From the IMG/VR virus record IMGVR_UViG_3300044712_000936, positions 23,170 to 87,169 of that record: a stretch of 64,000 nt of DNA; one strand, 5' to 3'. Made by a program: the position numbers and the translations under genes. Positions within the stretch are counted from its first letter, which is position 1. Every line of letters starts with the position of its first letter. Shown here in pieces: positions 1-64,000 of the stretch. This DNA is from a virus. The notes under the pieces were generated by a model that saw nothing but the letters and a program-made list of their open reading frames with translations, did no database searches and was not told the origin of the DNA.

Positions 1-376
1 ACTGCGTTTCTGAAATATCTATGTTGTGGTATATATTTACCACTTCATAAGTTTCTTTATAATTTAGTGTGTATAAATAGATATAGTCACCTATATACAA
101 TTCATCCAGTCGTTCAAACGCACCGTTACTATGACCAGCTAATACGACTGTTCCCCAATCATCAGTAATCCAATTCGTTTCTTCTAACCATCCAGCACCG
201 TTACTACCCACTACGTCCATATTATACTGTCTATTAACAATCGGAATTTCTTGCAGAGGTCTCCATAGATCAATAGATGGTATAACTAACCATCCTACAG
301 GTTTATCTTGGACTTGTATGGATGATACGGGCAAGATAAAATAGATAATAATAAGAATTAATAAAAAGGTTTTCAT
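1..376 (-). CDS. Sortase-family protein, partial (C-terminus beyond window start); not in ORF track
   Basis: Manual translation from ATG at 376: MKTFLLILIIIYFILP (membrane anchor)...GWLVIPSIDL...GAGWLEETNWITDDWGTVVLAGHSNGAFERLDELYIGDYIYL...YEV, the sortase pattern (LxIPxI, GxVVLAGH, FxxLxxLxxGDxI). The catalytic TLxTC lies outside the window. Confidence 0.8.
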   Translation of the reverse strand, partial: MKTFLLILIIIYFILPVSSIQVQDKPVGWLVIPSIDLWRPLQEIPIVNRQYNMDVVGSNGAGWLEETNWITDDWGTVVLAGHSNGAFERLDELYIGDYIYLYTLNYKETYEVVNIYHNIDISETQ

Positions 377-391
377 AGTTTGCCTTTCAGC

Positions 392-434
392 AAAATAAAA
401 GAGGCCTATATTTTATTATAGACCTCTTTTTATT
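392..434 (-). terminator. Intrinsic terminator after major capsid gene
   Basis: Inverted repeat AAAAGAGGTCTATA / TATAGGCCTCTTTT followed by a U-rich tail on the minus strand. Confidence 0.7.
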
Positions 435-451
435 ACTAGTCAACTATTAAA

Positions 452-1924
452 TTACTGGGCACGAACATCCACTGAAGCATAAGAGTACGGAGTACCCTGG
501 CTGACAGTTGTGTTACCACCGTCAACGAAATATGGATCATCGTGGAACGGCTGACGCGGGATCTGGAGCGGGCAAACCATAACGTTCTGGATTCTACCAG
601 CCAGATGCGGGGTCAACAGGCGCAGACGTGGACGAATGAGTGTGGTCCAGTCAAAGCAGTATAGCGTCTGTCGAGGAGTCCACAGCCACATACCACCGTC
701 CGACCAGATCAGATTCGAAACACGACCATCTGCCGCTAATTCACCAGCAGCCCCTGGACCTGCAAAGTTGAAATATTCCATGTACAGCACCTGAGTATTA
801 CCCTTAACCGTAAACGGCAGGAGGTAAATATCAGACAGCATACAACCGCTAGGAACATCACCATCGTTTTCATTGTAGGTCACAGAAATTGAATCGTCAA
901 CAATCACCGGAATACGAACACCGTCAATTGTCAGATAATTCCCGTTAAACATATCATCAGACATCCGGCGCATTGCCATTGCATCTGTGTTGTTGGCTAG
1001 CTGATTAGCTGTTGCACCGCAACGGTAACTAGCATACACACAGGGCCAATAGTCTGTCAGTTCACGGAACATCGGTTCTGTCATGACCCACGCCCACTGA
1101 ACGGGACGCATGTTCATTCGAGAAGCGTTGTGGTTCACATAGCGCCACATCGTAGTCATATAGTGGAACAGAGTAGCCGCAGCCTGATCGACACGCTGGC
1201 TACCAAAGTCTTTAATATCGCTTGCCAGTGAGGGGCAGTTTGCGCCAGTGATAATGTCGGTATGGGTTGTTGTAACCAAACCCTCTAAGCCGAGAAATTC
1301 AGCATAGCCTGTACCAAGATTATTCAGGGGTGAACCTGTCCAAACCATATGGCTCAGAACATCTTCAAGTTCAACACCAACTGCAAGCATCTTTGCCGCC
1401 AAGTCAGAGGCGAACACCTTACGAGCGCCACCAGTAATTCCTGGGGGCAGCATTTTCTCAGCAACATCAACGATTGGATCATTGACTAGCTGCAAATCAA
1501 ACATCTCGCCACGATTGATCCGATCACCCGATGCTGACAGATCAATAACCTCTGTAGTACGAGCGATACGGCCCATAGCTGAACCCTGCAAACAGGATTT
1601 CATCTGACCGGGGCGCGGTGGATCCGCACAAGGAGTAGACTGTTCAGCAGCACCATTACCAGCTGTAAAGCCTGTCAAATATCCAACAATAGGGTGCGTG
1701 TCGTTTGTGGCACGCGCAGCAGGCAGAGCGGCGATCAGACCCTTAGCATTAACGCGAGTTGAGAAAATATCACGTTCAATACCGGGGTAACTAAAGATAC
1801 CGTTACTGCCATGCACCCGATTGGTAGAAATTGAAAAACCAGCGGGTAAATCGTGCTTCTGCCGCTCACTCAAATGCGGAGTTAACAACTGAGCAAGAGC
1901 ATTTACAAGTTCATTACCGTCCAT
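452..1924 (-). CDS. Major capsid protein (probable)
   Basis: 490 aa; canonical position after terminase-portal-protease/scaffold; followed by a terminator. Confidence 0.75.
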   Translation of the reverse strand: MDGNELVNALAQLLTPHLSERQKHDLPAGFSISTNRVHGSNGIFSYPGIERDIFSTRVNAKGLIAALPAARATNDTHPIVGYLTGFTAGNGAAEQSTPCADPPRPGQMKSCLQGSAMGRIARTTEVIDLSASGDRINRGEMFDLQLVNDPIVDVAEKMLPPGITGGARKVFASDLAAKMLAVGVELEDVLSHMVWTGSPLNNLGTGYAEFLGLEGLVTTTHTDIITGANCPSLASDIKDFGSQRVDQAAATLFHYMTTMWRYVNHNASRMNMRPVQWAWVMTEPMFRELTDYWPCVYASYRCGATANQLANNTDAMAMRRMSDDMFNGNYLTIDGVRIPVIVDDSISVTYNENDGDVPSGCMLSDIYLLPFTVKGNTQVLYMEYFNFAGPGAAGELAADGRVSNLIWSDGGMWLWTPRQTLYCFDWTTLIRPRLRLLTPHLAGRIQNVMVCPLQIPRQPFHDDPYFVDGGNTTVSQGTPYSYASVDVRAQ

Positions 1925-1950
1925 TTTAAGCTTTGTCTCCTAAGTGTATA

Positions 1951-3186
1951 TTACTTAATTGCAGTACCCCAAAAGATTTTATCGGAATCTAAAGTTTCCC
2001 AACCACGCATCGGATTTGCTTCTTTCTTTGCTTCCACAGGAACGGGAGTCTTGTCGGTCATGACGCCAATCAGCTTCTGCCAATTAGGTTCAATCATCCG
2101 AGCAACTTTCTCGTCTTCTGTTTCTTCTACAGCTTTAATCCGACTTTCCATCTGATCCAGACCTGCCTTAATTTCGGCGCGGATTCCGTCCAGTCGTTCG
2201 TTGAGGGTCGCCACTAAGCCATCAATATTAATACCTTCGGCAACCTTCAGAACTAGATCATTAATCAGTTTCTGAGCTTCGTTTGGAACTTCGTTTTCCT
2301 CAGTCTTTTCACCTTCAGGAGCAACTGGCTCTGCCGGTGTCTGTTCTGGTTCTGCATTTTCCTTCTCAGGTTCCGCAGGAGGATTTTCTTTAAACTCAGT
2401 GCCTTTGTTACGCAACTCATTCTGCTTATCCTCTGTCGAGTGCTCGATTTCGTCACCTAAACCATCTGAAATCGTATTCAACAGAGCTTTTTCTTCAGCA
2501 TCCATTGGTAACTCATTCCCTCCAAAGATTTTTGCATCGGTATACACGTTAGCCGCCCGACTTCTATGTAATACCGAATACTCGAATGACTTATATTCGT
2601 CATAAATACTATCACTATATTTACCAGGAACAAAACCGTGCGACATTCCAAGTTCACCAGCCACGTTTTGTAACTGCTTTACTAATTCTTTCTTATTATC
2701 ATACACCTTAGCAACCACGATCACAAAACCGTTGGAATAAATAACCTTTTCGGTTTCTGCAATTGCATAGTCTTTGTAGAAATCGCGCATGATTCCACTC
2801 AAAGTATTGTTGTTAATCAGGCCCATTTCGTGAGCTTTCATAACAGCTACCCAAAAGCCAGGGGCATAGCGAGGCATATGGTACAACGTAATCTGCGGTT
2901 TTACACCAGTTTCTTTCAGCCACTCAATATATTTTAAGTGAGCTTCCTCACTTATAATCTGATTTTGGCGGTCTTTAAACTGGTTGGAATACGTGCCCAC
3001 AAACCACATCTGACCGTTGGCATCTTCTTTGAACATAACTGAATTTTCACGTTCCGAAGATTCAATAGCACCGATCTGTGAAACAGCACGCTCCTTAGTC
3101 GGATGGCAACCAAAAGAATGACCTTCGGGATCATCTTTCTTTACCACACAATACATTCCATTTCTTTCTCTGATTGTATAGGGCAT
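1951..3186 (-). CDS. Prohead protease with C-terminal acidic scaffold-like region
   Basis: Lies between portal and capsid; GxYSN..KDRQ.QII, LYHM, GMSHGF and EYSVL..AAN resemble HK97-type protease motifs; E/P-rich, coiled-coil-like C-terminus. Confidence 0.6.
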   Translation of the reverse strand: MPYTIRERNGMYCVVKKDDPEGHSFGCHPTKERAVSQIGAIESSERENSVMFKEDANGQMWFVGTYSNQFKDRQNQIISEEAHLKYIEWLKETGVKPQITLYHMPRYAPGFWVAVMKAHEMGLINNNTLSGIMRDFYKDYAIAETEKVIYSNGFVIVVAKVYDNKKELVKQLQNVAGELGMSHGFVPGKYSDSIYDEYKSFEYSVLHRSRAANVYTDAKIFGGNELPMDAEEKALLNTISDGLGDEIEHSTEDKQNELRNKGTEFKENPPAEPEKENAEPEQTPAEPVAPEGEKTEENEVPNEAQKLINDLVLKVAEGINIDGLVATLNERLDGIRAEIKAGLDQMESRIKAVEETEDEKVARMIEPNWQKLIGVMTDKTPVPVEAKKEANPMRGWETLDSDKIFWGTAIK

Positions 3187-3188
3187 TT

Positions 3189-3761
3189 TTAATCCTTTAA
3201 CGCTCTCTGAATTGCTTTAATCACTTTATTAGTAATTTCCTTCTTTTCTTCTTTAACGATATGGTCTTCAAAATGTCTTGCTTTTATACTTGACATTTTT
3301 ATCCGCTTAGGCTTCACGAAAACCATTTTTTCACCGTATCTTCTAGGGTTTCCCGCTGTACCATATACGTTATTAGGCCCGGTCTTTGCCTTGTATCGTT
3401 TAAAGACCATAGCCCCTGCCCGAACAGCGGTAACATGGCGACCTTTACGATTAGTTCCTAAGCTTACCCATCTCCATCTTGATTTTGCTTTATCAGAACC
3501 ACTTAGAGTCATCAGCAAAACCAAATTGTCGCCCATAACACGATATTGTCCAGTAAAAGTCGGTTTTGTTTGCCAATATTTAATTCTTTTCTGCTGTGCG
3601 CCCTGTAACTGTGTTTTTACCGGACCTAACAAGACATCTTTAACTGCTGCTTTTATTTTTTTATCCAGGTGTACAGGAAAGTCCTGTGGCTTAGGTAAGA
3701 TAGGCTCTATCTTTATATTGATTGAAGCCTGTTTAGCGCACATTATCTGATTCCATACCAC
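3189..3761 (-). CDS. Basic virion morphogenesis protein (HK97 gp10-like, tentative)
   Basis: Basic 190 aa protein in head module with xxLGT and KARHF motifs. Confidence 0.35.
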   Translation of the reverse strand: MVWNQIMCAKQASINIKIEPILPKPQDFPVHLDKKIKAAVKDVLLGPVKTQLQGAQQKRIKYWQTKPTFTGQYRVMGDNLVLLMTLSGSDKAKSRWRWVSLGTNRKGRHVTAVRAGAMVFKRYKAKTGPNNVYGTAGNPRRYGEKMVFVKPKRIKMSSIKARHFEDHIVKEEKKEITNKVIKAIQRALKD

Positions 3762-5133
3762 CTACGACCTGATCCGCCGAAAATTCGTCTGGTTTAGTCT
3801 GTAAATTACCCGCTTGCGGAGCAGCTACACCACGACTTTCAATTGCTTCCACCATATGCTCCGGTAAGTCACCAGATAACACAGCCAATTCACGAGCGGC
3901 TTGCAGATCCAATTCACCAGACTTGACACGCAAGACACGATCTTTACCGCGTGTAAAGCTTGCATCAGCCTTAGCTGTTTCTGCCTGTAAGTCATGCTCC
4001 ATAAACTGAAATTTGACATTTCTAGGCAAAATGCCGTTATTATTGAGCATATGCTCTATCATTTTCATCATCAAAGCCGGACCTTTACCCTGCGTTTTCA
4101 TGTGCAGAATATCGGACTGCTGAGACGAACCTAGATTGCCACCGGGTAAAGGCGCAAATTCCTGATAGTCCACACCGAAGGTCAAAGCTAACTGAGCAAT
4201 GTACCATTTCATTGTACTATCTTCATCAAAGGCATCAGGCAAAGAAGCCAGATTGATAGTTTTAACATCTACACCAGAAGTCGGGTCTAAACCAGCGATA
4301 ACAATAGGATTACTGTAGCGCAGCAAACCCATATTCAACGACTGGTTCTTACCAACAATCATGGCATCATCTAATTCGTTCTGGTTGACACCTGACACCA
4401 GATGCACGGCTCTACTGAAGTTACCGCTGACTTTTTCCCGTTTGTAAATTTCGATGTCGCGCAAAATCTGAGCAGCACGTAAACAACGGGTCAAAGCACA
4501 ATACTGCACTCCATAAGCTTCTTCGATAGGGGAGGGCATTTCCTCCAAAAGCAAAACTTGATACCACTTCATATAGGTTTCACGACCATTACGATCCCGA
4601 TACAGGACTGGCAATTCCTGATTGCCTGTTCGTTCACAACGAGCGGAATCAAGGTGAGTTATATTGATCACAGGTGAATCTGGTCTATCTTCTGTTCTGA
4701 TTAACTGCCAGAAAGCACCGTTATCTTGGGTATAAATATCAATTAAAGTTTTAAATAATAACTCAAACCAGCCGTTCCCATACTCAGCGTTAGCCAACAT
4801 CCGAGTCACAGCCCGAATAGTATTCTTGGGTCGAGGACCATTTGGATCAGTGGCTACAATTTCCCACTCAAAAGCGGAGATACGAGAAGTTGCAGCATAA
4901 ATCGCTGATGCTACCATAGGTTCAGTAGGCCAGAAATCTCGTAATTGTTTATCTCTATTAGCAGGTGTAGTAGACCAGGATGTAATATCATCAGCGGTGT
5001 TGGCTATATACAAAACATACTTTCCAAAACCCCCTCTTTCTTTGGGTTTAGGAAAGTCAACGACACTGTTTTTAACAATGTCTGGATTTATTTGCTTAAC
5101 TGTTTCAATCTGCACGTAATCATTGTCGGGCAT
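3733..5133 (-). CDS. Portal protein
   Basis: 466 aa directly after TerL; DNGAFW and LALTFGV segments resemble portal motifs. Confidence 0.75.
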   Translation of the reverse strand: MPDNDYVQIETVKQINPDIVKNSVVDFPKPKERGGFGKYVLYIANTADDITSWSTTPANRDKQLRDFWPTEPMVASAIYAATSRISAFEWEIVATDPNGPRPKNTIRAVTRMLANAEYGNGWFELLFKTLIDIYTQDNGAFWQLIRTEDRPDSPVINITHLDSARCERTGNQELPVLYRDRNGRETYMKWYQVLLLEEMPSPIEEAYGVQYCALTRCLRAAQILRDIEIYKREKVSGNFSRAVHLVSGVNQNELDDAMIVGKNQSLNMGLLRYSNPIVIAGLDPTSGVDVKTINLASLPDAFDEDSTMKWYIAQLALTFGVDYQEFAPLPGGNLGSSQQSDILHMKTQGKGPALMMKMIEHMLNNNGILPRNVKFQFMEHDLQAETAKADASFTRGKDRVLRVKSGELDLQAARELAVLSGDLPEHMVEAIESRGVAAPQAGNLQTKPDEFSADQVVGGMESDNVR

Positions 5134-6742
5134 TTCTAATATCCTGTAGTTTCTGTAATAATTCTTGTTCCGTCATGTTTAGGTTAAGCCTTTTTCCACC
5201 CGTTATATTTAAGCGCAAGCATTGTTCAGAAGCCATTGAGCAAGCCACAGCAGCATCAATTTTTAAAGAATCTGCTAACTTTACCAGCCGTAGTTTTCCA
5301 CCATCTGTCTGAGCACCCGCTTGTGTAATATGTTGGTATAGAGTCGGTAATTCACCCTGTTTGTTTAAACCGTCACCATTAACATCCCAAAACAGAGAAC
5401 GATTTAAAATGCGATCATACAGACCCTTATCAGCTACAGCACGATCTTTTTGCTGAGAGAAGTTGTACATCCATACTACATTTTCTTTGCGTAACCGTTG
5501 TGCCATATCCTCTAACTGATATTTATCGTAGGCTATGCAAACAACATTATATTTGGCACACAACTCTCTTAACTTTGGTTCTACATCTTCACTAATCTTA
5601 ATTGTACCACCGCTTTTTTGTGGAGTGAAAATATAACAAAAACGAACCAGTAAATTTGATGAATCTTCGTAGTCACGAGTCACACCAACGATAGCAGCAA
5701 AGTCATTCGTAATAGCACCGTCAACACCTAACACCAACGGAACACTTTTATCCAGAGCCGGTACATTTTCCTTTTTGACTGATTCCCATAACTGCGGCTG
5801 AATAAACGAATCAACCGGGGAAATCCACATATTACGATGGATACGATCAAATTCATGAGGAGGCAATAACTTGGCTTCCATCTGATAATATTCAGGTGTT
5901 TGCCACTTCATACGCGGCTCATGATCCCAATAACAGAATATACCAGCAGCTTCATTTGTAAAAACTACGTAGTCACCATTGCCTGACAAATTGGATCGTA
6001 AATCCATAAAGTCAGGATGTGGAGTACCTTCTTTAACCGCTGTTCGATACAGACCTTCCAGTAATTCACTTGTGCCAGTTTCCCCCGCATAACTTTCAAT
6101 CCAACGCATAGCATAGCCATATAGAGTAGGAGGCAAGGTCATTTCTGTAAACAATCGTTTCTTTGATTCCGTTTTAAAGCCCCACAACTCTGAATAACAC
6201 ACAAACAGAGGCTGTGAACCGGCTTCACCCTCAGCATCACAAGGGATAGCCCTAATTTTAGTGTTGTTTGGTAAAGTAACTTCTGTTAATTGGTAGTGAA
6301 CATCCTTAAATATTCCTCCTAGCTGTGCATGTAACTTAAAATTGGTACGAATAGGGGAATAAATACGGTCTGTAGCTTGAACACCGTCATTCGCAAGGCA
6401 ATAAACCTGTGAATAAGGACTATGGTAAGCAAAATACAAGGTTATAGCCGACGCTATAGCTGATTTACCAGACTTCTTAGGGGCAGAATAGATAACTGTA
6501 CTGTATTTGAGTCTTCCATCTGGTCTTTTAGACAATGCTTCGTTAACAATTCGTTTCTGGTGATCAGACAAGAGGAGAGGACCGGGGGGAAGTTTCTCAT
6601 CCGTTATTGGATCTCGAGGATCCGGTACATAATAGTTCTTTTCAATCCAATCAGCCGGACTCTGAACGATCTGCTGTTGTACGGACTGTAGGCGACTCGA
6701 TAAGCGCTCTGCCACCTGATCCAACAATGTCATGTACACCAC
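5120..6742 (-). CDS. terL: Terminase large subunit
   Basis: Walker A SAPKKSGKS; nuclease motifs LGVDG...DFAA, AYDKY, KIDAAVA. Confidence 0.9.
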   Translation of the reverse strand: MVYMTLLDQVAERLSSRLQSVQQQIVQSPADWIEKNYYVPDPRDPITDEKLPPGPLLLSDHQKRIVNEALSKRPDGRLKYSTVIYSAPKKSGKSAIASAITLYFAYHSPYSQVYCLANDGVQATDRIYSPIRTNFKLHAQLGGIFKDVHYQLTEVTLPNNTKIRAIPCDAEGEAGSQPLFVCYSELWGFKTESKKRLFTEMTLPPTLYGYAMRWIESYAGETGTSELLEGLYRTAVKEGTPHPDFMDLRSNLSGNGDYVVFTNEAAGIFCYWDHEPRMKWQTPEYYQMEAKLLPPHEFDRIHRNMWISPVDSFIQPQLWESVKKENVPALDKSVPLVLGVDGAITNDFAAIVGVTRDYEDSSNLLVRFCYIFTPQKSGGTIKISEDVEPKLRELCAKYNVVCIAYDKYQLEDMAQRLRKENVVWMYNFSQQKDRAVADKGLYDRILNRSLFWDVNGDGLNKQGELPTLYQHITQAGAQTDGGKLRLVKLADSLKIDAAVACSMASEQCLRLNITGGKRLNLNMTEQELLQKLQDIRNARQ

Positions 6743-7535
6743 CTGTTATGATTCTTAAAACACTGTTCTGCTCAATCGGAGAACTTACTTGTTTCAGTAC
6801 AGTGTCAGTAATTAAAGAACACAAACGATCAATGATTCCTAATACCTGTTCTTGATTCAAAAACAAACGCATTTCTTTAGAGCGATCAATCTCTGCTTTG
6901 GTCAAATCTTTGATAACTAAAGTGTTCTTTCTAATTTCTTCCCATGCCATAGAGCCATCTTGTACTACTTTAATAACAGCCTTAAGTTTGGCTATACCGC
7001 TGACATAATCGCCACCTTCTAACAGTTCCAACGCATCATAGAGTCCTTTAATGTTTCTAGGAAAAGATAAAGCCCCTTCTGCCAAATTCTCTGATAACTG
7101 AGCATTTCGGGCAGAAAGCAAAGCTGTATTATGACGCATATTAAATAGTTCATCATCTTCGACAAACGTTCTATATTTATCAGCTAAATCACCTTTAATG
7201 TAATCTGTTGCTACTTTTGGCATATTCTTAGTATATCTCCTTCCCGGTGCTGGTCCACCACGATTACCAGCGCCATGAAATCTACAGACGAAATATCCAG
7301 GTCTAGCGGGAAAACCGCACTGATGTTCAGGCCACATATCGGTAGACGATGTATAAGTTCCGTTTCTCTTGGCTTCTTTTACTTTGCTTGTTTTAACAGC
7401 GTGACAACGAACTGTTACACCATCGGACATAAAGCGCACGCCAGAACCATCTATAAACCGCTGTTTGGGTGTATGTTGTCTCTGAGTCATAAGCAACTCC
7501 CTTATTAGTACAAATATTATAGAGTCCAACCCCAA
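6651..7535 (-). CDS. Terminase small subunit (probable)
   Basis: Immediately upstream of terL; C..C..CRFHGA motif (HGGxSTG-like) plus helical body. Confidence 0.55.
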   Translation of the reverse strand: MGLDSIIFVLIRELLMTQRQHTPKQRFIDGSGVRFMSDGVTVRCHAVKTSKVKEAKRNGTYTSSTDMWPEHQCGFPARPGYFVCRFHGAGNRGGPAPGRRYTKNMPKVATDYIKGDLADKYRTFVEDDELFNMRHNTALLSARNAQLSENLAEGALSFPRNIKGLYDALELLEGGDYVSGIAKLKAVIKVVQDGSMAWEEIRKNTLVIKDLTKAEIDRSKEMRLFLNQEQVLGIIDRLCSLITDTVLKQVSSPIEQNSVLRIITGGVHDIVGSGGRALIESPTVRTTADRSESG

Positions 7536-7547
7536 GAAAACAAAAAT

Positions 7548-7572
7548 AAAAGCCGATCAGAGTCGGCTTTTT
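7548..7572. terminator. Bidirectional-type intrinsic terminator
   Basis: AAAAGCCGA-TCAGAG-TCGGCTTTTT. Confidence 0.7.
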
Positions 7573-7589
7573 GCAAAGGTTATGTTTAT

Positions 7590-7835
7590 TTATTTACTGT
7601 ATTGTTGTACCAGTCGTTCTAGGGTTTTATCGGGGTATAATTCATCTTCGAAGATAAAGTAGATATGACCATCGACCAACACTTCCCATACAATTACCGA
7701 TGATTCATGACATTTGAGCAGCTTACCGCGTTTTCCTCTTAATAAAATCTCATCTATACGACCAGTATAAGGAAATGCGTTCATCTTTACTTTTACATTC
7801 TGCCCTTCATGCAAAACGGGCTTTACTCTAGCCAT
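7590..7835 (-). CDS. Hypothetical small beta-rich protein
   Basis: Overlaps the stop of the upstream gene; ends before the terminator. Confidence 0.5.
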   Translation of the reverse strand: MARVKPVLHEGQNVKVKMNAFPYTGRIDEILLRGKRGKLLKCHESSVIVWEVLVDGHIYFIFEDELYPDKTLERLVQQYSK

Positions 7836-8893
7836 CGTTCAACATCATCCAAATCCCAGGACCACTTCATTTTGTGTGTGTCAGGATAAAATACCACAGT
7901 GGGCCAGCCTAGTTGTCCTCGACTCCAGCCGCTGATGGTATATTTATCAGGACCAGTTTTAGCGGTTCCTGACTGCAACATCAAGACACGATTAGATGCT
8001 CTATTACCAGCTTCATATTCCCACTCAAAAGCAGGGGCTTCTGTTACTGCATACTGATGTTTATCACCCATTACCAGCAAATCGGCATTGGGAAAATCGA
8101 AATGGAAAGCTTTAGAATGAGGCTGCAAAGGATTCCACTGGCTGTCTCCCTTAAAGAAATGGGCAACTGCCACGTTATACACTTGAGATCCAACCTCAAA
8201 CTTGATATAGGCTTTTCCATCGTAAAACGGCTTGTTAAGAGCCAGATACAAAGCTTTGATAGGATTAGTACCCCAATTCTTAGAGAACCATTTTCCGCCG
8301 TGTTGACTTCCTAAGCCAAAAAGCAGTTTGTTACGTTCATCCAGCTTACCTAACAGTTTTTCAAGAATTTTAATTTGTGTTCTCGGATCAAATATCTGTT
8401 CGTAACCAGATTCTGCGTTGGGAAACTGAGCTAAGAAACCCTCTACATCATCTCCCAACGATGCCCAGTATACTCTCGGCATATCCAGGACGCGATTAAA
8501 TATTTTCTCGAAATCTTCATATGCGGTATATCTGCCCCCAAAATGCACACATGATGGGAACATAACCGCAACAGGTCGATCCGTATTAAAATTTAGTGTA
8601 TCCAGAGTATAAACCGGATCAATAGTGTTTTCTAGTGCAACCAGTTCTCTTGTTAGCTGAAAAATCCGATCTAAGTCAAGTTCTGGTAGTTGTTCCTGTG
8701 TCTGTATAGATACTTCTACAGTTTTCCAATAATCCGTGTCGCGCTCAGCCTTACCAGCCAAGTAATAACCCTTCCACCGTCTAGCTGTTCGATCACTTGT
8801 TGCTAAATCCATTTCGTAAAGTTGTCTACCAGTGGTATCGGGGTGATCTAATAAATAGTCATACGTCTCTGATGGAATTTTAGGCATATACAT
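7823..8893 (-). CDS. Calcineurin-like metallophosphoesterase (divergent) with N-terminal HTH-like region
   Basis: Motif series SCVHFG, LGDDVE, GSQH, VAH, MGDKH matches DxH/GD/GNH/H/GHxH order with substitutions. Confidence 0.65.
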   Translation of the reverse strand: MYMPKIPSETYDYLLDHPDTTGRQLYEMDLATSDRTARRWKGYYLAGKAERDTDYWKTVEVSIQTQEQLPELDLDRIFQLTRELVALENTIDPVYTLDTLNFNTDRPVAVMFPSCVHFGGRYTAYEDFEKIFNRVLDMPRVYWASLGDDVEGFLAQFPNAESGYEQIFDPRTQIKILEKLLGKLDERNKLLFGLGSQHGGKWFSKNWGTNPIKALYLALNKPFYDGKAYIKFEVGSQVYNVAVAHFFKGDSQWNPLQPHSKAFHFDFPNADLLVMGDKHQYAVTEAPAFEWEYEAGNRASNRVLMLQSGTAKTGPDKYTISGWSRGQLGWPTVVFYPDTHKMKWSWDLDDVERWLE

Positions 8894-8946
8894 TCCTTTC
8901 TAGTGGATATAAAGAGTGGCCTGTGAAGGCCACCCCTAAACCTGTG

Positions 8947-9222
8947 CTACTTAATGTCGTTACTGTAGAATTCGTTCAGCTTATCGAAAAAAGCCTCCAG
9001 ATCAGGCAGAGGAGGGGCATTCACTTTTGCAACTGGTTCCTTAGTATGGGCAAAAATCAAAACAATACCCATAATCAAAATGCCAATCGACTGCACATAC
9101 GGAGCAATAGATGATTCAGGAACCGCCACAACCAAAGCCACAATCGTAATTACCGCTTCAATAAAACGGTGATCAACAACCAGAATACCAAGTCTTGCAA
9201 GAATTTTACGAAAAGTATCCAT
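8947..9222 (-). CDS. Two-TM membrane protein, possible holin
   Basis: Two hydrophobic helices, charged termini, 91 aa. Confidence 0.35.
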   Translation of the reverse strand: MDTFRKILARLGILVVDHRFIEAVITIVALVVAVPESSIAPYVQSIGILIMGIVLIFAHTKEPVAKVNAPPLPDLEAFFDKLNEFYSNDIK

Positions 9223-10070
9223 TTAGTACCTCGCTAATTAATCGAAAATTTGCTGTAACGTAATAATAATAACACCTAACTCCATTAAAAGTAAAAGAAT
9301 AAGGCTGGCTTTACTAGTTACTTCTTTTCGTATATAGATAGTTAGTAAAGCAATTACTAACCACAGACCAACTTCAAACCAGAGAAGAATCACTGCAAAA
9401 CCTGTTCTGATTCCTCTTTAGCTGGAACTAGGCGCACCAGTACGTCACCGTACTGAACATGTTTACGGTGTTCACCAAGCACAATCTTTGCACCCAGTAC
9501 AGCGTTGTAACTAACCATATCACCAACTTCTTTACCGTGCTCAGGATCCAATTCTGGAATCTCTGTTTCGGTATCGACAATAACATAGGTACTTAGAATA
9601 TATCTCACTTACACTTCTCCCTTAACACATGCAGCGGCGTAGATAAAAATTTATTAACGTCTCCATACCAGTAATTAATCCACACTTCACCTATAACCTG
9701 ATCATTGCAGTAGACAGTGTAACAAAAAGCCTGTCTAACATTGTTCGTTTCTTTTAGGGAATAGGTGATGATGTTATCAGTAGTTTGCCTAACAGGTTTT
9801 AGGTAGTTTTTAACAATTATATTGGCTAAAGCCTGATTAATCAGTTGCATAATCACCACACAAATAAGCCTGATGCAACTCGCTATAAATAAAGCCTTTA
9901 TAACGCAACCGTTTACTCAAATCCAATAACAAATTTCCAACTTCACCATACAGCTTAAATGTTTCTGCTGTAGGTTCCTTTTCCTCGGGTAAGTTATCTA
10001 GAATATCATAAACCATATCAGCTAAAATTTTGATATTCTCTATTTGTACATTTTCCATTGCATCCTCGTT

Positions 10071-10099
10071 ATTATATCACTAATAGCGTAGTTTGTCAA
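10071..10099 (-). promoter_or_regulatory. Consensus sigma70/sigmaA promoter
   Basis: TTGACA-17 nt-TATAAT on minus strand. Confidence 0.85.
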
Positions 10100-11210
10100 T
10101 CCTTTTTTAACTTATCAGCAACCAAATTCTCAACTACCGCAGCTGGATCTTTTTTTAATTCTTCCCAAACTTCCTGCCAAAAAACATCGATGTCTGCCCA
10201 ACTCTTTTTGTATATCTTTTTCATTCTTTTGTTGGTTGACTGAATAAATCCACTCAATTCTTCGACACGTGATATAAACTCTAAAGTCTCTTGGTTATTC
10301 AATCCAACCTCTCCTTGTTAGTTCTTCAACCAAAGGTGAATCTTTTGTCCTGATAACGCCACAGTCGGGACAATACTCCGGTAACTGGCACATATGACGC
10401 TTAGCGAATCTTCGACAGGCCGGACAATCCGGCTGATAGTATTCGTATTTTAACTCGTTAAGTGTCATTACCATATATTCTTTCTTTAAACGACTTCTAT
10501 GCTCATCGGTTATCAGTCGTTCTTGTATACTTGCTCCCATATCTTAATACCTTTCTGCTCATCGTCTTTGATTAGCCACAACTCAATTAATGTTCTAAGC
10601 ATTTTTATAGGCTCTGGATAGGTAAGATCGGAACAAGCTGTAATTATTCCTTCTCCCGAACGACTATAAGAAATGGCCCACCATTCCCCGTTATCCTTAT
10701 CGTAATCAAGAGCACAATTACTTTCCACAATCAGCTGTTGGACTAAATTTATGTCTAAAGGCACAATAGGCATAGATTTACGTTTTGCCAGTTCGTTCAT
10801 TAACCCTTGAAACGAGTAGGTTTGGTAACGATTGCTGTGCATAAAAACCTCCGAAACTCCTTTCTATTGAGGAGTCCTTGTTAACCAATCTTCAATTGCG
10901 GCATCAAAATAATCCGCTGCATAAGCTATAGCTGCATCTTCTGAGTCAAAACAAGCCGCATCTTCATCCTTTATACCATCACCAGAAACTACCACCTTTA
11001 CTACTCGCTGCTCAGCATTCCACATAGCCACACATGTTACAGCGCGTACTTTCAACTTTACTACATCAGTTACTGTTCTGCGATAAACTTCCTTCCAATT
11101 AGGAACATATTTTCCCCCAAAAGACTGACAATACCAGCATTTATCAGTATAGTAGTTTCCACATTTAGGGCATTGACTATAGTATCCACTGGAAATTGAG
11201 CCGCCTCTAA

Positions 11211-11248
11211 CAGCCGTTCCACTATAATCAGCCGTTCCACTATAATCA
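11211..11248. repeat. 18-bp perfect tandem duplication inside a CDS
   Basis: CAGCCGTTCCACTATAAT x2, giving DYSGTADYSGTA. Confidence 0.9.
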
Positions 11249-11278
11249 ACCATAAAAACCTCCGTATTACTTACTTTA

Positions 11279-12100
11279 TTATAGTCTACTACCATTTTCA
11301 TACAAAGTCAACAATCTCTTAGCGGATATGTTATAATACTCGAAATTGTTCTCTGCCCCCGCTACTCGTCTCCCCAGTTTATAACATACTTCTGCCGTTG
11401 TTCCACTTCCCATAAAAGGATCAATCACTAAATCACCGGGATTAGTTAAAGACAGCACTAATCTACGAACCAACTCAGTAGGAAACTGGCAGGGATGGGC
11501 TGTTTTTTCAGGATGTCCATTTTTTACATTAACAATATCCCACACATCACCGGGATTTTTACCAAGCGGATTACAGGACAACTCTCCGGCCCTTTTGCCC
11601 CTGAAATACCGTTTGAGGGGAAATTTCTGCGGAACACGCACTGGATCTAGATTAAACACATAATTATCTGACTTAACAAACCATAAAATAGTTTCGTGTC
11701 TGCCAGAAAAACGCAGCTTGTCATGCATCCCAAAACCAAAAGTCCAGATAATACGATTCTTCAACTTCAAATCGTGCTTTTTAAAAAGGTCATAAAACAA
11801 AATATCCAAAGGAAACAGTTCTTTGCTGCGGCCTTTGCCCTGGATATTGTGCCCTACTTGCCAGCAAATACTTCCATTATCAGCCAACACGTCAACACAG
11901 GAATCAATAATACCCTGCATTTCAGCAAGGTAGGATTCCATAGGCTGTTTTTGTTCATAGGATTTTCCAATGTTGTAGGGAGGGGAAGTCACAATCAAAC
12001 GCGCCTTATCACCAGACTGTTTGACTGTTTTTAACATATCTTGGCAGGAGCCTAAATAAAGAGCTATTTCAGAATAGGGTGAATAGTAATTTGAGAGCAT
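11279..12100 (-). CDS. DNA methyltransferase, N4-C/N6-A, beta class
   Basis: TSPPYN motif IV near N-terminus; HPCQFP; DPFMGSGTT motif I near C-terminus. Confidence 0.92.
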   Translation of the reverse strand: MLSNYYSPYSEIALYLGSCQDMLKTVKQSGDKARLIVTSPPYNIGKSYEQKQPMESYLAEMQGIIDSCVDVLADNGSICWQVGHNIQGKGRSKELFPLDILFYDLFKKHDLKLKNRIIWTFGFGMHDKLRFSGRHETILWFVKSDNYVFNLDPVRVPQKFPLKRYFRGKRAGELSCNPLGKNPGDVWDIVNVKNGHPEKTAHPCQFPTELVRRLVLSLTNPGDLVIDPFMGSGTTAEVCYKLGRRVAGAENNFEYYNISAKRLLTLYENGSRL

Positions 12101-12122
12101 GGTATCCTTTTCTATATAATGA

Positions 12123-12196
12123 AGCCTAAGAACGGAATCGAACCGTTAACCTACCGCTTACAAGGCGGTTGCTCTGCCAGATTGAGCTACTCAGGC
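12123..12196 (-). tRNA. tRNA-Thr(UGU)
   Basis: Cloverleaf GCCTGAG..GCTCAATCTGGCAGAGC..ACCGC-CTTGTAA-GCGGT..GGTTCGATTCC; CCA not encoded. Confidence 0.93.
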
Positions 12197-12319
12197 ATAA
12201 ATTAGACCTGTATAAAGTATGATTATTTGCGTAACTAAGTTAGTTGGCTAGTTCCTATCTAGCTACCTATCATACAAGGTTTTCTAATAGGTCGTAAGTG
12301 GGCATGAGATAAATCAAAT

Positions 12320-12781
12320 TTAAGCAAGTTTTATAGCACCGTCTTCAACTTCTCTGTGACAGTTGGCACACAAGAGAATACATTTGTCCAATTCCTCTTG
12401 GATACGATCCCAACTGTGACAAAGCCCCCGTTCTGATAGGCCAAAAGACTTTTTACTAGGATCAACATGATGAAATTCAAGCGCTCTTACACATCGATTG
12501 TACCCGCACACCACACAACAGCCGCCCTTATACTCAATGGCTCTTTCCATCATGCGCTTTCGCCACCTTTTGACGTTAGTGGCACTGCCTCTATTTTTGT
12601 GTATCCTCCCTAATTGACGCGTATTATGCTGACCAAAAGGTGAGCAATCTAAGCAATATTTTCGGTTATGTACACTTCGCTCTTTTCCATCTACAACAAT
12701 ACGATTAGGAAAATGCTTTCTACAATTTTGACATATTGGCATTGGACCTTCTTGTGCGTGTATCTGTATTAATAATATCAT
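12320..12781 (-). CDS. HNH endonuclease (homing-type) between two tRNA genes
   Basis: CVVCGY...LEFHHVDP...LLCANCHRE; N-terminal zinc ribbon. Confidence 0.88.
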   Translation of the reverse strand: MILLIQIHAQEGPMPICQNCRKHFPNRIVVDGKERSVHNRKYCLDCSPFGQHNTRQLGRIHKNRGSATNVKRWRKRMMERAIEYKGGCCVVCGYNRCVRALEFHHVDPSKKSFGLSERGLCHSWDRIQEELDKCILLCANCHREVEDGAIKLA

Positions 12782-12791
12782 AAGGCATTAG

Positions 12792-12864
12792 TGGGCCTTG
12801 TTCGATTCGAACGAACGACCAACAGTTTATGAGACTGCCGCTCTTACCACTGAGCTAAAGGCCC
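12792..12864 (-). tRNA. tRNA with CAU anticodon (Ile2-like; Met not excluded)
   Basis: GGGCCTTTAGCTCAGTGGTAAGAGC..GCAGT-CTCATAA-ACTGT..GTTCGAATC; paired 1:72 argues against initiator. Confidence 0.9.
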
Positions 12865-12879
12865 ATAAATTTAAAATCC

Positions 12880-13005
12880 AAAACCCTGTATCGAGTCTGT
12901 CAAAGCCGCTATCTCCTGACCATTCTAGGATGGTGACTAGGTTCCTTAGCTTACGGCATAATAACGACAGCACAATGACAGCAGAACGCATCGATACAGG
13001 GTTTT
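12880..13005 (-). ncRNA. Candidate rod-shaped structured RNA of unknown family
   Basis: Perfect 15-bp terminal stem AAAACCCTGTATCGA/TCGATACAGGGTTTT with nested helices; sits between a consensus promoter and the tRNA. Confidence 0.5.
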
Positions 13006-13086
13006 CGAGGAGTATTATCTTTTTCCTCGCAACGGTTCATTAACCGCATTTACAGCATACAGATATTAGTCTGTAGTGTTATACTA

Positions 13087-13115
13087 ATTATACTACAACA
13101 GAACCTGCTTGTCAA
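13087..13115 (-). promoter_or_regulatory. Consensus sigma70/sigmaA promoter for the ncRNA/tRNA unit
   Basis: TTGACA-17 nt-TATAAT on minus strand. Confidence 0.85.
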
Positions 13116-13259
13116 TACCATTCTGTGTAGCGTTCCGCAAAAACTGGATACCTATGGAACCAGATAATTCGCTGTGAATTCTCTCTGTAAACACTCCATC
13201 CCAAAGACCACATATGCCGCTTAATATCTAATGTGTTATAGGTGGTCTGGAATTCATCG

Positions 13260-13788
13260 TTATAGCCAGTCATTGTCGTCCCTGTAACAATCCACTAAAT
13301 ACTTAGCGTGTTTCTTAAAAACTACCGATAATAGAGACGGACTTATTTCTAATTCTGGATCATCCTGTCCCAAAGCTAAAATTTCGTAAATAACACCACA
13401 TACAAGTTCGGAAATTTCGTCAGGGTCTTGTGTAAAATTAACGATTGTTCTTGCCAACATCTTACTCATATCAACTACCGTTGTCTGTACAGGATCGTTA
13501 ACCACCGCTAATAGCTCCTTTAATTTTTGCTAAGGCTGATTCAGCATAGTTAACATCAGCCGCCGATGCCATATTCTCAGACATTTGTTCGATGCACACT
13601 TGAGAAAACTCAATAAAATGCTCATTAGCCGCTGCGTTAGCACTAAAAACAAATCCCTCACGAACCAGGGTAGGGAAGTCAGATTTAGTTATTCCCAAAT
13701 AGCGCAACTCAGCCGGACGAAAGGTACGCATAATAGACAAAACAAAATTAACGAACTTAACTTCATTTTTATTCAAGCTAACAGGCAT
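13260..13788 (-). other. Two hypothetical genes (13260-13505, 13498-13788)
   Basis: Translationally coupled to thyX. Confidence 0.6.
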
Positions 13789-14492
13789 TAGAATTTGTCC
13801 TTATATAGTTCAAACGCTTCAGAAGTCCAGGGCATGATAGGTTTGAAAACCTGCTCATAAATACACTTAGCATACTCTCTAATTTCGTATTGAGCATGAG
13901 AGTCCATTCGCAAATTTAGAAAATGCAGTAAATTACGAGCATCAACCGTAAACACCAGTGTAAAATACAAAGCGTAAGCTGGCAAAAACACTCTGGATAA
14001 TTCCTTAGCTACACCATCATGTAAAGCCTGTTCGTACAGTCTGTAACTCGCATCGATATGGTCCTGCAATCTTTTATAATAGCCGAGGCTGGCTACTGTA
14101 TCCAGGTATCCGTCGCTACCCTGTTTGTTGTTGCTGCTTTGTTCCCGCCATGCAGTCGGAACATAGAACTCATTTGCTTCAAATTCTAAATAGCGCCCAC
14201 TGCTGCTGTTAAAGGAAAAGGTTCTGTGTCTAAGCAACTGTATGGTAGCCATCAGCGGCATTTTTACCCTAAATTTCATTGTTACCTGTTCTAGTGGCGT
14301 ATGGTGACGATTTTCAACCAGATAAAACAGCAGCTGCTTATCTTTTTCTGGCCCTTTAGATTCTCCCAAGAAAGATGTACGAGCGGCATTAACAACAGCT
14401 AAATCATCCCCCATCATGTCCTGTAACTCAACATAACCTTTATCCAAAACAGGGAATTGTATGCCGATTATAGTTTGGGCATTTGCATTCAT
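13788..14492 (-). CDS. thyX: FAD-dependent thymidylate synthase
   Basis: VNAARTS, HHTPLE, RHRTFSFNSSSGRY (RHRx7SxR), HAQYEIR. Confidence 0.95.
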   Translation of the reverse strand: MNANAQTIIGIQFPVLDKGYVELQDMMGDDLAVVNAARTSFLGESKGPEKDKQLLFYLVENRHHTPLEQVTMKFRVKMPLMATIQLLRHRTFSFNSSSGRYLEFEANEFYVPTAWREQSSNNKQGSDGYLDTVASLGYYKRLQDHIDASYRLYEQALHDGVAKELSRVFLPAYALYFTLVFTVDARNLLHFLNLRMDSHAQYEIREYAKCIYEQVFKPIMPWTSEAFELYKDKF

Positions 14493-14493
14493 G

Positions 14494-15075
14494 TTAGTCT
14501 ACTTTCGATGGTGTAATCTCTGTTTGCCCCTGATATTTACCATCTTTATCAGCGTAACTTGTCAAACAGGGAGCATTACCAGTAAGAAACAACAACTGAC
14601 CAATACCTTCATTTGCATACACCTTCAAAAAGAAAGGGGTTGTATTGCTCAGTTCTAGGGTGATATACCCCTCCCATTCTGCCTCGATGGGTGTTGTATT
14701 CAAAACTAAACCTGTACGCGCATAGGTTGACTTGCCAACGCATAGACCTGTAATATCTCTTGGAATACTGACATACTCTACTGATTTAGCTAAAGCGAAA
14801 CCGTGCGGTGGCAGCACCACAAACTCGTCAACTACTAGCTTATAGAACAGGTTATCGTCAAAATTCTTTGGATCTAATATTCCCGCCTCGTTTTTGGCAA
14901 CCCAAAATTCGTTACCAACTCTGATGTCATAACCAAACGATGATACACCATAAGAAATGACACCAGGACGCTTAATACCCAAAGAAAAGGGATCAATATG
15001 CTTAATCCCTTCTTCAATAATCCAGCGATCATTTTTAAGCAAGCGTATTTTCCTCGTCTTGGATGTAATACTCAT
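14494..15075 (-). CDS. dcd: dCTP deaminase
   Basis: SYGVSSFGYDIR, GKSTYARTG, TPIEAEWEG, YANEGIGQ, KYQGQ. Confidence 0.95.
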   Translation of the reverse strand: MSITSKTRKIRLLKNDRWIIEEGIKHIDPFSLGIKRPGVISYGVSSFGYDIRVGNEFWVAKNEAGILDPKNFDDNLFYKLVVDEFVVLPPHGFALAKSVEYVSIPRDITGLCVGKSTYARTGLVLNTTPIEAEWEGYITLELSNTTPFFLKVYANEGIGQLLFLTGNAPCLTSYADKDGKYQGQTEITPSKVD

Positions 15076-15324
15076 TCAGCCACGAAAACAGCGAATCAAT
15101 AACTTCACTTCGATCATAGCGGGGGTCAAAAGTTACAACAAACCAGTTTGCCTTTTTATTGACTGCATTCTCTGGATTAAAGAGAGAAACTTTCAAAACT
15201 CCCTCCAGCGTTTCAATCTTTTCCCATAACGCTGTATCGCAAAACAAGCAGAAAAGCCGTGACGACAAACCGAATTCATCTCTGGCAATATAGTTACGTT
15301 TCTTGACTAACTGTGTATGCATAT

Positions 15325-15666
15325 TTATCCTCTGTTTTTTTCGACTAGTTCAACAATTTCATACGACCTTGCAAAGAAGTCAGCACCAATAGGATATACC
15401 TCTCCTTTAACACCAATAGCCAAATAATCACCGGGCTTACCCTCATAATTTGTACCCTCTGGTGTTACACAGGTGAAACTCTCATCCATCAAAATGACAC
15501 GAGTAAGTACCGTTTTACGAGCGTATACAACTTTATCCTGCAAACCATTAGTGATCACATCTTCAACATTCGTAAAAACTTTATTGGACACTGGGAAATA
15601 CCTGCTTTCCATTTTTGAATAGATACAAAGTTTCGCCAGCAAATACAATCTTTGAAAGACAGTCAT
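15325..15666 (-). CDS. PGDYG-like protein
   Basis: TPEG...GKPGDYLAIGVKGEVYP...FARSYE. Confidence 0.6.
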   Translation of the reverse strand: MTVFQRLYLLAKLCIYSKMESRYFPVSNKVFTNVEDVITNGLQDKVVYARKTVLTRVILMDESFTCVTPEGTNYEGKPGDYLAIGVKGEVYPIGADFFARSYEIVELVEKNRG

Positions 15667-16324
15667 CGGCTGAAATAGCCATAGCTACCTGTAAAGCTTC
15701 TGTTATTGTAGATATATCGTGACAAAACGCTTTCCACAATCCGTAGGTTGTCATTGTTTCTACGCGAAAGGTGCTGTGATCTTTTAGCCATTCATCTACT
15801 ATCTTTTGCATGATTATACTCCTGTGCATTCAATTCGTCAACCACATCTTGAGGGAGAATTTTACGAGTATCAAATTCTTCAAACCAATCGAAAGATCGC
15901 ACTACATGAAACACCCCACAGGGAGGATGCATGGGACCATATGTATTAATATATTCCGCCACACTTTGTTCTATGTGCTCCAATGTTTCCCCGCCATCAA
16001 CAAGATGTTGATTAAAGTAAACAGAAACCCATGCCGGATCTTCCTGCTCTACAAAAACAATGGTAGACTTGTAGTGCTGAATGGGATCTAAAAACTGTTT
16101 TTTATTAGAAAAAGCCATAAAAGATTCTGTAATGTACTCAAGCAACGCTTTACCAAGACTATCGTCCCGATTTAACGCTTCGTGTAAAACCTTAGATATT
16201 TCAATTCTAATTTCAACAGCACGACTACCGTACACAGGAGTATACCAGTCAGTACGGAACTTCTCGTTAAACATATTTTCCAGCATCTCGTCAATATAGG
16301 GTCTAACATGCTCCTTAGTATACA

Positions 16325-16639
16325 TTAACGATCATCTCCCGATCCAGCAATCACTCCACGCTCTGCCAGCTTAGCCAAATTGGTTCGAGATATATCGTCT
16401 AAAGTCAAACCACACCAATCAGCCAAATTAGCTACCATCCACATAACGTCGCCTAGTTCGCGTTTGATAGCCTGTCCATTATCGGGAGAAATTACTCCTC
16501 CCTGATCACGCACAATCTTGGCAAAAATTTCCAATACTTCCCCTACTTCCCCGGCAAGACCAAAACACAGATAGGGGGCGTTTAGGGCAGTAGGCAGAGC
16601 AAATTTAACAGCCTCACTTTGGTAGTCATTTAAATGCAT
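16325..16639 (-). CDS. MazG-like nucleotide pyrophosphohydrolase
   Basis: GLAGEVGEV...RELGDVMW...NLAKL..RGVI.GSGDDR. Confidence 0.9.
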   Translation of the reverse strand: MHLNDYQSEAVKFALPTALNAPYLCFGLAGEVGEVLEIFAKIVRDQGGVISPDNGQAIKRELGDVMWMVANLADWCGLTLDDISRTNLAKLAERGVIAGSGDDR

Positions 16640-17145
16640 CGGTATCTCCTACGACATTTCTATATTAAAGCCGACAGGAAAACCTTCACCAGAGAAAATC
16701 TGAAATTCCGTACCGTCAATATGGGCGTAAATGGTATGCTTTGTACCAGTCTGATCCATATAAACGATTGTATGTTCTCCTTGGTATAGGTTTTCCTTCT
16801 GTATTTCCAGCAGCATACTGTACAAAAGCCCGATTCTTAATACAAGACTTTCATAATCCATTACATAAACCTCAAATTAGTCTAGCTTGCTGCCATCGGT
16901 TCTATAACCCATCATATACAACTCAATGCTTAACTGAGCAACTTCTTTCTGCCATGCATTCATCGTAATACCAGTCAATCGCTGTGCAAGTTTATCCATA
17001 GCATAACAAGCAGCCTGAGCACACCGATCCACCAGCCAAGTTATTTTTTCCTGCTCAGAAATAGAGTCGTCCCAGTCAGACCAACCGCAAGCAGGACAAC
17101 TATATCGTGTATAATTTAGTGCTCCGCATTTAGGACAAGGATTCA

Positions 17146-17553
17146 TCATGTACTCCATGTAGCCGAATAATAATTAGTACCGTCCAAACGAACACTACTA
17201 AGTTCTTCCCCATCGAACAACTCTAGGAACTGCTCAAGAGTTTCGATCTCAAGCGCCCAGTAAAACTTTCTGACATCTCTTACATAATAGTTACCTTCCG
17301 TTCGATGATGAGTGCCCTTTTCAAGCCACGCAGTAGGGGGATCGTCATAAACCGTCTCTGTATCGATATATGGCTCACCATCAGAGTTTAACTTAGCAAC
17401 TGGAAAACTACGGGATTGACGACGCATCGTTTCTCTATTTGTATATTCCAGCTTGTATGCCCCGGCAAGAGGGGGGGTTTTAGGGAATGGGTAATCATAA
17501 TCACCACATCCACCATCACTGTACCAACGTCTCGTTTTAAGGACAATAATCAT
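17146..17553 (-). CDS. Hypothetical protein, paralogue of 19170-19571
   Basis: Shared AGA(Y/F)K.EY, VAK.N..G.PYI.TE, HR.EGNYYV.DV. Confidence 0.7.
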   Translation of the reverse strand: MIIVLKTRRWYSDGGCGDYDYPFPKTPPLAGAYKLEYTNRETMRRQSRSFPVAKLNSDGEPYIDTETVYDDPPTAWLEKGTHHRTEGNYYVRDVRKFYWALEIETLEQFLELFDGEELSSVRLDGTNYYSATWST

Positions 17554-18398
17554 ATTCTACACTATCTTTTCTCTATGAATCTTTTGATCGTAACAACGAT
17601 TACACCGATCACAAAGATACGAATCAACCGTGTAACTATATTCATCATCATGAAAATCAACGGTAAGTATAGGCCCATCCAAATGAAAGCCCAACAAACA
17701 ACGGATATTATTATTGGTCGGCATATCTGATACAATTTTTACTACAACACCTTTATAATAAGGTCTTAAAATAAGATATATACCGCCAATAAGAGATACC
17801 GCGCACAATAAAAGAAGTCCTGTATCCACCATTTTATCACCTAGATTGAAAGAACTAGTAAAATAATACCAAACATCACAACCGCACTGTCAAACAACAT
17901 ATCGGTTATCATCTGCTGTAACTCATATATTGTTTCCGGTAAAGGAGAAAAACAGCGCATCAAATTGTAAAACATTGGAACCAGAATGAAACAACCACCG
18001 AAAATAAATGCGAGATCCTTCATCATTGTCTCCTACTACAGCCTAAACCAAATCCAAGTACAAACCCAATCTATAAAGCGATAGACTACAACAAACCACA
18101 AAGCTGTGATAAACACAATAAAGGGCAGGGCTAAAAACAACAATACCGCCAATAGCAAGGACTCAAGCATCCCATTCTCCTAACATATAGTTATGTAATC
18201 TCACCAATAGCTTAATAAGAAGCCAGAATACCTGAGTTGTGTTATAACAACTAGCACGTTCTGTAAAACCAAAAGGTAAGAACTTAACCTCTACAAAAAC
18301 AGATATATCACCCTCATAGATAATCTTCCACTCAAAATCATCCGGTCTTAGACCAGATTGAACAATTAGATCATCATAAACAGGTGCTTCAACTACCA

Positions 18399-19127
18399 TC
18401 AGCTTATCCTTTCTAAAGAATTAATGTAGTATTCCTTATTTGTCTCACTGCCGATGTACAGCCGATCCATCTCTTTACAGGCTTGGGCTGTAGTACCGCT
18501 GCCCATGAAAGGATCATATACAATATCAGTATTGTTTCTGGAATAAACGCCAATTGCCCATTTAGGTAATTCTATAGGAAAAGCTGCACAGTGTTTATTA
18601 ATTCGGGCACTGGACGACCAATCTTCTCCTACAACGCCTCTTTGTGAGAGTTTACGATCTGTTACATATTCCAGATTAGAGCCGTTCTTCTTTCTGAACG
18701 TCCAGATATGCTCATAATCAAATACCGGACGTGGATGGGTGTTACAAACAAACGGGATACCCATTCTAGCAAATCGCTTGCGCCAGATACGAGTCGCCTG
18801 TAAATCCATTCCAGCAAGTTCAACACCCCACCGATAATAATTGATGGACGCCGGATAACAAGCCGGAATATCGGATCGGTAAAACCGATTACCTGAATTG
18901 TAATAATCACCAAAATTAACAACCAGATAACACCCCGGCTTCAAGATGCGATTCCACTCTGTAAAACACCTTTCTAACAAAGAACAATAAGCAGCATAGG
19001 TAATTGTCCGTTCGTATTCTTTGTTTAGGTAATAAGGTGGTGATGTAACAATCAGATCAATGGAACTATCGGGCATAGCTGCCATCGTACACAAACAATC
19101 TTCATTGTAAATAACGTTCGTTTTCAT
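18399..19127 (-). CDS. DNA methyltransferase, N4-C/N6-A, beta class (start revised to ATG 19127)
   Basis: TSPPY, HCAAFP, DPFMGSGTT; the track's TTG start at 19163 is the -35 box of a promoter. Confidence 0.9.
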   Translation of the reverse strand: MKTNVIYNEDCLCTMAAMPDSSIDLIVTSPPYYLNKEYERTITYAAYCSLLERCFTEWNRILKPGCYLVVNFGDYYNSGNRFYRSDIPACYPASINYYRWGVELAGMDLQATRIWRKRFARMGIPFVCNTHPRPVFDYEHIWTFRKKNGSNLEYVTDRKLSQRGVVGEDWSSSARINKHCAAFPIELPKWAIGVYSRNNTDIVYDPFMGSGTTAQACKEMDRLYIGSETNKEYYINSLERIS

Positions 19128-19134
19128 AGTATTC

Positions 19135-19163
19135 ATTATAGGACACTTTGCCTTGGATGTCAA
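19135..19163 (-). promoter_or_regulatory. Consensus sigma70/sigmaA promoter
   Basis: TTGACA-17 nt-TATAAT on minus strand. Confidence 0.85.
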
Positions 19164-19169
19164 TCCTAA

Positions 19170-19571
19170 TTAAGCTATTGTCAACGTAACTGAATAATAG
19201 AACTCGTTGTTGATAGCTCTAATATCAATATCTTCGTTACGGAAACGTGAAATAAACGTATCCAACGAATCAATGTCTAGAACCCAACAAAACGTATTAA
19301 CATCTTTAACATAATAATTTCCTTCAATTCGATGGTTAAAACCGGAATCATTCCAACCTTTAGGGGGCTTTTGGAAACCTTCTTCTGTGCTAATATAAGG
19401 TTTGCCTTTTTCATTAATCTTAGCTACGTATTTTATAACAGGCTGGCGATAGGATTCCACGCGATCCACATATTCCACCTTAAAAGCACCGGCAAAGGGA
19501 GACTGTTCTGGTAAAAAGTGTGTATAATCTCCGTAGGCATCTTGCTTACGAACATCGATAATAAATTTCAT
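19170..19571 (-). CDS. Hypothetical protein, paralogue of 17146-17553
   Basis: Clear by-eye alignment with 17146-17553. Confidence 0.7.
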   Translation of the reverse strand: MKFIIDVRKQDAYGDYTHFLPEQSPFAGAFKVEYVDRVESYRQPVIKYVAKINEKGKPYISTEEGFQKPPKGWNDSGFNHRIEGNYYVKDVNTFCWVLDIDSLDTFISRFRNEDIDIRAINNEFYYSVTLTIA

Positions 19572-20055
19572 GTTAAATTATTCCTCCAACTCAAACAGGA
19601 CAATGGTATATTTTCCCCACCGGGCTAACCACTCGCCGGTCAGAGTTACATGCCTTTCCTCAGTATATTCATAGACATGAATATTTTTGTAGCTAATCCA
19701 CTGGCTTACAAAGGGTGATAATACACGATACCGCTCAGGATGCTCTTTGATATACTTCATATCTATCGCAGACCATTCTTCAACTAGTTGTTTAGCCCGA
19801 TCTAGAGATACACAACTATATAACGGTTTTCCATCACCGTTAAGGTCATTGTAAATAAGATAGATGTTCATTTATCAAGTCCATGCAATCGCTCATAAAA
19901 TACGATCCAACTTGCAATACTATAGGCAAGAGACAATATACAAAAGGGTATACTGATAACGTTCATCAGGGGCATATGAAGTACACTACCATCTACTGCC
20001 AGAAAAAACCCTGTTACACCTAACACCAGAGCATAGGCTAAATACTTATCTGAAT

Positions 20056-20553
20056 TCATTCAACCTCCCAGTAAGCCAGCGGATTTTTATAGTCTGGATA
20101 ATTTTCGTTCAACCAGCTTTTTACATCTTGCAGTGCTGTTTCTCCGGCAGATTTATAAGCTATATCTTTATAGTGGTTCTTTAAAAGGAAATTACCGCCT
20201 CTTGAAAGGTTGTCTAAAAATTCGGTACACACTAGAAAATCGCTGGAATCTAGCACAACAAAACTATACCCATTCTGCTGTGCATATATACGATATTTAC
20301 ACAGTATGTCCAACCAATCTCCACCAGAATTTCCAACCATATATTCAATTCGTAGCCTTTTTAATTCGTCGTATACATACCCATAATGCATACCATCTTC
20401 TACTCGTCTTACATACAAACTCCAATCAACAGGAAACTTCACCCAAATATGTTTACTATCAGGTTTACCTAGAGTAGTAAACCCTAAACACTCCAAATCT
20501 TGTAGGTTAATCGCCGGTATTAAGATAGAATCTGTTTTATTTTTGCGTTTCAT
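20056..20553 (-). CDS. Hypothetical protein, tandem paralogue of 20554-21066
   Basis: Shared LGFT.LG, P..W, DE..RLR..Y, WL.ENYPDY.NP.AYW. Confidence 0.7.
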   Translation of the reverse strand: MKRKNKTDSILIPAINLQDLECLGFTTLGKPDSKHIWVKFPVDWSLYVRRVEDGMHYGYVYDELKRLRIEYMVGNSGGDWLDILCKYRIYAQQNGYSFVVLDSSDFLVCTEFLDNLSRGGNFLLKNHYKDIAYKSAGETALQDVKSWLNENYPDYKNPLAYWEVE

Positions 20554-21066
20554 TTAAATGTCCCAATATGCAAACGGATTTTCATAGTCAGGATAATTCT
20601 CTAACAACCAGTTATCCATCTCGTGATGATCCAGATCTTCAGAATGCAATCTAGGCAAAACAGACTTATGGACACATACACCTTTTGATTTACCCCGCTT
20701 AAGAAATTCTTTTACCCGCGTCTCGTCACGCATAACAGTATGATAATAATAACGCAAACCACCATCAACCATTGAGTCATAACTTGTCCAGAAACGCTTA
20801 GAAAAATATATTTCAGCTTTAAAATTGACGTTCTCAAGATTGTAGTGCCCTCTGAGTCTACCCTGCTCATCAGCAAAATAGTATTCTGTCTTATAAACAG
20901 ATCCCCTATATTCAACCACTGTCCATCCAGCCGGAGGAATGGTATAAACATAGGAATTTTCGACTCTACCCAAAAAAGTAAAGCCTAAATTTTCCATAGG
21001 CTGCATATATTCTTCTTTGATAGGCAAAACTACAGTACGAGACTGCTCTTTCTTTTTACGAAACAT
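20554..21066 (-). CDS. Hypothetical protein, tandem paralogue of 20056-20553
   Basis: Same shared motifs as 20056-20553. Confidence 0.7.
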   Translation of the reverse strand: MFRKKKEQSRTVVLPIKEEYMQPMENLGFTFLGRVENSYVYTIPPAGWTVVEYRGSVYKTEYYFADEQGRLRGHYNLENVNFKAEIYFSKRFWTSYDSMVDGGLRYYYHTVMRDETRVKEFLKRGKSKGVCVHKSVLPRLHSEDLDHHEMDNWLLENYPDYENPFAYWDI

Positions 21067-21808
21067 AGCCCAACTCCTTAATCTTCAACAAAACTTCAAC
21101 GGTTGCAAACAGAACATCGTCACTTGTTCTACACACACATTTTCTAGTAATGCGGTTTGTTTGGTCCCGATAAGTAATCAATGTTTTGTAACCCATTTCT
21201 GGCGCATTATTCCTTAACCAGAAGTGAAAGTGCTTGTCATAACCGAGGCGAGTAACCAAATCAACAGATATGGTTATATCCATAGATGTAGGATTGCTGA
21301 TAGTTAACTTCAATTCACGCGGGTGCTTCATGTATTATTCCTTTATAACAAGCATATAATCGATCATAGTACAATTATCTAAATATTGTAAAGCAACTTC
21401 TGATGCATAATCAGCTGAACTAATCTCCGACATCAAGTGGGTAAACAAAGGTTGCCAAAGAGGATGATCACAACCAAATAACTCATTGATCCTATCTTCA
21501 ACAAGCATTTGTAGCTTAACAATAGAATTGATGAGCAAAACTAGATCTTCATCCGTTTCAATCGGCATAGGATAATCTCAACTATAATAAACAGGCCAAC
21601 AACAAGAAAGTGCCTATATATGCACCAATAACACTTACCAGCAGCAGTTTACCGCTTCTTTCATAGTCTTGCATGTTGTTCAAAGGTAAAAAGACAGCCA
21701 CAAAGAACTCTAAGAACAGAGAAGCGATTAGCAGGACAGCGCCAATCCATATCATTGATTGTCTCCTTTTTACAAAGCTTTATGTTCTAGATTTATCGTC
21801 TAGGTATA

Positions 21809-21837
21809 ATTATAAAACAAATCAAGAAGTTTGTCAA
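21809..21837 (-). promoter_or_regulatory. Consensus sigma70/sigmaA promoter
   Basis: TTGACA-17 nt-TATAAT on minus strand. Confidence 0.85.
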
Positions 21838-21838
21838 T

Positions 21839-22705
21839 CTAATTAAAATCAGCAAAGGATAGGATATGAACAATGACATCAGCCGTAAAAGCGTTGCCTA
21901 AACATCTATACCGCTGTGTATCTGATGTTCTTTTACCGTTCGCCCCAAACTCTGTATACCCATCCGGTAAAGTCTGTAGCCGCTCACATTCCACAGGAGT
22001 TAACATCCGAATGACATTCCCCCGATCACTGACCAGGGTTCTAGCCCCTACCGTATTTCCATAAACGATCTGCCTGTGAGATCTGTCCAGGTATTGCTTT
22101 TCGTTTGTTCCCCTGTAATACTGAGCATCAATACACAAAGATTTGTCCCGATCTACGCTATCTCCCTCGAGAATGTCCTTCAGGAGAATATGCTTATCCT
22201 CGGGTTGAGTAACACCCTGTATATTCGTCCAGTAGAGCCGCCTCCGACTTTGAGCACTCACTAACGCACTGTTAATCTTAATTGGCTCTACTCCGATAGC
22301 AGCAGTTATCGTATCACGCCATTCTTTTTTAACTACCGCAATGTTTTCTAAAACAAAATATTTAGGCTGGACTGCCTTTAGTATTCGCAAATACTCATAA
22401 AACAATCCCGAACGATCCCCTGCTAAACCTGCACCCAATCCAGCAGAAGATATATCCTGACAAGGTGAACCACCGATCAACAGATCAATAGGGGGCAGAG
22501 AAGCAACAGTCCTGACATCCCCCAACTGAATAATAGCCGGATGGTTCTTAGCTGAAATCCGCAGAGCATACTTATCAATTTCAGAAGCGTAATAAGTACA
22601 ATCCAGATGGAGACGATCAAGAGCGACCTTAGCTACAGAAATGCCGTCAAATAGACTTAGAACATTAAAAACCATGTGTGTTCTGATTCCATGCTGCATG
22701 ATCAT
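21839..22705 (-). CDS. DNA (cytosine-5) methyltransferase
   Basis: LSLFDGI, GGSPCQ, LENI, QSRRRLYW, LTPVECERLQ, LGNA. Confidence 0.93.
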   Translation of the reverse strand: MIMQHGIRTHMVFNVLSLFDGISVAKVALDRLHLDCTYYASEIDKYALRISAKNHPAIIQLGDVRTVASLPPIDLLIGGSPCQDISSAGLGAGLAGDRSGLFYEYLRILKAVQPKYFVLENIAVVKKEWRDTITAAIGVEPIKINSALVSAQSRRRLYWTNIQGVTQPEDKHILLKDILEGDSVDRDKSLCIDAQYYRGTNEKQYLDRSHRQIVYGNTVGARTLVSDRGNVIRMLTPVECERLQTLPDGYTEFGANGKRTSDTQRYRCLGNAFTADVIVHILSFADFN

Positions 22706-22970
22706 ACTCTATTGCATCAAATAAAGCCCCCCACAAATCATTCTCCGATAGAATATAAATAACAGTCCCATCCCGTTTATGATCAGCAAGGTACTGATCA
22801 GCCTCTTCTTTACTATTAACTATAATAAGGGTAGAGTATTCTTCGTGTGGTGTGCCTGTATCAAAAACAAAGTATCTCATTATAATCTCCTAACTACGTG
22901 GAATGATGTATGGATCACGCTCTGGCACAACAGGACTTCATGTTTTGAACTCTTTTGTCGGTCTTTAAGT

Positions 22971-24026
22971 TCATGAGTTATCTCCGTAAAATTCCAATTT
23001 AATAATATTCTTTCTCCAATCAGGCTTTTGATCCCATATGTCAAACAAACAGGCTGCCCCTTTGGGGTAATTTTTCATAACCCATTGGGCAAAGGTTTTT
23101 CGATCTGTTTTGGGAGCCTGCTCATCATAAGCCATATCTAGTGTATAACGACAATTCATTATCCGATCAACAATCTCTGCATACCACTCTCTGACTTGCT
23201 CCCGATATTCTTCCGGTGCTGTTTTCATGTATTCGTCTATTTTACCATTCTCATAAGCCTTTAATGTATTCTTAAAACTTATTCCAGAAATAAATTTATG
23301 AAGTTCCCTGTACCAGTCTGTTTTAAACTTCCAGCGTGATCCGTCTGAAAACTCTGCTACAAACCCTTCCTGATCTCGCATCATCCCTGTTGCTTCTAAA
23401 ATCTGAGTAATGTTATTAAACACAACATGAGTAGGACGAGTAAATCCCCAATCATAAGCAAACGCATCTACTTCATAAAACGGAATATACCTTCCATCAG
23501 TCGGGTTACGCATAGCCAGCAGAACTAAATCCTCTGCGCCGTGATAGTCCACTACAATCTTGTTGTCGGGATAGACAATTTCAAACAACATCGTTAATTC
23601 GTAAGGAAGCTCACTCAAATTCCAATTTTCATTAAGGTATTCTGTCGCCCACAAAGCCTGATCACTAGTGAATGACCCCCTGGTGGCAATCTTACAGCCG
23701 TTATCTCTATAAAGAATTCCAAGCGATCCATCAACTTTGTCAGTGACCGACACAAGATGTCCAGTAGGATATTTACCAAACTCTCCAAAATTAAAGAACT
23801 TATCAAAGGGACGTGCTACTACTTCTGTTTTATTGACGATCAATCCTCTACTAACTGTCTCAAAGAAGTTCCAGCGGTTAGCATATTGAGCAGCATTTGT
23901 ATAGTTAAACAGATAAATCCCATTTTGTTCAATAACTTTGACATCTCCGTATTGAGACCGGTCATTGAATCCTTGGGCAACGAGACCGATGATGTCTTGA
24001 ATGGAAGTTATTTCTTTGGGTAACAT
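22971..24026 (-). CDS. RNA ligase, T4 Rnl1-like
   Basis: SRGLI, RPFDKFFN, KVDGSLG (motif I KxDG), ATRGSF, FEIVYP.N.IVV.Y, EGFV, KFK. Confidence 0.9.
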   Translation of the reverse strand: MLPKEITSIQDIIGLVAQGFNDRSQYGDVKVIEQNGIYLFNYTNAAQYANRWNFFETVSRGLIVNKTEVVARPFDKFFNFGEFGKYPTGHLVSVTDKVDGSLGILYRDNGCKIATRGSFTSDQALWATEYLNENWNLSELPYELTMLFEIVYPDNKIVVDYHGAEDLVLLAMRNPTDGRYIPFYEVDAFAYDWGFTRPTHVVFNNITQILEATGMMRDQEGFVAEFSDGSRWKFKTDWYRELHKFISGISFKNTLKAYENGKIDEYMKTAPEEYREQVREWYAEIVDRIMNCRYTLDMAYDEQAPKTDRKTFAQWVMKNYPKGAACLFDIWDQKPDWRKNIIKLEFYGDNS

Positions 24027-24065
24027 AAGATTATCCTTAAATACAAGAGTGAACTAATTACAACT

Positions 24066-24094
24066 ATTATAAACTAATTTAGAGAATAAGTCAA
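24066..24094 (-). promoter_or_regulatory. Promoter heading the leftward block
   Basis: TTGACT-17 nt-TATAAT just upstream of the RNA ligase. Confidence 0.75.
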
Positions 24095-24099
24095 TTCTA

Positions 24100-24890
24100 A
24101 TTAGAAAACAAGATGTTTTTCAAACTAATTAGGTGTGCATAAATCTCGGTATAAGCATGTACCGGAAGCCCGCGCACGAGCGAATGAGGCGGTTACTCCC
24201 CTATTAGTAAGCCTAGTTCTGTAATCGGTGTCCTAACACTACGACACAAATAAAATAGGCACGTTGTAATATTGATTCACACAATTACGCTCATTACTCC
24301 ATATTCCGTACATTCTAGGGAGTAATTATAAGCGAAGGATCGCCGCACTAATTCTAGTTTGTATTAGTTACTCTGTGATGTAATTAGATTATTGTTGTGC
24401 AAAATACCCTGGGATTTATATTACAGAATATATAGTGCCATATACTTTGTAATTAGACTACTAATTATTACTTTAAACATATATGAGGAGGAACGTTAAG
24501 ACCGATCCTATTTTGGATACTTAGCATCATAATAGTTAGCTTACTAATCATTAGCTTGCTAACGATCATAGGGTTGGGCCTATATATTCGCTTATCCGAA
24601 TAAGTTATTAATCAGATAGTTCTTATAATAATATAATCAGTCTCATATAGGCCATTGCCCTACACCCTAGATCAGCATTACAGATCAGCCATAGCAGTAC
24701 ACTCTGTTGTGTTGTTTGCTGTCTGTTCTTATGCTCTGTGTGCTTCTCTGTTCTTTGTTTCCTACGATGCCTTTGTGACACTCTACAATGGCCCTATTTG
24801 ACGAGATCCTATATATACGCGCATGGAAAGACCCGTTTAACGCCATTTGTGCGACATATACGATTAGTACCAATTTAACTAACTAAGACA
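24100..24890. other. Non-coding region at the point where transcription diverges
   Basis: No convincing ORF; gene strand switches from minus to plus across it. Confidence 0.7.
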
Positions 24891-25730
24891 GGAGAAAAAC
24901 GGCAACGAAAGACTTTAATCTGATCAAGGCTTGTTTATGGGTTTTGGTGATCTCGATCTTGTATCGTCTCAACATCTTATCGGATGCAAGCGCCACGCTT
25001 ATTTTGTTGTGCATTATCTATATCAAACTGGCGATCTTGTCCGATGTAGTCAAAGGAAAATAACATGATCAAATGGCTGTTTATTCTCGTGATGATTGCC
25101 ATGCTTAACCAGAGCACGGATCAAAAATTCGGTATGAATAAACCTCACTCCGATCTAGACTGGAATCACTCTCAGGAATTCGTGCGCGAAAATGGCGAAA
25201 ACGTTTTGTTTCATTTGTGCCCTCTGTTTAGTCCTGTGTGTGGATAACGAAAGGAATTAAAAATGATCCGCGTAAACTATACCGATCACAAAACCTCAGG
25301 CAGTTTGTTCTTTAAAACTCGTGAGGATCTCAACAAATGGCTGAGTCGTTTCGATCTGAATGCATACTCTCAGATCAAACAGGTTAAAAATGTGACTCAC
25401 GTCAAAAACACCAAACGTCAATTTAAAGCGACAATCGCGTTTGATCGGTAGTTCAAAAATGCATCTGTGATGCTCTCTGATGCCCCTATTTAAGCCGATA
25501 GGGGCAATTCTCATATAAGTAGACAAAGGGAGTAAAACGGCAATGAAAACACCACTAGCGGAATTGAAAGCAGAACTAACACGCACAATTGTTGATATGT
25601 ACAGACAAGCAGCAAAAAAACCCTTGTCAGAAAAATCAAAGGGAGAATTACAAGGTTATGAGAATGTTTTAGCATGGATCGAACTACAAGAGTCAAAGGG
25701 AAAATAAAAACCCTTTGTACAAAGGTTTTT

Positions 25731-25762
25731 GAGTCTACTCTCATAAAGTAGACTCTTTTTTT
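25731..25762 (+). terminator. Intrinsic terminator
   Basis: GAGTCTACT-CTCATAA-AGTAGACTC-TTTTTTT. Confidence 0.8.
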
Positions 25763-26670
25763 GTTTATTGTTTAAATTATTCCCCTCTGTTTTATCTGGT
25801 TTATGGTTTCCCCTATTTCTATCAATAATATTATATATTTATGTCCATCAATATATTTAAAAACAATAACTTATAAGCTTATATTTTTTATGATAAGTGT
25901 TTAAACAAATATATATTTATAGCTATCGATACAATTCTACGATTCTGTGGTAATTAAAATCATCATTATCTAGTTTAATTAGTAAGATATTACAGAATAG
26001 TCCAGTTTCTACTTACACAGATTCAAACTTTTGATATACAAGATCACTATCTTGTTTTTTAACGTGATTTAACATTCGTGAGGGGAGAATCAGATCCCTA
26101 AAACAATTCTAAATACAAAAACAAACTCTTAAAAGACCCTTTACCGATTGTACTGCCCAACAAGGCCGATCTTCGACGTTTTAGGTCTTAACATAGCGGC
26201 CCTCTACAATGCCCCGTACAGCGATTCTAGTGCCCCTGCAAGCGCGGTTATTGATCCTGTAATTAGCTCACAAATAACAACTAGGCCTCATTTGTGAACA
26301 TTGTAAATTTTTTTAAGAGAAAAGACCCAAACAGCCCACAAATAGCGACATTTAAATCAGTACCAATATTGACCAATCAAAACAGGAGAGCAAACGAAAA
26401 TGAACACTGTCAAAGTTTACACAATGGCAACAATGGGCTATATGGCGTTTTTGTTTTTCGTTTTGTTCGTGATTTTCGTCTCAGTGTTCAGTTATGCTAT
26501 TTGGAGCATGTAACCATGAACCTCATTACTCTGATCTGGTTTTTACTCTCTCTGTTGTTTGGACATTTGTCGGATCCGTGCGATTCCCCTGAGGATCATA
26601 GCAACATCGGAATCGGCATTGATTACTACACTTGCCAGCAATAGGGCATAAACAATCGAATAAACAAAGA

Positions 26671-26697
26671 AAAGCCAGCAAAAACTGGCTGTTTTTG
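26671..26697 (+). terminator. Intrinsic terminator
   Basis: AGCCAG-CAAAAA-CTGGCT-GTTTTT. Confidence 0.6.
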
Positions 26698-27297
26698 ATT
26701 CCGCAAATGTAAATTTTTTAGAACACAGGATAAGAAAATGAGAGAGGAAATTAGAACATAAAACGAATTCCGCCTCATAGGGGATTGTGTTGTTTAAAAA
26801 TATCCCCTACAATCTAAGTGTAACAAAGAAAAACAGAATAAGCGTTCTAGGCAAAGGCAAAACGAAAATGTTCAAAATCAACAGAAAATCTAGCAAACCA
26901 CTAGGAAACACACTTAACCAAAGTGAACGAGAATTGCTAGTTGGTCTGATTTTGGGCATCAGAGAAACATACGCTATTGATATGGGCAAATTATCAATGG
27001 AACTAATGAGCACAAAACCAGAGAGAGGGGAACCAATTTCTTATGAGGATTTTATAAGCGCGTTGTACTAAGCCGATCCGGGCAAGACTCAATACGAACA
27101 GATCGCAACCGAACCAAACGACATTAAGACCCGACTCAACCTTAACAATAGAACAGATAACAGGGCAGAAAACACCCTTAATGTAATGGCCCTCTATCGG
27201 ACAAACTACCGAGTCAAAAATTGAAACTTAAACTTACTTTGAAAAGACTCAGCAAAAACTTTAAAATCTGAGTGTAGCAAACAGGAGAGCAAAGGCA

Positions 27298-27954
27298 ATG
27301 ACTCAAACGACACGCGAACTAGTTCGCATAAACCTATCGTCAAAGGACAATGAGATCCAAACGCTTAACGCTATAGCGAACAGCATTAATGCCACAGATC
27401 CTAACTCTTATCTGGCCTCTCTGTTCACTCCTGAGTTTATTTCATGGGTTTCTCAAATGATCCACAGTGACATTATGCCTGATATGGAATCGGCATTAAA
27501 AGCAAACGAAAATAGCGCCCACAAAAACTCAGTTGAACACTCTCAAGCTGAGATCACAATCACAAAGCAAAGCGAATTGATTGACTCTCAGGCAGAAAGA
27601 ATCGAAACATTAACCGAACGGATCGATCTCAAAACATCGGAGATCGATTACCTAAAACGGGAACAGAGAGATCTAGAGATCGCAGGAAAAAAACAGGAGT
27701 TAAAAGAGGCTTTTCACTTGACAGAGAAAGATCTAGAGGTGGTTTGGTTCATGATCAAACGGTACTCGATTTTATATCACACTGATTACCTCTGGCGCGG
27801 TTGGTCACAGTATACGATCCGTAAGCTTGAGAAAAACGGACTAATCGACAACGAACCAGAAAACGGGATCTACAGTCTATCAATGAGGGTTGAACACTGG
27901 ATCACCCAAAACATGACAAGTGAACTATTGTACTCTGTACAGATGTTTGGATAA
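27298..27954 (+). CDS. Coiled-coil protein with possible C-terminal winged helix
   Basis: RBS; heptad-rich middle; TIRKLEKNGLI...GIYSL. Confidence 0.55.
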   Translation: MTQTTRELVRINLSSKDNEIQTLNAIANSINATDPNSYLASLFTPEFISWVSQMIHSDIMPDMESALKANENSAHKNSVEHSQAEITITKQSELIDSQAERIETLTERIDLKTSEIDYLKREQRDLEIAGKKQELKEAFHLTEKDLEVVWFMIKRYSILYHTDYLWRGWSQYTIRKLEKNGLIDNEPENGIYSLSMRVEHWITQNMTSELLYSVQMFG

Positions 27955-28466
27955 TGCCCCTATTTAATGAGGTAGGGGCAGGACAGCATAAACAGCAAAG
28001 GATCCTAATCTGTAGACACTATTCACCCAAAAAACACGACATAAATATAACGACCTGTATCTATAACACGAAAGGAAAAAAATCAAATGCCTAACTTTTT
28101 TAAGACCGTAAAGCACGAATACGAACAGCAAAAAGAAACCAACGCAAAGAATGCGCGTACAATCGCGGAATTGCGCGCCCATTTATCGCATATGATCGAG
28201 TCTTGCAATTCCTCATTGGATGTAATTGATCCGCGTGATGATATTGCATTGGCACAAATGATCACACGGAAAAACACATGTGTTGAGATCCGCTTTCTAT
28301 GATGCCGCAGCAAACGGAGAAACAGAGGAGATCGGCAGGGCATGTAGACGTATAGTGCGCATACTGTCGTAAGATTATTTATTAACTTATATTTCTTTTC
28401 ACTTAGTATTTTTTAATATCCGCATTAAAAATATAGGTTAGCGGATCGGACAAAGGAAAGGCGTAT

Positions 28467-29744
28467 ATGATCTCTGAATTCGAACAAACCTATGAAAATG
28501 ATTATTTTCCATACGAACAGATCAATGATCTGATCTGGGAATGGATACGGCAAAACGATATTAGGCGGGCTTACCTTAACGTTGAATACGCGATGGATAT
28601 TTGCCGCGAAAATTACGGGAAACTTAAGCCCGGTAAAATGATCGCAAACGCGATCAAAAAATTGATCCATATGCGGATCGATCAAATAAGGGAGGACAAT
28701 TACGAGTACCAAAAACCGATTCTTGAAAAATTGGAATCGCTTAAAATCTCTCCTGAGACAGTAACATTTTGGGGCAATGCCATAGCCAACCAACCGAAAG
28801 AAAAAATCACGATCCGTTTAACCTACGGTTGTAAAGGATCTGCACGTGAATACTATCATGTAGGTAGTTGTTGGTGGGGAGGGTATGAAACTAGTAGGGA
28901 TTACTTGGAATCTAGCTATGGCGGAGCAATTCGCGCTTATCGTAATGATGAGATTGTAGGGCGAGTCTGGTTTATTCCCTATAGTGATGGAATCATCCTG
29001 TTTAACGCCTATGGTAAGGGGGAATTAGGGAGAATCGGATCTTGGAGCAACCTACTAAAACGATCCTTTCCTGATTATTTTGTTAGCAAGGTAATGCTGG
29101 AATTCGGGGGGGATCCTGGAGTCTTATTCCAGAATTCAGAGAGCACTAATCTGTACATTGGTCCTAACAAAATCAACGATGAAACGATCAGAATCGATCT
29201 GACTCGTCCTGAGAAATTTAAATACGCCAAAGATTTAACGTTTTGCTCTCATTGCGGGATCCCTATCATCGGCGGATCTGGTTATTCCACAACCGACAAC
29301 GGAGTCATTTGTTACGCTTGTCAGAATCTTTTCTACGCCAGATCACGATCCACAGGGGCATGGATCCCAATTGAAAACGCGATAGAAGTTTATGATGCGT
29401 ACAATGATCGGTACTATGAATCGCCTGACTCGCCTGACATTATCTATGCTAGGGCAATAAACCGTTATGTTTACATTACGGATTACTGGGTGGATGTTTT
29501 TGGTACTGCCCACAGGAGAGGCGCTAGATCCTGCTTCCGTTGTCGCGTCTCTGGTAACATTTATCCTGTAGATCGCTTAGTGTGGACACAGATCGGACCA
29601 GTAGATCGGACCAATTACGATCCTGAGGTTCACGTTTTGGGAATTCCAGAACAACCGCAATATGCACCGAGTCTCAGTTTTGCGGATCGCCAGAATCAAA
29701 TGGCCCTCCGGCGGCAATGGCAACAGTTAACTAGTCTCATGTGA
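28467..29744 (+). CDS. Unknown family YYHxxSCW protein, paralogue 1
   Basis: Core GC.G.A..YYH..SCW...SR...GGAIRAY...GRVWF.P..DG..LFN.YG, then CxxC region. Confidence 0.8.
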   Translation: MISEFEQTYENDYFPYEQINDLIWEWIRQNDIRRAYLNVEYAMDICRENYGKLKPGKMIANAIKKLIHMRIDQIREDNYEYQKPILEKLESLKISPETVTFWGNAIANQPKEKITIRLTYGCKGSAREYYHVGSCWWGGYETSRDYLESSYGGAIRAYRNDEIVGRVWFIPYSDGIILFNAYGKGELGRIGSWSNLLKRSFPDYFVSKVMLEFGGDPGVLFQNSESTNLYIGPNKINDETIRIDLTRPEKFKYAKDLTFCSHCGIPIIGGSGYSTTDNGVICYACQNLFYARSRSTGAWIPIENAIEVYDAYNDRYYESPDSPDIIYARAINRYVYITDYWVDVFGTAHRRGARSCFRCRVSGNIYPVDRLVWTQIGPVDRTNYDPEVHVLGIPEQPQYAPSLSFADRQNQMALRRQWQQLTSLM

Positions 29745-29806
29745 GATTAGTTCGCTATCTCTCTAGCCTCTCTCAGGAGAGGATATTCTATTTTATCTCA
29801 GTGTTG

Positions 29807-29910
29807 TGTAAGCTTCTGTAATGCCCTACAATGGCCCTAATTAGGGAGATCGGTAGAAAACCACCTAAACAAGCATATCGCGTTAAATAGGGGCATTACA
29901 GAGGCTTACA
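29807..29910. repeat. 20-bp inverted repeat built from the AATGCCC(C)T family
   Basis: TGTAAGCTTCTGTAATGCCC (29807-29826) pairs with GGGCATTACAGAGGCTTACA (29891-29910), one G-U. Confidence 0.8.
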
Positions 29911-30495
29911 GGGGCATTGTAGAAACAATTCAACACACAAAACTTAAGAGAGGGGTACAAAACTGGCTGTTTTTGTTCATGCTCTCCTGAGACGCTAAGG
30001 TAAGCAATTCAACACTGGCATAGATCCCAGGGTAATTTTTGGCCTATCCTGAGATGCTAAAATAGGCCTCACAATGCCCTACAATGCCCCCGTTTGATAG
30101 GTGCATGGTAGTTGATACCACTATATAACTGATCGCCCCGTTTTGGGGCATTTGATCGCGTTTTCTTTCTCTCAACTATAGAATAGGTGCAATATGTTTA
30201 GAACCATTAAAACAGAAAAAATTACAGAAAAAAGAATTCGGCTTAATTTCTATTTAAATAACGCTTATATGGGTTATTATGAGGCTTTGCCTTATATGGC
30301 GATAAGTGAACTACTAATACGTATTAACAAAGGCTATACGCTAGTAGAAGACTCAGCCCTACTAGTTAGCCCGAAAAGCACCTACGGGATTGACGAAAAT
30401 TCCCGGCCTTAATTTGTCAAATAGACATGATAAATATACCCACAAAAATGAGATCGGCCCATTCTGATTCCGGCCTATTAAGATCGATCTAACGG

Positions 30496-30655
30496 ATCGG
30501 CGTGCAACGTAGGGGACTCGGCGTGTAAATTTAAAACGGCAATGAGAGGGAACAGCGTGCAAAGATCCGGCCTAATTGACTCATACTATGGAATCGGCGT
30601 GCAACTTTTCGGCACTTTCGGCGTGCAAAGAACGACTAAAGAATCAGCGTGCAAA
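30496..30655 (+). repeat. Cluster of direct repeats C(G/A)GCGTGCAA (iteron-like)
   Basis: CGTGCA cores at 30501, 30556, 30598, 30622, 30648 plus variant CGTGTA at 30522. Confidence 0.85.
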
Positions 30656-30756
30656 CCCTAGTAATAGAGGTGGAGGGTTGGGAATTGTATATATATACAT
30701 AGAAAATGCTTTTCCTTGTCCAATGGATTGCCTATATAGTATATATAGATATATAG

Positions 30757-30836
30757 AACCTTTAAAAGAACAGTATAAAAGATCAAAACCTTTAAAAAGG
30801 AATCAGATCTTAGATCAATATAGAAAACCTTTAAAA
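30757..30836 (+). repeat. Three AACCTTTAAAA repeats in a very AT-rich tract
   Basis: Copies at 30757, 30787, 30826. Confidence 0.8.
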
Positions 30837-32244
30837 GAAATAAGAATAGATCAAATACATTGACTCTATAATTAGAATATGATACAGTATATCTAAAAGA
30901 ACACTATTAAAAACGAAAGGTTTAATATAAATGGACATCGTAAAAATTATCGAATATCACGATAAGATTATAATGCACACTATTCTGTATAATGCTCCTG
31001 AATCAGTATGTGAAATTTCAAGAAAAGAATTGTATATGATTCAACGGCAATTATCTAAATGGTGGGTTACATCTTATACAGTAGAGTCAGATAAGACTAC
31101 TACAATATATGAAAGGTATTAATATTATGATCGAAACCGCCGCAATTATAAATGATATTAATAAGCGCATTGCTGAACAGCATAAACTGATTCAATTTTA
31201 CCGTATGACATTATATGTCAATTTTAGCGGTGCATGTAAGATCGTATTGCGCTCCAAACAACAGAAAAAAGTTGTTATTAATGTGACATATTCTTATATG
31301 TCTGATGCGACCAGAGGAGCGGAAATATTAAACAAATTAAAGCCGCATATTAGAATTATTATGCGGGATAATATTGTTAAGGGTATGATTATTACTTATC
31401 GGCTGTCCGTTAATTATATCTTTATTCATTCCGTTAATTAATTGATTTTCCTTAACAAAATAACCGCTTGCTTTTTTAGCAATGTGGTATATAATCTAAT
31501 TAAAGCAGATGAATTAACAATTACCAATTATTCAGCTATATAATACTCGTTTAAGTAGTTACTATTTGAACAGATCCGGAGTAGTGAACCGGGCGTAATT
31601 GCGAAATATCTGCTTTTTTATACTTATTATTTGGCTTATCTTCCGGCATTATTATGAGGACAAGCAAATGATCACAAATCAGGATATTGTCGTAGTTCTG
31701 TGTTCGTTTTTCACTGTGGGCTTTTGCTCCTGTCTAACCTATGTAGCGTTAAAGTCAATCAACCTGTTAAAACGCAAACACAAAAAAGAATTGGCAGAAA
31801 AACAGGCGGAGATCGACGCATTGTATAAGGAATTATGGGCTGTTACTTTGCTGTACCATAGTGCCCCTGTTATTGTTGGCAAAGATCAAAAATTGCCTTT
31901 GGGCAAGATTCAAAAAGCTAACGGTACAATGCGCGAGGTTACAATCGGCGGCAAACGGTACATAGGACTAGAAAGTGAGATCCAGGCATACAGTAAGGGT
32001 AAAACTAAGGTATGCCGATCCTATTGGGAATGGTCGAGTCGCCAAAACTGGAAAGAAGTGCATACTGAATATCTGATGGTTGATGAATCAGATGTTGCTA
32101 AGAGTTTTGTGCATGCAGACAGTACCCATTGTTACAAAGACTCTGTTGTCGATGTTTTGGAATTGGTGAAAAACTAAGTCCCTTTGTGCAAAGCTTTAGC
32201 GACTAAACTAGTGTACAGTATAGCATGAAAGGCAAAGGATACCG

Positions 32245-33492
32245 ATGGACATAAAAGAAACTACCAAAATTGCAGAAAGTCACAAGCATTATTCGCGGGA
32301 CACGATTCGTAATGCTGTGATGTACATCAAAGATAAGTACCGCGTCGGAATCTATGTGGGCAATTTTAGTAAACTCTGTGAGTCTATCGAAGCAAGCGAA
32401 AATGACAAAAATGCCCCTAAGCCAGCCAAGTTAGTTGCTAAGGAATTTTTAACCTATCATGGTATCCATTTAACGGCTGATGATAAAGCGGTAATTGGTA
32501 AAATGTTCGCTGATTCTATCCGTAAATCGTCCTATAAAGTTTCCCTAACTCTAGGTTGCGATGGATCAGCAAAGGACTATTATCACGCTGATTCTTGTTG
32601 GTGGGGTGGCTACTCCGATTCGCGGGAATATGTCGCCTATAACGGTGGTGGTGCTATCCGTGCTTATGATCCTGAGACTAACAAACTGTGTGGGCGTGTG
32701 TGGTTCCTTCCGGCTGATGATGGGATTGTTATCTTTAACAGCTATGGGGTAAACGAACTACAGCACACAGAATCATGGGCAACTATAGCCTCTGAATTGT
32801 TATCCGCCCCCTATTGTAAATGTACTTTACATTTGCAGCACGATCAGTATTTTTTCTTGAATGCTGGCGTGTATATCTATGTAGGTCCGAAAGTTGAACC
32901 AGATAAGCGAATCACGATCACCCTCGAGGAGTTTGACGAAAGAATCTATGATGATTCTGTTTACGCTTATTGCTCTGATTGTGATTGTGAGATTAGAAAC
33001 GAGGACGATGCTTACTACACTGTTAACGGTACAGTGTGCGAAAGTTGCTTTGATAGTTACGTATGTGTAGAATCAGAGGGCGGAGACTATTACCCTGAGG
33101 ATGATTGTGTCTATTTGCTTCATGGGCGTTATTCGGAATGGTTTCTAACGGATAGCTCTGATGTAGTCTCAACTATTAATGGTGCGTATGAATTAGTAGA
33201 AAACTGCATTGAGGACGTTTACGGCAATTATTATCAGATGGATGATGATATTGACGATGTATTTCTGTGTGATGCTACAGAAGAATACTACCCTATTAGC
33301 GAACTTCTGACCCTTGCTGATGGTCGTCACATTGCCGAGTCGAACTATGATCGGGATGAATACGGGCCACTAGAGGGAGAAGAACCAGAAGAGGACGATG
33401 ACGAACCAGAGATCGCCCCTGTAGTTTTGCCCCTCCTTTCTGTAGGCTACTTTGGTTACATTCACTTTCAACTTCCGAACCTTGTATATTAG
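32245..33492 (+). CDS. Unknown family YYHxxSCW protein, paralogue 2, acidic Cys-rich tail
   Basis: Same core as 28467-29744. Confidence 0.8.
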   Translation: MDIKETTKIAESHKHYSRDTIRNAVMYIKDKYRVGIYVGNFSKLCESIEASENDKNAPKPAKLVAKEFLTYHGIHLTADDKAVIGKMFADSIRKSSYKVSLTLGCDGSAKDYYHADSCWWGGYSDSREYVAYNGGGAIRAYDPETNKLCGRVWFLPADDGIVIFNSYGVNELQHTESWATIASELLSAPYCKCTLHLQHDQYFFLNAGVYIYVGPKVEPDKRITITLEEFDERIYDDSVYAYCSDCDCEIRNEDDAYYTVNGTVCESCFDSYVCVESEGGDYYPEDDCVYLLHGRYSEWFLTDSSDVVSTINGAYELVENCIEDVYGNYYQMDDDIDDVFLCDATEEYYPISELLTLADGRHIAESNYDRDEYGPLEGEEPEEDDDEPEIAPVVLPLLSVGYFGYIHFQLPNLVY

Positions 33493-33842
33493 CGTGCTAG
33501 ACGCGCTGTAGTGCCCCTAAATGGGGCATTACGGTTTACACAGGTATCGTCTACCGTGTACTATCAGAATTGAGGCAAGCATGGCGAATAAACAGATCAG
33601 ATATATCACGACTTATACAGGATACAACGACCACACTGGCAACGTTGACACGACTATTAATGTTGAACGAACAGACGGATCTGTGCGAACGTTTGAGTTG
33701 GCTAGTTTTGCCAACTGTGCTCGAATTCAGAATATCTATAATACCCATAATTTAAATACTAAAATTAACGTTTATCCTGGTGCTACCTTTGTTATGTGGT
33801 GTAGGTTTTGGGTAGACTACTATGCTTTGACAGGTAAAAATT

Positions 33843-34337
33843 ATGATCAACAAACAGCTAAGACCAGCCCCACGCCACAATAGACCAAACAGGCGTGAAA
33901 CTTATTATCTAGTGGCGTGCCAGATCTGTGGCAAGGATCGCTGGCTGAGAAAATCTGATATTGGAACAGCGTGCAGATCCTGTGCTATGAGATTCCGCGA
34001 CAAAACTTCTCTATTAAGGGCAGTACAACGGAAACAGCGTATGGCCCCTAGCAAGCCAGAGGCTACCGTTTTAGATTGGTTGACGAGAATCGGCGTGCAG
34101 TTTGAGCATCAGGCGATCTTCGATGACAGCGTGTTAGATTTTCGACTAGGATCGGCGTATGTCGAAGTTAACGGTTACTGGCATTTGCACAATCCTCGCA
34201 AGATACAAAAAGATCAGCGTATAGCGGAACAGCTAGGTAAAAACTTGCTGGTTATCGATGCAAAAGATGTTGTTGAGAAACCTGTAAAAGCTTACCTTTC
34301 TTTAATCCAGTTTATTACGACAGCGTGCAACGTATAG
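33843..34337 (+). CDS. Zinc ribbon plus DUF559/Vsr-like endonuclease
   Basis: CQIC..CRSC; SKPE..V..WL; LDF...VEVNGYWH...KDQR. Confidence 0.7.
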   Translation: MINKQLRPAPRHNRPNRRETYYLVACQICGKDRWLRKSDIGTACRSCAMRFRDKTSLLRAVQRKQRMAPSKPEATVLDWLTRIGVQFEHQAIFDDSVLDFRLGSAYVEVNGYWHLHNPRKIQKDQRIAEQLGKNLLVIDAKDVVEKPVKAYLSLIQFITTACNV

Positions 34338-35084
34338 GAGTCATAATGCCTAAATTGACGGACTTTGAACGAGGGACAATCGTTAGAGTTATTAAACCCT
34401 TTGATGCTGATCGAACACCGTGCCCCCAAAAAGGCACAGTAGGTATTGTGTACCGGGTAGATGATGATGGTTTTATCTGTGTGGCTTTCTTTCTACCGAT
34501 GTGGGATACACGCGGTAACGAGTGGTTATCTCAGGGCAATAATAGCATATTTATGCGATTGCGTTTCTTTCCTGATGAACTAGAGATCGTTGACGTTTTG
34601 TAAGTGATTAATAATTGAACAGCGTGCAACAAAACAGGAGTATAAAATGGATCATACAGAATGCATAATTTGGAACATATTTATATTAATACTTTCTTTC
34701 GGTTCGATTATATTGGCAAGCACTATATCTGGTCTGTTGATGATCGTGCTAGGTACAGTGGGAGTCTTTGGTTTGTATTTTAGCGTCATATCCCTCGCTA
34801 CTCTGTTAGGCGACGATTATAAATAAGGAGAAATTATGTATACAAATAGGTTTTTTATAATGGCGTTGTTAATGACGCTGTTCTATAGCAAGGCAAACGA
34901 TAAGTTAGAATTCAGTATTGTTGTTATTGCTATGTTCGTAATATACAGCCTATCGGCTATTGCTGACGAGTTACACAATATCAATAAACATCTAAGCAAA
35001 AAATAACGTGCAACGAATTGTCAAACCCTTAAGATAGGCCTCTGTAGTGGAGACATACCTTAAGGGAATCTCCTACCTTTTCTC

Positions 35085-35112
35085 TTGACTTAACGTGCAA
35101 CTGTGGTATAAT
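35085..35112 (+). promoter_or_regulatory. Promoter with a CGTGCAAC motif in its spacer
   Basis: TTGACT-16 nt-TATAAT with extended -10 TG. Confidence 0.7.
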
Positions 35113-35153
35113 TGTAATTAGAGTAAAAGACAGGGTAAAGGATAAACCTACTT

Positions 35154-36119
35154 ATGATGATTCAAGACGGTTACACACAGATTTACTCTGGTTTCGCGGG
35201 TGTTTCTCGTCGTTGTCTGGATAACGTCTATACGTGGTTGATTAACCGCTACAATGTCAGTAATCCAGCACAATACGAACACTTTAACGCTTTTGTAGAA
35301 ACCGTGCAGAAAACGGAATCGCGCCCAACTAAGGCTATCTGCAAATTTTTCCACGACGTTTTTAACGTGGACATTAATTCATATGACAAGGCAACAGCCG
35401 GAACATATATCCGTAAAAATTCCCTCATGGGATCCTACAAATTCGTTTTTACCTACGGTTGTGCTGGCAATGCTGCTGATTATTACCACAGTAATTCCTG
35501 TTGGTTCCACGAGTATCCAACTTCGCGTGATATGCTTGAGGGAAATGGTGGGGGTGCAATTCGGGCCTACACTGTTGATACCAACGACATTACTGGTCGG
35601 GTCTGGTTCTTGCCTCACGACGATGGTTTGGTGTTGTTCAACAGCTACGGACAGGGAGATTTACAGCATACCCAAACGTGGGGTGCTGTGGTAGCTCATT
35701 TGTTGGATACTTTGACCTGTGAAGCAAAACTGAATATTGACTCTCCCTATATGATTTACATTAACGGATCTAAAGCGGCATATGTAGGGCCAAAAGTAGT
35801 CAACGACACTAAGCAAATCGACGTCACATTGAAAACGCCCACTGTTTTCCATTACACTCCTGTGCAATACTGCCATGATTGTAATCGTGTTTTGGTTCGA
35901 GGTGGCGAACGAGTGTACATTAGTATGGCTGATTATTATGTATGTGATAAGTGCGTTGATCGTTATACCTATGTCCAAAACCGTGTAGGTATGTACCCCT
36001 CTCATATGTGTGTGAGAGTGTACGTTCACGGTGCATTTATCGGTAACTATTTGTGTACAGAACCGGGGATTGTTTACGACGAAAAAATGGGATACTATAC
36101 CTTTCGAGAACGAATGTAA
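35154..36119 (+). CDS. Unknown family YYHxxSCW protein, paralogue 3
   Basis: Same core (YYHSNSCWF, GGGAIRAY, GRVWFLP, LFNSYG). Confidence 0.8.
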   Translation: MMIQDGYTQIYSGFAGVSRRCLDNVYTWLINRYNVSNPAQYEHFNAFVETVQKTESRPTKAICKFFHDVFNVDINSYDKATAGTYIRKNSLMGSYKFVFTYGCAGNAADYYHSNSCWFHEYPTSRDMLEGNGGGAIRAYTVDTNDITGRVWFLPHDDGLVLFNSYGQGDLQHTQTWGAVVAHLLDTLTCEAKLNIDSPYMIYINGSKAAYVGPKVVNDTKQIDVTLKTPTVFHYTPVQYCHDCNRVLVRGGERVYISMADYYVCDKCVDRYTYVQNRVGMYPSHMCVRVYVHGAFIGNYLCTEPGIVYDEKMGYYTFRERM

Positions 36120-36137
36120 AACGGAAAAGAGAAAGCA

Positions 36138-37061
36138 ATGAAAACAAATCGACTACAAAAATACTGCAATGTTTCCATTGAACACCTACGCAAGATAGGA
36201 AAGTTTACGCCTTGTACTCGTGACGGTGCGGGATATACCTTTATTGATCGCGGATCAAATGTGCTGGCAGTAGCTCACATCGATACCGTGCAACAGGGAA
36301 CAAACTTTAAGGTTACTGGTTTAAATGGCGGTGCAGTGTACTCCCCTCGTTTGGATGATAGACTCGGCGCTTACACGATTATAGAATATCTACCATCGGT
36401 AGGTGTCAAAATGGACGTGCTGCTTTGTGAGGACGAAGAAACTATGCAAAGCACAGCGGCCTACTTTCAAACGCTAAAGAAATACAATTGGATGGTTGAG
36501 TTTGATCGCGGTGGTCGTGACACAGTTTTGTATCAATATCACTATGATAAAACCTTTTCTGATGAACTAGAACGACACGGTTTTATCTTGGGGCACGGAA
36601 CCTATAGCGATATTGCTGACTTGGGACATTTAGGCTGTTTAGGTGTGAATTGTTCGGCTGGTTATTACAATTACCATACCAAAGACGCCTTTGTTTTAGT
36701 TGAAGTGTGGCAGAAGTCAGTTGATAGTTTTGTCAGTTTCTATAACGATAACAAAGACACCTATTATCCTCACGACAAGACTAACGATTACTACAACGAA
36801 AGTTCACTGTGGGATCGGGACGATTACTACTACGGGACAGGCAAGTACGGTACTACGTATTATGGTAACAAAAAGAATAATCGTGCTCTGGTCAATGTAG
36901 AGTGGACTAAATGCCCTACCTGTGAAGAAGTCCGTACAGATCGGGCAGATCGTAACCTGATCGACTACTTTGGAATGTGTTCAGAGTGTTTGATTTACGT
37001 GGATCGTTATCAACAGAAGTACAATAAGAATCCTAATCCCCCCACTACTCAGGGGGGATGA
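36138..37061 (+). CDS. M28/M20-like zinc peptidase or amidohydrolase
   Basis: Metal-ligand series AHIDTV, LDDRLG, EDEE, EFDR, YSDI, GYYNYHT. Confidence 0.8.
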   Translation: MKTNRLQKYCNVSIEHLRKIGKFTPCTRDGAGYTFIDRGSNVLAVAHIDTVQQGTNFKVTGLNGGAVYSPRLDDRLGAYTIIEYLPSVGVKMDVLLCEDEETMQSTAAYFQTLKKYNWMVEFDRGGRDTVLYQYHYDKTFSDELERHGFILGHGTYSDIADLGHLGCLGVNCSAGYYNYHTKDAFVLVEVWQKSVDSFVSFYNDNKDTYYPHDKTNDYYNESSLWDRDDYYYGTGKYGTTYYGNKKNNRALVNVEWTKCPTCEEVRTDRADRNLIDYFGMCSECLIYVDRYQQKYNKNPNPPTTQGG

Positions 37062-38392
37062 TACCTATTGAGAGAAAGGCTATAACGATGGATTTAAAAG
37101 ATACGTCTTTTGTGTACACGACTGATGGTATGTCTTATGATCCAGATACCTTGTACAAGGCGTTAGAGTGGTTGCACCATTCACATCATATTGAGTGTTG
37201 CCCCTGCCATACCTTGCCAGCCATAAGCGAATACCTAGAAAATACCACAGCTAAACCAGCTAAAGCTATTTCTAAGTATTTTGCTGATCATTATGGTATT
37301 AAACTGGCGACAGAACAGCGTACAGAGTTTGGCAACCGGGTTAGCTGTGCTCGTATGGCACGCACCTATAAGGTGGTATTAACCCTCGGTTGTCAGGGTA
37401 ACTCGGATGATTATTATCATGAACGGTCTTGCTGGTGGGGTAGTTATAGCATTTCTCGTGACTTTGTTGAGTTTAACGGCGGCGGCGCTGTCCGTGTTTA
37501 CACCATAGATGGAGACATTCAGGGTAGAGTGTGGTTTTTGCCCTTCGATGATGGTATTGTTCTGTTTAATAGTTATGGTCTAGGCGAATTACAGCATGTA
37601 CATTCGTGGGGGCCAATAGTCGCACAGCTATTAGATACAGATTTTTGTAAGTCAACTATGGAAATTCTCAACAATCGGGGACATCTTTACATTAACAGTG
37701 AGGTTTCTGCTTATGTAGGGCCAAAAATTGTACCTATTTCAACTAAACACTGTAAGATTCGGCTATCTATCCCTGACAGGTTCGTATACAGCCCTGCTAG
37801 GGTCTGTAGTCATTGTGAAAGGGTATTTAGCGATGGCGGAGATGTTCGTTTGCTGGAATTTAATGATCAGTATGTTTGTGGAGGTTGCCTAGACGAATAT
37901 TATGCCTACGATGTGATAGATCGTATGTATAAGCCCAAAGAATTAATGCAAAAGGTTTGGGGCATGTTCCAATACTCTACGGCACGTCAAAAATGGTTTT
38001 CAGTTGTGCCAAGTGACGCGGTATATATAGATTCAATGGGCTATTGTTTACCAGATTGTTTGGTTGATGATGTTTATGGTACTCAACATCTAGTAGGATC
38101 TGGTACTTATTTTCGCTGTGACTTCTCCGATAAACTCTATCCTAGAAGTGAGTGGACAAGGACTGTATTAGGTGCGGTGGCTAAATCTGTTGTAGCTACC
38201 GACGAATTTAAAGCTAAGGTAGCTGAATACGAAAAGACGCAAGAGAAAGCCAGAGATGAGTGGAGACAGGAACGTCTTTTTCGCTCTACAGGAATAACAC
38301 AAAAGAGTGCGTCATTCAATTTTAAACCACCGTCTATTGACTGGGGAACACTGTTTACAAACTTTGTCGATGACGATCAGGACCATTCTTAA
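37058..38392 (+). CDS. Unknown family YYHxxSCW protein, paralogue 4
   Basis: Same core; overlaps the peptidase stop codon. Confidence 0.8.
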   Translation: MIPIERKAITMDLKDTSFVYTTDGMSYDPDTLYKALEWLHHSHHIECCPCHTLPAISEYLENTTAKPAKAISKYFADHYGIKLATEQRTEFGNRVSCARMARTYKVVLTLGCQGNSDDYYHERSCWWGSYSISRDFVEFNGGGAVRVYTIDGDIQGRVWFLPFDDGIVLFNSYGLGELQHVHSWGPIVAQLLDTDFCKSTMEILNNRGHLYINSEVSAYVGPKIVPISTKHCKIRLSIPDRFVYSPARVCSHCERVFSDGGDVRLLEFNDQYVCGGCLDEYYAYDVIDRMYKPKELMQKVWGMFQYSTARQKWFSVVPSDAVYIDSMGYCLPDCLVDDVYGTQHLVGSGTYFRCDFSDKLYPRSEWTRTVLGAVAKSVVATDEFKAKVAEYEKTQEKARDEWRQERLFRSTGITQKSASFNFKPPSIDWGTLFTNFVDDDQDHS

Positions 38393-39189
38393 CGGAGTGG
38401 TCCTCCACCATGAGAGGGGATCCTATGAAGATTCTTATTGAACAACAGGGATCGAAACAGCGTGCAACTTTTTGTGTTATTGTGCAAAAAGGTAAAACTA
38501 GTAAGAGTGTTTCCGGTATTTCTGATAAAGCAGTCATGAGGATTTTGCGGTGGATATGCAAGAAAAACTTTACTTATCAAGGTGCGACTTTTGATGTGGC
38601 ATCCGATACAGTTACGATTGTCTTTGTCGGGGAGATGGTTTCCAATGTTGCCTCTTAGTTTTGAAACTAAAGACATCGAGTGGACACGCGAGGAAATACG
38701 TGCTGTCTTAGACCTGATTAAAAAACAGGAACCTACGTTACTCAGGGTATCTATGCCCGATGCTTGGCTGTTCAAAAAGTCTTTGTACAAAGGCCAAACA
38801 TACTATATAGCACGGCGCATGACTTCTTTTAGCTGTGACGCTGTAACCACAACCTTCGATAACTTTATTGCTGAAATGGAGTCTTACTATGATCGCTACT
38901 ATGGGAGAGGGTATGAAAACTACCTTAAAAACAGTAGTTATTAAGTTCAACGATGTAAAGGACGGAAGTCACCCTGATCGTGTACATATGATTGAATATG
39001 TTTATGCTGATGGGACAACGTGCAGCTTGGCAGGAAACGATGATCTGGTGATGGGGGTTGTACTGACTCTTATGAAACTCGGTTTATCGAACCAGCGTGC
39101 AGCACAGGAATTAGTGGACAATTCTAGCGGTGAACCTGTGGTTGTTGAGGACGATGTGCAACCGCTGGTGGCAGAATACGTACTGCAAT

Positions 39190-39222
39190 AAAAAAAGAAC
39201 CCGGCTCATCACCGGGTTTTTT
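39190..39222. terminator. Bidirectional terminator between convergent genes
   Basis: A-tract, AACCCGG-CTCATCA-CCGGGTT, T-tract. Confidence 0.8.
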
Positions 39223-39228
39223 GTTTGT

Positions 39229-40065
39229 CTACAATGTACAGGCGTTGTTTGTGTGTTTGGTATGGGCAATTCTAGCACCTTTCGGCGTAGAGGTATAGCC
39301 ATCTTTACCACATTCACATTCCCAACGATACCGCTTCTTTTTTGGATTACTGGGGATATAACTGATATATTCTGGTAAACCATAGATAATCTTGTTTGGC
39401 TCTGGCAGCTGCTTTTGTTTAGGCTCTGAGATTAGGGGTACAGAATCACTAACAGGCTGATCAATAACCGGATCGGCGTGCAACGTTATAGTCAGTAATT
39501 GGCGTCGAAGTTTCTGTACATATTCAGCCTGTAATTCATCGGCAATGTTCATGATAGCCAATTCCATTTGTTTGTTTTTAACGGTTCGCTGTTTTTCACT
39601 CAGCTGGCGTGCATCTTTTCTTTCTTGTCTAACCTTGTCTCGTTCAAAAAAGATTTCCCAGTGAGAATCCTTGTAGGCTCTCCAATCAGCTACAAACCAG
39701 CCTGTTGTCACCACCGTCATGATACCTAAACCAATACGAGGGGCAAAGGCCATCAGTCCACTGTCCTTGAAGCCAATGACCACGATGGATAAATAGAGCG
39801 CAAATAGACCCATCACGTAGGCCCACCGTACCGCTATAGTCTCATCGTCCCTTATTGGCTCCTCGAGAAAGCCAAGTAAAGCAATATACATAATATCAAT
39901 CAGAAACACAGCTAATATTGTTGCTGTAGTTGCTACAAATTCACCGTGCCCTCTCAACTCTTGCTTAAAAATGTCCCATGTAGAAACCGAATTAAACGCG
40001 GTTCCTGCAACCTTAGCGATCAACCACAACTGTTTATTAGTAATGTTTTTTATAAAGTTCTTCAT
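39229..40065 (-). CDS. Multi-TM membrane protein with coiled coil and C-terminal C2H2-like finger
   Basis: About four hydrophobic segments; CECG...AHTKH; opposite strand to the surrounding block. Confidence 0.65.
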   Translation of the reverse strand: MKNFIKNITNKQLWLIAKVAGTAFNSVSTWDIFKQELRGHGEFVATTATILAVFLIDIMYIALLGFLEEPIRDDETIAVRWAYVMGLFALYLSIVVIGFKDSGLMAFAPRIGLGIMTVVTTGWFVADWRAYKDSHWEIFFERDKVRQERKDARQLSEKQRTVKNKQMELAIMNIADELQAEYVQKLRRQLLTITLHADPVIDQPVSDSVPLISEPKQKQLPEPNKIIYGLPEYISYIPSNPKKKRYRWECECGKDGYTSTPKGARIAHTKHTNNACTL

Positions 40066-40105
40066 GTGAGATTAACCTTCCGCTATGATGGATAATAATA
40101 CTTTA

Positions 40106-40134
40106 ATTATATCATCGTTTTGTTTAGAATGCAA
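40106..40134 (-). promoter_or_regulatory. Promoter for the minus-strand membrane protein
   Basis: TTGCAT-17 nt-TATAAT. Confidence 0.65.
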
Positions 40135-40330
40135 GAGGTATTTATTCTTTTTTAATTGTTACAGCGTAGGTGACTATATTAAGTACATCCTGTACATTAT
40201 TTATGATAATACGATTAGCGGAAACAGCGTGCAACACTAGAAAAACAAGAAGTAAATTAGTGATAAAGGAGAGCACCAGCAGTAAAATAAGTATCATTGT
40301 TAGAATCCCGTTATAAAATAGATGAAAGGC

Positions 40331-40359
40331 TTGACAAACATTCAACTGTATAGTATTAT
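40331..40359 (+). promoter_or_regulatory. Promoter for the Y RNA array / Ro60 unit
   Basis: TTGACA-17 nt-TATTAT; predicted start about 40366, coinciding with the first RNA stem. Confidence 0.8.
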
Positions 40360-40366
40360 ATATCTA

Positions 40367-40461
40367 ACGTGGCCTGACAAAAAGCCTTTGCCTTGTCGGT
40401 TCGGTTGTAAACATTATGTGATCCTCCTTTCGAGTTTGGACTATGTAGTGTCAGGCCATGT
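40367..40461 (+). ncRNA. Stem-closed 95-nt RNA containing anti-SD-like GATCCTCCTTT
   Basis: 13-bp closing stem ACGTGGCCTGACA/TGTCAGGCCATGT beginning at the predicted TSS. Confidence 0.55.
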
Positions 40462-40478
40462 TTTCTTAGACCGTATAT

Positions 40479-40602
40479 TGCGGGTCGTTTGGTGTACGTT
40501 ACCGATGCTAACGGAGTGGTTAGAGGTTCGAATCCTTTACCCCGGCAACGGGGTTAGCTCAATTGGTAGAGCACTTAACCGTATACCTACCTATTATCCG
40601 CA
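40479..40602 (+). ncRNA. yrlA: Y RNA, YrlA type (tRNA mimic)
   Basis: Bulged-C stem TGCGGGT(C)G/TATCCGCA; second helix GGTGTACG/CGTATACC; permuted tRNA domain with T arm AGAGG-TTCGAAT-CCTTT, acceptor-like hairpin ACCCCG-GCAA-CGGGGT, D arm GCTC-AATTGGTA-GAGC; upstream of Ro60. Confidence 0.9.
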
Positions 40603-40617
40603 TGGTAATGAAAATGA

Positions 40618-40681
40618 ATCGGGTCGAATCGTTTTGGTTATCCTTTGACGATAATCACCAAGACGAGACAATTTATCCGGT
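40618..40681 (+). ncRNA. Short Y RNA (64 nt), Ro-binding module with minimal loop
   Basis: ATCGGGT(C)GAA/TTTATCCGGT bulged stem; TCGTTTTGGT/ACCAAGACGA; shared GGTTATC motif. Confidence 0.75.
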
Positions 40682-40696
40682 GATATAGCTTTGTAG

Positions 40697-40779
40697 TTTT
40701 GGGTCGCTGTATCAGGGTTATCTTATATCTGGCTACACGCTAGTGATAAACAACCACCCTGTACGACTTTAACCCGAAA
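40697..40779 (+). ncRNA. Short Y RNA (about 83 nt)
   Basis: TTTTGGGTCG/TAACCCGAAA; GTA(T)CAGGGT/ACCCTGTAC; shared GGTTATC motif; apical CTGGC/GCTAG hairpin. Confidence 0.7.
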
Positions 40780-40782
40780 ATG

Positions 40783-40814
40783 AGCAGACCGGAATTATTC
40801 CTGTCTGCTTTTTT
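40783..40814 (+). terminator. Intrinsic terminator between Y RNA array and Ro60 gene
   Basis: AGCAGAC.GGAA-TTA-TTCC.GTCTGCT followed by a T-run. Confidence 0.75.
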
Positions 40815-40837
40815 ATTTATATAGCTAGGAGCTAAAA

Positions 40838-42418
40838 ATGGCAAAGTATACTCAGTATTTTGACCCGCAGAAGATTCCTCAGACTAAACCTTTACCCAAG
40901 AGTAAACAGGTTCCTAATAGTGCTGGTGGTTATGTTTACGCCATTGAACCCTGGTCGCAGCTGTATCGTTTTCTGATCCTGGGAACTACTGGTGGAACTT
41001 ATTACTCATCGGAGCACGATTTAACCGTGCAAAACTATGACGTTGTTTTGGCGTGCATAGAACAGGACGGTAGACGTGTTGTTGATATGATCCTGGAAGT
41101 TTCAAAAGAGGGGCGTGCAGCGAAAAATGATCAGGCATTGTTTACGCTGGCACTGTGCGCGGCGGCTGATTCGGTTGACACTCGTCGTTATGCCCTGATG
41201 AACTTGGATCAGGTTGCTCGAACCGGAACACACTTGTTTGAGTTTATGGAATACGTGCAGCTTTTCCGGCGTTGGGGTCGTGCTTTGCGTGCTGCTGTTG
41301 GCAACTGGTACAAGCGCAATCCTGATCATATCGCTTTGCAGGTTATGAAGTATCGCCAGCGTAACGGCTGGACTCATCGTGACGCTTTGCGTATGGCTCA
41401 TCCAACACCTGAAACGCCAGAGCAGAACGATTTGTTTAACTGGATCTGCAACGAAGAACCGTCTGAACTACTGTTGTCCAGCATTCCTATGATCAATGGA
41501 TTTATGCAAATTCAGCGTGCAACAACGGCGGCAGAGGCAGCGAAGTTGATTTCTGAGTATCGTTTGCCACGCGAGACTGTGCCTACACAGTTTCTAAAGG
41601 ATGCGGTTGTTTGGGATGCCTTGTTAGATCATATGCCCATGACAGCCCTGATTCGTAATCTTGGCAATATGAGTGCTTGCGGTTTGTTAAAGCCTAACAG
41701 TAATGCGGCAATGGAAGTTGCTGATAAACTGTCAGACGATCAGCATATCCGTTCTTCTCGTTTGCATCCAATGTCTATTTTAACGGCATTGTCAACTTAC
41801 CATTCTGGTTCAGGTTTACGGGGTCACAATACCTGGACTCCTGTTCCACAGGTAATTGATGCTCTGGACGATGCTTTTTACAAAGCTTTTAATAATGTTA
41901 CACCTACTAACAAACGATATTACGTCGGTGTCGATGTTTCTGGCAGCATGAGAACCAGTTTCTGTGACGGTGTTTTGTCCTGTTGTATGGGTGCAGCGGC
42001 TATGGCTATGGAAATCGCCCGAACCGAGCCACGCTACTTCATTCAGGGTTTTTGTGATACGATGGTTGATCTGGACTTTACAGCTAAGACGTCTCTTACT
42101 GATGCTGTTTCTAAGGCCAGCAAGCGCAATTTTGGTAGAACAGATTGTGCCCAACCAATGATTCACGCATTGAACAACGGCATCGAAGCTGATGTCTTTG
42201 TGGTCATTACGGATAATGAAACCTATGCAGGTAAAATTCATCCATCAGAAGCCTTGCGTGTGTACCGGAAACAAACAGGTATTCAGGCTAAGTTAGCGGT
42301 AATCGCTATGACTTCAACTGGCTTCTCTATTGCGGATCCGTCCGATCCGAACATGCTTGACTTTGTTGGTTTCGATGCAAACCTTCCATCTGCTTTGTCT
42401 CAGTTTGCTCTCCTGTAA
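40838..42418 (+). CDS. rsr: Ro60/Rsr TROVE-domain RNA-binding protein with vWA domain
   Basis: QVPNSAGGYVY, RFLILGT.GGTYY, RTGTHLF, WGRALR, KYRQRNGWTHRDALRMAHP, MPMTALIRNLG, MIDAS DVSGSM, TDNET. Confidence 0.97.
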   Translation: MAKYTQYFDPQKIPQTKPLPKSKQVPNSAGGYVYAIEPWSQLYRFLILGTTGGTYYSSEHDLTVQNYDVVLACIEQDGRRVVDMILEVSKEGRAAKNDQALFTLALCAAADSVDTRRYALMNLDQVARTGTHLFEFMEYVQLFRRWGRALRAAVGNWYKRNPDHIALQVMKYRQRNGWTHRDALRMAHPTPETPEQNDLFNWICNEEPSELLLSSIPMINGFMQIQRATTAAEAAKLISEYRLPRETVPTQFLKDAVVWDALLDHMPMTALIRNLGNMSACGLLKPNSNAAMEVADKLSDDQHIRSSRLHPMSILTALSTYHSGSGLRGHNTWTPVPQVIDALDDAFYKAFNNVTPTNKRYYVGVDVSGSMRTSFCDGVLSCCMGAAAMAMEIARTEPRYFIQGFCDTMVDLDFTAKTSLTDAVSKASKRNFGRTDCAQPMIHALNNGIEADVFVVITDNETYAGKIHPSEALRVYRKQTGIQAKLAVIAMTSTGFSIADPSDPNMLDFVGFDANLPSALSQFALL

Positions 42419-42448
42419 AAACAAAGGGGGAAATTCCCCCTCTCCTTC

Positions 42449-42476
42449 TTGACATTCCCCAAATATCTGCTATAAT
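42449..42476 (+). promoter_or_regulatory. Promoter
   Basis: TTGACA-16 nt-TATAAT with extended -10 TG. Confidence 0.75.
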
Positions 42477-42510
42477 TAGACTATAGTGAAACAACAGATA
42501 GGTAAAAACT

Positions 42511-43996
42511 ATGTTTGTATATATCATGAATACCGGGACTTCGACCCATCCTGTGTGGGTTGTTTCTGAAACGATCTATAAATTAGCTTATGCCTGTCTC
42601 TCTGACTTGGGAGATGAATTGCGTCGTTTACGTCCCTTTTATGTCTATAAACTAGATACGGTAGACGATGATGTTGCCCTATCATCCTATGATTTTGTCG
42701 AATCTGGCAGATATAAAGCCGGTTATGTGGTTGATTTGTTTGAGTATTTGCGAGAGCATTTAGTTTACAATTTGGAAAAAGGCAATCTAGATTTCTCAAA
42801 TTATGGAGGCACAAAATGATAAAGCGTCTTTTGGTTGAGTTTTTTGTGATCTGTTCCTTTTTCGCCGCTTTCGCTGGCTGTACTCTACTTGCGAGAAGCG
42901 GTTTGGGGAATGACATTCTTCTCGGCGCTGTTGCTTGCGGTATGTTCTTGTGCGCTTGGTATGTTATTCATGCCATTTATGACGGTTTTAAAAACGACAC
43001 AAAGGATTACTCATGACTCAAAAACTACTTATTGGAGAATGTGTTATGAGTTGGGCAGAAAAAGTTATTGAAGAAGTTTTGTATAACCTTTATGGTGGTT
43101 TTATGTCTGAAAGCTTAGCTTGCACCATTCTGCAATGTGATTACACAAAGCTAGACTCATTGATGCGAACCAACTACGGCAAGTCATGGCGGGAAACCTA
43201 CAGTATTAATCGCAGTATCGAACTATACGGAGACGATTAAACGATGATTAAAGATTTAATCTACAGTTTCTTAGCTACTGGTTGTGCTACTCTTGTGTCG
43301 GTTTTGTTTGTTTTGCTGGTAAACGGATCAGAAACAGGCAAACAAATTGTTGTAGGAATTCTCCTTTTTGCTGTGTTTTGTCTGGTATGGACAACCATAT
43401 ATTTGCTTTTCTCTAGTCTAAGAGGGCGCTAGTATGAAGAATAAAATGATAGCTCTGTTATGCTCTTTACTTCCAATAGTTTTTATCGTTCTGTTGGTTG
43501 TATCTAAAACTGCCCTTTTGTTTAGTGCTTTAGCAATTACAGGAGTATATATCTTTATTCTTGTGTATTGTCTGTACTGTATCGTGTTAGACGAGTTAAA
43601 CAGCAGAAAGGATCAGGGATGAAAGAGATTATTGCAAGTTCAGCACTGGTAGTTTGGATTTCAGTTTTGGTTTTTGCTCTTGTAATCTGTTCAACATTCG
43701 GGTATCTTTTCTTTTACAAGGATATTCTGAATCTTCAGCGCGAAGCTGTTCAGCACTCAAATGAGTACGAACAGTCCAAAGTAACAGAACTTGTTCAGAC
43801 TTATGATCGGTACGTTTATCTTGACACACAGATCGCGCTGTATCAGGGACACCAGACCATCATTATGAGTTTCAAAGGACAGCAAGCAGCGGCGGTTAAA
43901 CGGATGTGCCAAGCTTACAGTCTGATCCCTAATGATATTCGTAACGATGTGGTTCCTTTGTATATCATCCAGTTTTTGCATGATAAGGGGTGCTAA
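42511..43996 (+). other. Cluster of small genes, mostly membrane proteins (42511-42819, 42816-43016, 43013-43240, 43244-43432, 43434-43622, about 43619-43996)
   Basis: Coupled starts and stops; four have one or two hydrophobic helices. Confidence 0.65.
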
Positions 43997-44556
43997 TAAT
44001 GCGTAAGGTGCTTGTTGTTGCTCTGTTTTTGATTGCTTTTGTTGGTACGTTCGCTGGTTCTTGTGATGACACAACCGCAGTAGAAAAAGAGCGGAATGCC
44101 ACAAATAACCAGATGAGTCAGCTTCTGAATTCACAACCCATTCCGGTTTTTGAGTGGAGTCTTGAGCGCGAAATTGTGATTGATATTTTCCGTGCTCGTA
44201 ATGAAGCAGTTTCTACTTGGAGTGTTGTCCAGAACCCTTATACGGGCGCAATTATGTTTGAATGCCCATCTATCGGCTATCCCATTCCTGGTGGAACTAA
44301 GTTGACTAATCCTTATCAAATTCCTGGTAATGATTGGAGTAATACCAGCATCCCACAGGCAGAGCCAAATGGATTGTATATTCCCGAAAGTTCAGCTGGA
44401 ACCTACATTAACTGTGTGAACGAAAACGGTACAGTCAGTCCGGTATTTGAAGAATTTTACGTGCAAACCTTCCCCTTCCCGGTTGAAGAAATTGACGGTA
44501 AGCTGGTACGGGTTAAGGGTGTCGAACCAACTATTGCAATTCAGACTCAGAAGTAA
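43990..44556 (+). CDS. Putative lipoprotein
   Basis: MRK plus hydrophobic stretch plus FAGSC lipobox-like site. Confidence 0.6.
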   Translation: MLIMRKVLVVALFLIAFVGTFAGSCDDTTAVEKERNATNNQMSQLLNSQPIPVFEWSLEREIVIDIFRARNEAVSTWSVVQNPYTGAIMFECPSIGYPIPGGTKLTNPYQIPGNDWSNTSIPQAEPNGLYIPESSAGTYINCVNENGTVSPVFEEFYVQTFPFPVEEIDGKLVRVKGVEPTIAIQTQK

Positions 44557-44558
44557 TT

Positions 44559-44678
44559 GGGGGAGAAATAGGATCGATTGGGTGCGGGGATGCCTAGTAG
44601 GTGAAGGCGATTGAGCAAGACTGAAAAGCATCCTTAACCGCATTCAAGAACCGGGTGCAATTCCCGGCTCCTCCACCA
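44559..44678 (+). ncRNA. Mini-tmRNA: tRNA-Ala-like domain without a normal mRNA domain
   Basis: Acceptor GGGGGAG/CTCCTCC-A-CCA with G3-U70; tmRNA-like D-loop AAATAGGATCGA with no D stem; long P2-like helix TTGGGTGCGG.GGATGC/GCATCC..CCGCATTCAA; T arm CCGGG-TGCAATT-CCCGG. Confidence 0.85.
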
Positions 44679-44681
44679 TAC

Positions 44682-44753
44682 GCTACAGTAGCGCAACGGT
44701 AGAGCACCAGACTTTTAATCTGTAGGTTGGAGGTTCGAATCCTCTCTGTAGCA
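44682..44753 (+). tRNA. tRNA-Lys(UUU)
   Basis: GCTACAG/CTGTAGC; CAGA-CTTTTAA-TCTG; GGTTCGAATCC. Confidence 0.9.
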
Positions 44754-44756
44754 CAG

Positions 44757-44838
44757 GCAGGTGTGGTGAAATCGGAAAACACAATTCACTTAAAATGAAT
44801 CGGGGAAACCCTTATCGGTTCGAATCCGATCACCTGCA
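44757..44838 (+). tRNA. tRNA-Leu(UAA)
   Basis: GCAGGTG/CACCTGC; ATTCA-CTTAAAA-TGAAT; variable arm GGG-GAAA-CCC-like. Confidence 0.9.
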
Positions 44839-44861
44839 TAGATTATATTGTAGGAGCAAAT

Positions 44862-45386
44862 ATGGTATACGAACTAAGAAAACGTGGTAATGGATACTTA
44901 TATTTTATAGATAAAAATCATCCACTTGCCAGAAAAGAAAGCAGTTACATGGTGTATTACCATCGTCATATAGCATCGTTGAAAATCGGTAGATGGCTTA
45001 ACGAGGACGAGCATGTACATCATATTGACGGAAACACGTACAATAACGATCCCGATAATTTAGAAATTATGTCTAATTCTGAGCATACTTCTGTTCATCA
45101 TCCAGGTAATAAAAGGGCTATTAAAAAATGTATGTATTGCCATAAAGAATACGAACAAATAGCACAAACACAAAAATACTGCTCTGATAAATGTGCTCAT
45201 TTGGGTAATAGAAAAGTGAATAGGCCGTCTAAAGAAGAATTAGAACAAGAAATAATGGCTATGAATTGGTTAGCGTTAGGTAGAAAGTACGGTGTAAGCG
45301 ACAATGCTGTAAGAAAGTGGGCAAAAGATTATAGTATCCCGGTAATAAAAAGAAAATACACACGCTCCCGTAGCTCAGCGGATTAG
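44862..45386 (+). CDS. HNH homing endonuclease inside tRNA cluster
   Basis: YYHRHIA...VHHIDGNTYNNDPDNLE...EHTSVH; CxxC..YCSDKC; C-terminal HTH. Confidence 0.88.
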   Translation: MVYELRKRGNGYLYFIDKNHPLARKESSYMVYYHRHIASLKIGRWLNEDEHVHHIDGNTYNNDPDNLEIMSNSEHTSVHHPGNKRAIKKCMYCHKEYEQIAQTQKYCSDKCAHLGNRKVNRPSKEELEQEIMAMNWLALGRKYGVSDNAVRKWAKDYSIPVIKRKYTRSRSSAD

Positions 45387-45440
45387 AGCCGCCGCCCTCT
45401 AAGCGGTGTGGTGTCGAGAGTTCGAATCTCTCCGGGAGCA
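45364..45440 (+). tRNA. tRNA-Arg(UCU), atypical C33
   Basis: GCTCCCG/CGGGAGC; GCCGC-CCTCTAA-GCGGT; A20 Arg determinant; overlaps the 3' end of the HNH ORF. Confidence 0.8.
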
Positions 45441-45443
45441 CAC

Positions 45444-45527
45444 GGAGACAAAGCACTAATGGATGTGCGCCAGTCTGTAGAACTGGTTAGCTTAGGCTAG
45501 TTGGTGGTTCGAGTCCACCTGTCTCCA
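45444..45527 (+). tRNA. tRNA-Tyr(GUA)
   Basis: GGAGACA/TGTCTCC; CCAGT-CTGTAGA-ACTGG; long variable arm TAGC-TTAG-GCTA. Confidence 0.88.
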
Positions 45528-46393
45528 CTTAGATTAGCATAGACTAATCTAGATGAATATATGATGTGTGCTATCCCCGGCAGCAAAATGACTAGACTAA
45601 CATCAGGTAAAAGTCGGGGCTGAAAGGTGCGTAATCTCGCAACAATTTATTCTGATGTTGGTCTTTAAAAAGGTATAATTGATATGATTATTTATCGCAT
45701 TAAAAATACTGTCACTGGCGAGTTTGTTTTAGGCATTTTTACAAACAAAGATAACGTTGACACTCTTTGTAAAGAGTTTGGTTATTGCCAGCCTTATTAC
45801 ACAATAAATGCTTATCAGACTAGGTTAATAGAGACTTATTCTGTTGAATCTGAGCATATTAACCTAACATCTATGCCTGTGTGGGAAATATACTGCACGT
45901 TAGCAGGGACATCATATTTTGGAGAGGACGCTTCTTATACAGGCAAGCTAGGAGAGCATCGAGGGCTTAATTTTGCTGATGCTTGCCACCATTTCATGAT
46001 CTCTGAAGGCAGAGAAGACGAGTACGATTCTGTTGCTAACGGCATTAAAATATGTGATGAATGGGGCAAACAAATTTCAGTAAATAAATTTAGCGGATAC
46101 ATAAAGAAAACTTGAGGTTTTTATGCAAACCGTGTATACTTCTATCCTCCGTTTAGACATTATCAGTACCGGAGAATCAATCATAGAAGAACCAACCAGT
46201 GAAAGTGCTAAAAACTGGCATAAATATATCTGTAAGAAGGTATTAAGCGATAAAAGACGAGCGGAAGAAGTAAGAAAAGCTATATTGGCGAACGATGTAA
46301 CAGTAGCTTGGGCTGACTTTGATTTGCTAGTGTCTAACGGTATTCCGTTAGGGGAATTAAAGGCGCGGTCTAAGATTATCTGGAAAGGGTTGG

Positions 46394-46993
46394 ATGAAGA
46401 TGGATTTATCTATAGAGCGACTAAAAGCCGCGCAGTGGGCAGCAGAAACACTAAAAAAAGACTTTCTGATTGTTGATACAGAAACTACTGATAAGACACC
46501 TGCTACCTGTGAAATTGTTCAAATCAGTATAATCGATAAGTTAGGTCAAACACTGTTTACATCTTTAGTAAAGCCGGAAGGAAAGATTAGCCCCCAAAGT
46601 ATTGACGTTCATCATAAAACAGAAGAACTATTGGCAGATGCGCCATCCTGGAATTTGGTGTATAATCAGATTAAAGGTGTAGTAGAAAATCATCTATTGA
46701 TTGCCTATAACGAGTGGTTTGATCATGGTGTTGTTGACCACGTTAACAGTTTACACCATCTGGATCCTTTTAATTGTACATGGGACTGTGCAATGAAACC
46801 TTTTGCTCAGTTTTATGGAGAATGGGATGAACGACGCAAATTATTTCGTTTTAAAAAGCTAGTTGATGCCATTACCTACTTCAATTTGGAAGTAGAAAAC
46901 GCCCATGATGCTTTGGGTGATGTGTGTATGACTCTAAAAGTCATTAAGAAAATGGCTGAATACTACTACGCCAGTCAGTTAAAATTAACATAA
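46394..46993 (+). CDS. DEDDh 3'-5' exonuclease (DnaQ-like)
   Basis: VDTETT, AYNEWFD, AHDALGD. Confidence 0.9.
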   Translation: MKMDLSIERLKAAQWAAETLKKDFLIVDTETTDKTPATCEIVQISIIDKLGQTLFTSLVKPEGKISPQSIDVHHKTEELLADAPSWNLVYNQIKGVVENHLLIAYNEWFDHGVVDHVNSLHHLDPFNCTWDCAMKPFAQFYGEWDERRKLFRFKKLVDAITYFNLEVENAHDALGDVCMTLKVIKKMAEYYYASQLKLT

Positions 46994-47645
46994 GGGAGAA
47001 AAATAATGCCTACCCATAGTATGTCAGCAAAGTGGAGTGGTTTGGCTAAGATTATGAGTTGGAATTTGTCAATTCCAGAACTGCGCAAACTGTGTCTGAT
47101 CGTCTTACTTGCTTACAGTAGAGTAAATCCAAAAGCAGCTAAAGCGTTTATTGCTTACTATTATATGGACGATAACGATGCTTTTGATCTGATTGGCTCT
47201 AGCAAATACAATTTCACGACACGTATCAGAGAAGTGATTGAGACAAACCTTATTCTGAACAGTAGAACAATTGAAGATTATCTGTTGGAATACGATGATT
47301 ATACAGAGGATGATCTTATTAAATGGATTGAGGAGAGCTAATGGATGCATTCGAGCCTGTAACAGTAGAGGGTACGTTGTCCTATACTGAACCCCAAAGC
47401 GCCATTTTGGGGGATTATATTATTGTTTCAGTAACAAAGTTCTGGTGTCAGTATGATTCTGAAAACGGCAATCGAAAAGATCGTGAGGGTTTGACTTTAG
47501 AAAAACCGTTCGGTAACGAAATTAAACTGGCTTTGCCTCTTGTCGATAATCCGGTGACTGAATTGCCGGAAAATGTAATTACACTCGATCAATTTAAAGC
47601 AGCGTTAAAATCTATGCTCACAACAATGAAAGGTTTGAATAGATA

Positions 47646-48845
47646 ATGGCAAAGGGATTTTTTGACGATTCTACAGGTATCAGCAACGGTGAATTTGAAA
47701 CTTGCCCTGCTGGTACGTACACAGCTAATGGAATTCGCTGGCTTAAGTCCTGCTTAGAGGACAACGGCAATCCCATTTACAAATCGGATAAGCGTGGTAT
47801 CATGATTCGCATGGAAATGATTCGTGCTGATGGTAGTACACCTAATCCGGTATACTCAGCTTCTCCTGAAGCTTTGATGCTGTTGGTAAAAGCTTTTGGT
47901 GGTGATGTCAACAAGCTGCCGCCGAACAAGACTACAACGGAATTCCTGCTCCGTGCCTACAGCGAAATTGAAAAGTCAAAAGGTTCTGTGACTTGTATAG
48001 TTAATGAAAAGGGTTGGGTCAATCTAGTTAAAGAAGCGACTGTGCCAGAGGGTTTGTACAAGGTTCGTTTTGCTGGCGCTCGTTCTCTGGATGGCTCTGA
48101 AACTTTGCATTATGTGAAAGTCGGTAAGGGTGATCCGTCAATCCTGTTGCAGTTTGAGATTGTCGGCAACACCTTTGGCAAGCGTACACCTTTTGATGGC
48201 ATTACTCTGGATGTCTTTATGTCCGATCCTTTCGACGGATCACATAACGGTTTGCCCAAATTCCGTAAAAACGACAGCAGCAAGAAACCTGTGCCTGTTG
48301 CCCGTTTTGAAAAGTTTATGGCGGCATTCGCTCCGTCTATCTTTGATCACGACTGGTCAGATTACGATCTGGCTAATCCTACTCAGGTTGTCGTGCAGCA
48401 CGCTCTTGATTCACGAGAGCGCGAGGCTGTATGCTCTTACGTCAAAAGTATACGCGGCGAACGCCTGTATTTGGAACTGTTGACACTGACTATTGATGAA
48501 GATCCAGATACCGAAGCTACCCCCGCTGTAGAAACAGAGCCAGAGCGACCAGCACATATTTATGAAATGGGCAGTCGTTTTTACACCGATCATCCTAAGC
48601 TGGCAACGTTTGTTGATTGGATTTACAGCCAGGAACAAGATGCTTTTGTCACAGTCCCGGTAAGCGAACTGAGCCAGCTGGTTCTTTCAGCAAAGGGTAT
48701 TAAGTGGTGTCCTAATAATCTGGCTGAGTTGTGGCTGGAAGTGGGGCTGGAACCCGGTGCAAAGCCGATCAAGTCTTTGGATGAGGAAACATGCGGCCTG
48801 TTGATGGCTGCTATTGAAAATCGGAAAGAAAGCAAGTGGGCGTAA
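47646..48845 (+). CDS. Replication-module protein, possible ssDNA-binding protein
   Basis: Two P.G.Y-starting beta-rich repeats; lies upstream of the primase. Confidence 0.35.
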   Translation: MAKGFFDDSTGISNGEFETCPAGTYTANGIRWLKSCLEDNGNPIYKSDKRGIMIRMEMIRADGSTPNPVYSASPEALMLLVKAFGGDVNKLPPNKTTTEFLLRAYSEIEKSKGSVTCIVNEKGWVNLVKEATVPEGLYKVRFAGARSLDGSETLHYVKVGKGDPSILLQFEIVGNTFGKRTPFDGITLDVFMSDPFDGSHNGLPKFRKNDSSKKPVPVARFEKFMAAFAPSIFDHDWSDYDLANPTQVVVQHALDSREREAVCSYVKSIRGERLYLELLTLTIDEDPDTEATPAVETEPERPAHIYEMGSRFYTDHPKLATFVDWIYSQEQDAFVTVPVSELSQLVLSAKGIKWCPNNLAELWLEVGLEPGAKPIKSLDEETCGLLMAAIENRKESKWA

Positions 48846-49213
48846 AACTTTTACGCAGAGAAGAACAGGTAAATCTAGGATCAGTAGTTACAGGTTTAGC
48901 AGTAAAACAAGTCCTATTTACCCCAAACGACGATCCTTTGTCGTCGCAGTTTAATCCCTCGGTTGGTGACTCACCGAGGGAATTAGCTAAATATCTCAAA
49001 GCCTGTCAGACAAGGCAGTTTAAGCAAACCATTTTGGCAATACAGCCAAGCGAAACAATTTTACGACGTAATATTAAACTGTTGTTAAAAACTTATGACC
49101 CGCTGCTAGTTAAACGGGCTATCAAATACGCTTCGCTGCGTTGTCATTATGTCTATAGCACTCGTATGATAAAGTTTTACTGTGAACGAATACCTCAATT
49201 CATTAAATAGATT

Positions 49214-50191
49214 TTGGAGATTCACATGGCTAAAGGTTTCGCTGATTGGAGTATCCTCCAATATACGATTAGTATTCGTTCGGTAATTATGTATTTCGGT
49301 GGCGTTATTGAAGCGGGTATGTGCATCTGCCCTTTTCACAAAGACAATAATCCATCGATGATTGTCAACCAAGAAACCTGTTACTGTTTTGCCTGTGGAC
49401 GCCAGTGGAACATCTATCGTTACGTAGCTGAACGACTGAAAATCTCAGAAGATGATGCTTATGCGTGGCTGGTAGAGCACCAAAATGATATGCCTACTGT
49501 TGATGGGTTTGTTGCCCGAAAACGAGGCGGGTATGCAGGTCCAGTTGATCCTAGAATTGTTAATTTTTGGAACAGCTGTTTGGGTAAAACGGAACGACAG
49601 AGTTTGTACCAAAAACGATTGTTAACAGATGATACGATTGATCAGAACTTAATTGGCTGGCATCCTGAGTACAAGGCTTACTCTATTCCCTTCTGGTCCG
49701 GCGTACCACAGCAATCTGATATTACAATCGTTCAGTTTAGACTAACTGATCAAAGTCCTAGCTATGTAACCAAGCACACCAAAGATCGTAAGTTTATAGG
49801 TATTAGTGGTCATAACAAACCGTGTCTCATTAACTCTCATTTGCTTACTAAAAAATGGGCGGTTATGTTGATTGGTACATTCGATGCTTTGCTTGGTGGG
49901 CAGGATGGTTTACCTGCTGTGTCTCCTAATGGTGCATCTGCTTTTGCTGGTAAAAAGTGGAAAGAAGAATTGAACGGTTATTTTACCAACGTTGAGCGGG
50001 TATACATAGTCTACGATGCAACGGAGAGCGAACGGGCTAGTGTTGATAACATGGCAGCACATTTAGATGGTAAAGAGATTATCAAGCGAGGGTTTACAGA
50101 AGATGTAGGAAAAGATTACGGCGATTTTAGATACTATGGGCATTGTGTCGGTGATTTTTATCGAGACATTTTGAAATGGGAACTATGTTAA
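49214..50191 (+). CDS. DNA primase (CHC2 zinc finger plus divergent TOPRIM)
   Basis: CPFHKDNNPS...CYCFAC; GTFDAL; VYDAT; KDYGD. Confidence 0.8.
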   Translation: MEIHMAKGFADWSILQYTISIRSVIMYFGGVIEAGMCICPFHKDNNPSMIVNQETCYCFACGRQWNIYRYVAERLKISEDDAYAWLVEHQNDMPTVDGFVARKRGGYAGPVDPRIVNFWNSCLGKTERQSLYQKRLLTDDTIDQNLIGWHPEYKAYSIPFWSGVPQQSDITIVQFRLTDQSPSYVTKHTKDRKFIGISGHNKPCLINSHLLTKKWAVMLIGTFDALLGGQDGLPAVSPNGASAFAGKKWKEELNGYFTNVERVYIVYDATESERASVDNMAAHLDGKEIIKRGFTEDVGKDYGDFRYYGHCVGDFYRDILKWELC

Positions 50192-50589
50192 AAACATACT
50201 TCAAAATGAACATGAGAAACGCTGCTGATTGTTACATGAGAAAATCAGGCGAATTTTTTAAATCGGCAGAGTTATTCGAATTACATACTCCCGGTTGGCG
50301 TTTGCTGGCTGTCAACGCAGTTGATGGCTGGCTTTATTTTATAAAGGAAACATGACAAAAATTACAGTCACCACCGAAGATTATCTGTTAATTAAAGATA
50401 TTATTCGTATGATTGTTCGCGGTAATGGTCTTATGGCGATTATGCACATCTATGCGAATTTTCGAGGGATGCCTGTAGTAGATTTTGTAAAACTCATGTT
50501 GACTATTGCACAAAGAGAGTTTATAATAGTAGATAGCTTTTATTCTACCTTAAGTAAATCTAAAGACTTCGATACACTACGGTGGTACA

Positions 50590-52152
50590 TTGAATTTTGG
50601 TCCAACGCTTTCTCATCTGATGGAGAACGTTGGTCTTAATTACACGTTAGGATTCTATATGAACATTTTTACGGCAGAGCAAATCACTATTGCTACTACT
50701 TTACGTTATGGCACAGCTGCTACTAAAATTGTGCTGCCTCAGCTAACCCCCAATAAATTTGTTCATTCCAAACAGGGGGAACTTGGTGGAAATGATCACG
50801 CTTATATCTGGCAAGCGATTGTAAACTGTGTTGAACGCCAGTGTGTGCCAACCATTAGCTCTGTAGGAATTGAACGTGAATACCTACAAAGGCTGGTAGG
50901 CTCACTTGAGTCAGATTTTGGTATCTACACCTTTGATGCCAATGCCCTACTGCGTTACGGAGAAGTAGTAGATAAAGCTGGTACAGTTTACCAGATGTCA
51001 CGAATAGCCGGTAATATCAGTGCTATGTCTCTGACAAAAGACGGTTTTTATAAGGGTGTTTCCAGCATTGATAATCTGTCTACTTGGCTAACGGACGTTA
51101 TTCAACAGTATCGAGAAGTTTACAAGAATGATTCAGGTTACAAACACGTTAGTGTTGTTACCGAACAAATCAAAGAGAATTGGGATCGGATGTATCGGGG
51201 TGAACAGCTGGTTATTCTTCCTGTTGGGATGCCCACCCTACAACAGTACCAGTTATTTCCAGTAAACTCCTTTACAGTTTTACATGGCATGAGCGGCTCT
51301 GGTAAGTCAGCCTTTTTACTCAGTGTTCTGTTAGGCACAGCCCTTGGTTTGAAGGTTAATAATATTCCAGGTTGTGTGGCAATTAATAGTCTTGAAATGT
51401 CTAACACAGGCTTTATGTCTCGTGCCGCCTCCATCCTGGCAGGAATTGATCATACCCGTTTACGCGGTGGTAAACTGCCCCTGACTAAAGACGAATATGA
51501 CCGACTGGTTGCTTGGCTTGATTTTGTAGGCACACTGCCCTTTTACGTCGATGATGATAATCTGATAACGTCTAGTGAGCTATGTTTGAAGGCGTTAGAC
51601 ATCCACACCAGCGACAAGGGGCCGTTGATGCAACTAGGGACAGACTACACCGAGCTTTTTAAGGACGAGGCTGATTCTGTTGAACAGGCAGTTAACCGGG
51701 TAGCTCACAATCAGTTCAGCATTAAAAACAGCACTGGTTGTTCAGTTATAGCTATCTCACAGAGCACTTATTCCGAAGGTAACAGGTACTATATTGCTGG
51801 CATGAACGGGGTACGGTATTCGCGTGGTGTCACCCATGCGGCAGATATTATTGTTGAGTTATGGAACCCTATTCAGATGCGCCGCAATGGTATTGACGTT
51901 CGTGTTCCTGAGAGCAGTAATTTAGACGATAGTTCCGCGTGGTTGCTCATTGAAAAATATCGTGATGGCGAAACGGGGCAACTGCGTTTAGGTTGGGAAC
52001 CTGCCTATACTCGTTATTTTGATCGTGATTTTGTAATGAGTCGCGGTGGTGAAGTTGTTGTTTTTGATCACCTAGAACGGCTGGAAGAATCAAAAGCTTT
52101 GATGAAGCGGTTTAATACAGCAGTCCCGGCTGTAAAGGATGTGTACTGGTAA
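50590..52152 (+). CDS. DnaB-like replicative helicase
   Basis: GMSGSGKS, SLEMS, TDY, AISQ, AADII, KYRDGETG. Confidence 0.88.
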   Translation: MNFGPTLSHLMENVGLNYTLGFYMNIFTAEQITIATTLRYGTAATKIVLPQLTPNKFVHSKQGELGGNDHAYIWQAIVNCVERQCVPTISSVGIEREYLQRLVGSLESDFGIYTFDANALLRYGEVVDKAGTVYQMSRIAGNISAMSLTKDGFYKGVSSIDNLSTWLTDVIQQYREVYKNDSGYKHVSVVTEQIKENWDRMYRGEQLVILPVGMPTLQQYQLFPVNSFTVLHGMSGSGKSAFLLSVLLGTALGLKVNNIPGCVAINSLEMSNTGFMSRAASILAGIDHTRLRGGKLPLTKDEYDRLVAWLDFVGTLPFYVDDDNLITSSELCLKALDIHTSDKGPLMQLGTDYTELFKDEADSVEQAVNRVAHNQFSIKNSTGCSVIAISQSTYSEGNRYYIAGMNGVRYSRGVTHAADIIVELWNPIQMRRNGIDVRVPESSNLDDSSAWLLIEKYRDGETGQLRLGWEPAYTRYFDRDFVMSRGGEVVVFDHLERLEESKALMKRFNTAVPAVKDVYW

Positions 52153-53900
52153 TGAGCTATTGCCTGAACACCCTACCTATTTTTCCACCACAAATTGTTG
52201 GGCTGGACATTGAAACAACAGGATTGAATCGGTTAGGCAACGAGATTAGAGCGATTGGAATTAGTGATGGTAAATCAACCTGGATATTAACGGAACACTT
52301 TGAGCGAATTGTGCCCCTACTCGAGGACAAAGATACCCTGAAAGTTATTCATAACGGGAACTTTGACCTTACTTTCCTGGCTTTCCGTCTTAATTGCTCT
52401 CCTGTCTCCGTATGGGATTCTTTGCTGGCGGAACGTGTGTTGTGGAACGGTTACGATTTAGATCACAGCCTGGATGATGTATTAGCAAGACGTTTAGGTG
52501 TGTTGTTAGATAAGGGCATACGTGATAGTTTTATTGGCTACTATGGACCGCTGTCTGATGAGCAGTTAAAGTATCTGGAAAACGACTGTATCTTTCTGCC
52601 CCGTTTATATGAGGAGCAAAGACAGGATCTGTATGACAAACAGCTTATGCGAACTATTCAGCTAGAGAACGCTACCCTGCTGCCTGTTTTGGATATGACT
52701 TTAACAGGAGTTGGCTTTAAGGCTGATAAGTGGGCAGAGACGCAGCTAGACATAGCTAAGGTGCTGTCTGATATAGAATACAGAATGCGGTTTGAAGATT
52801 TAGGGCCAGAGTTCTTTATCGACGTAACCCGCACGCACAAAGGCGAGGAATATATTGAGCGCCGTAATTGTGCCAATATTAAGTGGGGATCCTGGCAGCA
52901 GCTAAGACCCGTACTAACAAAGCTAATCGGTAAAGATCCAGGCTCAACTGCTAAGGCTACACTGGAAATCTACACTGAAATTCCGTTTGTTAGTGACTTG
53001 TTGGAGTGGAAAAAGTGGAGTAAACTGCACTCCTGGCGGTGGGAAGATTTTATTAACCCGATTACAGGCAGAATTCACCCTGACTGGAAACAGTTAGCGG
53101 CAGATACAGGTCGTTTTGGTTGTGCTGATCCTAATTTGCAACAAGTACCAAAACCAGATCCGCGCCCTGATTCGCCTTATCCTAACTTGCGGAAACTTTT
53201 TATGCCGTTACCGGGGCATGTTATTATTGCCTGTGATTATAGTCAGCAAGAGCCTCGTTTATTGGCGGGTATCTCAGACGATCCGTTGATGATTGAAGCC
53301 GCTAATGAAATCGACATATACTCTGCTTTTGCCCGAACAATCTGGCACAAAGAAGTAACAAAGAAGGATCCAGAAAGACAACTTGCTAAGATTGCAGTAT
53401 TAGCGGTAGAATACGGTGTTTATCCAAAGCGGTTAGCTTCACAGATGGGTATCAGTTTATCCGAAGCGGAGGACTTACGCAATCGTATCCTGGCAGCTTA
53501 CCCAACAGCAACAGCCTGGGGAAATAGCCAGCTACAACAGGTTGTACAGTATGGGTATTCAAAAACATTAATCGGCAGAAAGCGTTATTTTCCAGAGATT
53601 AGGAACACACCGCGAGACAAACTGTGGAAATATGCTACCATTAGCCGTAACAATCCAGTGCAAGGGTCTGGTGTGGATGCAATTAAACTGTCAATGTGCA
53701 AAGTTCATGAATTGTTGAAGTCTTACGATGCCCATTTGATGATGAGTATTCACGATGAAATTGTGGTGTCAGCTAATCCAGACCAAGCGCCAGAGTTGTT
53801 TCCTAAGATTGTTGATGCAATGGAAACAGCAGCATCAGAGATTTGTCCAAAGGTACGTTTTGTGGCGGAAGGGAAAATATCAGATATTTGGGAGCATTAA
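52152..53900 (+). CDS. polA: DNA polymerase family A with 3'-5' exonuclease
   Basis: LDIETTG, HNGNFD, TGRFG..PNLQQ, DYSQQEPR, RQLAK...YG, NPVQGS, IHDE. Confidence 0.95.
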   Translation: MSYCLNTLPIFPPQIVGLDIETTGLNRLGNEIRAIGISDGKSTWILTEHFERIVPLLEDKDTLKVIHNGNFDLTFLAFRLNCSPVSVWDSLLAERVLWNGYDLDHSLDDVLARRLGVLLDKGIRDSFIGYYGPLSDEQLKYLENDCIFLPRLYEEQRQDLYDKQLMRTIQLENATLLPVLDMTLTGVGFKADKWAETQLDIAKVLSDIEYRMRFEDLGPEFFIDVTRTHKGEEYIERRNCANIKWGSWQQLRPVLTKLIGKDPGSTAKATLEIYTEIPFVSDLLEWKKWSKLHSWRWEDFINPITGRIHPDWKQLAADTGRFGCADPNLQQVPKPDPRPDSPYPNLRKLFMPLPGHVIIACDYSQQEPRLLAGISDDPLMIEAANEIDIYSAFARTIWHKEVTKKDPERQLAKIAVLAVEYGVYPKRLASQMGISLSEAEDLRNRILAAYPTATAWGNSQLQQVVQYGYSKTLIGRKRYFPEIRNTPRDKLWKYATISRNNPVQGSGVDAIKLSMCKVHELLKSYDAHLMMSIHDEIVVSANPDQAPELFPKIVDAMETAASEICPKVRFVAEGKISDIWEH

Positions 53901-54796
53901 TGAGTCTAGAAGAAAGCGAAATTAAAACTTTAGTTCGAAATACGCAGGGTCTATATGTAGCGTATGCAATAAATGAGAAAATTTCTCATGAAATTGTAGG
54001 ACTAATACCTGAGATTGACGAAGATTATCAGGAGTGGTTTGGTCAAATAGATGGTGTTATCCAACTGACAAACAAGATCAAAGAAGGTTTTGAGATACTA
54101 AGGGCAACGGCTTTAGCTCTGGTTGAAGATCACTGGGATGATCTGCCCTTGGATCTCAGGAAAGAATATAACTATCAGTTTCGTATCTATGCTGAGAAAT
54201 GTGTGCCTGATCTGAATTGGAAAACAATAGATAATCATATTAGAGCCGCACGTACCTTTGTCTTGAAGGATATTAAACCATCTCATTTAGTACCTGTTAT
54301 CCGGCGAAGTCCAGATAAAACACCTTTGCTGGAAAGAGGGGAAGTTGTAACTGATTATGTTGAATTCGATCCACTTCATACACCTATTTCCAAACTGGTT
54401 CTGATACGATCAGCTGCGGAAAGTGGTAAATGGGAGGAAAATCCAGAGCTAATTCAAAAAGTTGTTGATTCTGGCTATACCTTGCAGGATGTTCGTTTGG
54501 AATTGTTTTCTGATCGGTCAAAGAAAGCGCAGATTACACCAGAAATGAAATTCGAGTTGTTAGGCCCAGTTCTAGTAGTTAACCGGGCAGGTGACGATGC
54601 GGTTTTAGTAGACGATAGTGGTTTTAACTGGGGCGCTTTTTATGACAAAGAAAATCGTTGTCACGATCTTGTTTATGATGCCCTAAATCGCATTTTCTCG
54701 GCAGTTGGGTTAATCGTAGACGAGGATATTATTGCTGCATACATGGCAAAACGAGAAAGTTTTAAGCTAGAAAGAGAGAATAGAAGGTTAAAGTGA
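53843..54796 (+). CDS. Hypothetical protein (likely start at ATG 53900)
   Basis: Coupled to the polymerase stop (TAATG). Confidence 0.6.
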   Translation: MSKGTFCGGRENIRYLGALMSLEESEIKTLVRNTQGLYVAYAINEKISHEIVGLIPEIDEDYQEWFGQIDGVIQLTNKIKEGFEILRATALALVEDHWDDLPLDLRKEYNYQFRIYAEKCVPDLNWKTIDNHIRAARTFVLKDIKPSHLVPVIRRSPDKTPLLERGEVVTDYVEFDPLHTPISKLVLIRSAAESGKWEENPELIQKVVDSGYTLQDVRLELFSDRSKKAQITPEMKFELLGPVLVVNRAGDDAVLVDDSGFNWGAFYDKENRCHDLVYDALNRIFSAVGLIVDEDIIAAYMAKRESFKLERENRRLK

Positions 54797-55437
54797 TTAT
54801 TCAGACAGATAAACCATTACGAGAACGAGCAGAGTTTGATTTGTACCCAACGCCCATTGAAGCGGTTAAGCGGTATCTAGACTGTATTCCGTTAGAAGAA
54901 CTTACCTATAACCCCTTTAATAAATTGTCAGTGTTGGATGTGGGGGCAGGTACAGGAGTGTGGGTAGACGGTTTGTTAGATCGTGTAGGTCTGGATTGCA
55001 TGAATACTTATGGTGTGGAGTATCAGGAGAAGTTTACGGCTCCCTACTATTATGATTATTGGTTTCATGACGATTTTCTGAAGTGGGAGTCACCAACTGA
55101 TTTTGATCTTATCATCGGCAATCCGCCTTATGGTAAGGACGTTACAGGCAAAAAGGATAGAAAGTACGCAGAGAAGTTTATCAGAAAATCGTGGGATTTA
55201 TTGAAAGACGGTGGGTTTATCTGTTTTCTGTTGCGCCTAAACTTTCTCGAGGGCAAAGAGCGGGGGCAGAAGTTTTGGCCCAAATACAAACCGCGTCTAG
55301 TCAGTGTTTCAACTAAAAGACCTAGTTTTACCGGAGATCAGAAAACAGATGCAACAGCCTATGCAGCGTTTTTGTGGCAAAAGGGGTTTATCGGAAAAAC
55401 TACTTTAGATTGGACAGATTGGGAGTATGAAAACTAA
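54793..55437 (+). CDS. DNA adenine methyltransferase (gamma-class motif order)
   Basis: DLYPTP, LDVGAGTG, IGNPPY. Confidence 0.88.
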   Translation: MIIQTDKPLRERAEFDLYPTPIEAVKRYLDCIPLEELTYNPFNKLSVLDVGAGTGVWVDGLLDRVGLDCMNTYGVEYQEKFTAPYYYDYWFHDDFLKWESPTDFDLIIGNPPYGKDVTGKKDRKYAEKFIRKSWDLLKDGGFICFLLRLNFLEGKERGQKFWPKYKPRLVSVSTKRPSFTGDQKTDATAYAAFLWQKGFIGKTTLDWTDWEYEN

Positions 55438-55780
55438 AAAGTCAAAACAACCTTTGTTTAATAAGATTAAAGATATTGAATTTGATCCCTGCTTTTTTGA
55501 TGACTGGGATAGAGTACCAGATGCAATCAGAACAAAATTTAATAACAAGATTGAAATGATGTCTTACCAGTTAAAGACTGAGGGGTTGTGTTCTTTACCT
55601 AATTCCTTTCAGCACCATCCAGCCCGTAACAAAGACGAGTATACCTGGATTGGTTATGTGTCTGTTGGTAAAGCCGCATGGCGGGTACTGATGAATATCG
55701 ATGTGCATGGTGTTATACATTTTGAGAGAATTTTGCCACATAGCAAACGGGATGCTTATCTGAGAAAATTCTACTCTTGA
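55427..55780 (+). CDS. RelE/ParE-like protein
   Basis: F..DW..VP..IR.KF..KI, WRVLM...I.F..I.PH...D; size 117 aa. Confidence 0.5.
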   Translation: MKTKKSKQPLFNKIKDIEFDPCFFDDWDRVPDAIRTKFNNKIEMMSYQLKTEGLCSLPNSFQHHPARNKDEYTWIGYVSVGKAAWRVLMNIDVHGVIHFERILPHSKRDAYLRKFYS

Positions 55781-55805
55781 CAAACATCTGATTGTGTTAT
55801 ATAAT
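55777..55805 (+). promoter_or_regulatory. Consensus promoter for the recombinase
   Basis: TTGACA-17 nt-TATAAT. Confidence 0.85.
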
Positions 55806-55844
55806 TATAGTATTGATAAGATAGCTTCGAGTGTGAGGACTCTG

Positions 55845-56762
55845 ATGAACAATTCATTGGCATTGACTACTGTAGAAGTCAACGCAACGAGGGAAATTCT
55901 TTCCACGATGTTCGTTGGTATGTCACCTTTGTCCCGTAAGGCATATGAAGAATCCATCCGGCAATTTCTACAGTTTGCCCTGACACGATCCTCTATTCAT
56001 CCTTATCAGAGTCCTCACACTGCTTTTTTGGCTTATAAAGACGAGTTAATTAAGCAGTATAAGGCGGCAACAGTAAACAAGAAGCTATCAGCTATTCGCC
56101 AGTTTTTCAAGTTCTGCTTGGCGGAAAAGTTGATCGATGAAGGTCAGTATTACACCATTTGCACGGTTCGCAACGAGAAGGAACAGAAACCTTTTCGGAC
56201 ATGGTTAGATGAAAAATCAGCAAATGATATGCTGAATGCTCCTGATACGAGCACGGTTAAGGGTACGCGGGATCGTTTGGTAATTTTCTTAATGCTGGTT
56301 TTAGGTCTGCGTCGTGCAGAAGTGACTAAATTGCAGTGGAAACAACTACAGCGGGTCGATGGTTATTGGCTGTTAGTTGACGTATGGGGCAAGGGTAATT
56401 CACTGGGAACTATCAAGATCCCTGAAATTTATATGAGCATCTTTGATGATTATGGTTACTCTGACAATCCAGAAGATTATATGGTTGTCTCAGTCAACAA
56501 GGCGGGGGTTAAGGGTAAACGTATCAGTGTAGACGCCATTAACGATATTATCGCTACCTATGCGGAACAGCTGGACGTTAAAGCCAGCCCTCACACCTTA
56601 CGCCGGACGTGCGGTACGGTAGCTATGAAGAACACCAAAGATATTCGGATGGTTCAGCGCTTGCTTCGCCATTCGTCACAGCAGAACACAGAAAAGTATC
56701 TGGCGGAAGTTCTTAATTTGGAAAACTCTGCCACAGATTATACAAATTATGTGCTTGAGTGA
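55845..56762 (+). CDS. Tyrosine recombinase (XerC/D-like; start revised to ATG 55845)
   Basis: GLRRAEV, GKG, PHTLRR, LLRH, TEKY catalytic set; GAGG RBS before 55845. Confidence 0.92.
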   Translation: MNNSLALTTVEVNATREILSTMFVGMSPLSRKAYEESIRQFLQFALTRSSIHPYQSPHTAFLAYKDELIKQYKAATVNKKLSAIRQFFKFCLAEKLIDEGQYYTICTVRNEKEQKPFRTWLDEKSANDMLNAPDTSTVKGTRDRLVIFLMLVLGLRRAEVTKLQWKQLQRVDGYWLLVDVWGKGNSLGTIKIPEIYMSIFDDYGYSDNPEDYMVVSVNKAGVKGKRISVDAINDIIATYAEQLDVKASPHTLRRTCGTVAMKNTKDIRMVQRLLRHSSQQNTEKYLAEVLNLENSATDYTNYVLE

Positions 56763-56814
56763 CAAGAACGCGCCTTCTGATAAGTAATCAAGTTTCACAA
56801 AGGAGTGAGGGAAA

Positions 56815-57198
56815 TTGGCTCGTCTGAGCAATGAAGTCAATATAGGGGTGGGGATGCCAGCGTGGTTGTATCTCAACCAATTCGGGCAGATTATCCATGA
56901 TGCCTTCGGAGAGTGGCCTTTTCTCGTTGGCTCAGCCACTATGGGCAAGCAGTGGCGTGATGTTGATGTGCGTGTAATGCTGGACGATGACGAGTATGAG
57001 CGTGTTATTGGCGGAAAGCCGGGAGAGCAGAATTTCAAATGGATGGCTCTCTGTATGGCGTTTTCGGCTCTCGGTAAACAAATGACCGGGCTACCTATCG
57101 ACTTTCAGATAGACCAGCGAACCGAGGCTAATAAGCTGCATAGCGGCCCGCGCTGCGCTTTAATTGGGTGTTCGCCTGTTTTGAGAGACGCTAAGTAG
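56815..57198 (+). CDS. Minimal nucleotidyltransferase (Pol beta superfamily)
   Basis: LVGSA....WRDVDVRV...IDFQ. Confidence 0.75.
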   Translation: MARLSNEVNIGVGMPAWLYLNQFGQIIHDAFGEWPFLVGSATMGKQWRDVDVRVMLDDDEYERVIGGKPGEQNFKWMALCMAFSALGKQMTGLPIDFQIDQRTEANKLHSGPRCALIGCSPVLRDAK

Positions 57199-57221
57199 CC
57201 CAACCGGGCAGGAGTGAGGAA

Positions 57222-58285
57222 ATGGACGAACAAGAACTACAGAAAATCAAGGAACGGAAAGAAGTGGCGCGGAAGGAAGTTGCCGCACTGTGTCACGGCA
57301 AGGACTGGCGTATGTGCATACCACGTCAGTCTGACGACAGCGATATGGTGATCGGTGACGCTCTGGACGACATCGACGCACTGATTGCTGAAGTTGAGAA
57401 GCTGCGCCGTGATTCTCATCCAATGATGTACATCGAGGGAGCTACCGGAAAACCCATGAAATTTGTTGTTGGGGCAGATGTAGCAGCGCCTGGATCGGAC
57501 GAGAGCATTACTGTCCATCATCAACCCTGCCCGAAATGCGGCGAAACAATGCACATCGAGATAGAGGAAAAAGAAGCCGCAACAGCCGGGGTGATGCGTT
57601 TTAAGTACCTCACCTGCCCAAAGCATGGGCGCGTCTATCTGATTAGTTGATGAGTAAGCTTGAAGAGCGCCACGTTTGGAGAGATGTGTAAGGGGGAAAT
57701 GAACCTGATATACAAAGTTGTCGGTAAGATTTTCGGGTTTGATAAAATTGCTGACGAAGCATGGGAAAAATTTATCAAGCCACAGGTAGACCGCGCTCGT
57801 TCTCTTGGCATTCCCGATGATGCAATCAGCGTGATGCTGCAACGTGCATTAGACGAGAGTGATTTTGTGGTTGTCTTTCCCGGCGCTCGTTTGCGTGACT
57901 TGATTGACGAGTATGATTCCGTGATGTGGGAGGCGACGTAGTTTTTACTCGTGATAAGGGCCATTTTCGCGCCTAATGTAAGCGAGAGGAAATGAGGGAG
58001 AGCATGGACGATATAGCGGCCATTGTTGAAAGTTGGAACTCGGACGATGGGGGAAAGCAAATCGTTGGTGACATCCTTTTTGATGCCAAAAAAGACGGCG
58101 TAGAGGGCAAGGCTTTTATCCTGACCGACCACGAACAGGCGATTATTTGTCTCAGGATGCATGTAGCCATGCGCCTTGCGGAGCGTTCTAGCAGGCTGGA
58201 AAACGCCTACTGGCAAGTCGTCAAGCCGGGGCAAATCTGGCGTTATGGTGAAATCGAAATCAGAAAGGCCCGATATTTGCCATGA
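57222..58285 (+). other. Three hypothetical genes (57222-57650, 57660-57941, 57992-58285) in a GC-richer segment
   Basis: RBS-like sites and co-directional packing. Confidence 0.55.
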
Positions 58286-58648
58286 CCAGGGCTAGTATCA
58301 GGAAATGATGAAAAATGTCTGACACTTTGAAGTTTGTTCTAGAGCGGAAAGACCAGCACCTAAACTGGTCTTTTGTGTTATAATTATTATCGTATACTAT
58401 ACTCTTATTGTTTACCATTTGAGGATATTATAGATGCCATTGACGCCGTTTGAACAAGACGTTTTGAAGTTTTATACGTGGTTGGAAGAAGAAGATCGTT
58501 TTATTAAGCTTACTGAAGCAAATTCTGAAATTCTAGATGAAGCACGACAGAAATTAGGGCGAATTATCTACAAACATCTGTGTTTGAGTTCTGTTAATTC
58601 GACTGATTTCTATCGATTTTTCTATAATAAACTGAGAGGATATAACTT

Positions 58649-59305
58649 TTGGGAATACCAAGAACCGCTGCCAAAAGAGACGCCAACGAACAAGAGATCG
58701 TGGAAGCTTTACGGCGCTGTGGCGCGAAAGTAGAGCGATTATCACTGCGAGATGCGCCCGATTTACTGATTGGCTACCAGGGGAGCAATTATTTGGCTGA
58801 GGTAAAAATCAAGAAGGGGCAGCTTACACCAGAACAAAAAGTGTGGCACGAAACTTGGCCTGGACAGAGCATTGTTATCCATTCGGTAGAAGAAGCGATA
58901 GACTTCATTGATAACTTGAATTTTTGCGAAAGTGCCGTGTTGGATCCGCGCTATTTCTCCCTTATGGGTAATAGCAACACTACGAAATGGCGTGCAACTT
59001 TACGCGATAAGATGATCCGAAAGCGTAACTGGTTATCTGATGTCAGTAAACAGTCTATTTTACAGACTGGCTTTGATATGCACGAGGCGATTATCCCTCG
59101 TGCTGTTGTTCCGGCAAGTGTTCAGTGGTCGTGGATGATTCATTGTGAGTATAACATTCTTATCTTAACACGAGAAGAACACATGAATCCGCCTGATCGT
59201 AAATGGGCTTATCAATACCTATGTAGTATGTATGGAGCAGATAAAATAGATGCCTGGATACAATCTTTGCCCTGGAAAGTTCCACCTGAAAAAGCGTGGT
59301 TGTGA
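58649..59305 (+). CDS. PD-(D/E)xK (VRR-NUC-like) nuclease fused to a second domain
   Basis: RDANE..IV.AL, PDLL, AEVK, LTPEQ..W. Confidence 0.75.
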   Translation: MGIPRTAAKRDANEQEIVEALRRCGAKVERLSLRDAPDLLIGYQGSNYLAEVKIKKGQLTPEQKVWHETWPGQSIVIHSVEEAIDFIDNLNFCESAVLDPRYFSLMGNSNTTKWRATLRDKMIRKRNWLSDVSKQSILQTGFDMHEAIIPRAVVPASVQWSWMIHCEYNILILTREEHMNPPDRKWAYQYLCSMYGADKIDAWIQSLPWKVPPEKAWL

Positions 59306-59743
59306 TTGGCAAAACGATCCGCCTGAAAAGGTGGGCAACTATCTAGCCGAAAAGCACCTGCTTGCCCTGAAAGAATTTCTGGCTAATAACAAACAATACC
59401 CTTTGTGAAAAGGGTATTTTTATTTAGGTACTTGACAAAACTAAAAAACCATGATACTCTCTGTGCTGAGCTATTACACAGGAGATATATCATGGCTAAC
59501 AAAAATAGTTTTTGGAACCTTCCGAAACATTCAAAATTGGACATATTGCGTGAGGGGGAATTTAATCATTCAGAAGTCATAATACGTGCCCTTGCTGATG
59601 AAGAAACAAATGTAGAGTTTATCGACAAGGATACTTATTCAATATATGGCACTGAGGAAGGACTTCTCATACAGGCTGTTTCCCCGGTTTTTAGGATAGG
59701 TTTACTGTTGTACTGTTCGATGCTGGCTTTTCTTCACGGTGAA

Positions 59744-61255
59744 TTAGCCGTAAATAAAAACTAAACAAGGTGATAAGTCTGTCCACTTACTGCCGCCTGT
59801 ACCAAAATTCCACCAAGAAAAACCGTCAATCCAGGGATGATAATCTTTATATTGGGTTATGGTTGTCTGGTAACTTGATTTTGCATCCTGACAAGACCAG
59901 ACATCAGTGGGTGATCCGCTATACCCATCGTGTAAGCCCACTTCAGAAATGATAATTGGTCCTTTAAAGTCTTTTAGACTAAAGTTGCTATAGGAATTTA
60001 ATCTTTCTTCGATCATTCTGTCACGTCCAGAGATCCAGATGTTGTTGATCCACGATCCGTTTCTCAAGGTATAGCTAGACGGTAGATAGCTGGATTGGTG
60101 CAGGGCAATACCATGATATTTAGGTGTTCCATCAGGCCATGTACCGCAGGGATGGGTATTCGCCCACGCTAAGTAAGCATATAGATTATCCCAGTAGTTT
60201 AATTCTGGTACACCAGGAGAAAAACTAAACGCCAGTGTGCAAAATCCGTCTCTTGCCGCTGCTGTAGCGAACTCTATTGAAAATCTGGCTAACAGAGAAA
60301 AGTCGTTAAAAGGCGTACCGATCTCGTTAACATATTCGTAGTAATCGTAACCTGCAAGCCAGTTAGGTCTAACACAAGCATACCACGTTTCTCCGTTCCA
60401 CTGGTCTGCTTGAGGCCCATCAATCATACCTCTACAAGTCAACAAAGAACGATAAATAATAAATAATTGTGGATTATTAGCTTTAGCAGTCAGACACAAA
60501 TCACCCGAACCACTGAGACATTTCATTGACTTAAATTTATCGGCATAAAAAACTGTGTTGGCTGAATTTCCGCCAGCCAACACATGAATACCGTCCATTA
60601 AAGCCCTTACTTGAGTAAGGGCAGGAGTGGGTATAGGATCAGTGGCATATATTTTCTCTATGTCCCAACAAGGATCAGAATCATCCAAGACAGCATAATG
60701 TTCAATTACAGTTCCATTTGGAATGGTTATAGCAATCCATCCCTGGATGGTAATTGTGCCTATTACTGACCTTTTAATAATATAGGCCCATTCCTCTACC
60801 GCATCTCTTACAATATAAAGTCGTAAAACCTCTACTTTATCCGATTGAAGTACAGTACCTAATTTTGTAGCAGTCAGAGTATGATTAGAGCGAACATTTA
60901 AAGTAGTAGCTGCGATACCTGCCCAACATTTAGATTCATCTAAGGGCGTAGCTGACAAAACGGGTGTAGGTGTGGTCCCGTTTCCTTGTTCTGGCGTAGG
61001 TGTTGGAACAGCAGATGTATTAGTAGCTGTTGCTGTGGATGTGACAGTCGCTGTAGGTGTTCTAGTAGCCGTTGGTGTAACTGTTCTTGTCGGCGTATTA
61101 GTAGCTGTATTTGTTGGTGTACGAACCTGTGTTGCTGGTCCCACAATAGCCACATTTACAGGTTGATCACCAATTGTACCTACAACACGAGTTCCACAAC
61201 TGAGCAGCAGAAAACTTAATCCAATTAATAAATATAGATATTTGTTATATTTCAT
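59744..61255 (-). CDS. Lipoprotein with Thr/Pro linker, SH3b-like domain and clan GH-A-like glycoside hydrolase
   Basis: Lipobox LLSC; TP repeats; LNVR...W...GWI; YEYVNE, ALH, IISEVG. Confidence 0.6.
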   Translation of the reverse strand: MKYNKYLYLLIGLSFLLLSCGTRVVGTIGDQPVNVAIVGPATQVRTPTNTATNTPTRTVTPTATRTPTATVTSTATATNTSAVPTPTPEQGNGTTPTPVLSATPLDESKCWAGIAATTLNVRSNHTLTATKLGTVLQSDKVEVLRLYIVRDAVEEWAYIIKRSVIGTITIQGWIAITIPNGTVIEHYAVLDDSDPCWDIEKIYATDPIPTPALTQVRALMDGIHVLAGGNSANTVFYADKFKSMKCLSGSGDLCLTAKANNPQLFIIYRSLLTCRGMIDGPQADQWNGETWYACVRPNWLAGYDYYEYVNEIGTPFNDFSLLARFSIEFATAAARDGFCTLAFSFSPGVPELNYWDNLYAYLAWANTHPCGTWPDGTPKYHGIALHQSSYLPSSYTLRNGSWINNIWISGRDRMIEERLNSYSNFSLKDFKGPIIISEVGLHDGYSGSPTDVWSCQDAKSSYQTTITQYKDYHPWIDGFSWWNFGTGGSKWTDLSPCLVFIYG

Positions 61256-61266
61256 ATTTTCTCCGT

Positions 61267-61719
61267 TTATATCTGAAGATTAGGGAACTCTTTGTTTCTA
61301 AGAGCAATACTTAACTGCCCTAAAGCTTCCTGTTCAGCAGCTATTTTAACCAAAATAGGAATAAGACTGTTTAAAACAGCAACCGCATTTTGAGTTGTCA
61401 CCGTTGGGGCATTTGCCAGCGGTGTTTTTATGTTTGTATTATGCCAGCTTAAAAATTGAGCTATAGTCCAATGCGCCCATTCTGGAATAGCACTGATTTG
61501 AGATTCAGATCCATCTCGCACAAGTGCTTTATAATCTATTGGATCATGAGCGATCTTTAGTTGCTCCGCTTGATCCCTTTCCGCTGCGGTTGCCTGAGGC
61601 GCAAAATCAAACATAACGTCCTCGGCTACAATGCCAGCAAGTCCGATGGGTCGTAGACCTAAAACAGGCAAACCCGCCGCCGCTAACTCACTTAGAAACT
61701 TTGGAATATTTACGCCCAT
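61267..61719 (-). CDS. Hypothetical protein after tail fibre (chaperone-like position)
   Basis: Coupled to the tail fibre gene. Confidence 0.4.
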   Translation of the reverse strand: MGVNIPKFLSELAAAGLPVLGLRPIGLAGIVAEDVMFDFAPQATAAERDQAEQLKIAHDPIDYKALVRDGSESQISAIPEWAHWTIAQFLSWHNTNIKTPLANAPTVTTQNAVAVLNSLIPILVKIAAEQEALGQLSIALRNKEFPNLQI

Positions 61720-63695
61720 AGATGTCCTCCAATGACACCATCATACCATGTACAGTTTCCGCCACTTGGTCCTCTCTCTAGCAGTGCTGCATAATGGTAG
61801 CCTTCAACAACAACACGGTGGAGTCGAGCGGTAATTGTTAAGAATTGTGAACTAGCTCCCGGCTGATTAAAATAACCAACCGAATCACTACTAGCCGCTG
61901 ATGAAGTTGAGTCAAGACCAACCGCTGTTGCCGCTGCCGCTGCCGGTGAACTGTCGGCATACACTAATGCGCTGGTCCATAAATCAATCCGCCTTGTTAA
62001 TCCCTGCACAAATTCAATTTGGTTAGCCGCACTGGCGTATGCTTGGCGAAAAGTTCCAGTAGTGTAACTATAGGATGTCGTTTCTTCTCGCCACAAGTCG
62101 ATAAGTATTTGATTGTATAAATTCCAGACAAGCCATTTAAGGCGACTTGTTTCACATTGCCCTGTTGTAGATGTTGTGTTAATTGTTCCTAAATAACGTC
62201 TTGTCGTTGCACCAGATTTAACATAAATACCGTCTTGAAGCACTAATGCGGTAGCTCTAGTTGTTGTGTTCGTCCATTCAAGTAATTCAAGAGTTATAGT
62301 TCCGCTGTTATCATAAACAAATACATCATGGGGCTTACTGGCTGTTTTTCCGGCTAAACTTATACTTAACTCGGCAAACGTATAAACTTTCCAATAAGTT
62401 CCGTCATAAAGACCAATCTGATTACCTTTGTAGGGAGTAAAATATAAAGTTGTTTTAGCTGTTTGATCGGTTGTGGATATAGCGACTCCCGATTCTAAGG
62501 TTAATCTTCCATTGCAAACTGCTATAGTTGAAATCCCCAACGGACCTACATTTACACCAGAGCTATTAAGAACGTGTAATCCGTCTGTAGCGGAATACAA
62601 TTTATGGTGACTGGCAGCGGGATTAGCAGGAGCGGATATATCTTTTAAAATCTCAGAGAAATTAAAGGTAGTTTCTCCTGCACTGTCTATCCTAACAGCC
62701 TCACCAAATGATCCACCTGCACCACGAGTTGTAAAAGCTATTCTTCCTGGCACGTTAGAGCCTGATGGAGCGGCGTCTACAAGTAAATCTATAGTAGCTG
62801 CGGTGTTTGTTCCAGCATTAGCACGAGCGGCGGCAGATATTCCCAATATAGGATCACCGCTTTGCACGTCTGTCTGAGCGCCGTGTGTTCCCCTAGATTT
62901 AAAGGCGTAAATAGAATTGGTTTTAGTCTGATCGCCGTGAGCGTGTAATTCTAGTCCGGCTGAACCAGAATTATTATTATCAATCAAAATACCAATAAAT
63001 GTAGTAGCATTGAGAGTTAAAGTACCCGTCATAGCTCTAGTACCATTAGTTAAAAGGTACTGAGTATGATCATCGTCTGCTAATCCAGTCAAAGCACCAT
63101 GATCAGTTACACCAGTAGCGGGTAGATTATTTAATAATACCTTTTTGAGCGTACTGTCCGTAGCATCTAAAGTCATGAGATAATCTACTGCACCGTCTGG
63201 AGTAGCATCAGCAGTCAATTCACCAATGTCTACAGCTAACGTATAATTTCCATTTGCACCCGCGTCTGCACCCGATAAACCAGAACCAGCTACAAGAGTT
63301 CTTTCAGCAGATAAACCCGCATTTACAGCAAGAGTTAGATATTGGGCATCAGTCGGCGCTCCCCCTGTACCACTACTGGCAGCAGTAATTCTACCCTGCT
63401 GATCAACCGTTAAATTAGTATTTGTATAAGAATTCGGAGTAACTAATGTGTCGTCTAAATTGACTGTATAATTACCTCCCGCACCTGAATCGACTCCTGT
63501 TAAAGCTATACCTGCCACAAAGACTCTTTCGTTGGCTAAATTAGCATCAACAGCCAGAGTTAAAAAGGTAGCATCGTCTGGAGCGAGACTTGTTCCAGAG
63601 GAAGTAGGTTCCCACGATTCAAGGTTTGCTATTCGTCTCTTTAAGGCGGCTATCTCGTCTTTAATGATCTTAAATATTTTACTAAAATCTTCCAT
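61710..63695 (-). CDS. Tail fibre / receptor-binding protein
   Basis: G/A/T-rich; internal repeat AP.DA..LTLAV.A.L..ER..VAG; VDQQGRIT and DHGALTGLADDDHTQY motifs. Confidence 0.75.
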   Translation of the reverse strand: MEDFSKIFKIIKDEIAALKRRIANLESWEPTSSGTSLAPDDATFLTLAVDANLANERVFVAGIALTGVDSGAGGNYTVNLDDTLVTPNSYTNTNLTVDQQGRITAASSGTGGAPTDAQYLTLAVNAGLSAERTLVAGSGLSGADAGANGNYTLAVDIGELTADATPDGAVDYLMTLDATDSTLKKVLLNNLPATGVTDHGALTGLADDDHTQYLLTNGTRAMTGTLTLNATTFIGILIDNNNSGSAGLELHAHGDQTKTNSIYAFKSRGTHGAQTDVQSGDPILGISAAARANAGTNTAATIDLLVDAAPSGSNVPGRIAFTTRGAGGSFGEAVRIDSAGETTFNFSEILKDISAPANPAASHHKLYSATDGLHVLNSSGVNVGPLGISTIAVCNGRLTLESGVAISTTDQTAKTTLYFTPYKGNQIGLYDGTYWKVYTFAELSISLAGKTASKPHDVFVYDNSGTITLELLEWTNTTTRATALVLQDGIYVKSGATTRRYLGTINTTSTTGQCETSRLKWLVWNLYNQILIDLWREETTSYSYTTGTFRQAYASAANQIEFVQGLTRRIDLWTSALVYADSSPAAAAATAVGLDSTSSAASSDSVGYFNQPGASSQFLTITARLHRVVVEGYHYAALLERGPSGGNCTWYDGVIGGHLWA

Positions 63696-64000
63696 TTAAA
63701 CTCCTATAATGGATATTATTTCGCCAGGACTGGACATATTTCCCCGACGATCATCTATTGTACCACCAGAATCAGCACTATATCCGACACCTAACGGCCC
63801 CCAAAAATACATAAGGGTTTCATCGTCTGTAATATGTAGAGCAGTGTAGGTACTGGCACGAGTGGCAGCGGCCAGGAAGTTAGTCCAGGTATCCCCCGCA
63901 TCAGAAGAATAAAACCCTGCTAGTTCAGCCGTTGCATAATTTGTACCCATAAAGGCTATAAAGTTATGATTTAAAGCACAATCTCCCCAACAACGTACCT
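63696..64000 (-). CDS. C-terminal part of a tail-associated beta-propeller-like protein (probably begins beyond the window)
   Basis: Asp-box motifs YSSDAGDTW and YSADSGGT. Confidence 0.5.
   Translation of the reverse strand, partial: VRCWGDCALNHNFIAFMGTNYATAELAGFYSSDAGDTWTNFLAAATRASTYTALHITDDETLMYFWGPLGVGYSADSGGTIDDRRGNMSSPGEIISIIGV

Follow-up and report, generated by a model that had tools for sequence, protein, structure and literature searches.

The window analysed here, a 64,000-nt stretch of DNA, is part of the complete 87,169-bp record of an uncultured virus from a soil (rhizosphere) metagenome, and the two sequencing runs in which DNA of this phage was found are both rhizosphere metagenomes, no RNA run being listed for it. 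A 5.2-kb segment holds Ro60, Y RNAs, a mini-tmRNA and four tRNAs, all encoded on one strand; an Rnl1-type RNA ligase and two further tRNAs are encoded elsewhere in the window. The original prediction had listed these components (six tRNAs, an Rnl1-like ligase, Ro60 plus Y RNAs and a mini-tmRNA) as one coordinated arsenal, and all of them were found at the coordinates given below. The claim that they act as one coordinated system was borne out only in part.

At 44559..44678 (+ strand) lies a 120-nt tmRNA stripped down to the tRNA-like domain (TLD); it matches Rfam RF00023 with 40 bits (gathering score 47; E 1e-13) while 292 of the 374 model positions are deleted. It has a 7-bp acceptor stem with G3-U70, A73, an encoded CCA, a T arm, a stemless D loop and a long P2 helix, and folds at -46.8 kcal/mol (z -2.85). 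No tag reading frame, resume codon or pseudoknots of an mRNA-like domain are present, a loop of about 36 nt being what is left, and ARAGORN did not call the RNA or find a tag peptide. The candidate explanation of an attP fragment was rejected, as the RNA retains the two acceptor strands and has a closed P2 helix.

Syntenic counterparts of the mini-tmRNA were located in the nearest complete relative (G001:39892-39980), with 41 of 143 ORFs in common with the window phage, and in a third related phage (L103:6577-6697). In all three phages the mini-tmRNA-tRNA unit, with a junction of 2-3 nt between mini-tmRNA and tRNA, is flanked on one side by a homologue of ORF 39229-40065 and on the other by the replication module, and G001 and L103 have a TTGACA-17-TATAGT promoter directly upstream of it. 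Comparison by eye of the three acceptor stems (GGGGGAG/CTCCTCC, GGGTCTG/CAGATCC and GGGCCAG/CTGGTCC, GGCCAG-type) showed a constant G3-U70 and compensatory variation at positions 4-6. Synteny together with these compensatory changes indicates that the mini-tmRNA is a real gene, as had been claimed. A DNA pattern for this RNA found nothing in viral contigs, blastn against phages gave just weak 28-nt matches to its 3' end (E at least 1), and no further mini-tmRNA emerged when 80 Ro60 loci were scanned crudely for TLDs.

Ro60 does not accompany this unit in the relatives, nor does Rnl1 in G001. A search of the whole G001 genome recovered the mini-tmRNA with tRNA-Thr(UGU) and tRNA-Arg(UCU) and neither Ro60 nor Rnl1, and L103 carries a mini-tmRNA-tRNA-Thr unit, with no Ro60 in the corresponding slot or anywhere in the 21 kb examined. 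The components thus occur independently across relatives, an outcome that the original prediction had named, together with a lack of rescue from tRNA-cleavage toxicity, as refuting the arsenal. Megablast of window positions 38-46 kb against the phage collection gave zero matches, and a TerL alignment search of genome contigs revealed no prophage relatives.

Because no SmpB (PF01668) is encoded in the phage genome, the mini-tmRNA would need that of the host. Given its G3-U70 and A73, charging with alanine and binding by host SmpB are probable; lacking a reading frame, it most likely acts as a competitor of host tmRNA, blocking tagging or trans-translation. The layer of ribosome rescue that had been assigned to it fails on the missing tag frame: a tag-less tmRNA cannot carry out canonical rescue, and classical ribosome rescue by this RNA is unlikely. 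A TLD-only tmRNA is recorded for mycobacteriophage DS6A (tmRNA Website; PMC4131195, PMC11915505), and a similar molecule is cited there as a strong tmRNA inhibitor, perhaps through SmpB titration. Both RNAs are phage-encoded with little beyond the tRNA-like domain, but they have no detectable sequence relation; the RNA described here is fused to a tRNA that begins 2-3 nt after it, and three related environmental phages conserve it.

ARAGORN and Rfam agree on all six predicted tRNAs. Four follow the mini-tmRNA on the + strand: tRNA-Lys(UUU) (44682-44754, starting 3 nt after the mini-tmRNA), tRNA-Leu(UAA) (44757-44838), tRNA-Arg(UCU) (45364-45441) and tRNA-Tyr(GUA) (45444-45528). The two pairs are separated by an HNH endonuclease ORF (44862..45386, + strand; PF13392 8e-12, phrog_15471 9e-28), the 3' end of which covers the first 23 nt of tRNA-Arg. 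A second unit (12123..12864, - strand), with a promoter at 13115-13087 (- strand), comprises tRNA-CAU (12791-12864), another HNH ORF (12320-12781) and tRNA-Thr(UGU) (12123-12196). As G1 and C72 are paired in tRNA-CAU, it is not an initiator. The phage tRNAs decode the preferred A-ending codons of the phage itself: AAA makes up 63% of Lys codons, TTA ranks first for Leu, ACA first for Thr and AGA second for Arg, at a GC3 of 0.37. In a set of 80 other phage loci, these anticodons rank with the common ones. These tRNAs would supply decoding of favoured codons, also buffering any loss of host tRNAs. For the proposed replacement of cleaved tRNAs the genes are in place, but plain codon supply fits equally well. 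Phage tRNAs that evade nucleases differ from those of the host at anticodon-loop positions, which blocks cleavage (van den Berg et al. 2023). The tRNA-Lys(UUU) loop here, CUUUUAA, is canonical.

Upstream on the same strand is a non-coding RNA cassette (40331..40815, + strand), consisting of a near-consensus promoter at 40331 (TTGACA-17-TATTAT), four stem-closed RNAs at approximately 40362-40462, 40478-40600, 40618-40683 and 40697-40780 (fold z-scores -4.1, -1.2, -2.0 and -3.2, respectively), and an intrinsic terminator at 40784-40815 (z -6.4). One contains a YrlA-like RNA with tRNA-like T and D arms (40489..40592, + strand). It scores 39.1 bits against Rfam RF02553 (E 4.8e-6), short of the gathering score of 69, and is encoded on the strand of Ro60, 246 nt upstream of that gene. 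Two further stem-closed RNAs have a common 5' GGGUCG closing stem, and the fourth is a hairpin RNA. Judged by sequence and fold, the plural in the predicted "Ro60 plus Y RNAs" appears to amount to one model-supported RNA, itself sub-threshold, and stem-sharing look-alikes. The Ro60 half of this claim holds fully, with a 526-aa protein (40838..42418, + strand) containing TROVE and vWA domains (PF05731 9e-42, PF25045 3e-59) and matching Deinococcus radiodurans Rsr (PDB 2nvo) at 3e-119. Its closest homologues are 50-56% identical, and a terminator follows at 42425-42441.

The Ro60 of Thermus phage phiLo, the one phage Ro60 examined experimentally, binds two Y RNAs (Yrl1/Yrl2) and host PNPase, attenuating PNPase activity (PMC12135203). 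It was not among the matches to the present Ro60 at E 1e-5; with E ~1e-119, the protein of the window phage is far closer to the Rsr of D. radiodurans and to animal Ro60. As in the phiLo and bacterial Rsr-YrlA (PMC4201824) systems, Ro60 has more than one candidate Y-like RNA beside it here, one with a putative tRNA-like module, and by analogy with phiLo a Ro60-Y RNA particle of the window phage, which its relatives lack, would most likely attach to host PNPase and change RNA decay. A decoy role of the Y RNAs is unsupported, the experiments on phage Ro60 pointing instead to host PNPase (PMC12135203).

Between Ro60 and the mini-tmRNA, a perfect sigma-70-type promoter (42449-42476, + strand; 12/12 matches) precedes small ORFs with no RNA-related signature (42449..44556 including the promoter, + strand). 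The last two, 43568-43996 and 43990-44556, resemble phage lipoprotein-like or hypothetical proteins in the protein atlas, which yielded no RNA-related lead for these two ORFs upstream of the mini-tmRNA; searches of the small ORFs gave no Pfam match but a match to phrog_24725, a family of unknown function.

The predicted Rnl1-type ligase, a 351-aa protein, was confirmed at 22971..24026 (- strand) by matches to PF09511 (3e-18), phrog_562 (3e-68) and T4 Rnl1 (2c5u, 2e-16). Its catalytic motifs are intact relative to 2c5u, with motif I (K-x-DG), motif IV (EGFVA) and motif V (KFK) falling in the aligned segments TDKVDGS, EGFVA and WKFKTDWY. It is the first gene behind a near-consensus promoter (24094-24066, - strand), and lies 17-21 kb from the RNA block on the opposite strand. 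Searches for partner genes found no Pnkp, RtcB or phosphoesterase: the phage genome has no Pnkp-type healing domains (AAA_33, PNK3P; PF13671, PF08645), no RtcB (PF01139) and, in tblastn with the TunaTartare, Seahorse and FADO Pnkp proteins, no match; its single Walker A motif belongs to a helicase, and Pfam scans of accessory ORFs of about 100 aa or longer gave no polynucleotide kinase/phosphatase. Tests of the closest annotated Rnl1 homologues showed, for three of them, a Pnkp-like gene at a distance of 0-2 genes downstream. The T4 pathway, in which Rnl1 and Pnkp repair PrrC-cut tRNA-Lys, shares with the window phage the Rnl1 family, the catalytic lysine, motifs IV/V and a tRNA-Lys(UUU) gene, but includes the Pnkp that the window phage lacks. 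The lone Rnl1 would seal 3'-OH/5'-phosphate nicks and by itself be incapable of mending anticodon-nuclease cuts; without Pnkp or another healing enzyme, the phage alone is unable to seal nuclease-type ends, and the proposed repair layer is incomplete. A host healing enzyme could complement the phage ligase.

Ro60-positive viral records were collected with an alignment query, single-sequence Ro60 patterns having retrieved none from viral contigs. Phages recurrently carry Ro60 next to tRNAs: in IMG/VR, a tRNA lies at most 2 kb from the Ro60 gene in 25 of 60 clusters, and adjacency within 1 kb was seen in 19 of 30 clusters (p ~2e-12 against uniform placement). The other genes accompany Ro60 less often, with Rnl1 in only 6 of 50 Ro60-positive viral records and a full tmRNA in about 3 of 26. 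Streptomyces BE-cluster phages (TunaTartare MW822145) likewise carry a Ro-like protein among tRNA genes with interspersed HNH endonucleases, together with an Rnl1-type ligase 33-35% identical to that of the window phage, and one tmRNA is reported for the BE2 phages CeilingFan and Mugiwara (PMC13191466). The combination of tRNAs, ligases, Ro60 and tmRNA is thus already visible in annotated actinophages, and BE-cluster phages carry the fuller version of this RNA package: about 44 tRNAs and an ARAGORN-detectable tmRNA as against six tRNAs and a tag-less mini-tmRNA, and, as against no healing enzyme, an Rnl1 followed two genes on by a polynucleotide kinase, plus another RNA ligase and a metallophosphoesterase. 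TunaTartare has Ro60, tRNAs, Rnl1 and Pnkp in one arm, whereas the Rnl1 of the window phage is far off on the other strand, and the virion and replication genes of the two are unrelated.

We consider it reasonably probable that the accessory region of this novel phage, which relies on host RNA polymerase, gained these genes as at least three RNA-metabolism modules in separate acquisitions, and that they are not one demonstrably coordinated system. The modules would be the lineage-conserved mini-tmRNA with its tRNAs, the Ro60-Y RNA particle, and the lone Rnl1; gene identities, anatomy, synteny and co-occurrence counts are observed, and all molecular activities are those we infer. Counted against this explanation are the clustering of the Y RNAs, Ro60, the mini-tmRNA and four tRNAs in 5.2 kb of one strand, the one-arm set of TunaTartare and the BE2 tmRNA, the last two showing that the combination recurs, and the adjacency of Ro60 to tRNAs, which, being far above uniform placement, makes some functional link of Ro60 to tRNA arrays likely. 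The neighbours may also be together by history, without functional meaning, since insertions concentrate in tRNA arrays, which homing endonucleases shuffle, and genes for stable RNAs gather there through shared RNase P/RNase Z processing. The HNH ORFs inside both tRNA units, and repeatedly in the TunaTartare tRNA arm, agree with this, as do the slot that varies among relatives and the 2 kb of unrelated lipoprotein-like ORFs with a separate promoter between Ro60 and the mini-tmRNA; however, in 60 independent clusters tRNA density falls off steeply away from Ro60, which suggests more than a generic hot spot, and the 2-3 nt junction is constant in three phages. We regard mere co-location as improbable.

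The original prediction, in which tRNAs replace, Rnl1 repairs, the mini-tmRNA rescues and Ro60/Y RNAs act as decoys in one counter-defence against tRNA-cleaving toxins, is in our assessment unlikely, although its parts are real and its precedents documented. tRNA-Lys(UUU), tRNA-Arg and tRNA-Tyr are nuclease targets, with phage tRNAs and T4 Rnl1 as counter-measures (PMC10264068), and the Salmonella rsr-yrlBA-rtcBA operon, induced upon tRNA damage, resembles the present locus in having Ro60 and a YrlA-like RNA in one unit (PMC7790460); there, however, the operon includes RtcB, whereas the window phage has an ATP-dependent Rnl1 elsewhere in the genome, no RtcB, and sigma-70-like promoters. Five parts are close together on one strand, Ro60-tRNA adjacency recurs among phages, and Rnl1, the Y RNA cassette and the tmRNA/tRNA unit each have a near-consensus promoter of host type in front of them. 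Against this, 16 near-consensus promoters are scattered across the genome, so that no special co-regulation of the RNA components follows, and the CAU tRNA is not the initiator that VapC targets. Many tRNA species are known nuclease targets, and a match of six anticodons therefore carries little information. The components moreover separate in the nearest relatives and across Ro60-positive phages, the healing enzyme is missing, and the mini-tmRNA lacks a tag frame, the experimental precedent cited for such a molecule being inhibitory. A narrower reading, which we hold to be more doubtful still, confines the function to the Y RNA-Ro60-mini-tmRNA-tRNA block: tRNAs would replace cut ones, the tag-less tmRNA would free or shield stalled ribosomes without marking phage proteins for breakdown, and Ro60/Y RNA would protect or clear damaged RNAs. 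If true, phage translation would be sustained while the host cuts tRNAs or mRNAs.

With separate modules as the preferred explanation, the main value of the comparison is to separate conserved from incidental parts: the unit that the phage lineage conserves joins a tag-less tmRNA to a tRNA, and is not the whole arsenal. This unit is the most interesting piece, as TLD-only tmRNAs are known in very few phages and the precedent cited above suggests inhibition of trans-translation; a promoter-driven mini-tmRNA in three environmental phages offers a testable case of ribosome rescue manipulated by a phage. The preference of phage Ro60 genes for tRNA-gene neighbours is a second, measurable lead.

Every part from which the original prediction assembled one coordinated arsenal against host ribotoxins, with tRNAs to replace, an Rnl1 ligase to repair, a tmRNA reduced to its tRNA-like domain (TLD-only tmRNA, or mini-tmRNA) to rescue and Ro60 with Y RNAs as decoy, is present: six tRNAs, Rnl1, Ro60, the mini-tmRNA and Y RNAs, the last as one model-supported RNA and look-alikes. 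The phage itself, of which the window covers bases 23170-87169, is a complete virus from rhizosphere metagenomes (87,169 bp, end overlap 127 bp) that had no match in a nucleotide search against 50,697 phage records, and PHROG and Pfam returned nothing for most of its accessory ORFs. By its structural and replication genes (TerL, DnaB-like helicase, primase, family A polymerase and tyrosine recombinase), it is a tailed phage. Scattered over the whole genome are sixteen sigma-70-type promoters that agree with the consensus at 11-12 of 12 positions, almost all in gene orientation (for example at 10099, 13115, 19163, 21837, 24094, 40331, 42449 and 55777); they point to a host that recognizes canonical -35/-10 elements and suggest reliance on the host RNA polymerase with no phage RNA polymerase.

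Across phages, these components occur independently rather than as one set, the first of the two outcomes that the original prediction named as refuting it. Among isolate phages, 371 records carried a Ro60 relative (211 from Mycobacterium phages, 118 from Streptomyces phages) and 2,070 an Rnl1 relative, with Mycobacterium outside the ten commonest genera for the ligase (fewer than 48 records); from these genus distributions, the majority of phages with either gene are without the other. A Ro60 relative is encoded on 509 IMG/VR contigs, and the Rnl1 family was detected in 6 of the 50 Ro60-positive records of at least 50 kb and in 4 of the 23 that were at least 90% complete, all four being 179-462 kb in length. 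Full-length tmRNA was found in about 3 of 26 Ro60-positive records, the remaining short matches being tRNA-Ala. At 80 IMG/VR loci, Rnl1 and an ARAGORN tmRNA each appeared once at no more than 10 kb from Ro60, and a crude TLD scan of the Ro60 loci yielded no further mini-tmRNA. A single coordinated arsenal is an attractive reading that is weakly supported.

The one link that holds is the adjacency of Ro60 and tRNAs, a general feature of phages that is worth retaining. With Ro60 proteins collapsed at 70% identity into 60 clusters, a tRNA lay no more than 10 kb away in 30 of them, no more than 2 kb away in 25 and no more than 1 kb away in 19, a proximity that departs from uniform placement (p about 2e-12); tRNA density dropped from 0.28 per kb in the kilobase nearest to Ro60 to about 0.1 per kb past 5 kb. 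About ten of the adjacent calls are lone tRNAs 35-500 nt from Ro60 (e.g., loci L037, L040, L067, L069 and L082), at a place where one would look for Y RNAs; such calls may represent tRNA-shaped Y RNAs, not decoding tRNAs, and part of the signal may come from them. Related arrangements are known. In one arm of Streptomyces BE-cluster phages, a Ro-like protein lies within a tRNA array with HNH genes, and the same arm carries Rnl1 with Pnkp, a second ligase and a phosphoesterase, a fuller package than that of the window phage; a tmRNA is reported in BE2 phages (PMC13191466). Mycobacteriophage Bxz1, listed among ssrA-bearing phages, encodes Ro60 with two tRNAs 3 kb upstream.

Also worth retaining is the TLD-only tmRNA fused to tRNA, which is conserved within the lineage. 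Between 40.3 and 45.5 kb, the plus strand carries the cassette of Y RNAs and Ro60, then a second transcription unit and four tRNAs. The second unit runs from a perfect promoter (42449) through seven small ORFs, the last two of which resemble phage lipoprotein-like or hypothetical proteins and not RNA enzymes, to the mini-tmRNA (44559-44678, plus strand). This RNA aligns end to end with the Rfam tmRNA model, of whose 374 positions 292 are deleted (40 bits, E 1e-13, gathering score 47), showing a 7-bp acceptor stem with G3-U70, a discriminator A, an encoded CCA, a T arm and a long closing helix; a tag frame is absent and ARAGORN makes no call. tRNA-Lys and tRNA-Leu begin 3 nt past it, followed by an HNH ORF and then tRNA-Arg and tRNA-Tyr. 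The nearest complete relative, G001 (IMGVR_UViG_3300007354_000004; 81 kb, terminal repeats), has a TerL 62% identical to that of the window phage; 41 of 143 ORFs are common to both, all structural or replication, and window positions 7-46 kb have almost no counterpart save four weak ORF matches. Its complete genome contains neither Ro60 nor Rnl1, and its tRNAs are tRNA-Thr(UGU) and tRNA-Arg(UCU) only. An 89-nt TLD-only tmRNA (G001:39892-39980, minus strand, equivalent to L092:1501-1589 in the extracted locus; 41 bits, E 1.5e-16) lies 2 nt upstream of its tRNA-Thr(UGU), after a TTGACA-17-TATAGT promoter, in a slot that matches the window's relative to the replication module and the homologue of ORF 39229-40065. 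In a third relative (L103, 21 kb of metagenome contig Ga0334892_1000287), a 121-nt counterpart at 6577-6697 on the plus strand, recognized by sequence and fold and not detected by the Rfam model, has the position and design seen in G001, directly preceding tRNA-Thr(UGU) with a TTGACA-17-TATAGT promoter upstream. The acceptor stems of the three phages (GGGGGAG/CTCCTCC, GGGTCTG/CAGATCC and GGGCCAG/CTGGTCC) hold G1-C72, G2-C71, G3-U70 and G7-C66 constant, with compensatory covariation at positions 4-6. Synteny and stem conservation together make the mini-tmRNA-tRNA unit the conserved element of this lineage. Rnl1, Ro60 and its Y RNAs, and four of the six tRNAs are peculiar to the window phage, going by the whole genome of G001 and, for Ro60, the 21 kb of L103.

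Rescue is made unlikely by the missing tag frame, by the lack of SmpB in the window phage and by the known phage precedent: the 'TLD only' tmRNA of mycobacteriophage DS6A is described alongside a similar molecule cited as a strong inhibitor of tmRNA, perhaps via SmpB titration (PMC4131195, PMC11915505). The Rnl1-family ligase (22971-24026, minus strand; PF09511 3e-18, phrog_562 3e-68, T4 Rnl1 2c5u 2e-16) retains the motif I lysine (K-x-DG), motif IV (EGFVA) and motif V (KFK). By established T4 biochemistry, Rnl1 requires healed RNA ends. In the window phage genome, no AAA_33 kinase, PNK3P, RtcB, metallophosphoesterase or Rnl2-like gene was found, three phage Pnkp proteins had no match and a Walker A motif occurs in the helicase only, so the phage alone could not reverse anticodon-nuclease cuts. 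Among the closest annotated Rnl1 homologues, those of phages TunaTartare (Streptomyces), Seahorse (Arthrobacter) and FADO (Bacillus) have a Pnkp-like gene 0-2 genes downstream. Here, the ligase lies on the opposite strand, separated from Ro60 by 17 kb and from the tRNAs by 21 kb, as the first gene after its own promoter, in a leftward block where 11279-22705 (minus strand) encodes three DNA methyltransferases, ThyX, a dCTP deaminase-like protein and MazG. The replication module contains one more methyltransferase-like ORF, the fourth (54793-55437, plus strand).

We found no evidence for a decoy role of Ro60, a canonical TROVE and vWA domain protein (40838-42418, plus strand; D. radiodurans Rsr 3e-119). 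The sole phage Ro60 studied experimentally, that of Thermus phage phiLo, binds host PNPase as well as two Y RNAs, and dampens the activity of PNPase (PMC12135203). Upstream on the same strand, the Y RNA cassette holds four stem-closed RNAs between the promoter at 40331 and a terminator at 40784-40815. One of them (40489-40592, plus strand) has clear T-arm and D-arm sequences and matches Rfam YrlA at 39 bits (E 5e-6), short of the gathering score of 69; for two others, the GGGUCG-closed helix is the only shared feature, and the plural "Y RNAs" thus rests on one model-supported RNA and look-alikes. The strong intrinsic terminator ends 23 nt before the Ro60 start codon with no promoter-like site between them, so Ro60 expression would require read-through.

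For the replacement of cleaved tRNAs, the genes themselves stand, as ARAGORN and Rfam agree on all six at the positions first given; codon supply accounts for the set no less well than nuclease evasion does. That phage tRNAs and T4 ligases serve to counter anticodon nucleases has already been published (PMC10264068). The window tRNAs read AAA, TTA, ACA, AGA and Tyr codons, and in this phage (GC3 0.37) AAA makes up 63% of Lys codons, TTA and ACA are the top Leu and Thr codons and AGA is second for Arg; their anticodons belong to the common set at other phage loci. The tRNA-CAU (12791-12864, minus strand) has a paired G1-C72, and its anticodon stem lacks the three G-C pairs expected in an initiator, which excludes tRNA-fMet and leaves an elongator Met or Ile2 (AUA) tRNA; ATA accounts for 22% of Ile codons. 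It forms with tRNA-Thr a second pair with its own promoter, split by its own HNH endonuclease ORF (12320-12781, minus strand). The HNH ORF between the other tRNA pairs (44862-45386, plus strand) overlaps the first 23 nt of tRNA-Arg, and the TunaTartare locus shows the same tRNA/HNH interleaving. Located 0.9 kb beyond the tRNA cluster on its downstream side, a DEDD exonuclease of the RNase_T/DnaQ family (46394-46993, plus strand; PF00929, 1e-15) could serve either in replication proofreading or in trimming tRNA 3' ends, and both relatives have a homologue downstream of the mini-tmRNA-tRNA unit.

Follow-up and report, generated by a model that had tools for sequence, protein, structure and literature searches.

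The DNA analysed here belongs to an uncultivated soil phage of 87 kb (87,169-bp record), which is present as contigs in two rhizosphere runs; a 127-bp terminal repeat of the record looks like an assembly overlap. Within the window, that is, the whole stretch of 64,000 nucleotides that was analysed, a block of 11 kb carries 24 copies of the word CGTGCA on the plus strand and none on the minus strand (positions 30501 to 41521; approximately 2 per strand expected). The block encodes a Ro60/Y-RNA module as well as an unrecognised Cys/His protein in four paralogous forms, and Pfam and PHROGs were blank for nearly all of its genes. The features of the array and its surroundings are listed in Table 1.

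Table 1. Features of the CGTGCA array and adjacent DNA (window positions)
Feature	Position	Strand	Remarks
Seed cluster	30494..30655	+	Six direct copies in ~160 bp, non-coding
AT-rich stretch	30680..30931		Directly right of the seed cluster
Sub-cluster, 8 copies	33963..35308	+	33970, 34094, 34324, 34623, 35007, 35094, 35303 and flanks
Promoter P35085, predicted	35085..35112	+	Near-consensus sigma70-type TTGACT-16-TATAAT, TG-extended
Isolated copy	36287..36292	+	Within M28-like peptidase gene
Sub-cluster, 6 copies	38454..40235	+	38461, 39019, 39096, 39477, 39608, 40228
Membrane protein gene	39229..40065	-	C-terminal Cys/His segment; genuine by codon score
Right-hand sub-cluster	41026..41521	+	5 copies in 500 bp; right border of the array
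Outlying 15-mer	58984..58998	+	One mismatch; 0.75 kb before the convergence point of two gene arms

Layout of the array

The seed cluster at the left border consists of five intact CGTGCA cores and one degenerate CGTGTA (at approximately 30515-30529), and the start-to-start spacing is irregular (21, 34, 42, 24, and 26 bp). As RNA, the cluster is unstructured (z = +1.5), and no intrinsic terminator was found between the upstream operon and the cluster. The neighbouring AT-rich stretch contains ATWGTATATATA repeats, three copies of the 13-mer AAAACCTTTAAAA, GATC sites, and a weak promoter-like site at 30860-30888. Its segment from 30732 to 30931, which starts 80 bp from the last repeat, has a GC content of 21.5%, and only one other 200-bp segment of the genome is richer in AT. 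The cluster is located at the edge of a GATC-dense block that occupies 6.5 kb to the left of the array; the marked block is adjoined by a second, differently marked one. No DnaA box was found near the cluster; the sole perfect one lies about 5 kb off, at 25247. It adjoins the most AT-rich stretch of the genome, and this stretch could just as well be the origin. The array is interrupted by two copy-free gaps, one of 3.3 kb immediately right of the seed cluster and another of 2.2 kb.

The sub-cluster of eight copies covers the end of the first operon, two copies close to ribosome-binding sites, and the predicted promoter P35085. The copies at 34324 and 34623 are located 22 and 24 nt upstream of ATG codons that have AGGAG ribosome-binding sites, and the copy at 35094 (TAACGTGCAAC) is contained in the 16-bp spacer of P35085; both placements had been pointed out in the preliminary description and were reproduced. 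Of four good promoters located within the block or next to it, this is the only one with a copy. The sub-cluster of six copies straddles a strong bidirectional terminator (39194-39222) and the minus-strand membrane protein gene. In its own frame this gene has a codon score of 0.225, whereas the five remaining frames all score below zero, and a perfect plus-strand 15-mer (39470-39484; core at 39477) and a weak copy (39608) lie antisense within it. The earlier statement that orientation is kept inside minus-strand genes is correct for 39477 and 39608; the copy at 40228 is better called intergenic because the small minus-strand ORF at that position scores -0.015. The right-hand sub-cluster is located inside the Ro60 (TROVE + vWA) gene (40838-42418).

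Overall, 22 of the 24 copies represent the sense strand of rightward genes or of rightward-transcribed spacers. Fifteen of the 19 dispersed copies are inside genes and four are in non-coding DNA, which makes up about 12% of the sequence; hence, there is no non-coding enrichment. Two copies lie exactly 149 nt into adjacent genes, and this coincidence was taken as chance because the genes are not homologous.

Enrichment, orientation and form of the word

All 24 plus-strand positions given in the preliminary description were exact, and its claim that the opposite strand has no copy in the interval was confirmed. Dinucleotide shuffles yielded 21.9 +/- 4.5 copies of CGTGCA per 64 kb on both strands, corresponding to approximately 1.9 per strand per 11 kb, in agreement with the earlier estimate of about two chance copies. 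When the rest of the genome was used as the reference, 1.14 copies were expected against the 24 observed (Poisson 1e-23). The longer word GCGTGCA occurs 17 times on the plus strand of the block and never on the minus strand, compared with 0.18 expected from the rest of the genome, and the remaining 76 kb contains 2 copies on both strands. Beyond the block, the full record has one far-left plus-strand copy of CGTGCA at genome position 19364 and, elsewhere, 5 plus-strand and 9 minus-strand copies; the claim that no plus-strand copy exists left of 30.5 kb is accordingly true within the window. The territory of the word amounts to 13% of the genome, and its density elsewhere is at or below background.

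Two codon-preserving null models were applied. When synonymous codons were shuffled within genes in 1000 rounds, 3.7 +/- 1.6 genic plus-strand copies were obtained (maximum 10 in 1000), compared with 14 observed. When codons were redrawn from the phage usage outside the block and the results were summed gene by gene, about 2.3 genic copies were expected versus 15 observed; for the Ro60 gene only, 0.46 copies were expected given the protein sequence and 5 were observed (P<1/3000). The excess of CGTGCA and its one-way orientation thus persisted under the dinucleotide null and both codon-preserving nulls, comparisons of the kind that the preliminary description had named as a possible refutation. 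The absence of minus-strand copies alone is not significant (approximately 1-2 copies expected), and the polarity claim is made because the approximately 22 excess copies all point one way. No comparable one-way word was found elsewhere in the same phage genome, and GATGCTTT and GAGTATGA, which were considered as further words of the territory, resemble coding coincidences.

The 19 dispersed copies keep the form CRG-CGTGCA-RC, with C at -3, R at -2, G at -1, R at +6, and C at +7 (p = 1.6e-8). The core is strict, and copies with a core mismatch are very scarce. The flanking C(A/G) noticed earlier was borne out by CRGCGTGCAAC, which is found 8 times on the plus strand and 0 times on the minus strand. 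The site is asymmetric, without a dyad, and its fullest form is GRAWCRGCGTGCAAC; from the conserved flanks, it is therefore an asymmetric site of 11-15 bp, typical of protein-DNA recognition. A mobile repeat was rejected, since the dispersed copies have no similarity beyond about 15 nt, and a peptide motif was rejected, since the genic copies occupy all three reading frames. The use of three frames together with the antisense placement in a real minus-strand gene therefore indicates a DNA-level signal and no peptide or codon effect; codon bias, which the preliminary description had already discounted, also fails under the codon nulls. It is clear that selection keeps the word in the 11-kb block, and therefore that something reads it. 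What is established is a real word under selection that is oriented, asymmetric, and found as an array in this block alone, with one copy overlapping a predicted promoter.

Candidate reader proteins and relatives of the phage

No helix-turn-helix or repressor family was found among the approximately 80 phage proteins scanned. A 72-aa upstream protein, which by eye suggested a ribbon-helix-helix fold, was not convincing because its Atlas model resembles RNase-H-like fragments. Nor was a 218-aa protein, whose model consists of helices only and shows no winged helix with confidence; distant relatives were found for its N-terminal part (best E 4e-8, 47 below 1e-3), among which no Pfam match besides coiled-coil noise was found. 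The 85-aa product of a gene bracketed by two perfect copies is a DUF4314/SH3-like barrel and is likewise unconvincing as a reader. The sole recombinase found was Xer-like (55794-56762).

Megablast and tblastn searches detected no close relative among 50,697 phage records, and the best match of the DNA polymerase to any cultured phage had 27% identity. IMG/VR was queried with the 444-aa paralogue, Ro60, PolA, and the paralogue alignment. The only relative found there was L009/G001, which has 3-4 proteins in common with the phage, a GC content of 53%, and no comparable word array. A search of JGI metagenomes gave four short contigs, all without the word. A 41%-identical paralogue (P0002) was present on an 85-kb Logan contig. 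A search of IMG/VR and GTDB genomes for a triple-copy word pattern returned only unrelated regular tandem repeats. The array was absent from IMG/VR and from the 185,579 reference genomes; this is what one would expect if protein and site form a pair private to the phage. It was also not found in the accessible relatives or in cultured phages. A literature search with the word strings found nothing relevant, and no RNA dataset containing the phage was among the sequencing runs listed.

Possible functions of the array

To our knowledge, only a handful of systems, namely stoperators, Chi, and KOPS, have arrays of sites whose orientation matters. The known host words (Chi variants, KOPS, SRS, and the DnaA box) do not match CGTGCA, and a T4 MotA-like middle promoter was rejected by inspection of the listed sequence contexts, since no -10 element follows the word at a fixed distance. 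The C1 operators of P1 are asymmetric sites of the 17-bp class that are bound by a monomeric repressor and occur in many dispersed copies. The array resembles them in asymmetry and dispersal; the P1 sites, however, lie at promoters genome-wide and have no common orientation. Cluster A mycobacteriophages carry 20-30 stoperators, asymmetric 13-bp repressor sites that are oriented with transcription throughout the genome, some of them being true operators in promoters and most being elongation blocks (PMC6550527). The array shares with stoperators of the L5 gp71 type an asymmetric site of roughly 13 bp, around two dozen copies, mostly one orientation, and a phage-private character, as well as the presence of few copies in promoters (here a predicted one) and most outside. 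Unlike the genome-wide stoperators, it is confined to 13% of the genome (24 copies in 11 of 87 kb), starts with a six-copy cluster, has most of its dispersed copies in genes, and is accompanied by no recognised repressor gene.

Stoperator-like repression fits best in view of the asymmetry and length (11-15 bp) of the site, the copy placed in a promoter spacer, and the fact that every copy is oriented along rightward transcription. We therefore favour, with a probability of roughly 0.35, the reading that a DNA-binding protein of the phage docks on these oriented words, which would work as operator and roadblock in the manner of stoperators. On this reading, we infer that a protein binds the word, acts on transcription, and represses. 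The lack of an intrinsic terminator between the upstream operon and the six copies at the left border also speaks for it. One sequence-specific protein encoded by the phage would dock on the word in duplex DNA; it would enter the block at 30.5 kb, where the six clustered copies would give high occupancy. Within the P35085 spacer the word would serve as a true operator, and elsewhere, depending on its orientation, it would form roadblocks by which rightward transcription across the 11-kb early block is shut down or insulated. The two antisense copies in the leftward gene at 39229-40065 fit a stoperator orientation only if rightward read-through is the reference; they would stop this read-through and spare the gene's own leftward transcript. 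Several observations weigh against stoperator-like repression. Only one of the four good promoters has a copy, 15 of the 19 dispersed copies are genic, no reader protein has been tied to the word, and the core is stricter than is usual for a set of operators. Furthermore, the first 3.3 kb after the seed cluster is copy-free, and silencing of the whole block would therefore be patchy. Of the ideas offered in the preliminary description, that of oriented recognition sites holds, and stoperator-like repression fits best. KOPS-like genome-wide polarity is disfavoured because the other arm has no mirrored copies and the word occupies 13% of the genome, and primase sites are disfavoured because the word is too long and too local.

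The left border invites a comparison with iteron-type replication origins that have distant extra iterons, such as P1 incC/incA and P4 ori/crr, in which a cluster of direct repeats adjoins an AT-rich, GATC-containing stretch. The six repeats and the AT-rich stretch 80 bp away, with its three 13-mers and GATC sites, at the edge of the GATC-dense block, could form such an origin, at which an initiator would bind and melt the DNA, and the dispersed copies could titrate or handcuff the same initiator. This is nevertheless rather unlikely, given that the repeats are spaced irregularly and not by a fixed number of helical turns, that the genes beside the cluster include no recognisable initiator, and that the nearest perfect DnaA box, at 25247, adjoins the rival candidate; in addition, titration needs no strict one-way orientation of 18 satellites over 11 kb. 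A signal on the sense transcript or the non-template strand was also considered, either as the target of a phage endoribonuclease or RNA-binding protein that would mark early mRNAs for decay or a stop of translation, by the logic of T4 RegB, or as an ops-like site at which an elongation factor loads. The sense orientation of 22 of the 24 copies, the two copies just upstream of ribosome-binding sites, the seed cluster, which would fall in unstructured read-through RNA, and a phage heavy in RNA biology (Ro60, RNA ligase, and tRNAs) are consistent with an RNA signal. However, the perfect 15-mer and the weak copy in the minus-strand gene are antisense and lie behind a strong bidirectional terminator, the promoter-spacer copy is upstream of the start of its transcript, and the predicted accessibility of the copies (0.31) does not exceed that of GC-matched controls (0.35, p = 0.5), all of which makes an RNA signal unlikely.

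Chi is a short word of 5-8 nt without flank requirements; it is over-represented in the genome of the host and oriented there with replication, and its active orientation faces a DNA end. Arrays of Chi occur in phage LLS, with 20 sites in one orientation and 3 in the other, and in phage MD8, where 32 versus 0 sites are concentrated near one genome end (PMC12315714). Like these arrays, the present one has a strict short word with very few near-misses, 20-30 copies, nearly all of them in one orientation, and a regional distribution that runs through coding sequence regardless of genes, with five copies in the last 500 bp at the right border. The words might accordingly modulate a RecBCD/AddAB-type helicase-nuclease of the host, or a phage counterpart, that enters right of 41.5 kb, and protect or recombine a DNA end as in LLS and MD8 (PMC12315714). 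We regard this as improbable. Conserved flanks at five positions extend the site to 11-15 nt, which exceeds the length of known Chi words; the word does not match those known for E. coli, Pseudomonas, Bacillus, Lactococcus, Staphylococcus, and Haemophilus; the terminase gene is 35 kb away, with no known end near 42 kb; and the densest, tandem cluster is on the far, left side. Equally improbable is a directional guide for a translocase or coating protein that loads at the seed cluster and moves rightwards by KOPS/SRS logic, possibly pulling in or clearing the early block during genome entry or replication. Such a guide would account for an orientation that stays the same irrespective of gene direction, for a cluster of the loading type at one border, and for sharp territory borders. 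On the other hand, no protein was identified as a candidate translocase, the copies keep within 11 kb and leave gaps of 3.3 and 2.2 kb, and the replichore-wide skew of KOPS/SRS flips between arms, whereas the reverse word is not enriched on the other arm here.

Doubtful, too, is the broader proposal that the array is an undescribed recurrent phage device, in which a private orientation-dependent word marks one temporal early-gene block and is read by a directional machine that nucleates at the tandem cluster; such a machine might, for example, link the timing of genes to genome entry, to the passage of replication, or to insulation of the whole block. An array that is restricted to one temporal block, starts from a tandem cluster, and abuts a GATC-marked block would extend the short list of oriented arrays. 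If a protein reads the word, the array would constitute a compact control system for a block of uncharacterised early genes in a deeply novel phage, and the seed cluster provides a ready-made bait for finding the reader.

Enrichment and orientation of the CGTGCA word

The preliminary description had listed 24 plus-strand copies of CGTGCA and no minus-strand copy in the 11-kb block of early genes; the count was confirmed, and every coordinate was exact. Dinucleotide shuffles gave approximately 1.9 copies per strand for 11 kb, in agreement with the chance level of about 2 proposed there, and 1.14 copies were expected in the block from the remainder of the genome. For GCGTGCA, 17 copies were found in the block versus 0.18 expected, and the other 76 kb contains only two copies on both strands. 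The lack of minus-strand copies is unremarkable by itself; what is notable is the single orientation of all approximately 22 excess copies.

A codon-preserving null had been named as the test that could refute the enrichment, and the enrichment persisted when it was run. Shuffling of synonymous codons within each gene yielded 3.7 ± 1.6 genic plus-strand copies (maximum of 10 in 1000 shuffles) versus 14 observed, and when every codon was instead redrawn according to phage usage elsewhere in the genome, the sum over genes was approximately 2.3 versus 15 observed. For single genes, the latter null gave 0.46 versus 5 copies in the Ro60 gene, which forms the right border of the array, and 0.22 versus 3 in the gene of a 164-aa protein. 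Genic copies occur in all three reading frames, and the encoded peptides are unrelated. When k-mers were scanned territory by territory across the entire genome, no second word of like kind emerged.

Among copies picked by the six-base core alone, the 19 dispersed ones conserve C, A/G, and G at positions −3, −2, and −1, and A/G and C at positions +6 and +7 (14 of 19, p = 1.6e-8); addition of the seed copies reveals a weaker G-R-A-W further 5′. Four copies fit GRAWCRGCGTGCAAC perfectly, and the site has no dyad symmetry. The core appears strict and the flanks graded, since copies with a core mismatch are almost absent. Similarity ends beyond approximately 15 nt, and dispersal as a mobile repeat was therefore ruled out. 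These results show that the word is a selected, oriented, asymmetric recognition site, private to this phage and with a putative reader.

The minus-strand ORF within the array is a real gene: its codon score is 0.225, identical to the genome mean, and the scores in all five alternative frames are below zero. Within it lies a perfect 15-mer in plus orientation. As had been claimed, orientation is kept there; it thus tracks either the block or rightward transcription across it, and not the gene in which a copy lies. A strong bidirectional terminator is predicted between this ORF and the convergent upstream operon. The copy noticed earlier in a promoter spacer fills the 16-bp spacer of P35085, a predicted TTGACT-16-TATAAT promoter, and those noticed before genes are two perfect copies located 22 and 24 nt upstream of start codons, which bracket an 85-aa SH3-like gene. 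Outside the seed cluster, the preference for non-coding DNA was not significant (4 of the 19 copies in approximately 12% of the sequence).

Anatomy of the array and its surroundings

The array starts in a 1.2-kb non-coding region with a seed cluster of direct copies spanning 160 bp at spacings of 21, 34, 42, 24, and 26 bp. Located 80 bp to the right of this cluster is a 200-bp stretch whose AT content is the second highest in the genome; it contains the repeat AAAACCTTTAAAA three times, as well as a weak promoter-like site. The transcription unit following the array, which has a predicted perfect-consensus promoter, contains a single copy of the word. On the left, a GATC-dense block (13.8 GATC per kb versus approximately 4.5 per kb elsewhere), in which no flank preference of GATC was found, extends from the region where the genes diverge and stops precisely at the seed cluster, so that the polar word is adjoined by a second, palindromic "mark".

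Features of the array and of the genome around it
Feature	Coordinates (strand)	Content	Placement
DNA methyltransferase genes	11279-12100 (−), 18399-19163 (−), 21839-22705 (−), 54793-55437 (+)	21839-22705 is the C5 type
GCTGGTGG	17036 and three further left (−); 37431, 39164, 40922 (+)
RNA ligase gene	22971-24026 (−)	T4 Rnl1-like
GATC-dense block	24291-30891	91 GATC in ~6.6 kb
GGGCATTRYAG sites	24783, 26204, 29816-30089, 33506-33534
Perfect DnaA box	25247 (−)	TTATCCACA
Most AT-rich 200 bp	25807-26006	21% GC	divergence region
Four paralogues	28467-29744, 32245-33492, 35154-36119, 37058-38392
Array	30501-41521
Seed cluster	30494-30655	six copies, one degenerate (CGTGTA)	start of array
Copy-free gap		3.3 kb	directly after seed cluster
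Sub-cluster		8 copies in 1.3 kb	after 3.3-kb gap
Isolated copy, then gap		one copy; 2.2-kb gap	after 8-copy sub-cluster
Sub-cluster		6 copies in 1.8 kb	after 2.2-kb gap
Right-hand sub-cluster		5 copies	first third of Ro60 gene
164-aa protein gene	33843-34337
P35085 (predicted promoter)	35085-35112
Minus-strand ORF	39229-40065 (−)
Ro60 gene	40838-42418 (+)	TROVE + vWA	right border of array
Predicted promoter	42449		next transcription unit
tRNA genes	44682-45527	four, in two pairs (Rfam)
HNH endonuclease gene	44862-45386		between tRNA pairs
Tyrosine recombinase gene	55794-56762	XerC/D-like	replication module
Lone 15-mer of the word	58984-58998	one mismatch	17 kb outside array

The lone 15-mer sits 0.75 kb before the convergence of the two gene arms. 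A second repeat family, GGGCATTRYAG, has 12 matches at ≤1 mismatch, in both orientations, versus 3 expected; the matches cluster immediately before gene 30194 and in the spacers between genes, and they resemble a classical set of operators that would serve another regulator. An alternative origin candidate is formed by the 200 bp with the highest AT content in the genome and the sole perfect DnaA box, which are 0.6 kb apart.

Four paralogues of an unrecognised protein, two of them in copy-free gaps of the array, show 29-38% identity to the rightmost copy and share GC.G, YYH..SCW, and two CxxC pairs as invariant features; homologues turned up only on a handful of metagenome contigs and on a Logan contig of 85 kb. 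The 164-aa protein, whose gene bears three copies of the word, has an N-terminal CxxC...CxxC ribbon, and its C-terminal segment resembles Vsr/DUF559-type endonucleases by eye, with only a weak match to PHROG 4538. Seven copies of GCTGGTGG, the Chi word of E. coli type, are present in the whole genome versus approximately 1.1 expected from composition; those in the rightward arm are on the plus strand, and those in the leftward arm on the minus strand. The excess hints weakly at an enterobacterial-type host or may be a coding effect.

The window corresponds to bases 23170-87169 of an 87,169-bp IMG/VR phage record, which has a 127-bp repeat at its termini, most simply an assembly overlap. Public sequencing runs contain the phage as assembled contigs. 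Genes run leftward from approximately 24 kb and rightward from approximately 26 kb, and the arms meet at approximately 59.7 kb. The phage is very isolated. No nucleotide match was found among 50,697 phage records, its DNA polymerase shares at most 27% identity with that of any cultured phage, and almost none of the proteins in the block region could be assigned to a Pfam or PHROG family. The tyrosine recombinase could serve either a temperate lifestyle or multimer resolution. In addition, an RNA ligase and a full-length Ro60 are combined in this one phage. Its DNA methyltransferases number four or more: two belong to the N6/N4 type and one to the C5 type, and another is a small catalytic domain resembling that of Eco57I.

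Possible functions of the array

In the highest-ranked reading (probability roughly 0.35), a phage-encoded protein would bind the word on duplex DNA, with the copy in the P35085 spacer acting as an operator and the remaining copies blocking rightward transcription in an orientation-dependent manner. The operon upstream has no predicted terminator, and the six-copy cluster would shield the block from it. Repressors of Cluster A mycobacteriophages use 20-30 asymmetric 13-bp sites as operators and roadblocks (PMC6550527). From the menu of mechanisms in the preliminary description, such stoperators come closest, and the array may work most like them; however, stoperators are spread genome-wide and have an identified repressor, whereas the array lacks that spread, no repressor was found for it, and it has a nucleating cluster, unlike stoperators. 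Counting against an operator and roadblock function, no binder was found among the phage proteins examined, most copies lie inside genes, only one of four good predicted promoters is targeted, and no copy occurs in the first 3.3 kb after the seed cluster.

An iteron origin with satellite iterons would agree with the AT-rich neighbour of the seed cluster, but is rather unlikely given the irregular repeat spacing; moreover, neither an initiator gene nor a DnaA box was found beside the cluster, and the only perfect DnaA box adjoins the other, even more AT-rich stretch. The antisense 15-mer in the minus-strand gene, the copy in the predicted promoter spacer, and the absence of an accessibility bias at the copies make a signal on sense-strand RNA or on the non-template strand improbable. 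The Chi arrays of LLS and MD8, which have one orientation and are clustered at one end of the genome (PMC12315714), provide a precedent for a Chi-like array facing a DNA end to its right. Such a role is very doubtful here, as Chi is a flank-free word, whereas the flanks of this word are conserved. A guide for a translocase deserves equally little credence, and the KOPS-like polarity suggested earlier is disfavoured, as the array does not show the arm-flipping of KOPS.

Beyond this phage, we tentatively see a modest but real chance that the array represents a new class of one-way words that mark blocks and recur among phages.

Follow-up and report, generated by a model that had tools for sequence, protein, structure and literature searches.

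A 120-nt tmRNA-type tRNA-like domain without a tag-reading domain heads a tRNA array in an uncultured soil phage

TLD-only tmRNAs, in which the tRNA-like domain (TLD) of tmRNA stands without a tag-coding sequence, are a published class of phage RNAs that has remained almost unstudied. Hudson, Lau and Williams (2014; PMC4131195) listed the "TLD only" tmRNA of Mycobacterium phage DS6A, an RNA that is "little more than the TLD," and both the listing and the description were repeated in PMC11915505. According to work cited in PMC4131195, a similar TLD molecule inhibits tmRNA strongly irrespective of its ability to be charged, possibly through titration of SmpB (Mao et al. 2009), and a TLD-only RNA in E. 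coli inhibited tmRNA rather than replacing it. Bacterial tmRNAs with 2-amino-acid tags have also been reported, and the CDS-less tmRNAs of organelles are conserved together with SmpB (PMC11915505). Since ARAGORN and Rfam at its gathering score both miss TLD-only tmRNAs, these RNAs are absent from phage annotations.

The locus described here belongs to an uncultured soil phage represented by an 87,169-bp IMG/VR virus record with terminal repeats; the stretch of 64,000 nt that was analyzed, referred to as the window, corresponds to bases 23170 to 87169 of that record. The phage genome encodes a large terminase, a DnaB-like helicase, a primase, and a family-A DNA polymerase. No close cultured relative of the phage was found, and the identity of its polymerase to those of known phages does not exceed about 28%. 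A sequence-only reading of the window had proposed a tmRNA TLD without a tag-reading domain at positions 44559 to 44678 on the + strand, and the 120-nt RNA element at this site indeed forms a complete TLD when folded. The Rfam tmRNA model RF00023, used with permissive thresholds, aligned globally and end to end to exactly these coordinates with a score of 40 bits (E = 2e-13 in the 8.5 kb searched and 5e-14 in 2.2 kb). Because the alignment is global, falls at the exact coordinates, and includes all TLD parts, the observation of a tmRNA-type TLD without a tag-reading domain is confirmed, far beyond chance. In this alignment, 292 consensus positions of RF00023 are replaced by 36 nt of the element, and PK1 to PK4 are absent. 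Every TLD feature that had been listed from the sequence was present in the sequence, the fold, and the RF00023 alignment (Table 1).

Table 1. Parts of the TLD element and the tRNA array that follows it (window positions)
Feature	Position	Strand	Evidence
Acceptor stem, 5′ strand GGGGGAG; holds G3 of G3-U70	44559-44565	+	7/7 pairs with 44668-44674
Stemless D-loop analogue AAAUAGGAUCGA, with tmRNA-type GG...UCGA motif	44566-44577	+	Aligned to RF00023 D-loop
Helix 2 (P2), 5′ strand, 16 nt	44578-44593	+	MFE fold and Rfam alignment
Apical loop, 34 nt, in place of tmRNA PK1-4 and tag frame	44594-44627	+	Sequence, fold, and Rfam alignment
Helix 2, 3′ strand with 4-nt UUAA bulge	44628-44647	+	Fold and Rfam alignment
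T arm, 5-bp stem, loop UGCAAUU (G, not U, at position 55)	44651-44667	+	Fold and Rfam alignment
Acceptor stem, 3′ strand CUCCUCC (U70), discriminator A73, encoded CCA	44668-44678	+	Sequence, fold, and Rfam alignment
tRNA array: Lys(UUU), Leu(UAA), HNH endonuclease ORF, Arg(UCU), Tyr(GUA)	44682-45528	+	tRNA calls

In the numbering of the element, G1 to G7 pair with C110 to C116 at all seven positions, the G3-U70 pair included, and the encoded ACCA follows at 44675 to 44678. The D-loop analogue is 12 nt long, unpaired, and ends at its 3′ side in GGAUCGA; motifs of this family are found in 47 distinct phage mini-tmRNAs. Helix 2 consists of 16 bp in two blocks of 10 and 6 bp with the UUAA bulge between them, and the junction on its 3′ side is GAA, compared to GAC in most tmRNAs. 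The apical loop is exactly as long as had been proposed, carries two UAG and three UGA triplets (several TAG/TGA had been noted), and is mostly unstructured in the fold. All 28 base pairs, G3-U70, and the CCA are intact, and the minimum free energy of the element was −46.8 kcal/mol (z = −2.85 versus shuffles).

Of the tmRNA finders suggested by the sequence-only reading, the Rfam tmRNA model gave a positive result, albeit at a score below the gathering score of 47, whereas ARAGORN called neither a tRNA nor a tmRNA nor a tag at 44559 to 44678. An Rfam scan at gathering thresholds reported only the tRNAs and missed the element. Features of a tRNA-Ala, namely, an RF00005 match, a D stem, or a 7-nt anticodon loop, were not found at the element, and the mitochondrial tmRNA model RF02544 gave no match at E values up to 10 in a permissive scan of 44480 to 44760.

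The element stands at the head of the tRNA array. The stop codon of the upstream ORF lies 2 nt before its G1, and tRNA-Lys begins 3 nt past its CCA. None of the four neighboring tRNAs (Lys, Leu, Arg, and Tyr) has an encoded CCA, unlike the element, which agrees with the earlier statement that the CCA is unique in the cluster and that the element comes first. A search of the whole 87-kb phage genome found no full-length tmRNA, second tmRNA piece, or SmpB gene, and a simple scan detected no promoter or terminator close to the element. The region was present in two rhizosphere metagenome DNA runs, the independent one being identical where the element was covered, which carries no information on expression or variation; none of the sequencing runs listed for the sequence was an RNA run. 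The HNH endonuclease ORF that splits the tRNA array in its middle (44862 to 45386, + strand; phrog_15471, E = 9e-28) overlaps the start of tRNA-Arg with its final 23 nt. Elsewhere in the window, a Ro60 orthologue (40838 to 42418, + strand) has TROVE and Ro60 vWA domains (E = 9e-42 and 3e-59, respectively), and immediately upstream of it is a YrlA-type Y RNA match (40489 to 40592, + strand; 39 bits against a gathering score of 69, E = 6e-6). The "ORF" at 40322 to 40648, which overlaps the YrlA-type match, is probably not a gene. A tyrosine recombinase is encoded at 55794 to 56762 (+ strand; 75 bits to PF00589) in a genome that otherwise looks lytic, with its replication and packaging set.

The sequence-only reading knew of precedents for such an RNA in mitochondria alone, and this view did not hold: apart from the published DS6A RNA (PMC4131195; PMC11915505), 60 further viral examples were found. 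IMG/VR was scanned with a pattern consisting of a tmRNA-type 5′ end and D-loop, followed after 40 to 70 nt by a T arm and CUCCACCA. The 76 loci recovered yielded 60 stand-alone, one-piece mini-tmRNAs (minis) of 82 to 112 nt with 47 distinct sequences, a count that leaves out tRNA-Ala genes and the ends of real tmRNAs. Each of the 60 combines a fully paired (7/7) acceptor stem with G3-U70 and ACCA, and none had a tRNA or tmRNA call or a second copy of either half nearby. An independent case, the 83-nt mini L076, came from a structural regular expression run over unrelated viral loci. A covariance model built from the window element alone (model R1) found 58 of the 60 minis together with DS6A (31.7 bits, E = 3e-6) and L076 (30.9 bits), each with an E value below 1e-4. 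In the resulting alignment, which was fitted to the model, 96.3% of the cells pair, both-side changes occur in 26 of the 28 pairs, and none of 500 shuffles nor the slid controls comes near this pairing. The G3-U70 pair was kept in 49 of the 53 distinct rows.

Other properties recur as well. Twenty-two of the 60 minis lie within tRNA arrays, and 10 of these 22 head the array like the window element; the T-loop UGCAAUU is shared with 11 other phage minis. At 120 nt, the window element is the longest seen, its middle section (helix 2 and loop) measuring 72 nt compared to 35 to 64 nt elsewhere. Taken by sequence and fold, the window element is a further member of the published phage class of TLD-only (CDS-less) tmRNAs, and the class, judged from these contigs, is common in uncultured phages and ranges at least from 80 to 120 nt. 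Some of the minis carry additions of their own. The 97-nt minis (L438, L451, L453, L457, L476, L478, L480, L491, L494, and L495) have four to five GUCAC repeats in a helix-2 extension, and conserved structured inserts are present in families of 111 to 112 nt and 105 to 106 nt.

Close copies of the window element were not found in viral contigs by exact or degenerate pattern scans. Its 5′ 19-mer had no match there, and a pattern of GGATCGA plus T arm gave only chance matches. The one match to a strict long-form pattern was false, as it sits upstream of a permuted tmRNA. In IMG/VR, neither the upstream 188-amino-acid protein nor Ro60 has a close relative, and none of the contigs carrying minis is related to this phage. 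No close relative of the phage, in which selection on this particular copy would show, was thus found.

The family of the upstream 188-amino-acid protein has more than 100 members (118 homologues), and in the 80 viral loci that have a homologue, the gene is frequently followed by a tRNA array. In two of these distant phages, a complete tmRNA stands ahead of the tRNAs at the equivalent place: a standard tmRNA in L148 (106 bits, tag GENMPLQEAA) and a permuted tmRNA in L184 (87.5 bits), the TLDs of which are not similar to that of the window element. The sequence-only reading had held that a full-length tmRNA at this place in close relatives, a sign of recent deletion, would refute it; no close relatives were found, and the distant L148 and L184 do carry one. 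A second "mini" at L184:5640-5737 was rejected, being the acceptor piece of the permuted tmRNA. The same contig contains, at 6218 to 6258 (+ strand) and 270 nt past the permuted tmRNA, a 41-nt element that consists solely of a T arm, ACCA, and an alanine-type acceptor stem with G3-U70; it could be an att remnant or a relative of the minis that is no larger than a minihelix. In another contig, L191, which has 19 tRNA genes, a 72-nt alanine-type tRNA-like gene (8302 to 8373, − strand) has a UGC anticodon loop and no D arm and was not called by ARAGORN.

One arrangement bears on how a one-piece TLD might arise. In L447 (4369 to 4459, − strand) and L461 (3367 to 3457, + strand), the first 24 nt of a coding piece are joined to an entire acceptor piece, giving a one-piece TLD of 91 nt. 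This TLD is flanked by a spare acceptor piece upstream and by a complete permuted tmRNA (108.9 bits with Rfam, tag ANDNYAPRLALAA), and its 3′ half doubles as the acceptor piece of that complete tmRNA. The arrangement has the appearance of a transitional form from two-piece tmRNA genes to mini-tmRNAs, and the fusion shows one route by which the former could give rise to the latter.

A scan of metagenomes gave 120 matches, all of which were rejected as minis: 15 were 3′ ends of full-length tmRNAs, 4 were tRNA-Ala genes, and about 70 represent a separate element of 124 to 129 nt that has no TLD fold. This element, shared by about 70 of the metagenome contigs L208 to L327 (e.g., L260:749-876 and 4262-4389; also L222, L300, and L310), has a perfect tmRNA 3′ end as its terminus; ahead of this end are GGGGACTCCA-like decamers in tandem and a conserved GTCTCCAAAATATCTCC motif. 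In some contigs, two copies lie 2.5 to 6.5 kb apart. Possibly, the element serves as the attachment region of islands that inserted in tandem into ssrA.

As to function, our preferred reading, to which we give a probability of about 60%, is that the window element is a TLD-only (CDS-less) tmRNA gene whose product competes with host tmRNA and lowers trans-translation. The RNA would be cotranscribed with the upstream genes and the tRNA array and released by tRNA processing enzymes, with RNase P acting at G1 and trimming proceeding to the encoded CCA. Folded into an acceptor/T-arm stack plus helix 2, it would bind host SmpB in the infected cell, and, as G3-U70 and A73 are present, it would probably also be alanylated and bound by EF-Tu. 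By binding SmpB (and probably EF-Tu), the mini-tmRNA would act as a competitor of host tmRNA for SmpB and possibly also for AlaRS and EF-Tu, which would lead to less ssrA tagging and trans-translation during infection. The sequence-only reading had proposed two functions, an SmpB sponge and a rescue RNA, and these are, in our comparison, the ones that the literature offers for this RNA type. The former follows what Hudson et al. 2014 (PMC4131195), citing Mao et al. 2009, put forward for DS6A; the latter matches statements on the CDS-less tmRNAs of organelles (PMC11915505). The long helix 2 and 34-nt loop, 72 nt in all, are not needed by a pure SmpB decoy and are not explained by the competition model, and the GAA junction, unusual among tmRNAs, also counts against this model.

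A rescue function, tag-free or with a short tag, would have the alanyl-mini-tmRNA enter stalled ribosomes together with SmpB and donate its alanine, such that the ribosomes are freed without a degradation tag. Either another factor would then release the peptide, or translation would resume in the loop on the frame starting at GCG, or from GUG. We consider such a function unlikely. It would fit the intact alanine identity set (G3-U70, A73, and encoded CCA), kept although the neighboring tRNAs are without CCA, as well as the mostly unstructured loop, from which a frame of 5 to 7 codons can be read directly (UAG UAG GUG AAG GCG AUU GAG CAA GAC UGA). The GCG of this frame starts 13 nt past helix 2, with two in-frame UAG before it and UGA at the end, and the 2-amino-acid bacterial tags and SmpB-linked organelle tmRNAs mentioned above (PMC11915505) offer precedents. 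However, pseudoknot 1 is absent, only 3 nt separate the stop codon from helix 2, a 34-nt loop may well hold a frame of this size by chance, no tag was called by ARAGORN, and there is no homologue in which codon-like conservation could show. Furthermore, the minis of 82 to 90 nt have no room for a frame, which means that the class as a whole needs none, and the TLD-only RNA in E. coli, as cited in PMC4131195, acted as an inhibitor of tmRNA and not as a replacement for it. That the loop is a working message, on which translation resumes at GCG or GUG, adds AIEQD or VKAIEQD, and stops at UGA, appears highly improbable. If true, the element would be the smallest pseudoknot-free tmRNA to complete trans-translation and would put a non-degrading tag on rescued phage proteins.

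The element might also have no function and be the undecayed stump of a full-length phage tmRNA, standard or permuted, that lost its middle by deletion or recombination. The complete tmRNAs of L148 and L184 at the equivalent position are consistent with such an origin, the fused TLD beside a complete permuted tmRNA in L447 and L461 shows how stumps arise, and the lack of close relatives, in which purifying selection on this copy could be seen, leaves room for it. We nevertheless regard a remnant as less likely again than a rescue RNA. Every base pair, G3-U70, and the CCA are intact, and the deletion must have left both strands of the 16-bp helix 2 in register; this helix is unlike those of the nearest full-length tmRNAs in sequence yet is paired. 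In addition, the same architecture is seen, as independent occurrences with compensatory changes, in no fewer than 60 unrelated viral contigs. Least weight of all, close to none, is given to an attachment site, in which the tmRNA-like 3′ end would be the attP core of a temperate phage integrating into host ssrA. The genome does encode a tyrosine recombinase, ssrA is described as a common integration target in PMC11915505, and the last 26 to 28 nt of the element are identical to real tmRNA 3′ ends. An att core needs the 3′ segment only and would not require the 5′ half, whereas the 5′ acceptor strand, the D-loop, and the 5′ strand of helix 2 are also present here and perfectly paired. Neither standard nor permuted ssrA genes have the parts contiguous in this order, the recombinase gene is 11 kb away, and the element is packed inside a tRNA array.

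Competition with host tmRNA remains the reading that we favor. If TLD-only RNAs turn off or divert the ribosome rescue of the host, they would constitute a widespread phage tactic against a core bacterial quality control system, and the long forms, with their extra helix-2 and loop sequence, would be the best place to look for roles beyond SmpB sequestering. This locus alone is a modest result that confirms a known type.

Compared to known systems, the window element is of one kind with the DS6A mini (tmRNA Website tmID 11587; JN698994, 28478 to 28557). Both are phage encoded and in one piece; both have a G3-U70 acceptor, a stemless UCGA D-loop, a T arm, and a loop-closed helix-2 stub; and in both, the pseudoknots and the tag are absent. 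However, the DS6A mini is 80 nt long with a 5-bp helix 2 and a ∼20-nt loop, compared to 120 nt, 16 bp, and 34 nt for the window element, its record ends in CUA rather than CCA, and no primary-sequence similarity between the two is detectable by BLAST. The nearest mini is the 83-nt RNA of L462 and L474 (55.7 bits with model R1), which has its D-loop (AAAUAG.GUCGAU) and the T-loop UGCAAUU in common with the window element. The IMG/VR minis share the architecture but have no counterpart to the helix-2 extension and loop sequence. The UGCAAUU loop (G55) is a natural variant that 101 bacterial species, spread over many phyla, have in their tmRNAs, and it therefore does not identify the host; the acceptor stem of the window element occurs in none of these tmRNAs. 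The CDS-less tmRNAs of organelles (RF02544 in jakobid and oomycete mitochondria; plastid forms of ∼65 bp, PMC11915505) likewise have a TLD without a tag frame but differ in being organellar, in several cases permuted, and in co-occurring with imported SmpB. Full-length tmRNAs (RF00023; permuted RF04321 and RF01849) align with the element over the whole length of the TLD and helix 2. Among them are the permuted tmRNAs of five viral contigs (L002 to L006), which are complete two-piece tmRNAs with the tag AEANGYALAA and 114 bits on the permuted tmRNA model. The 3′ 26 nt of their acceptor pieces are identical to the window element, and their coding pieces differ from it at two positions in the 5′ strand and D-loop (5′ 20 nt). 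Their helix 2, in contrast, has a completely different sequence from that of the window element, which still pairs. This means that the conserved core is the TLD itself, and its near identity to that of the L002 to L006 tmRNAs is compatible with an origin of the window element from a two-piece gene.
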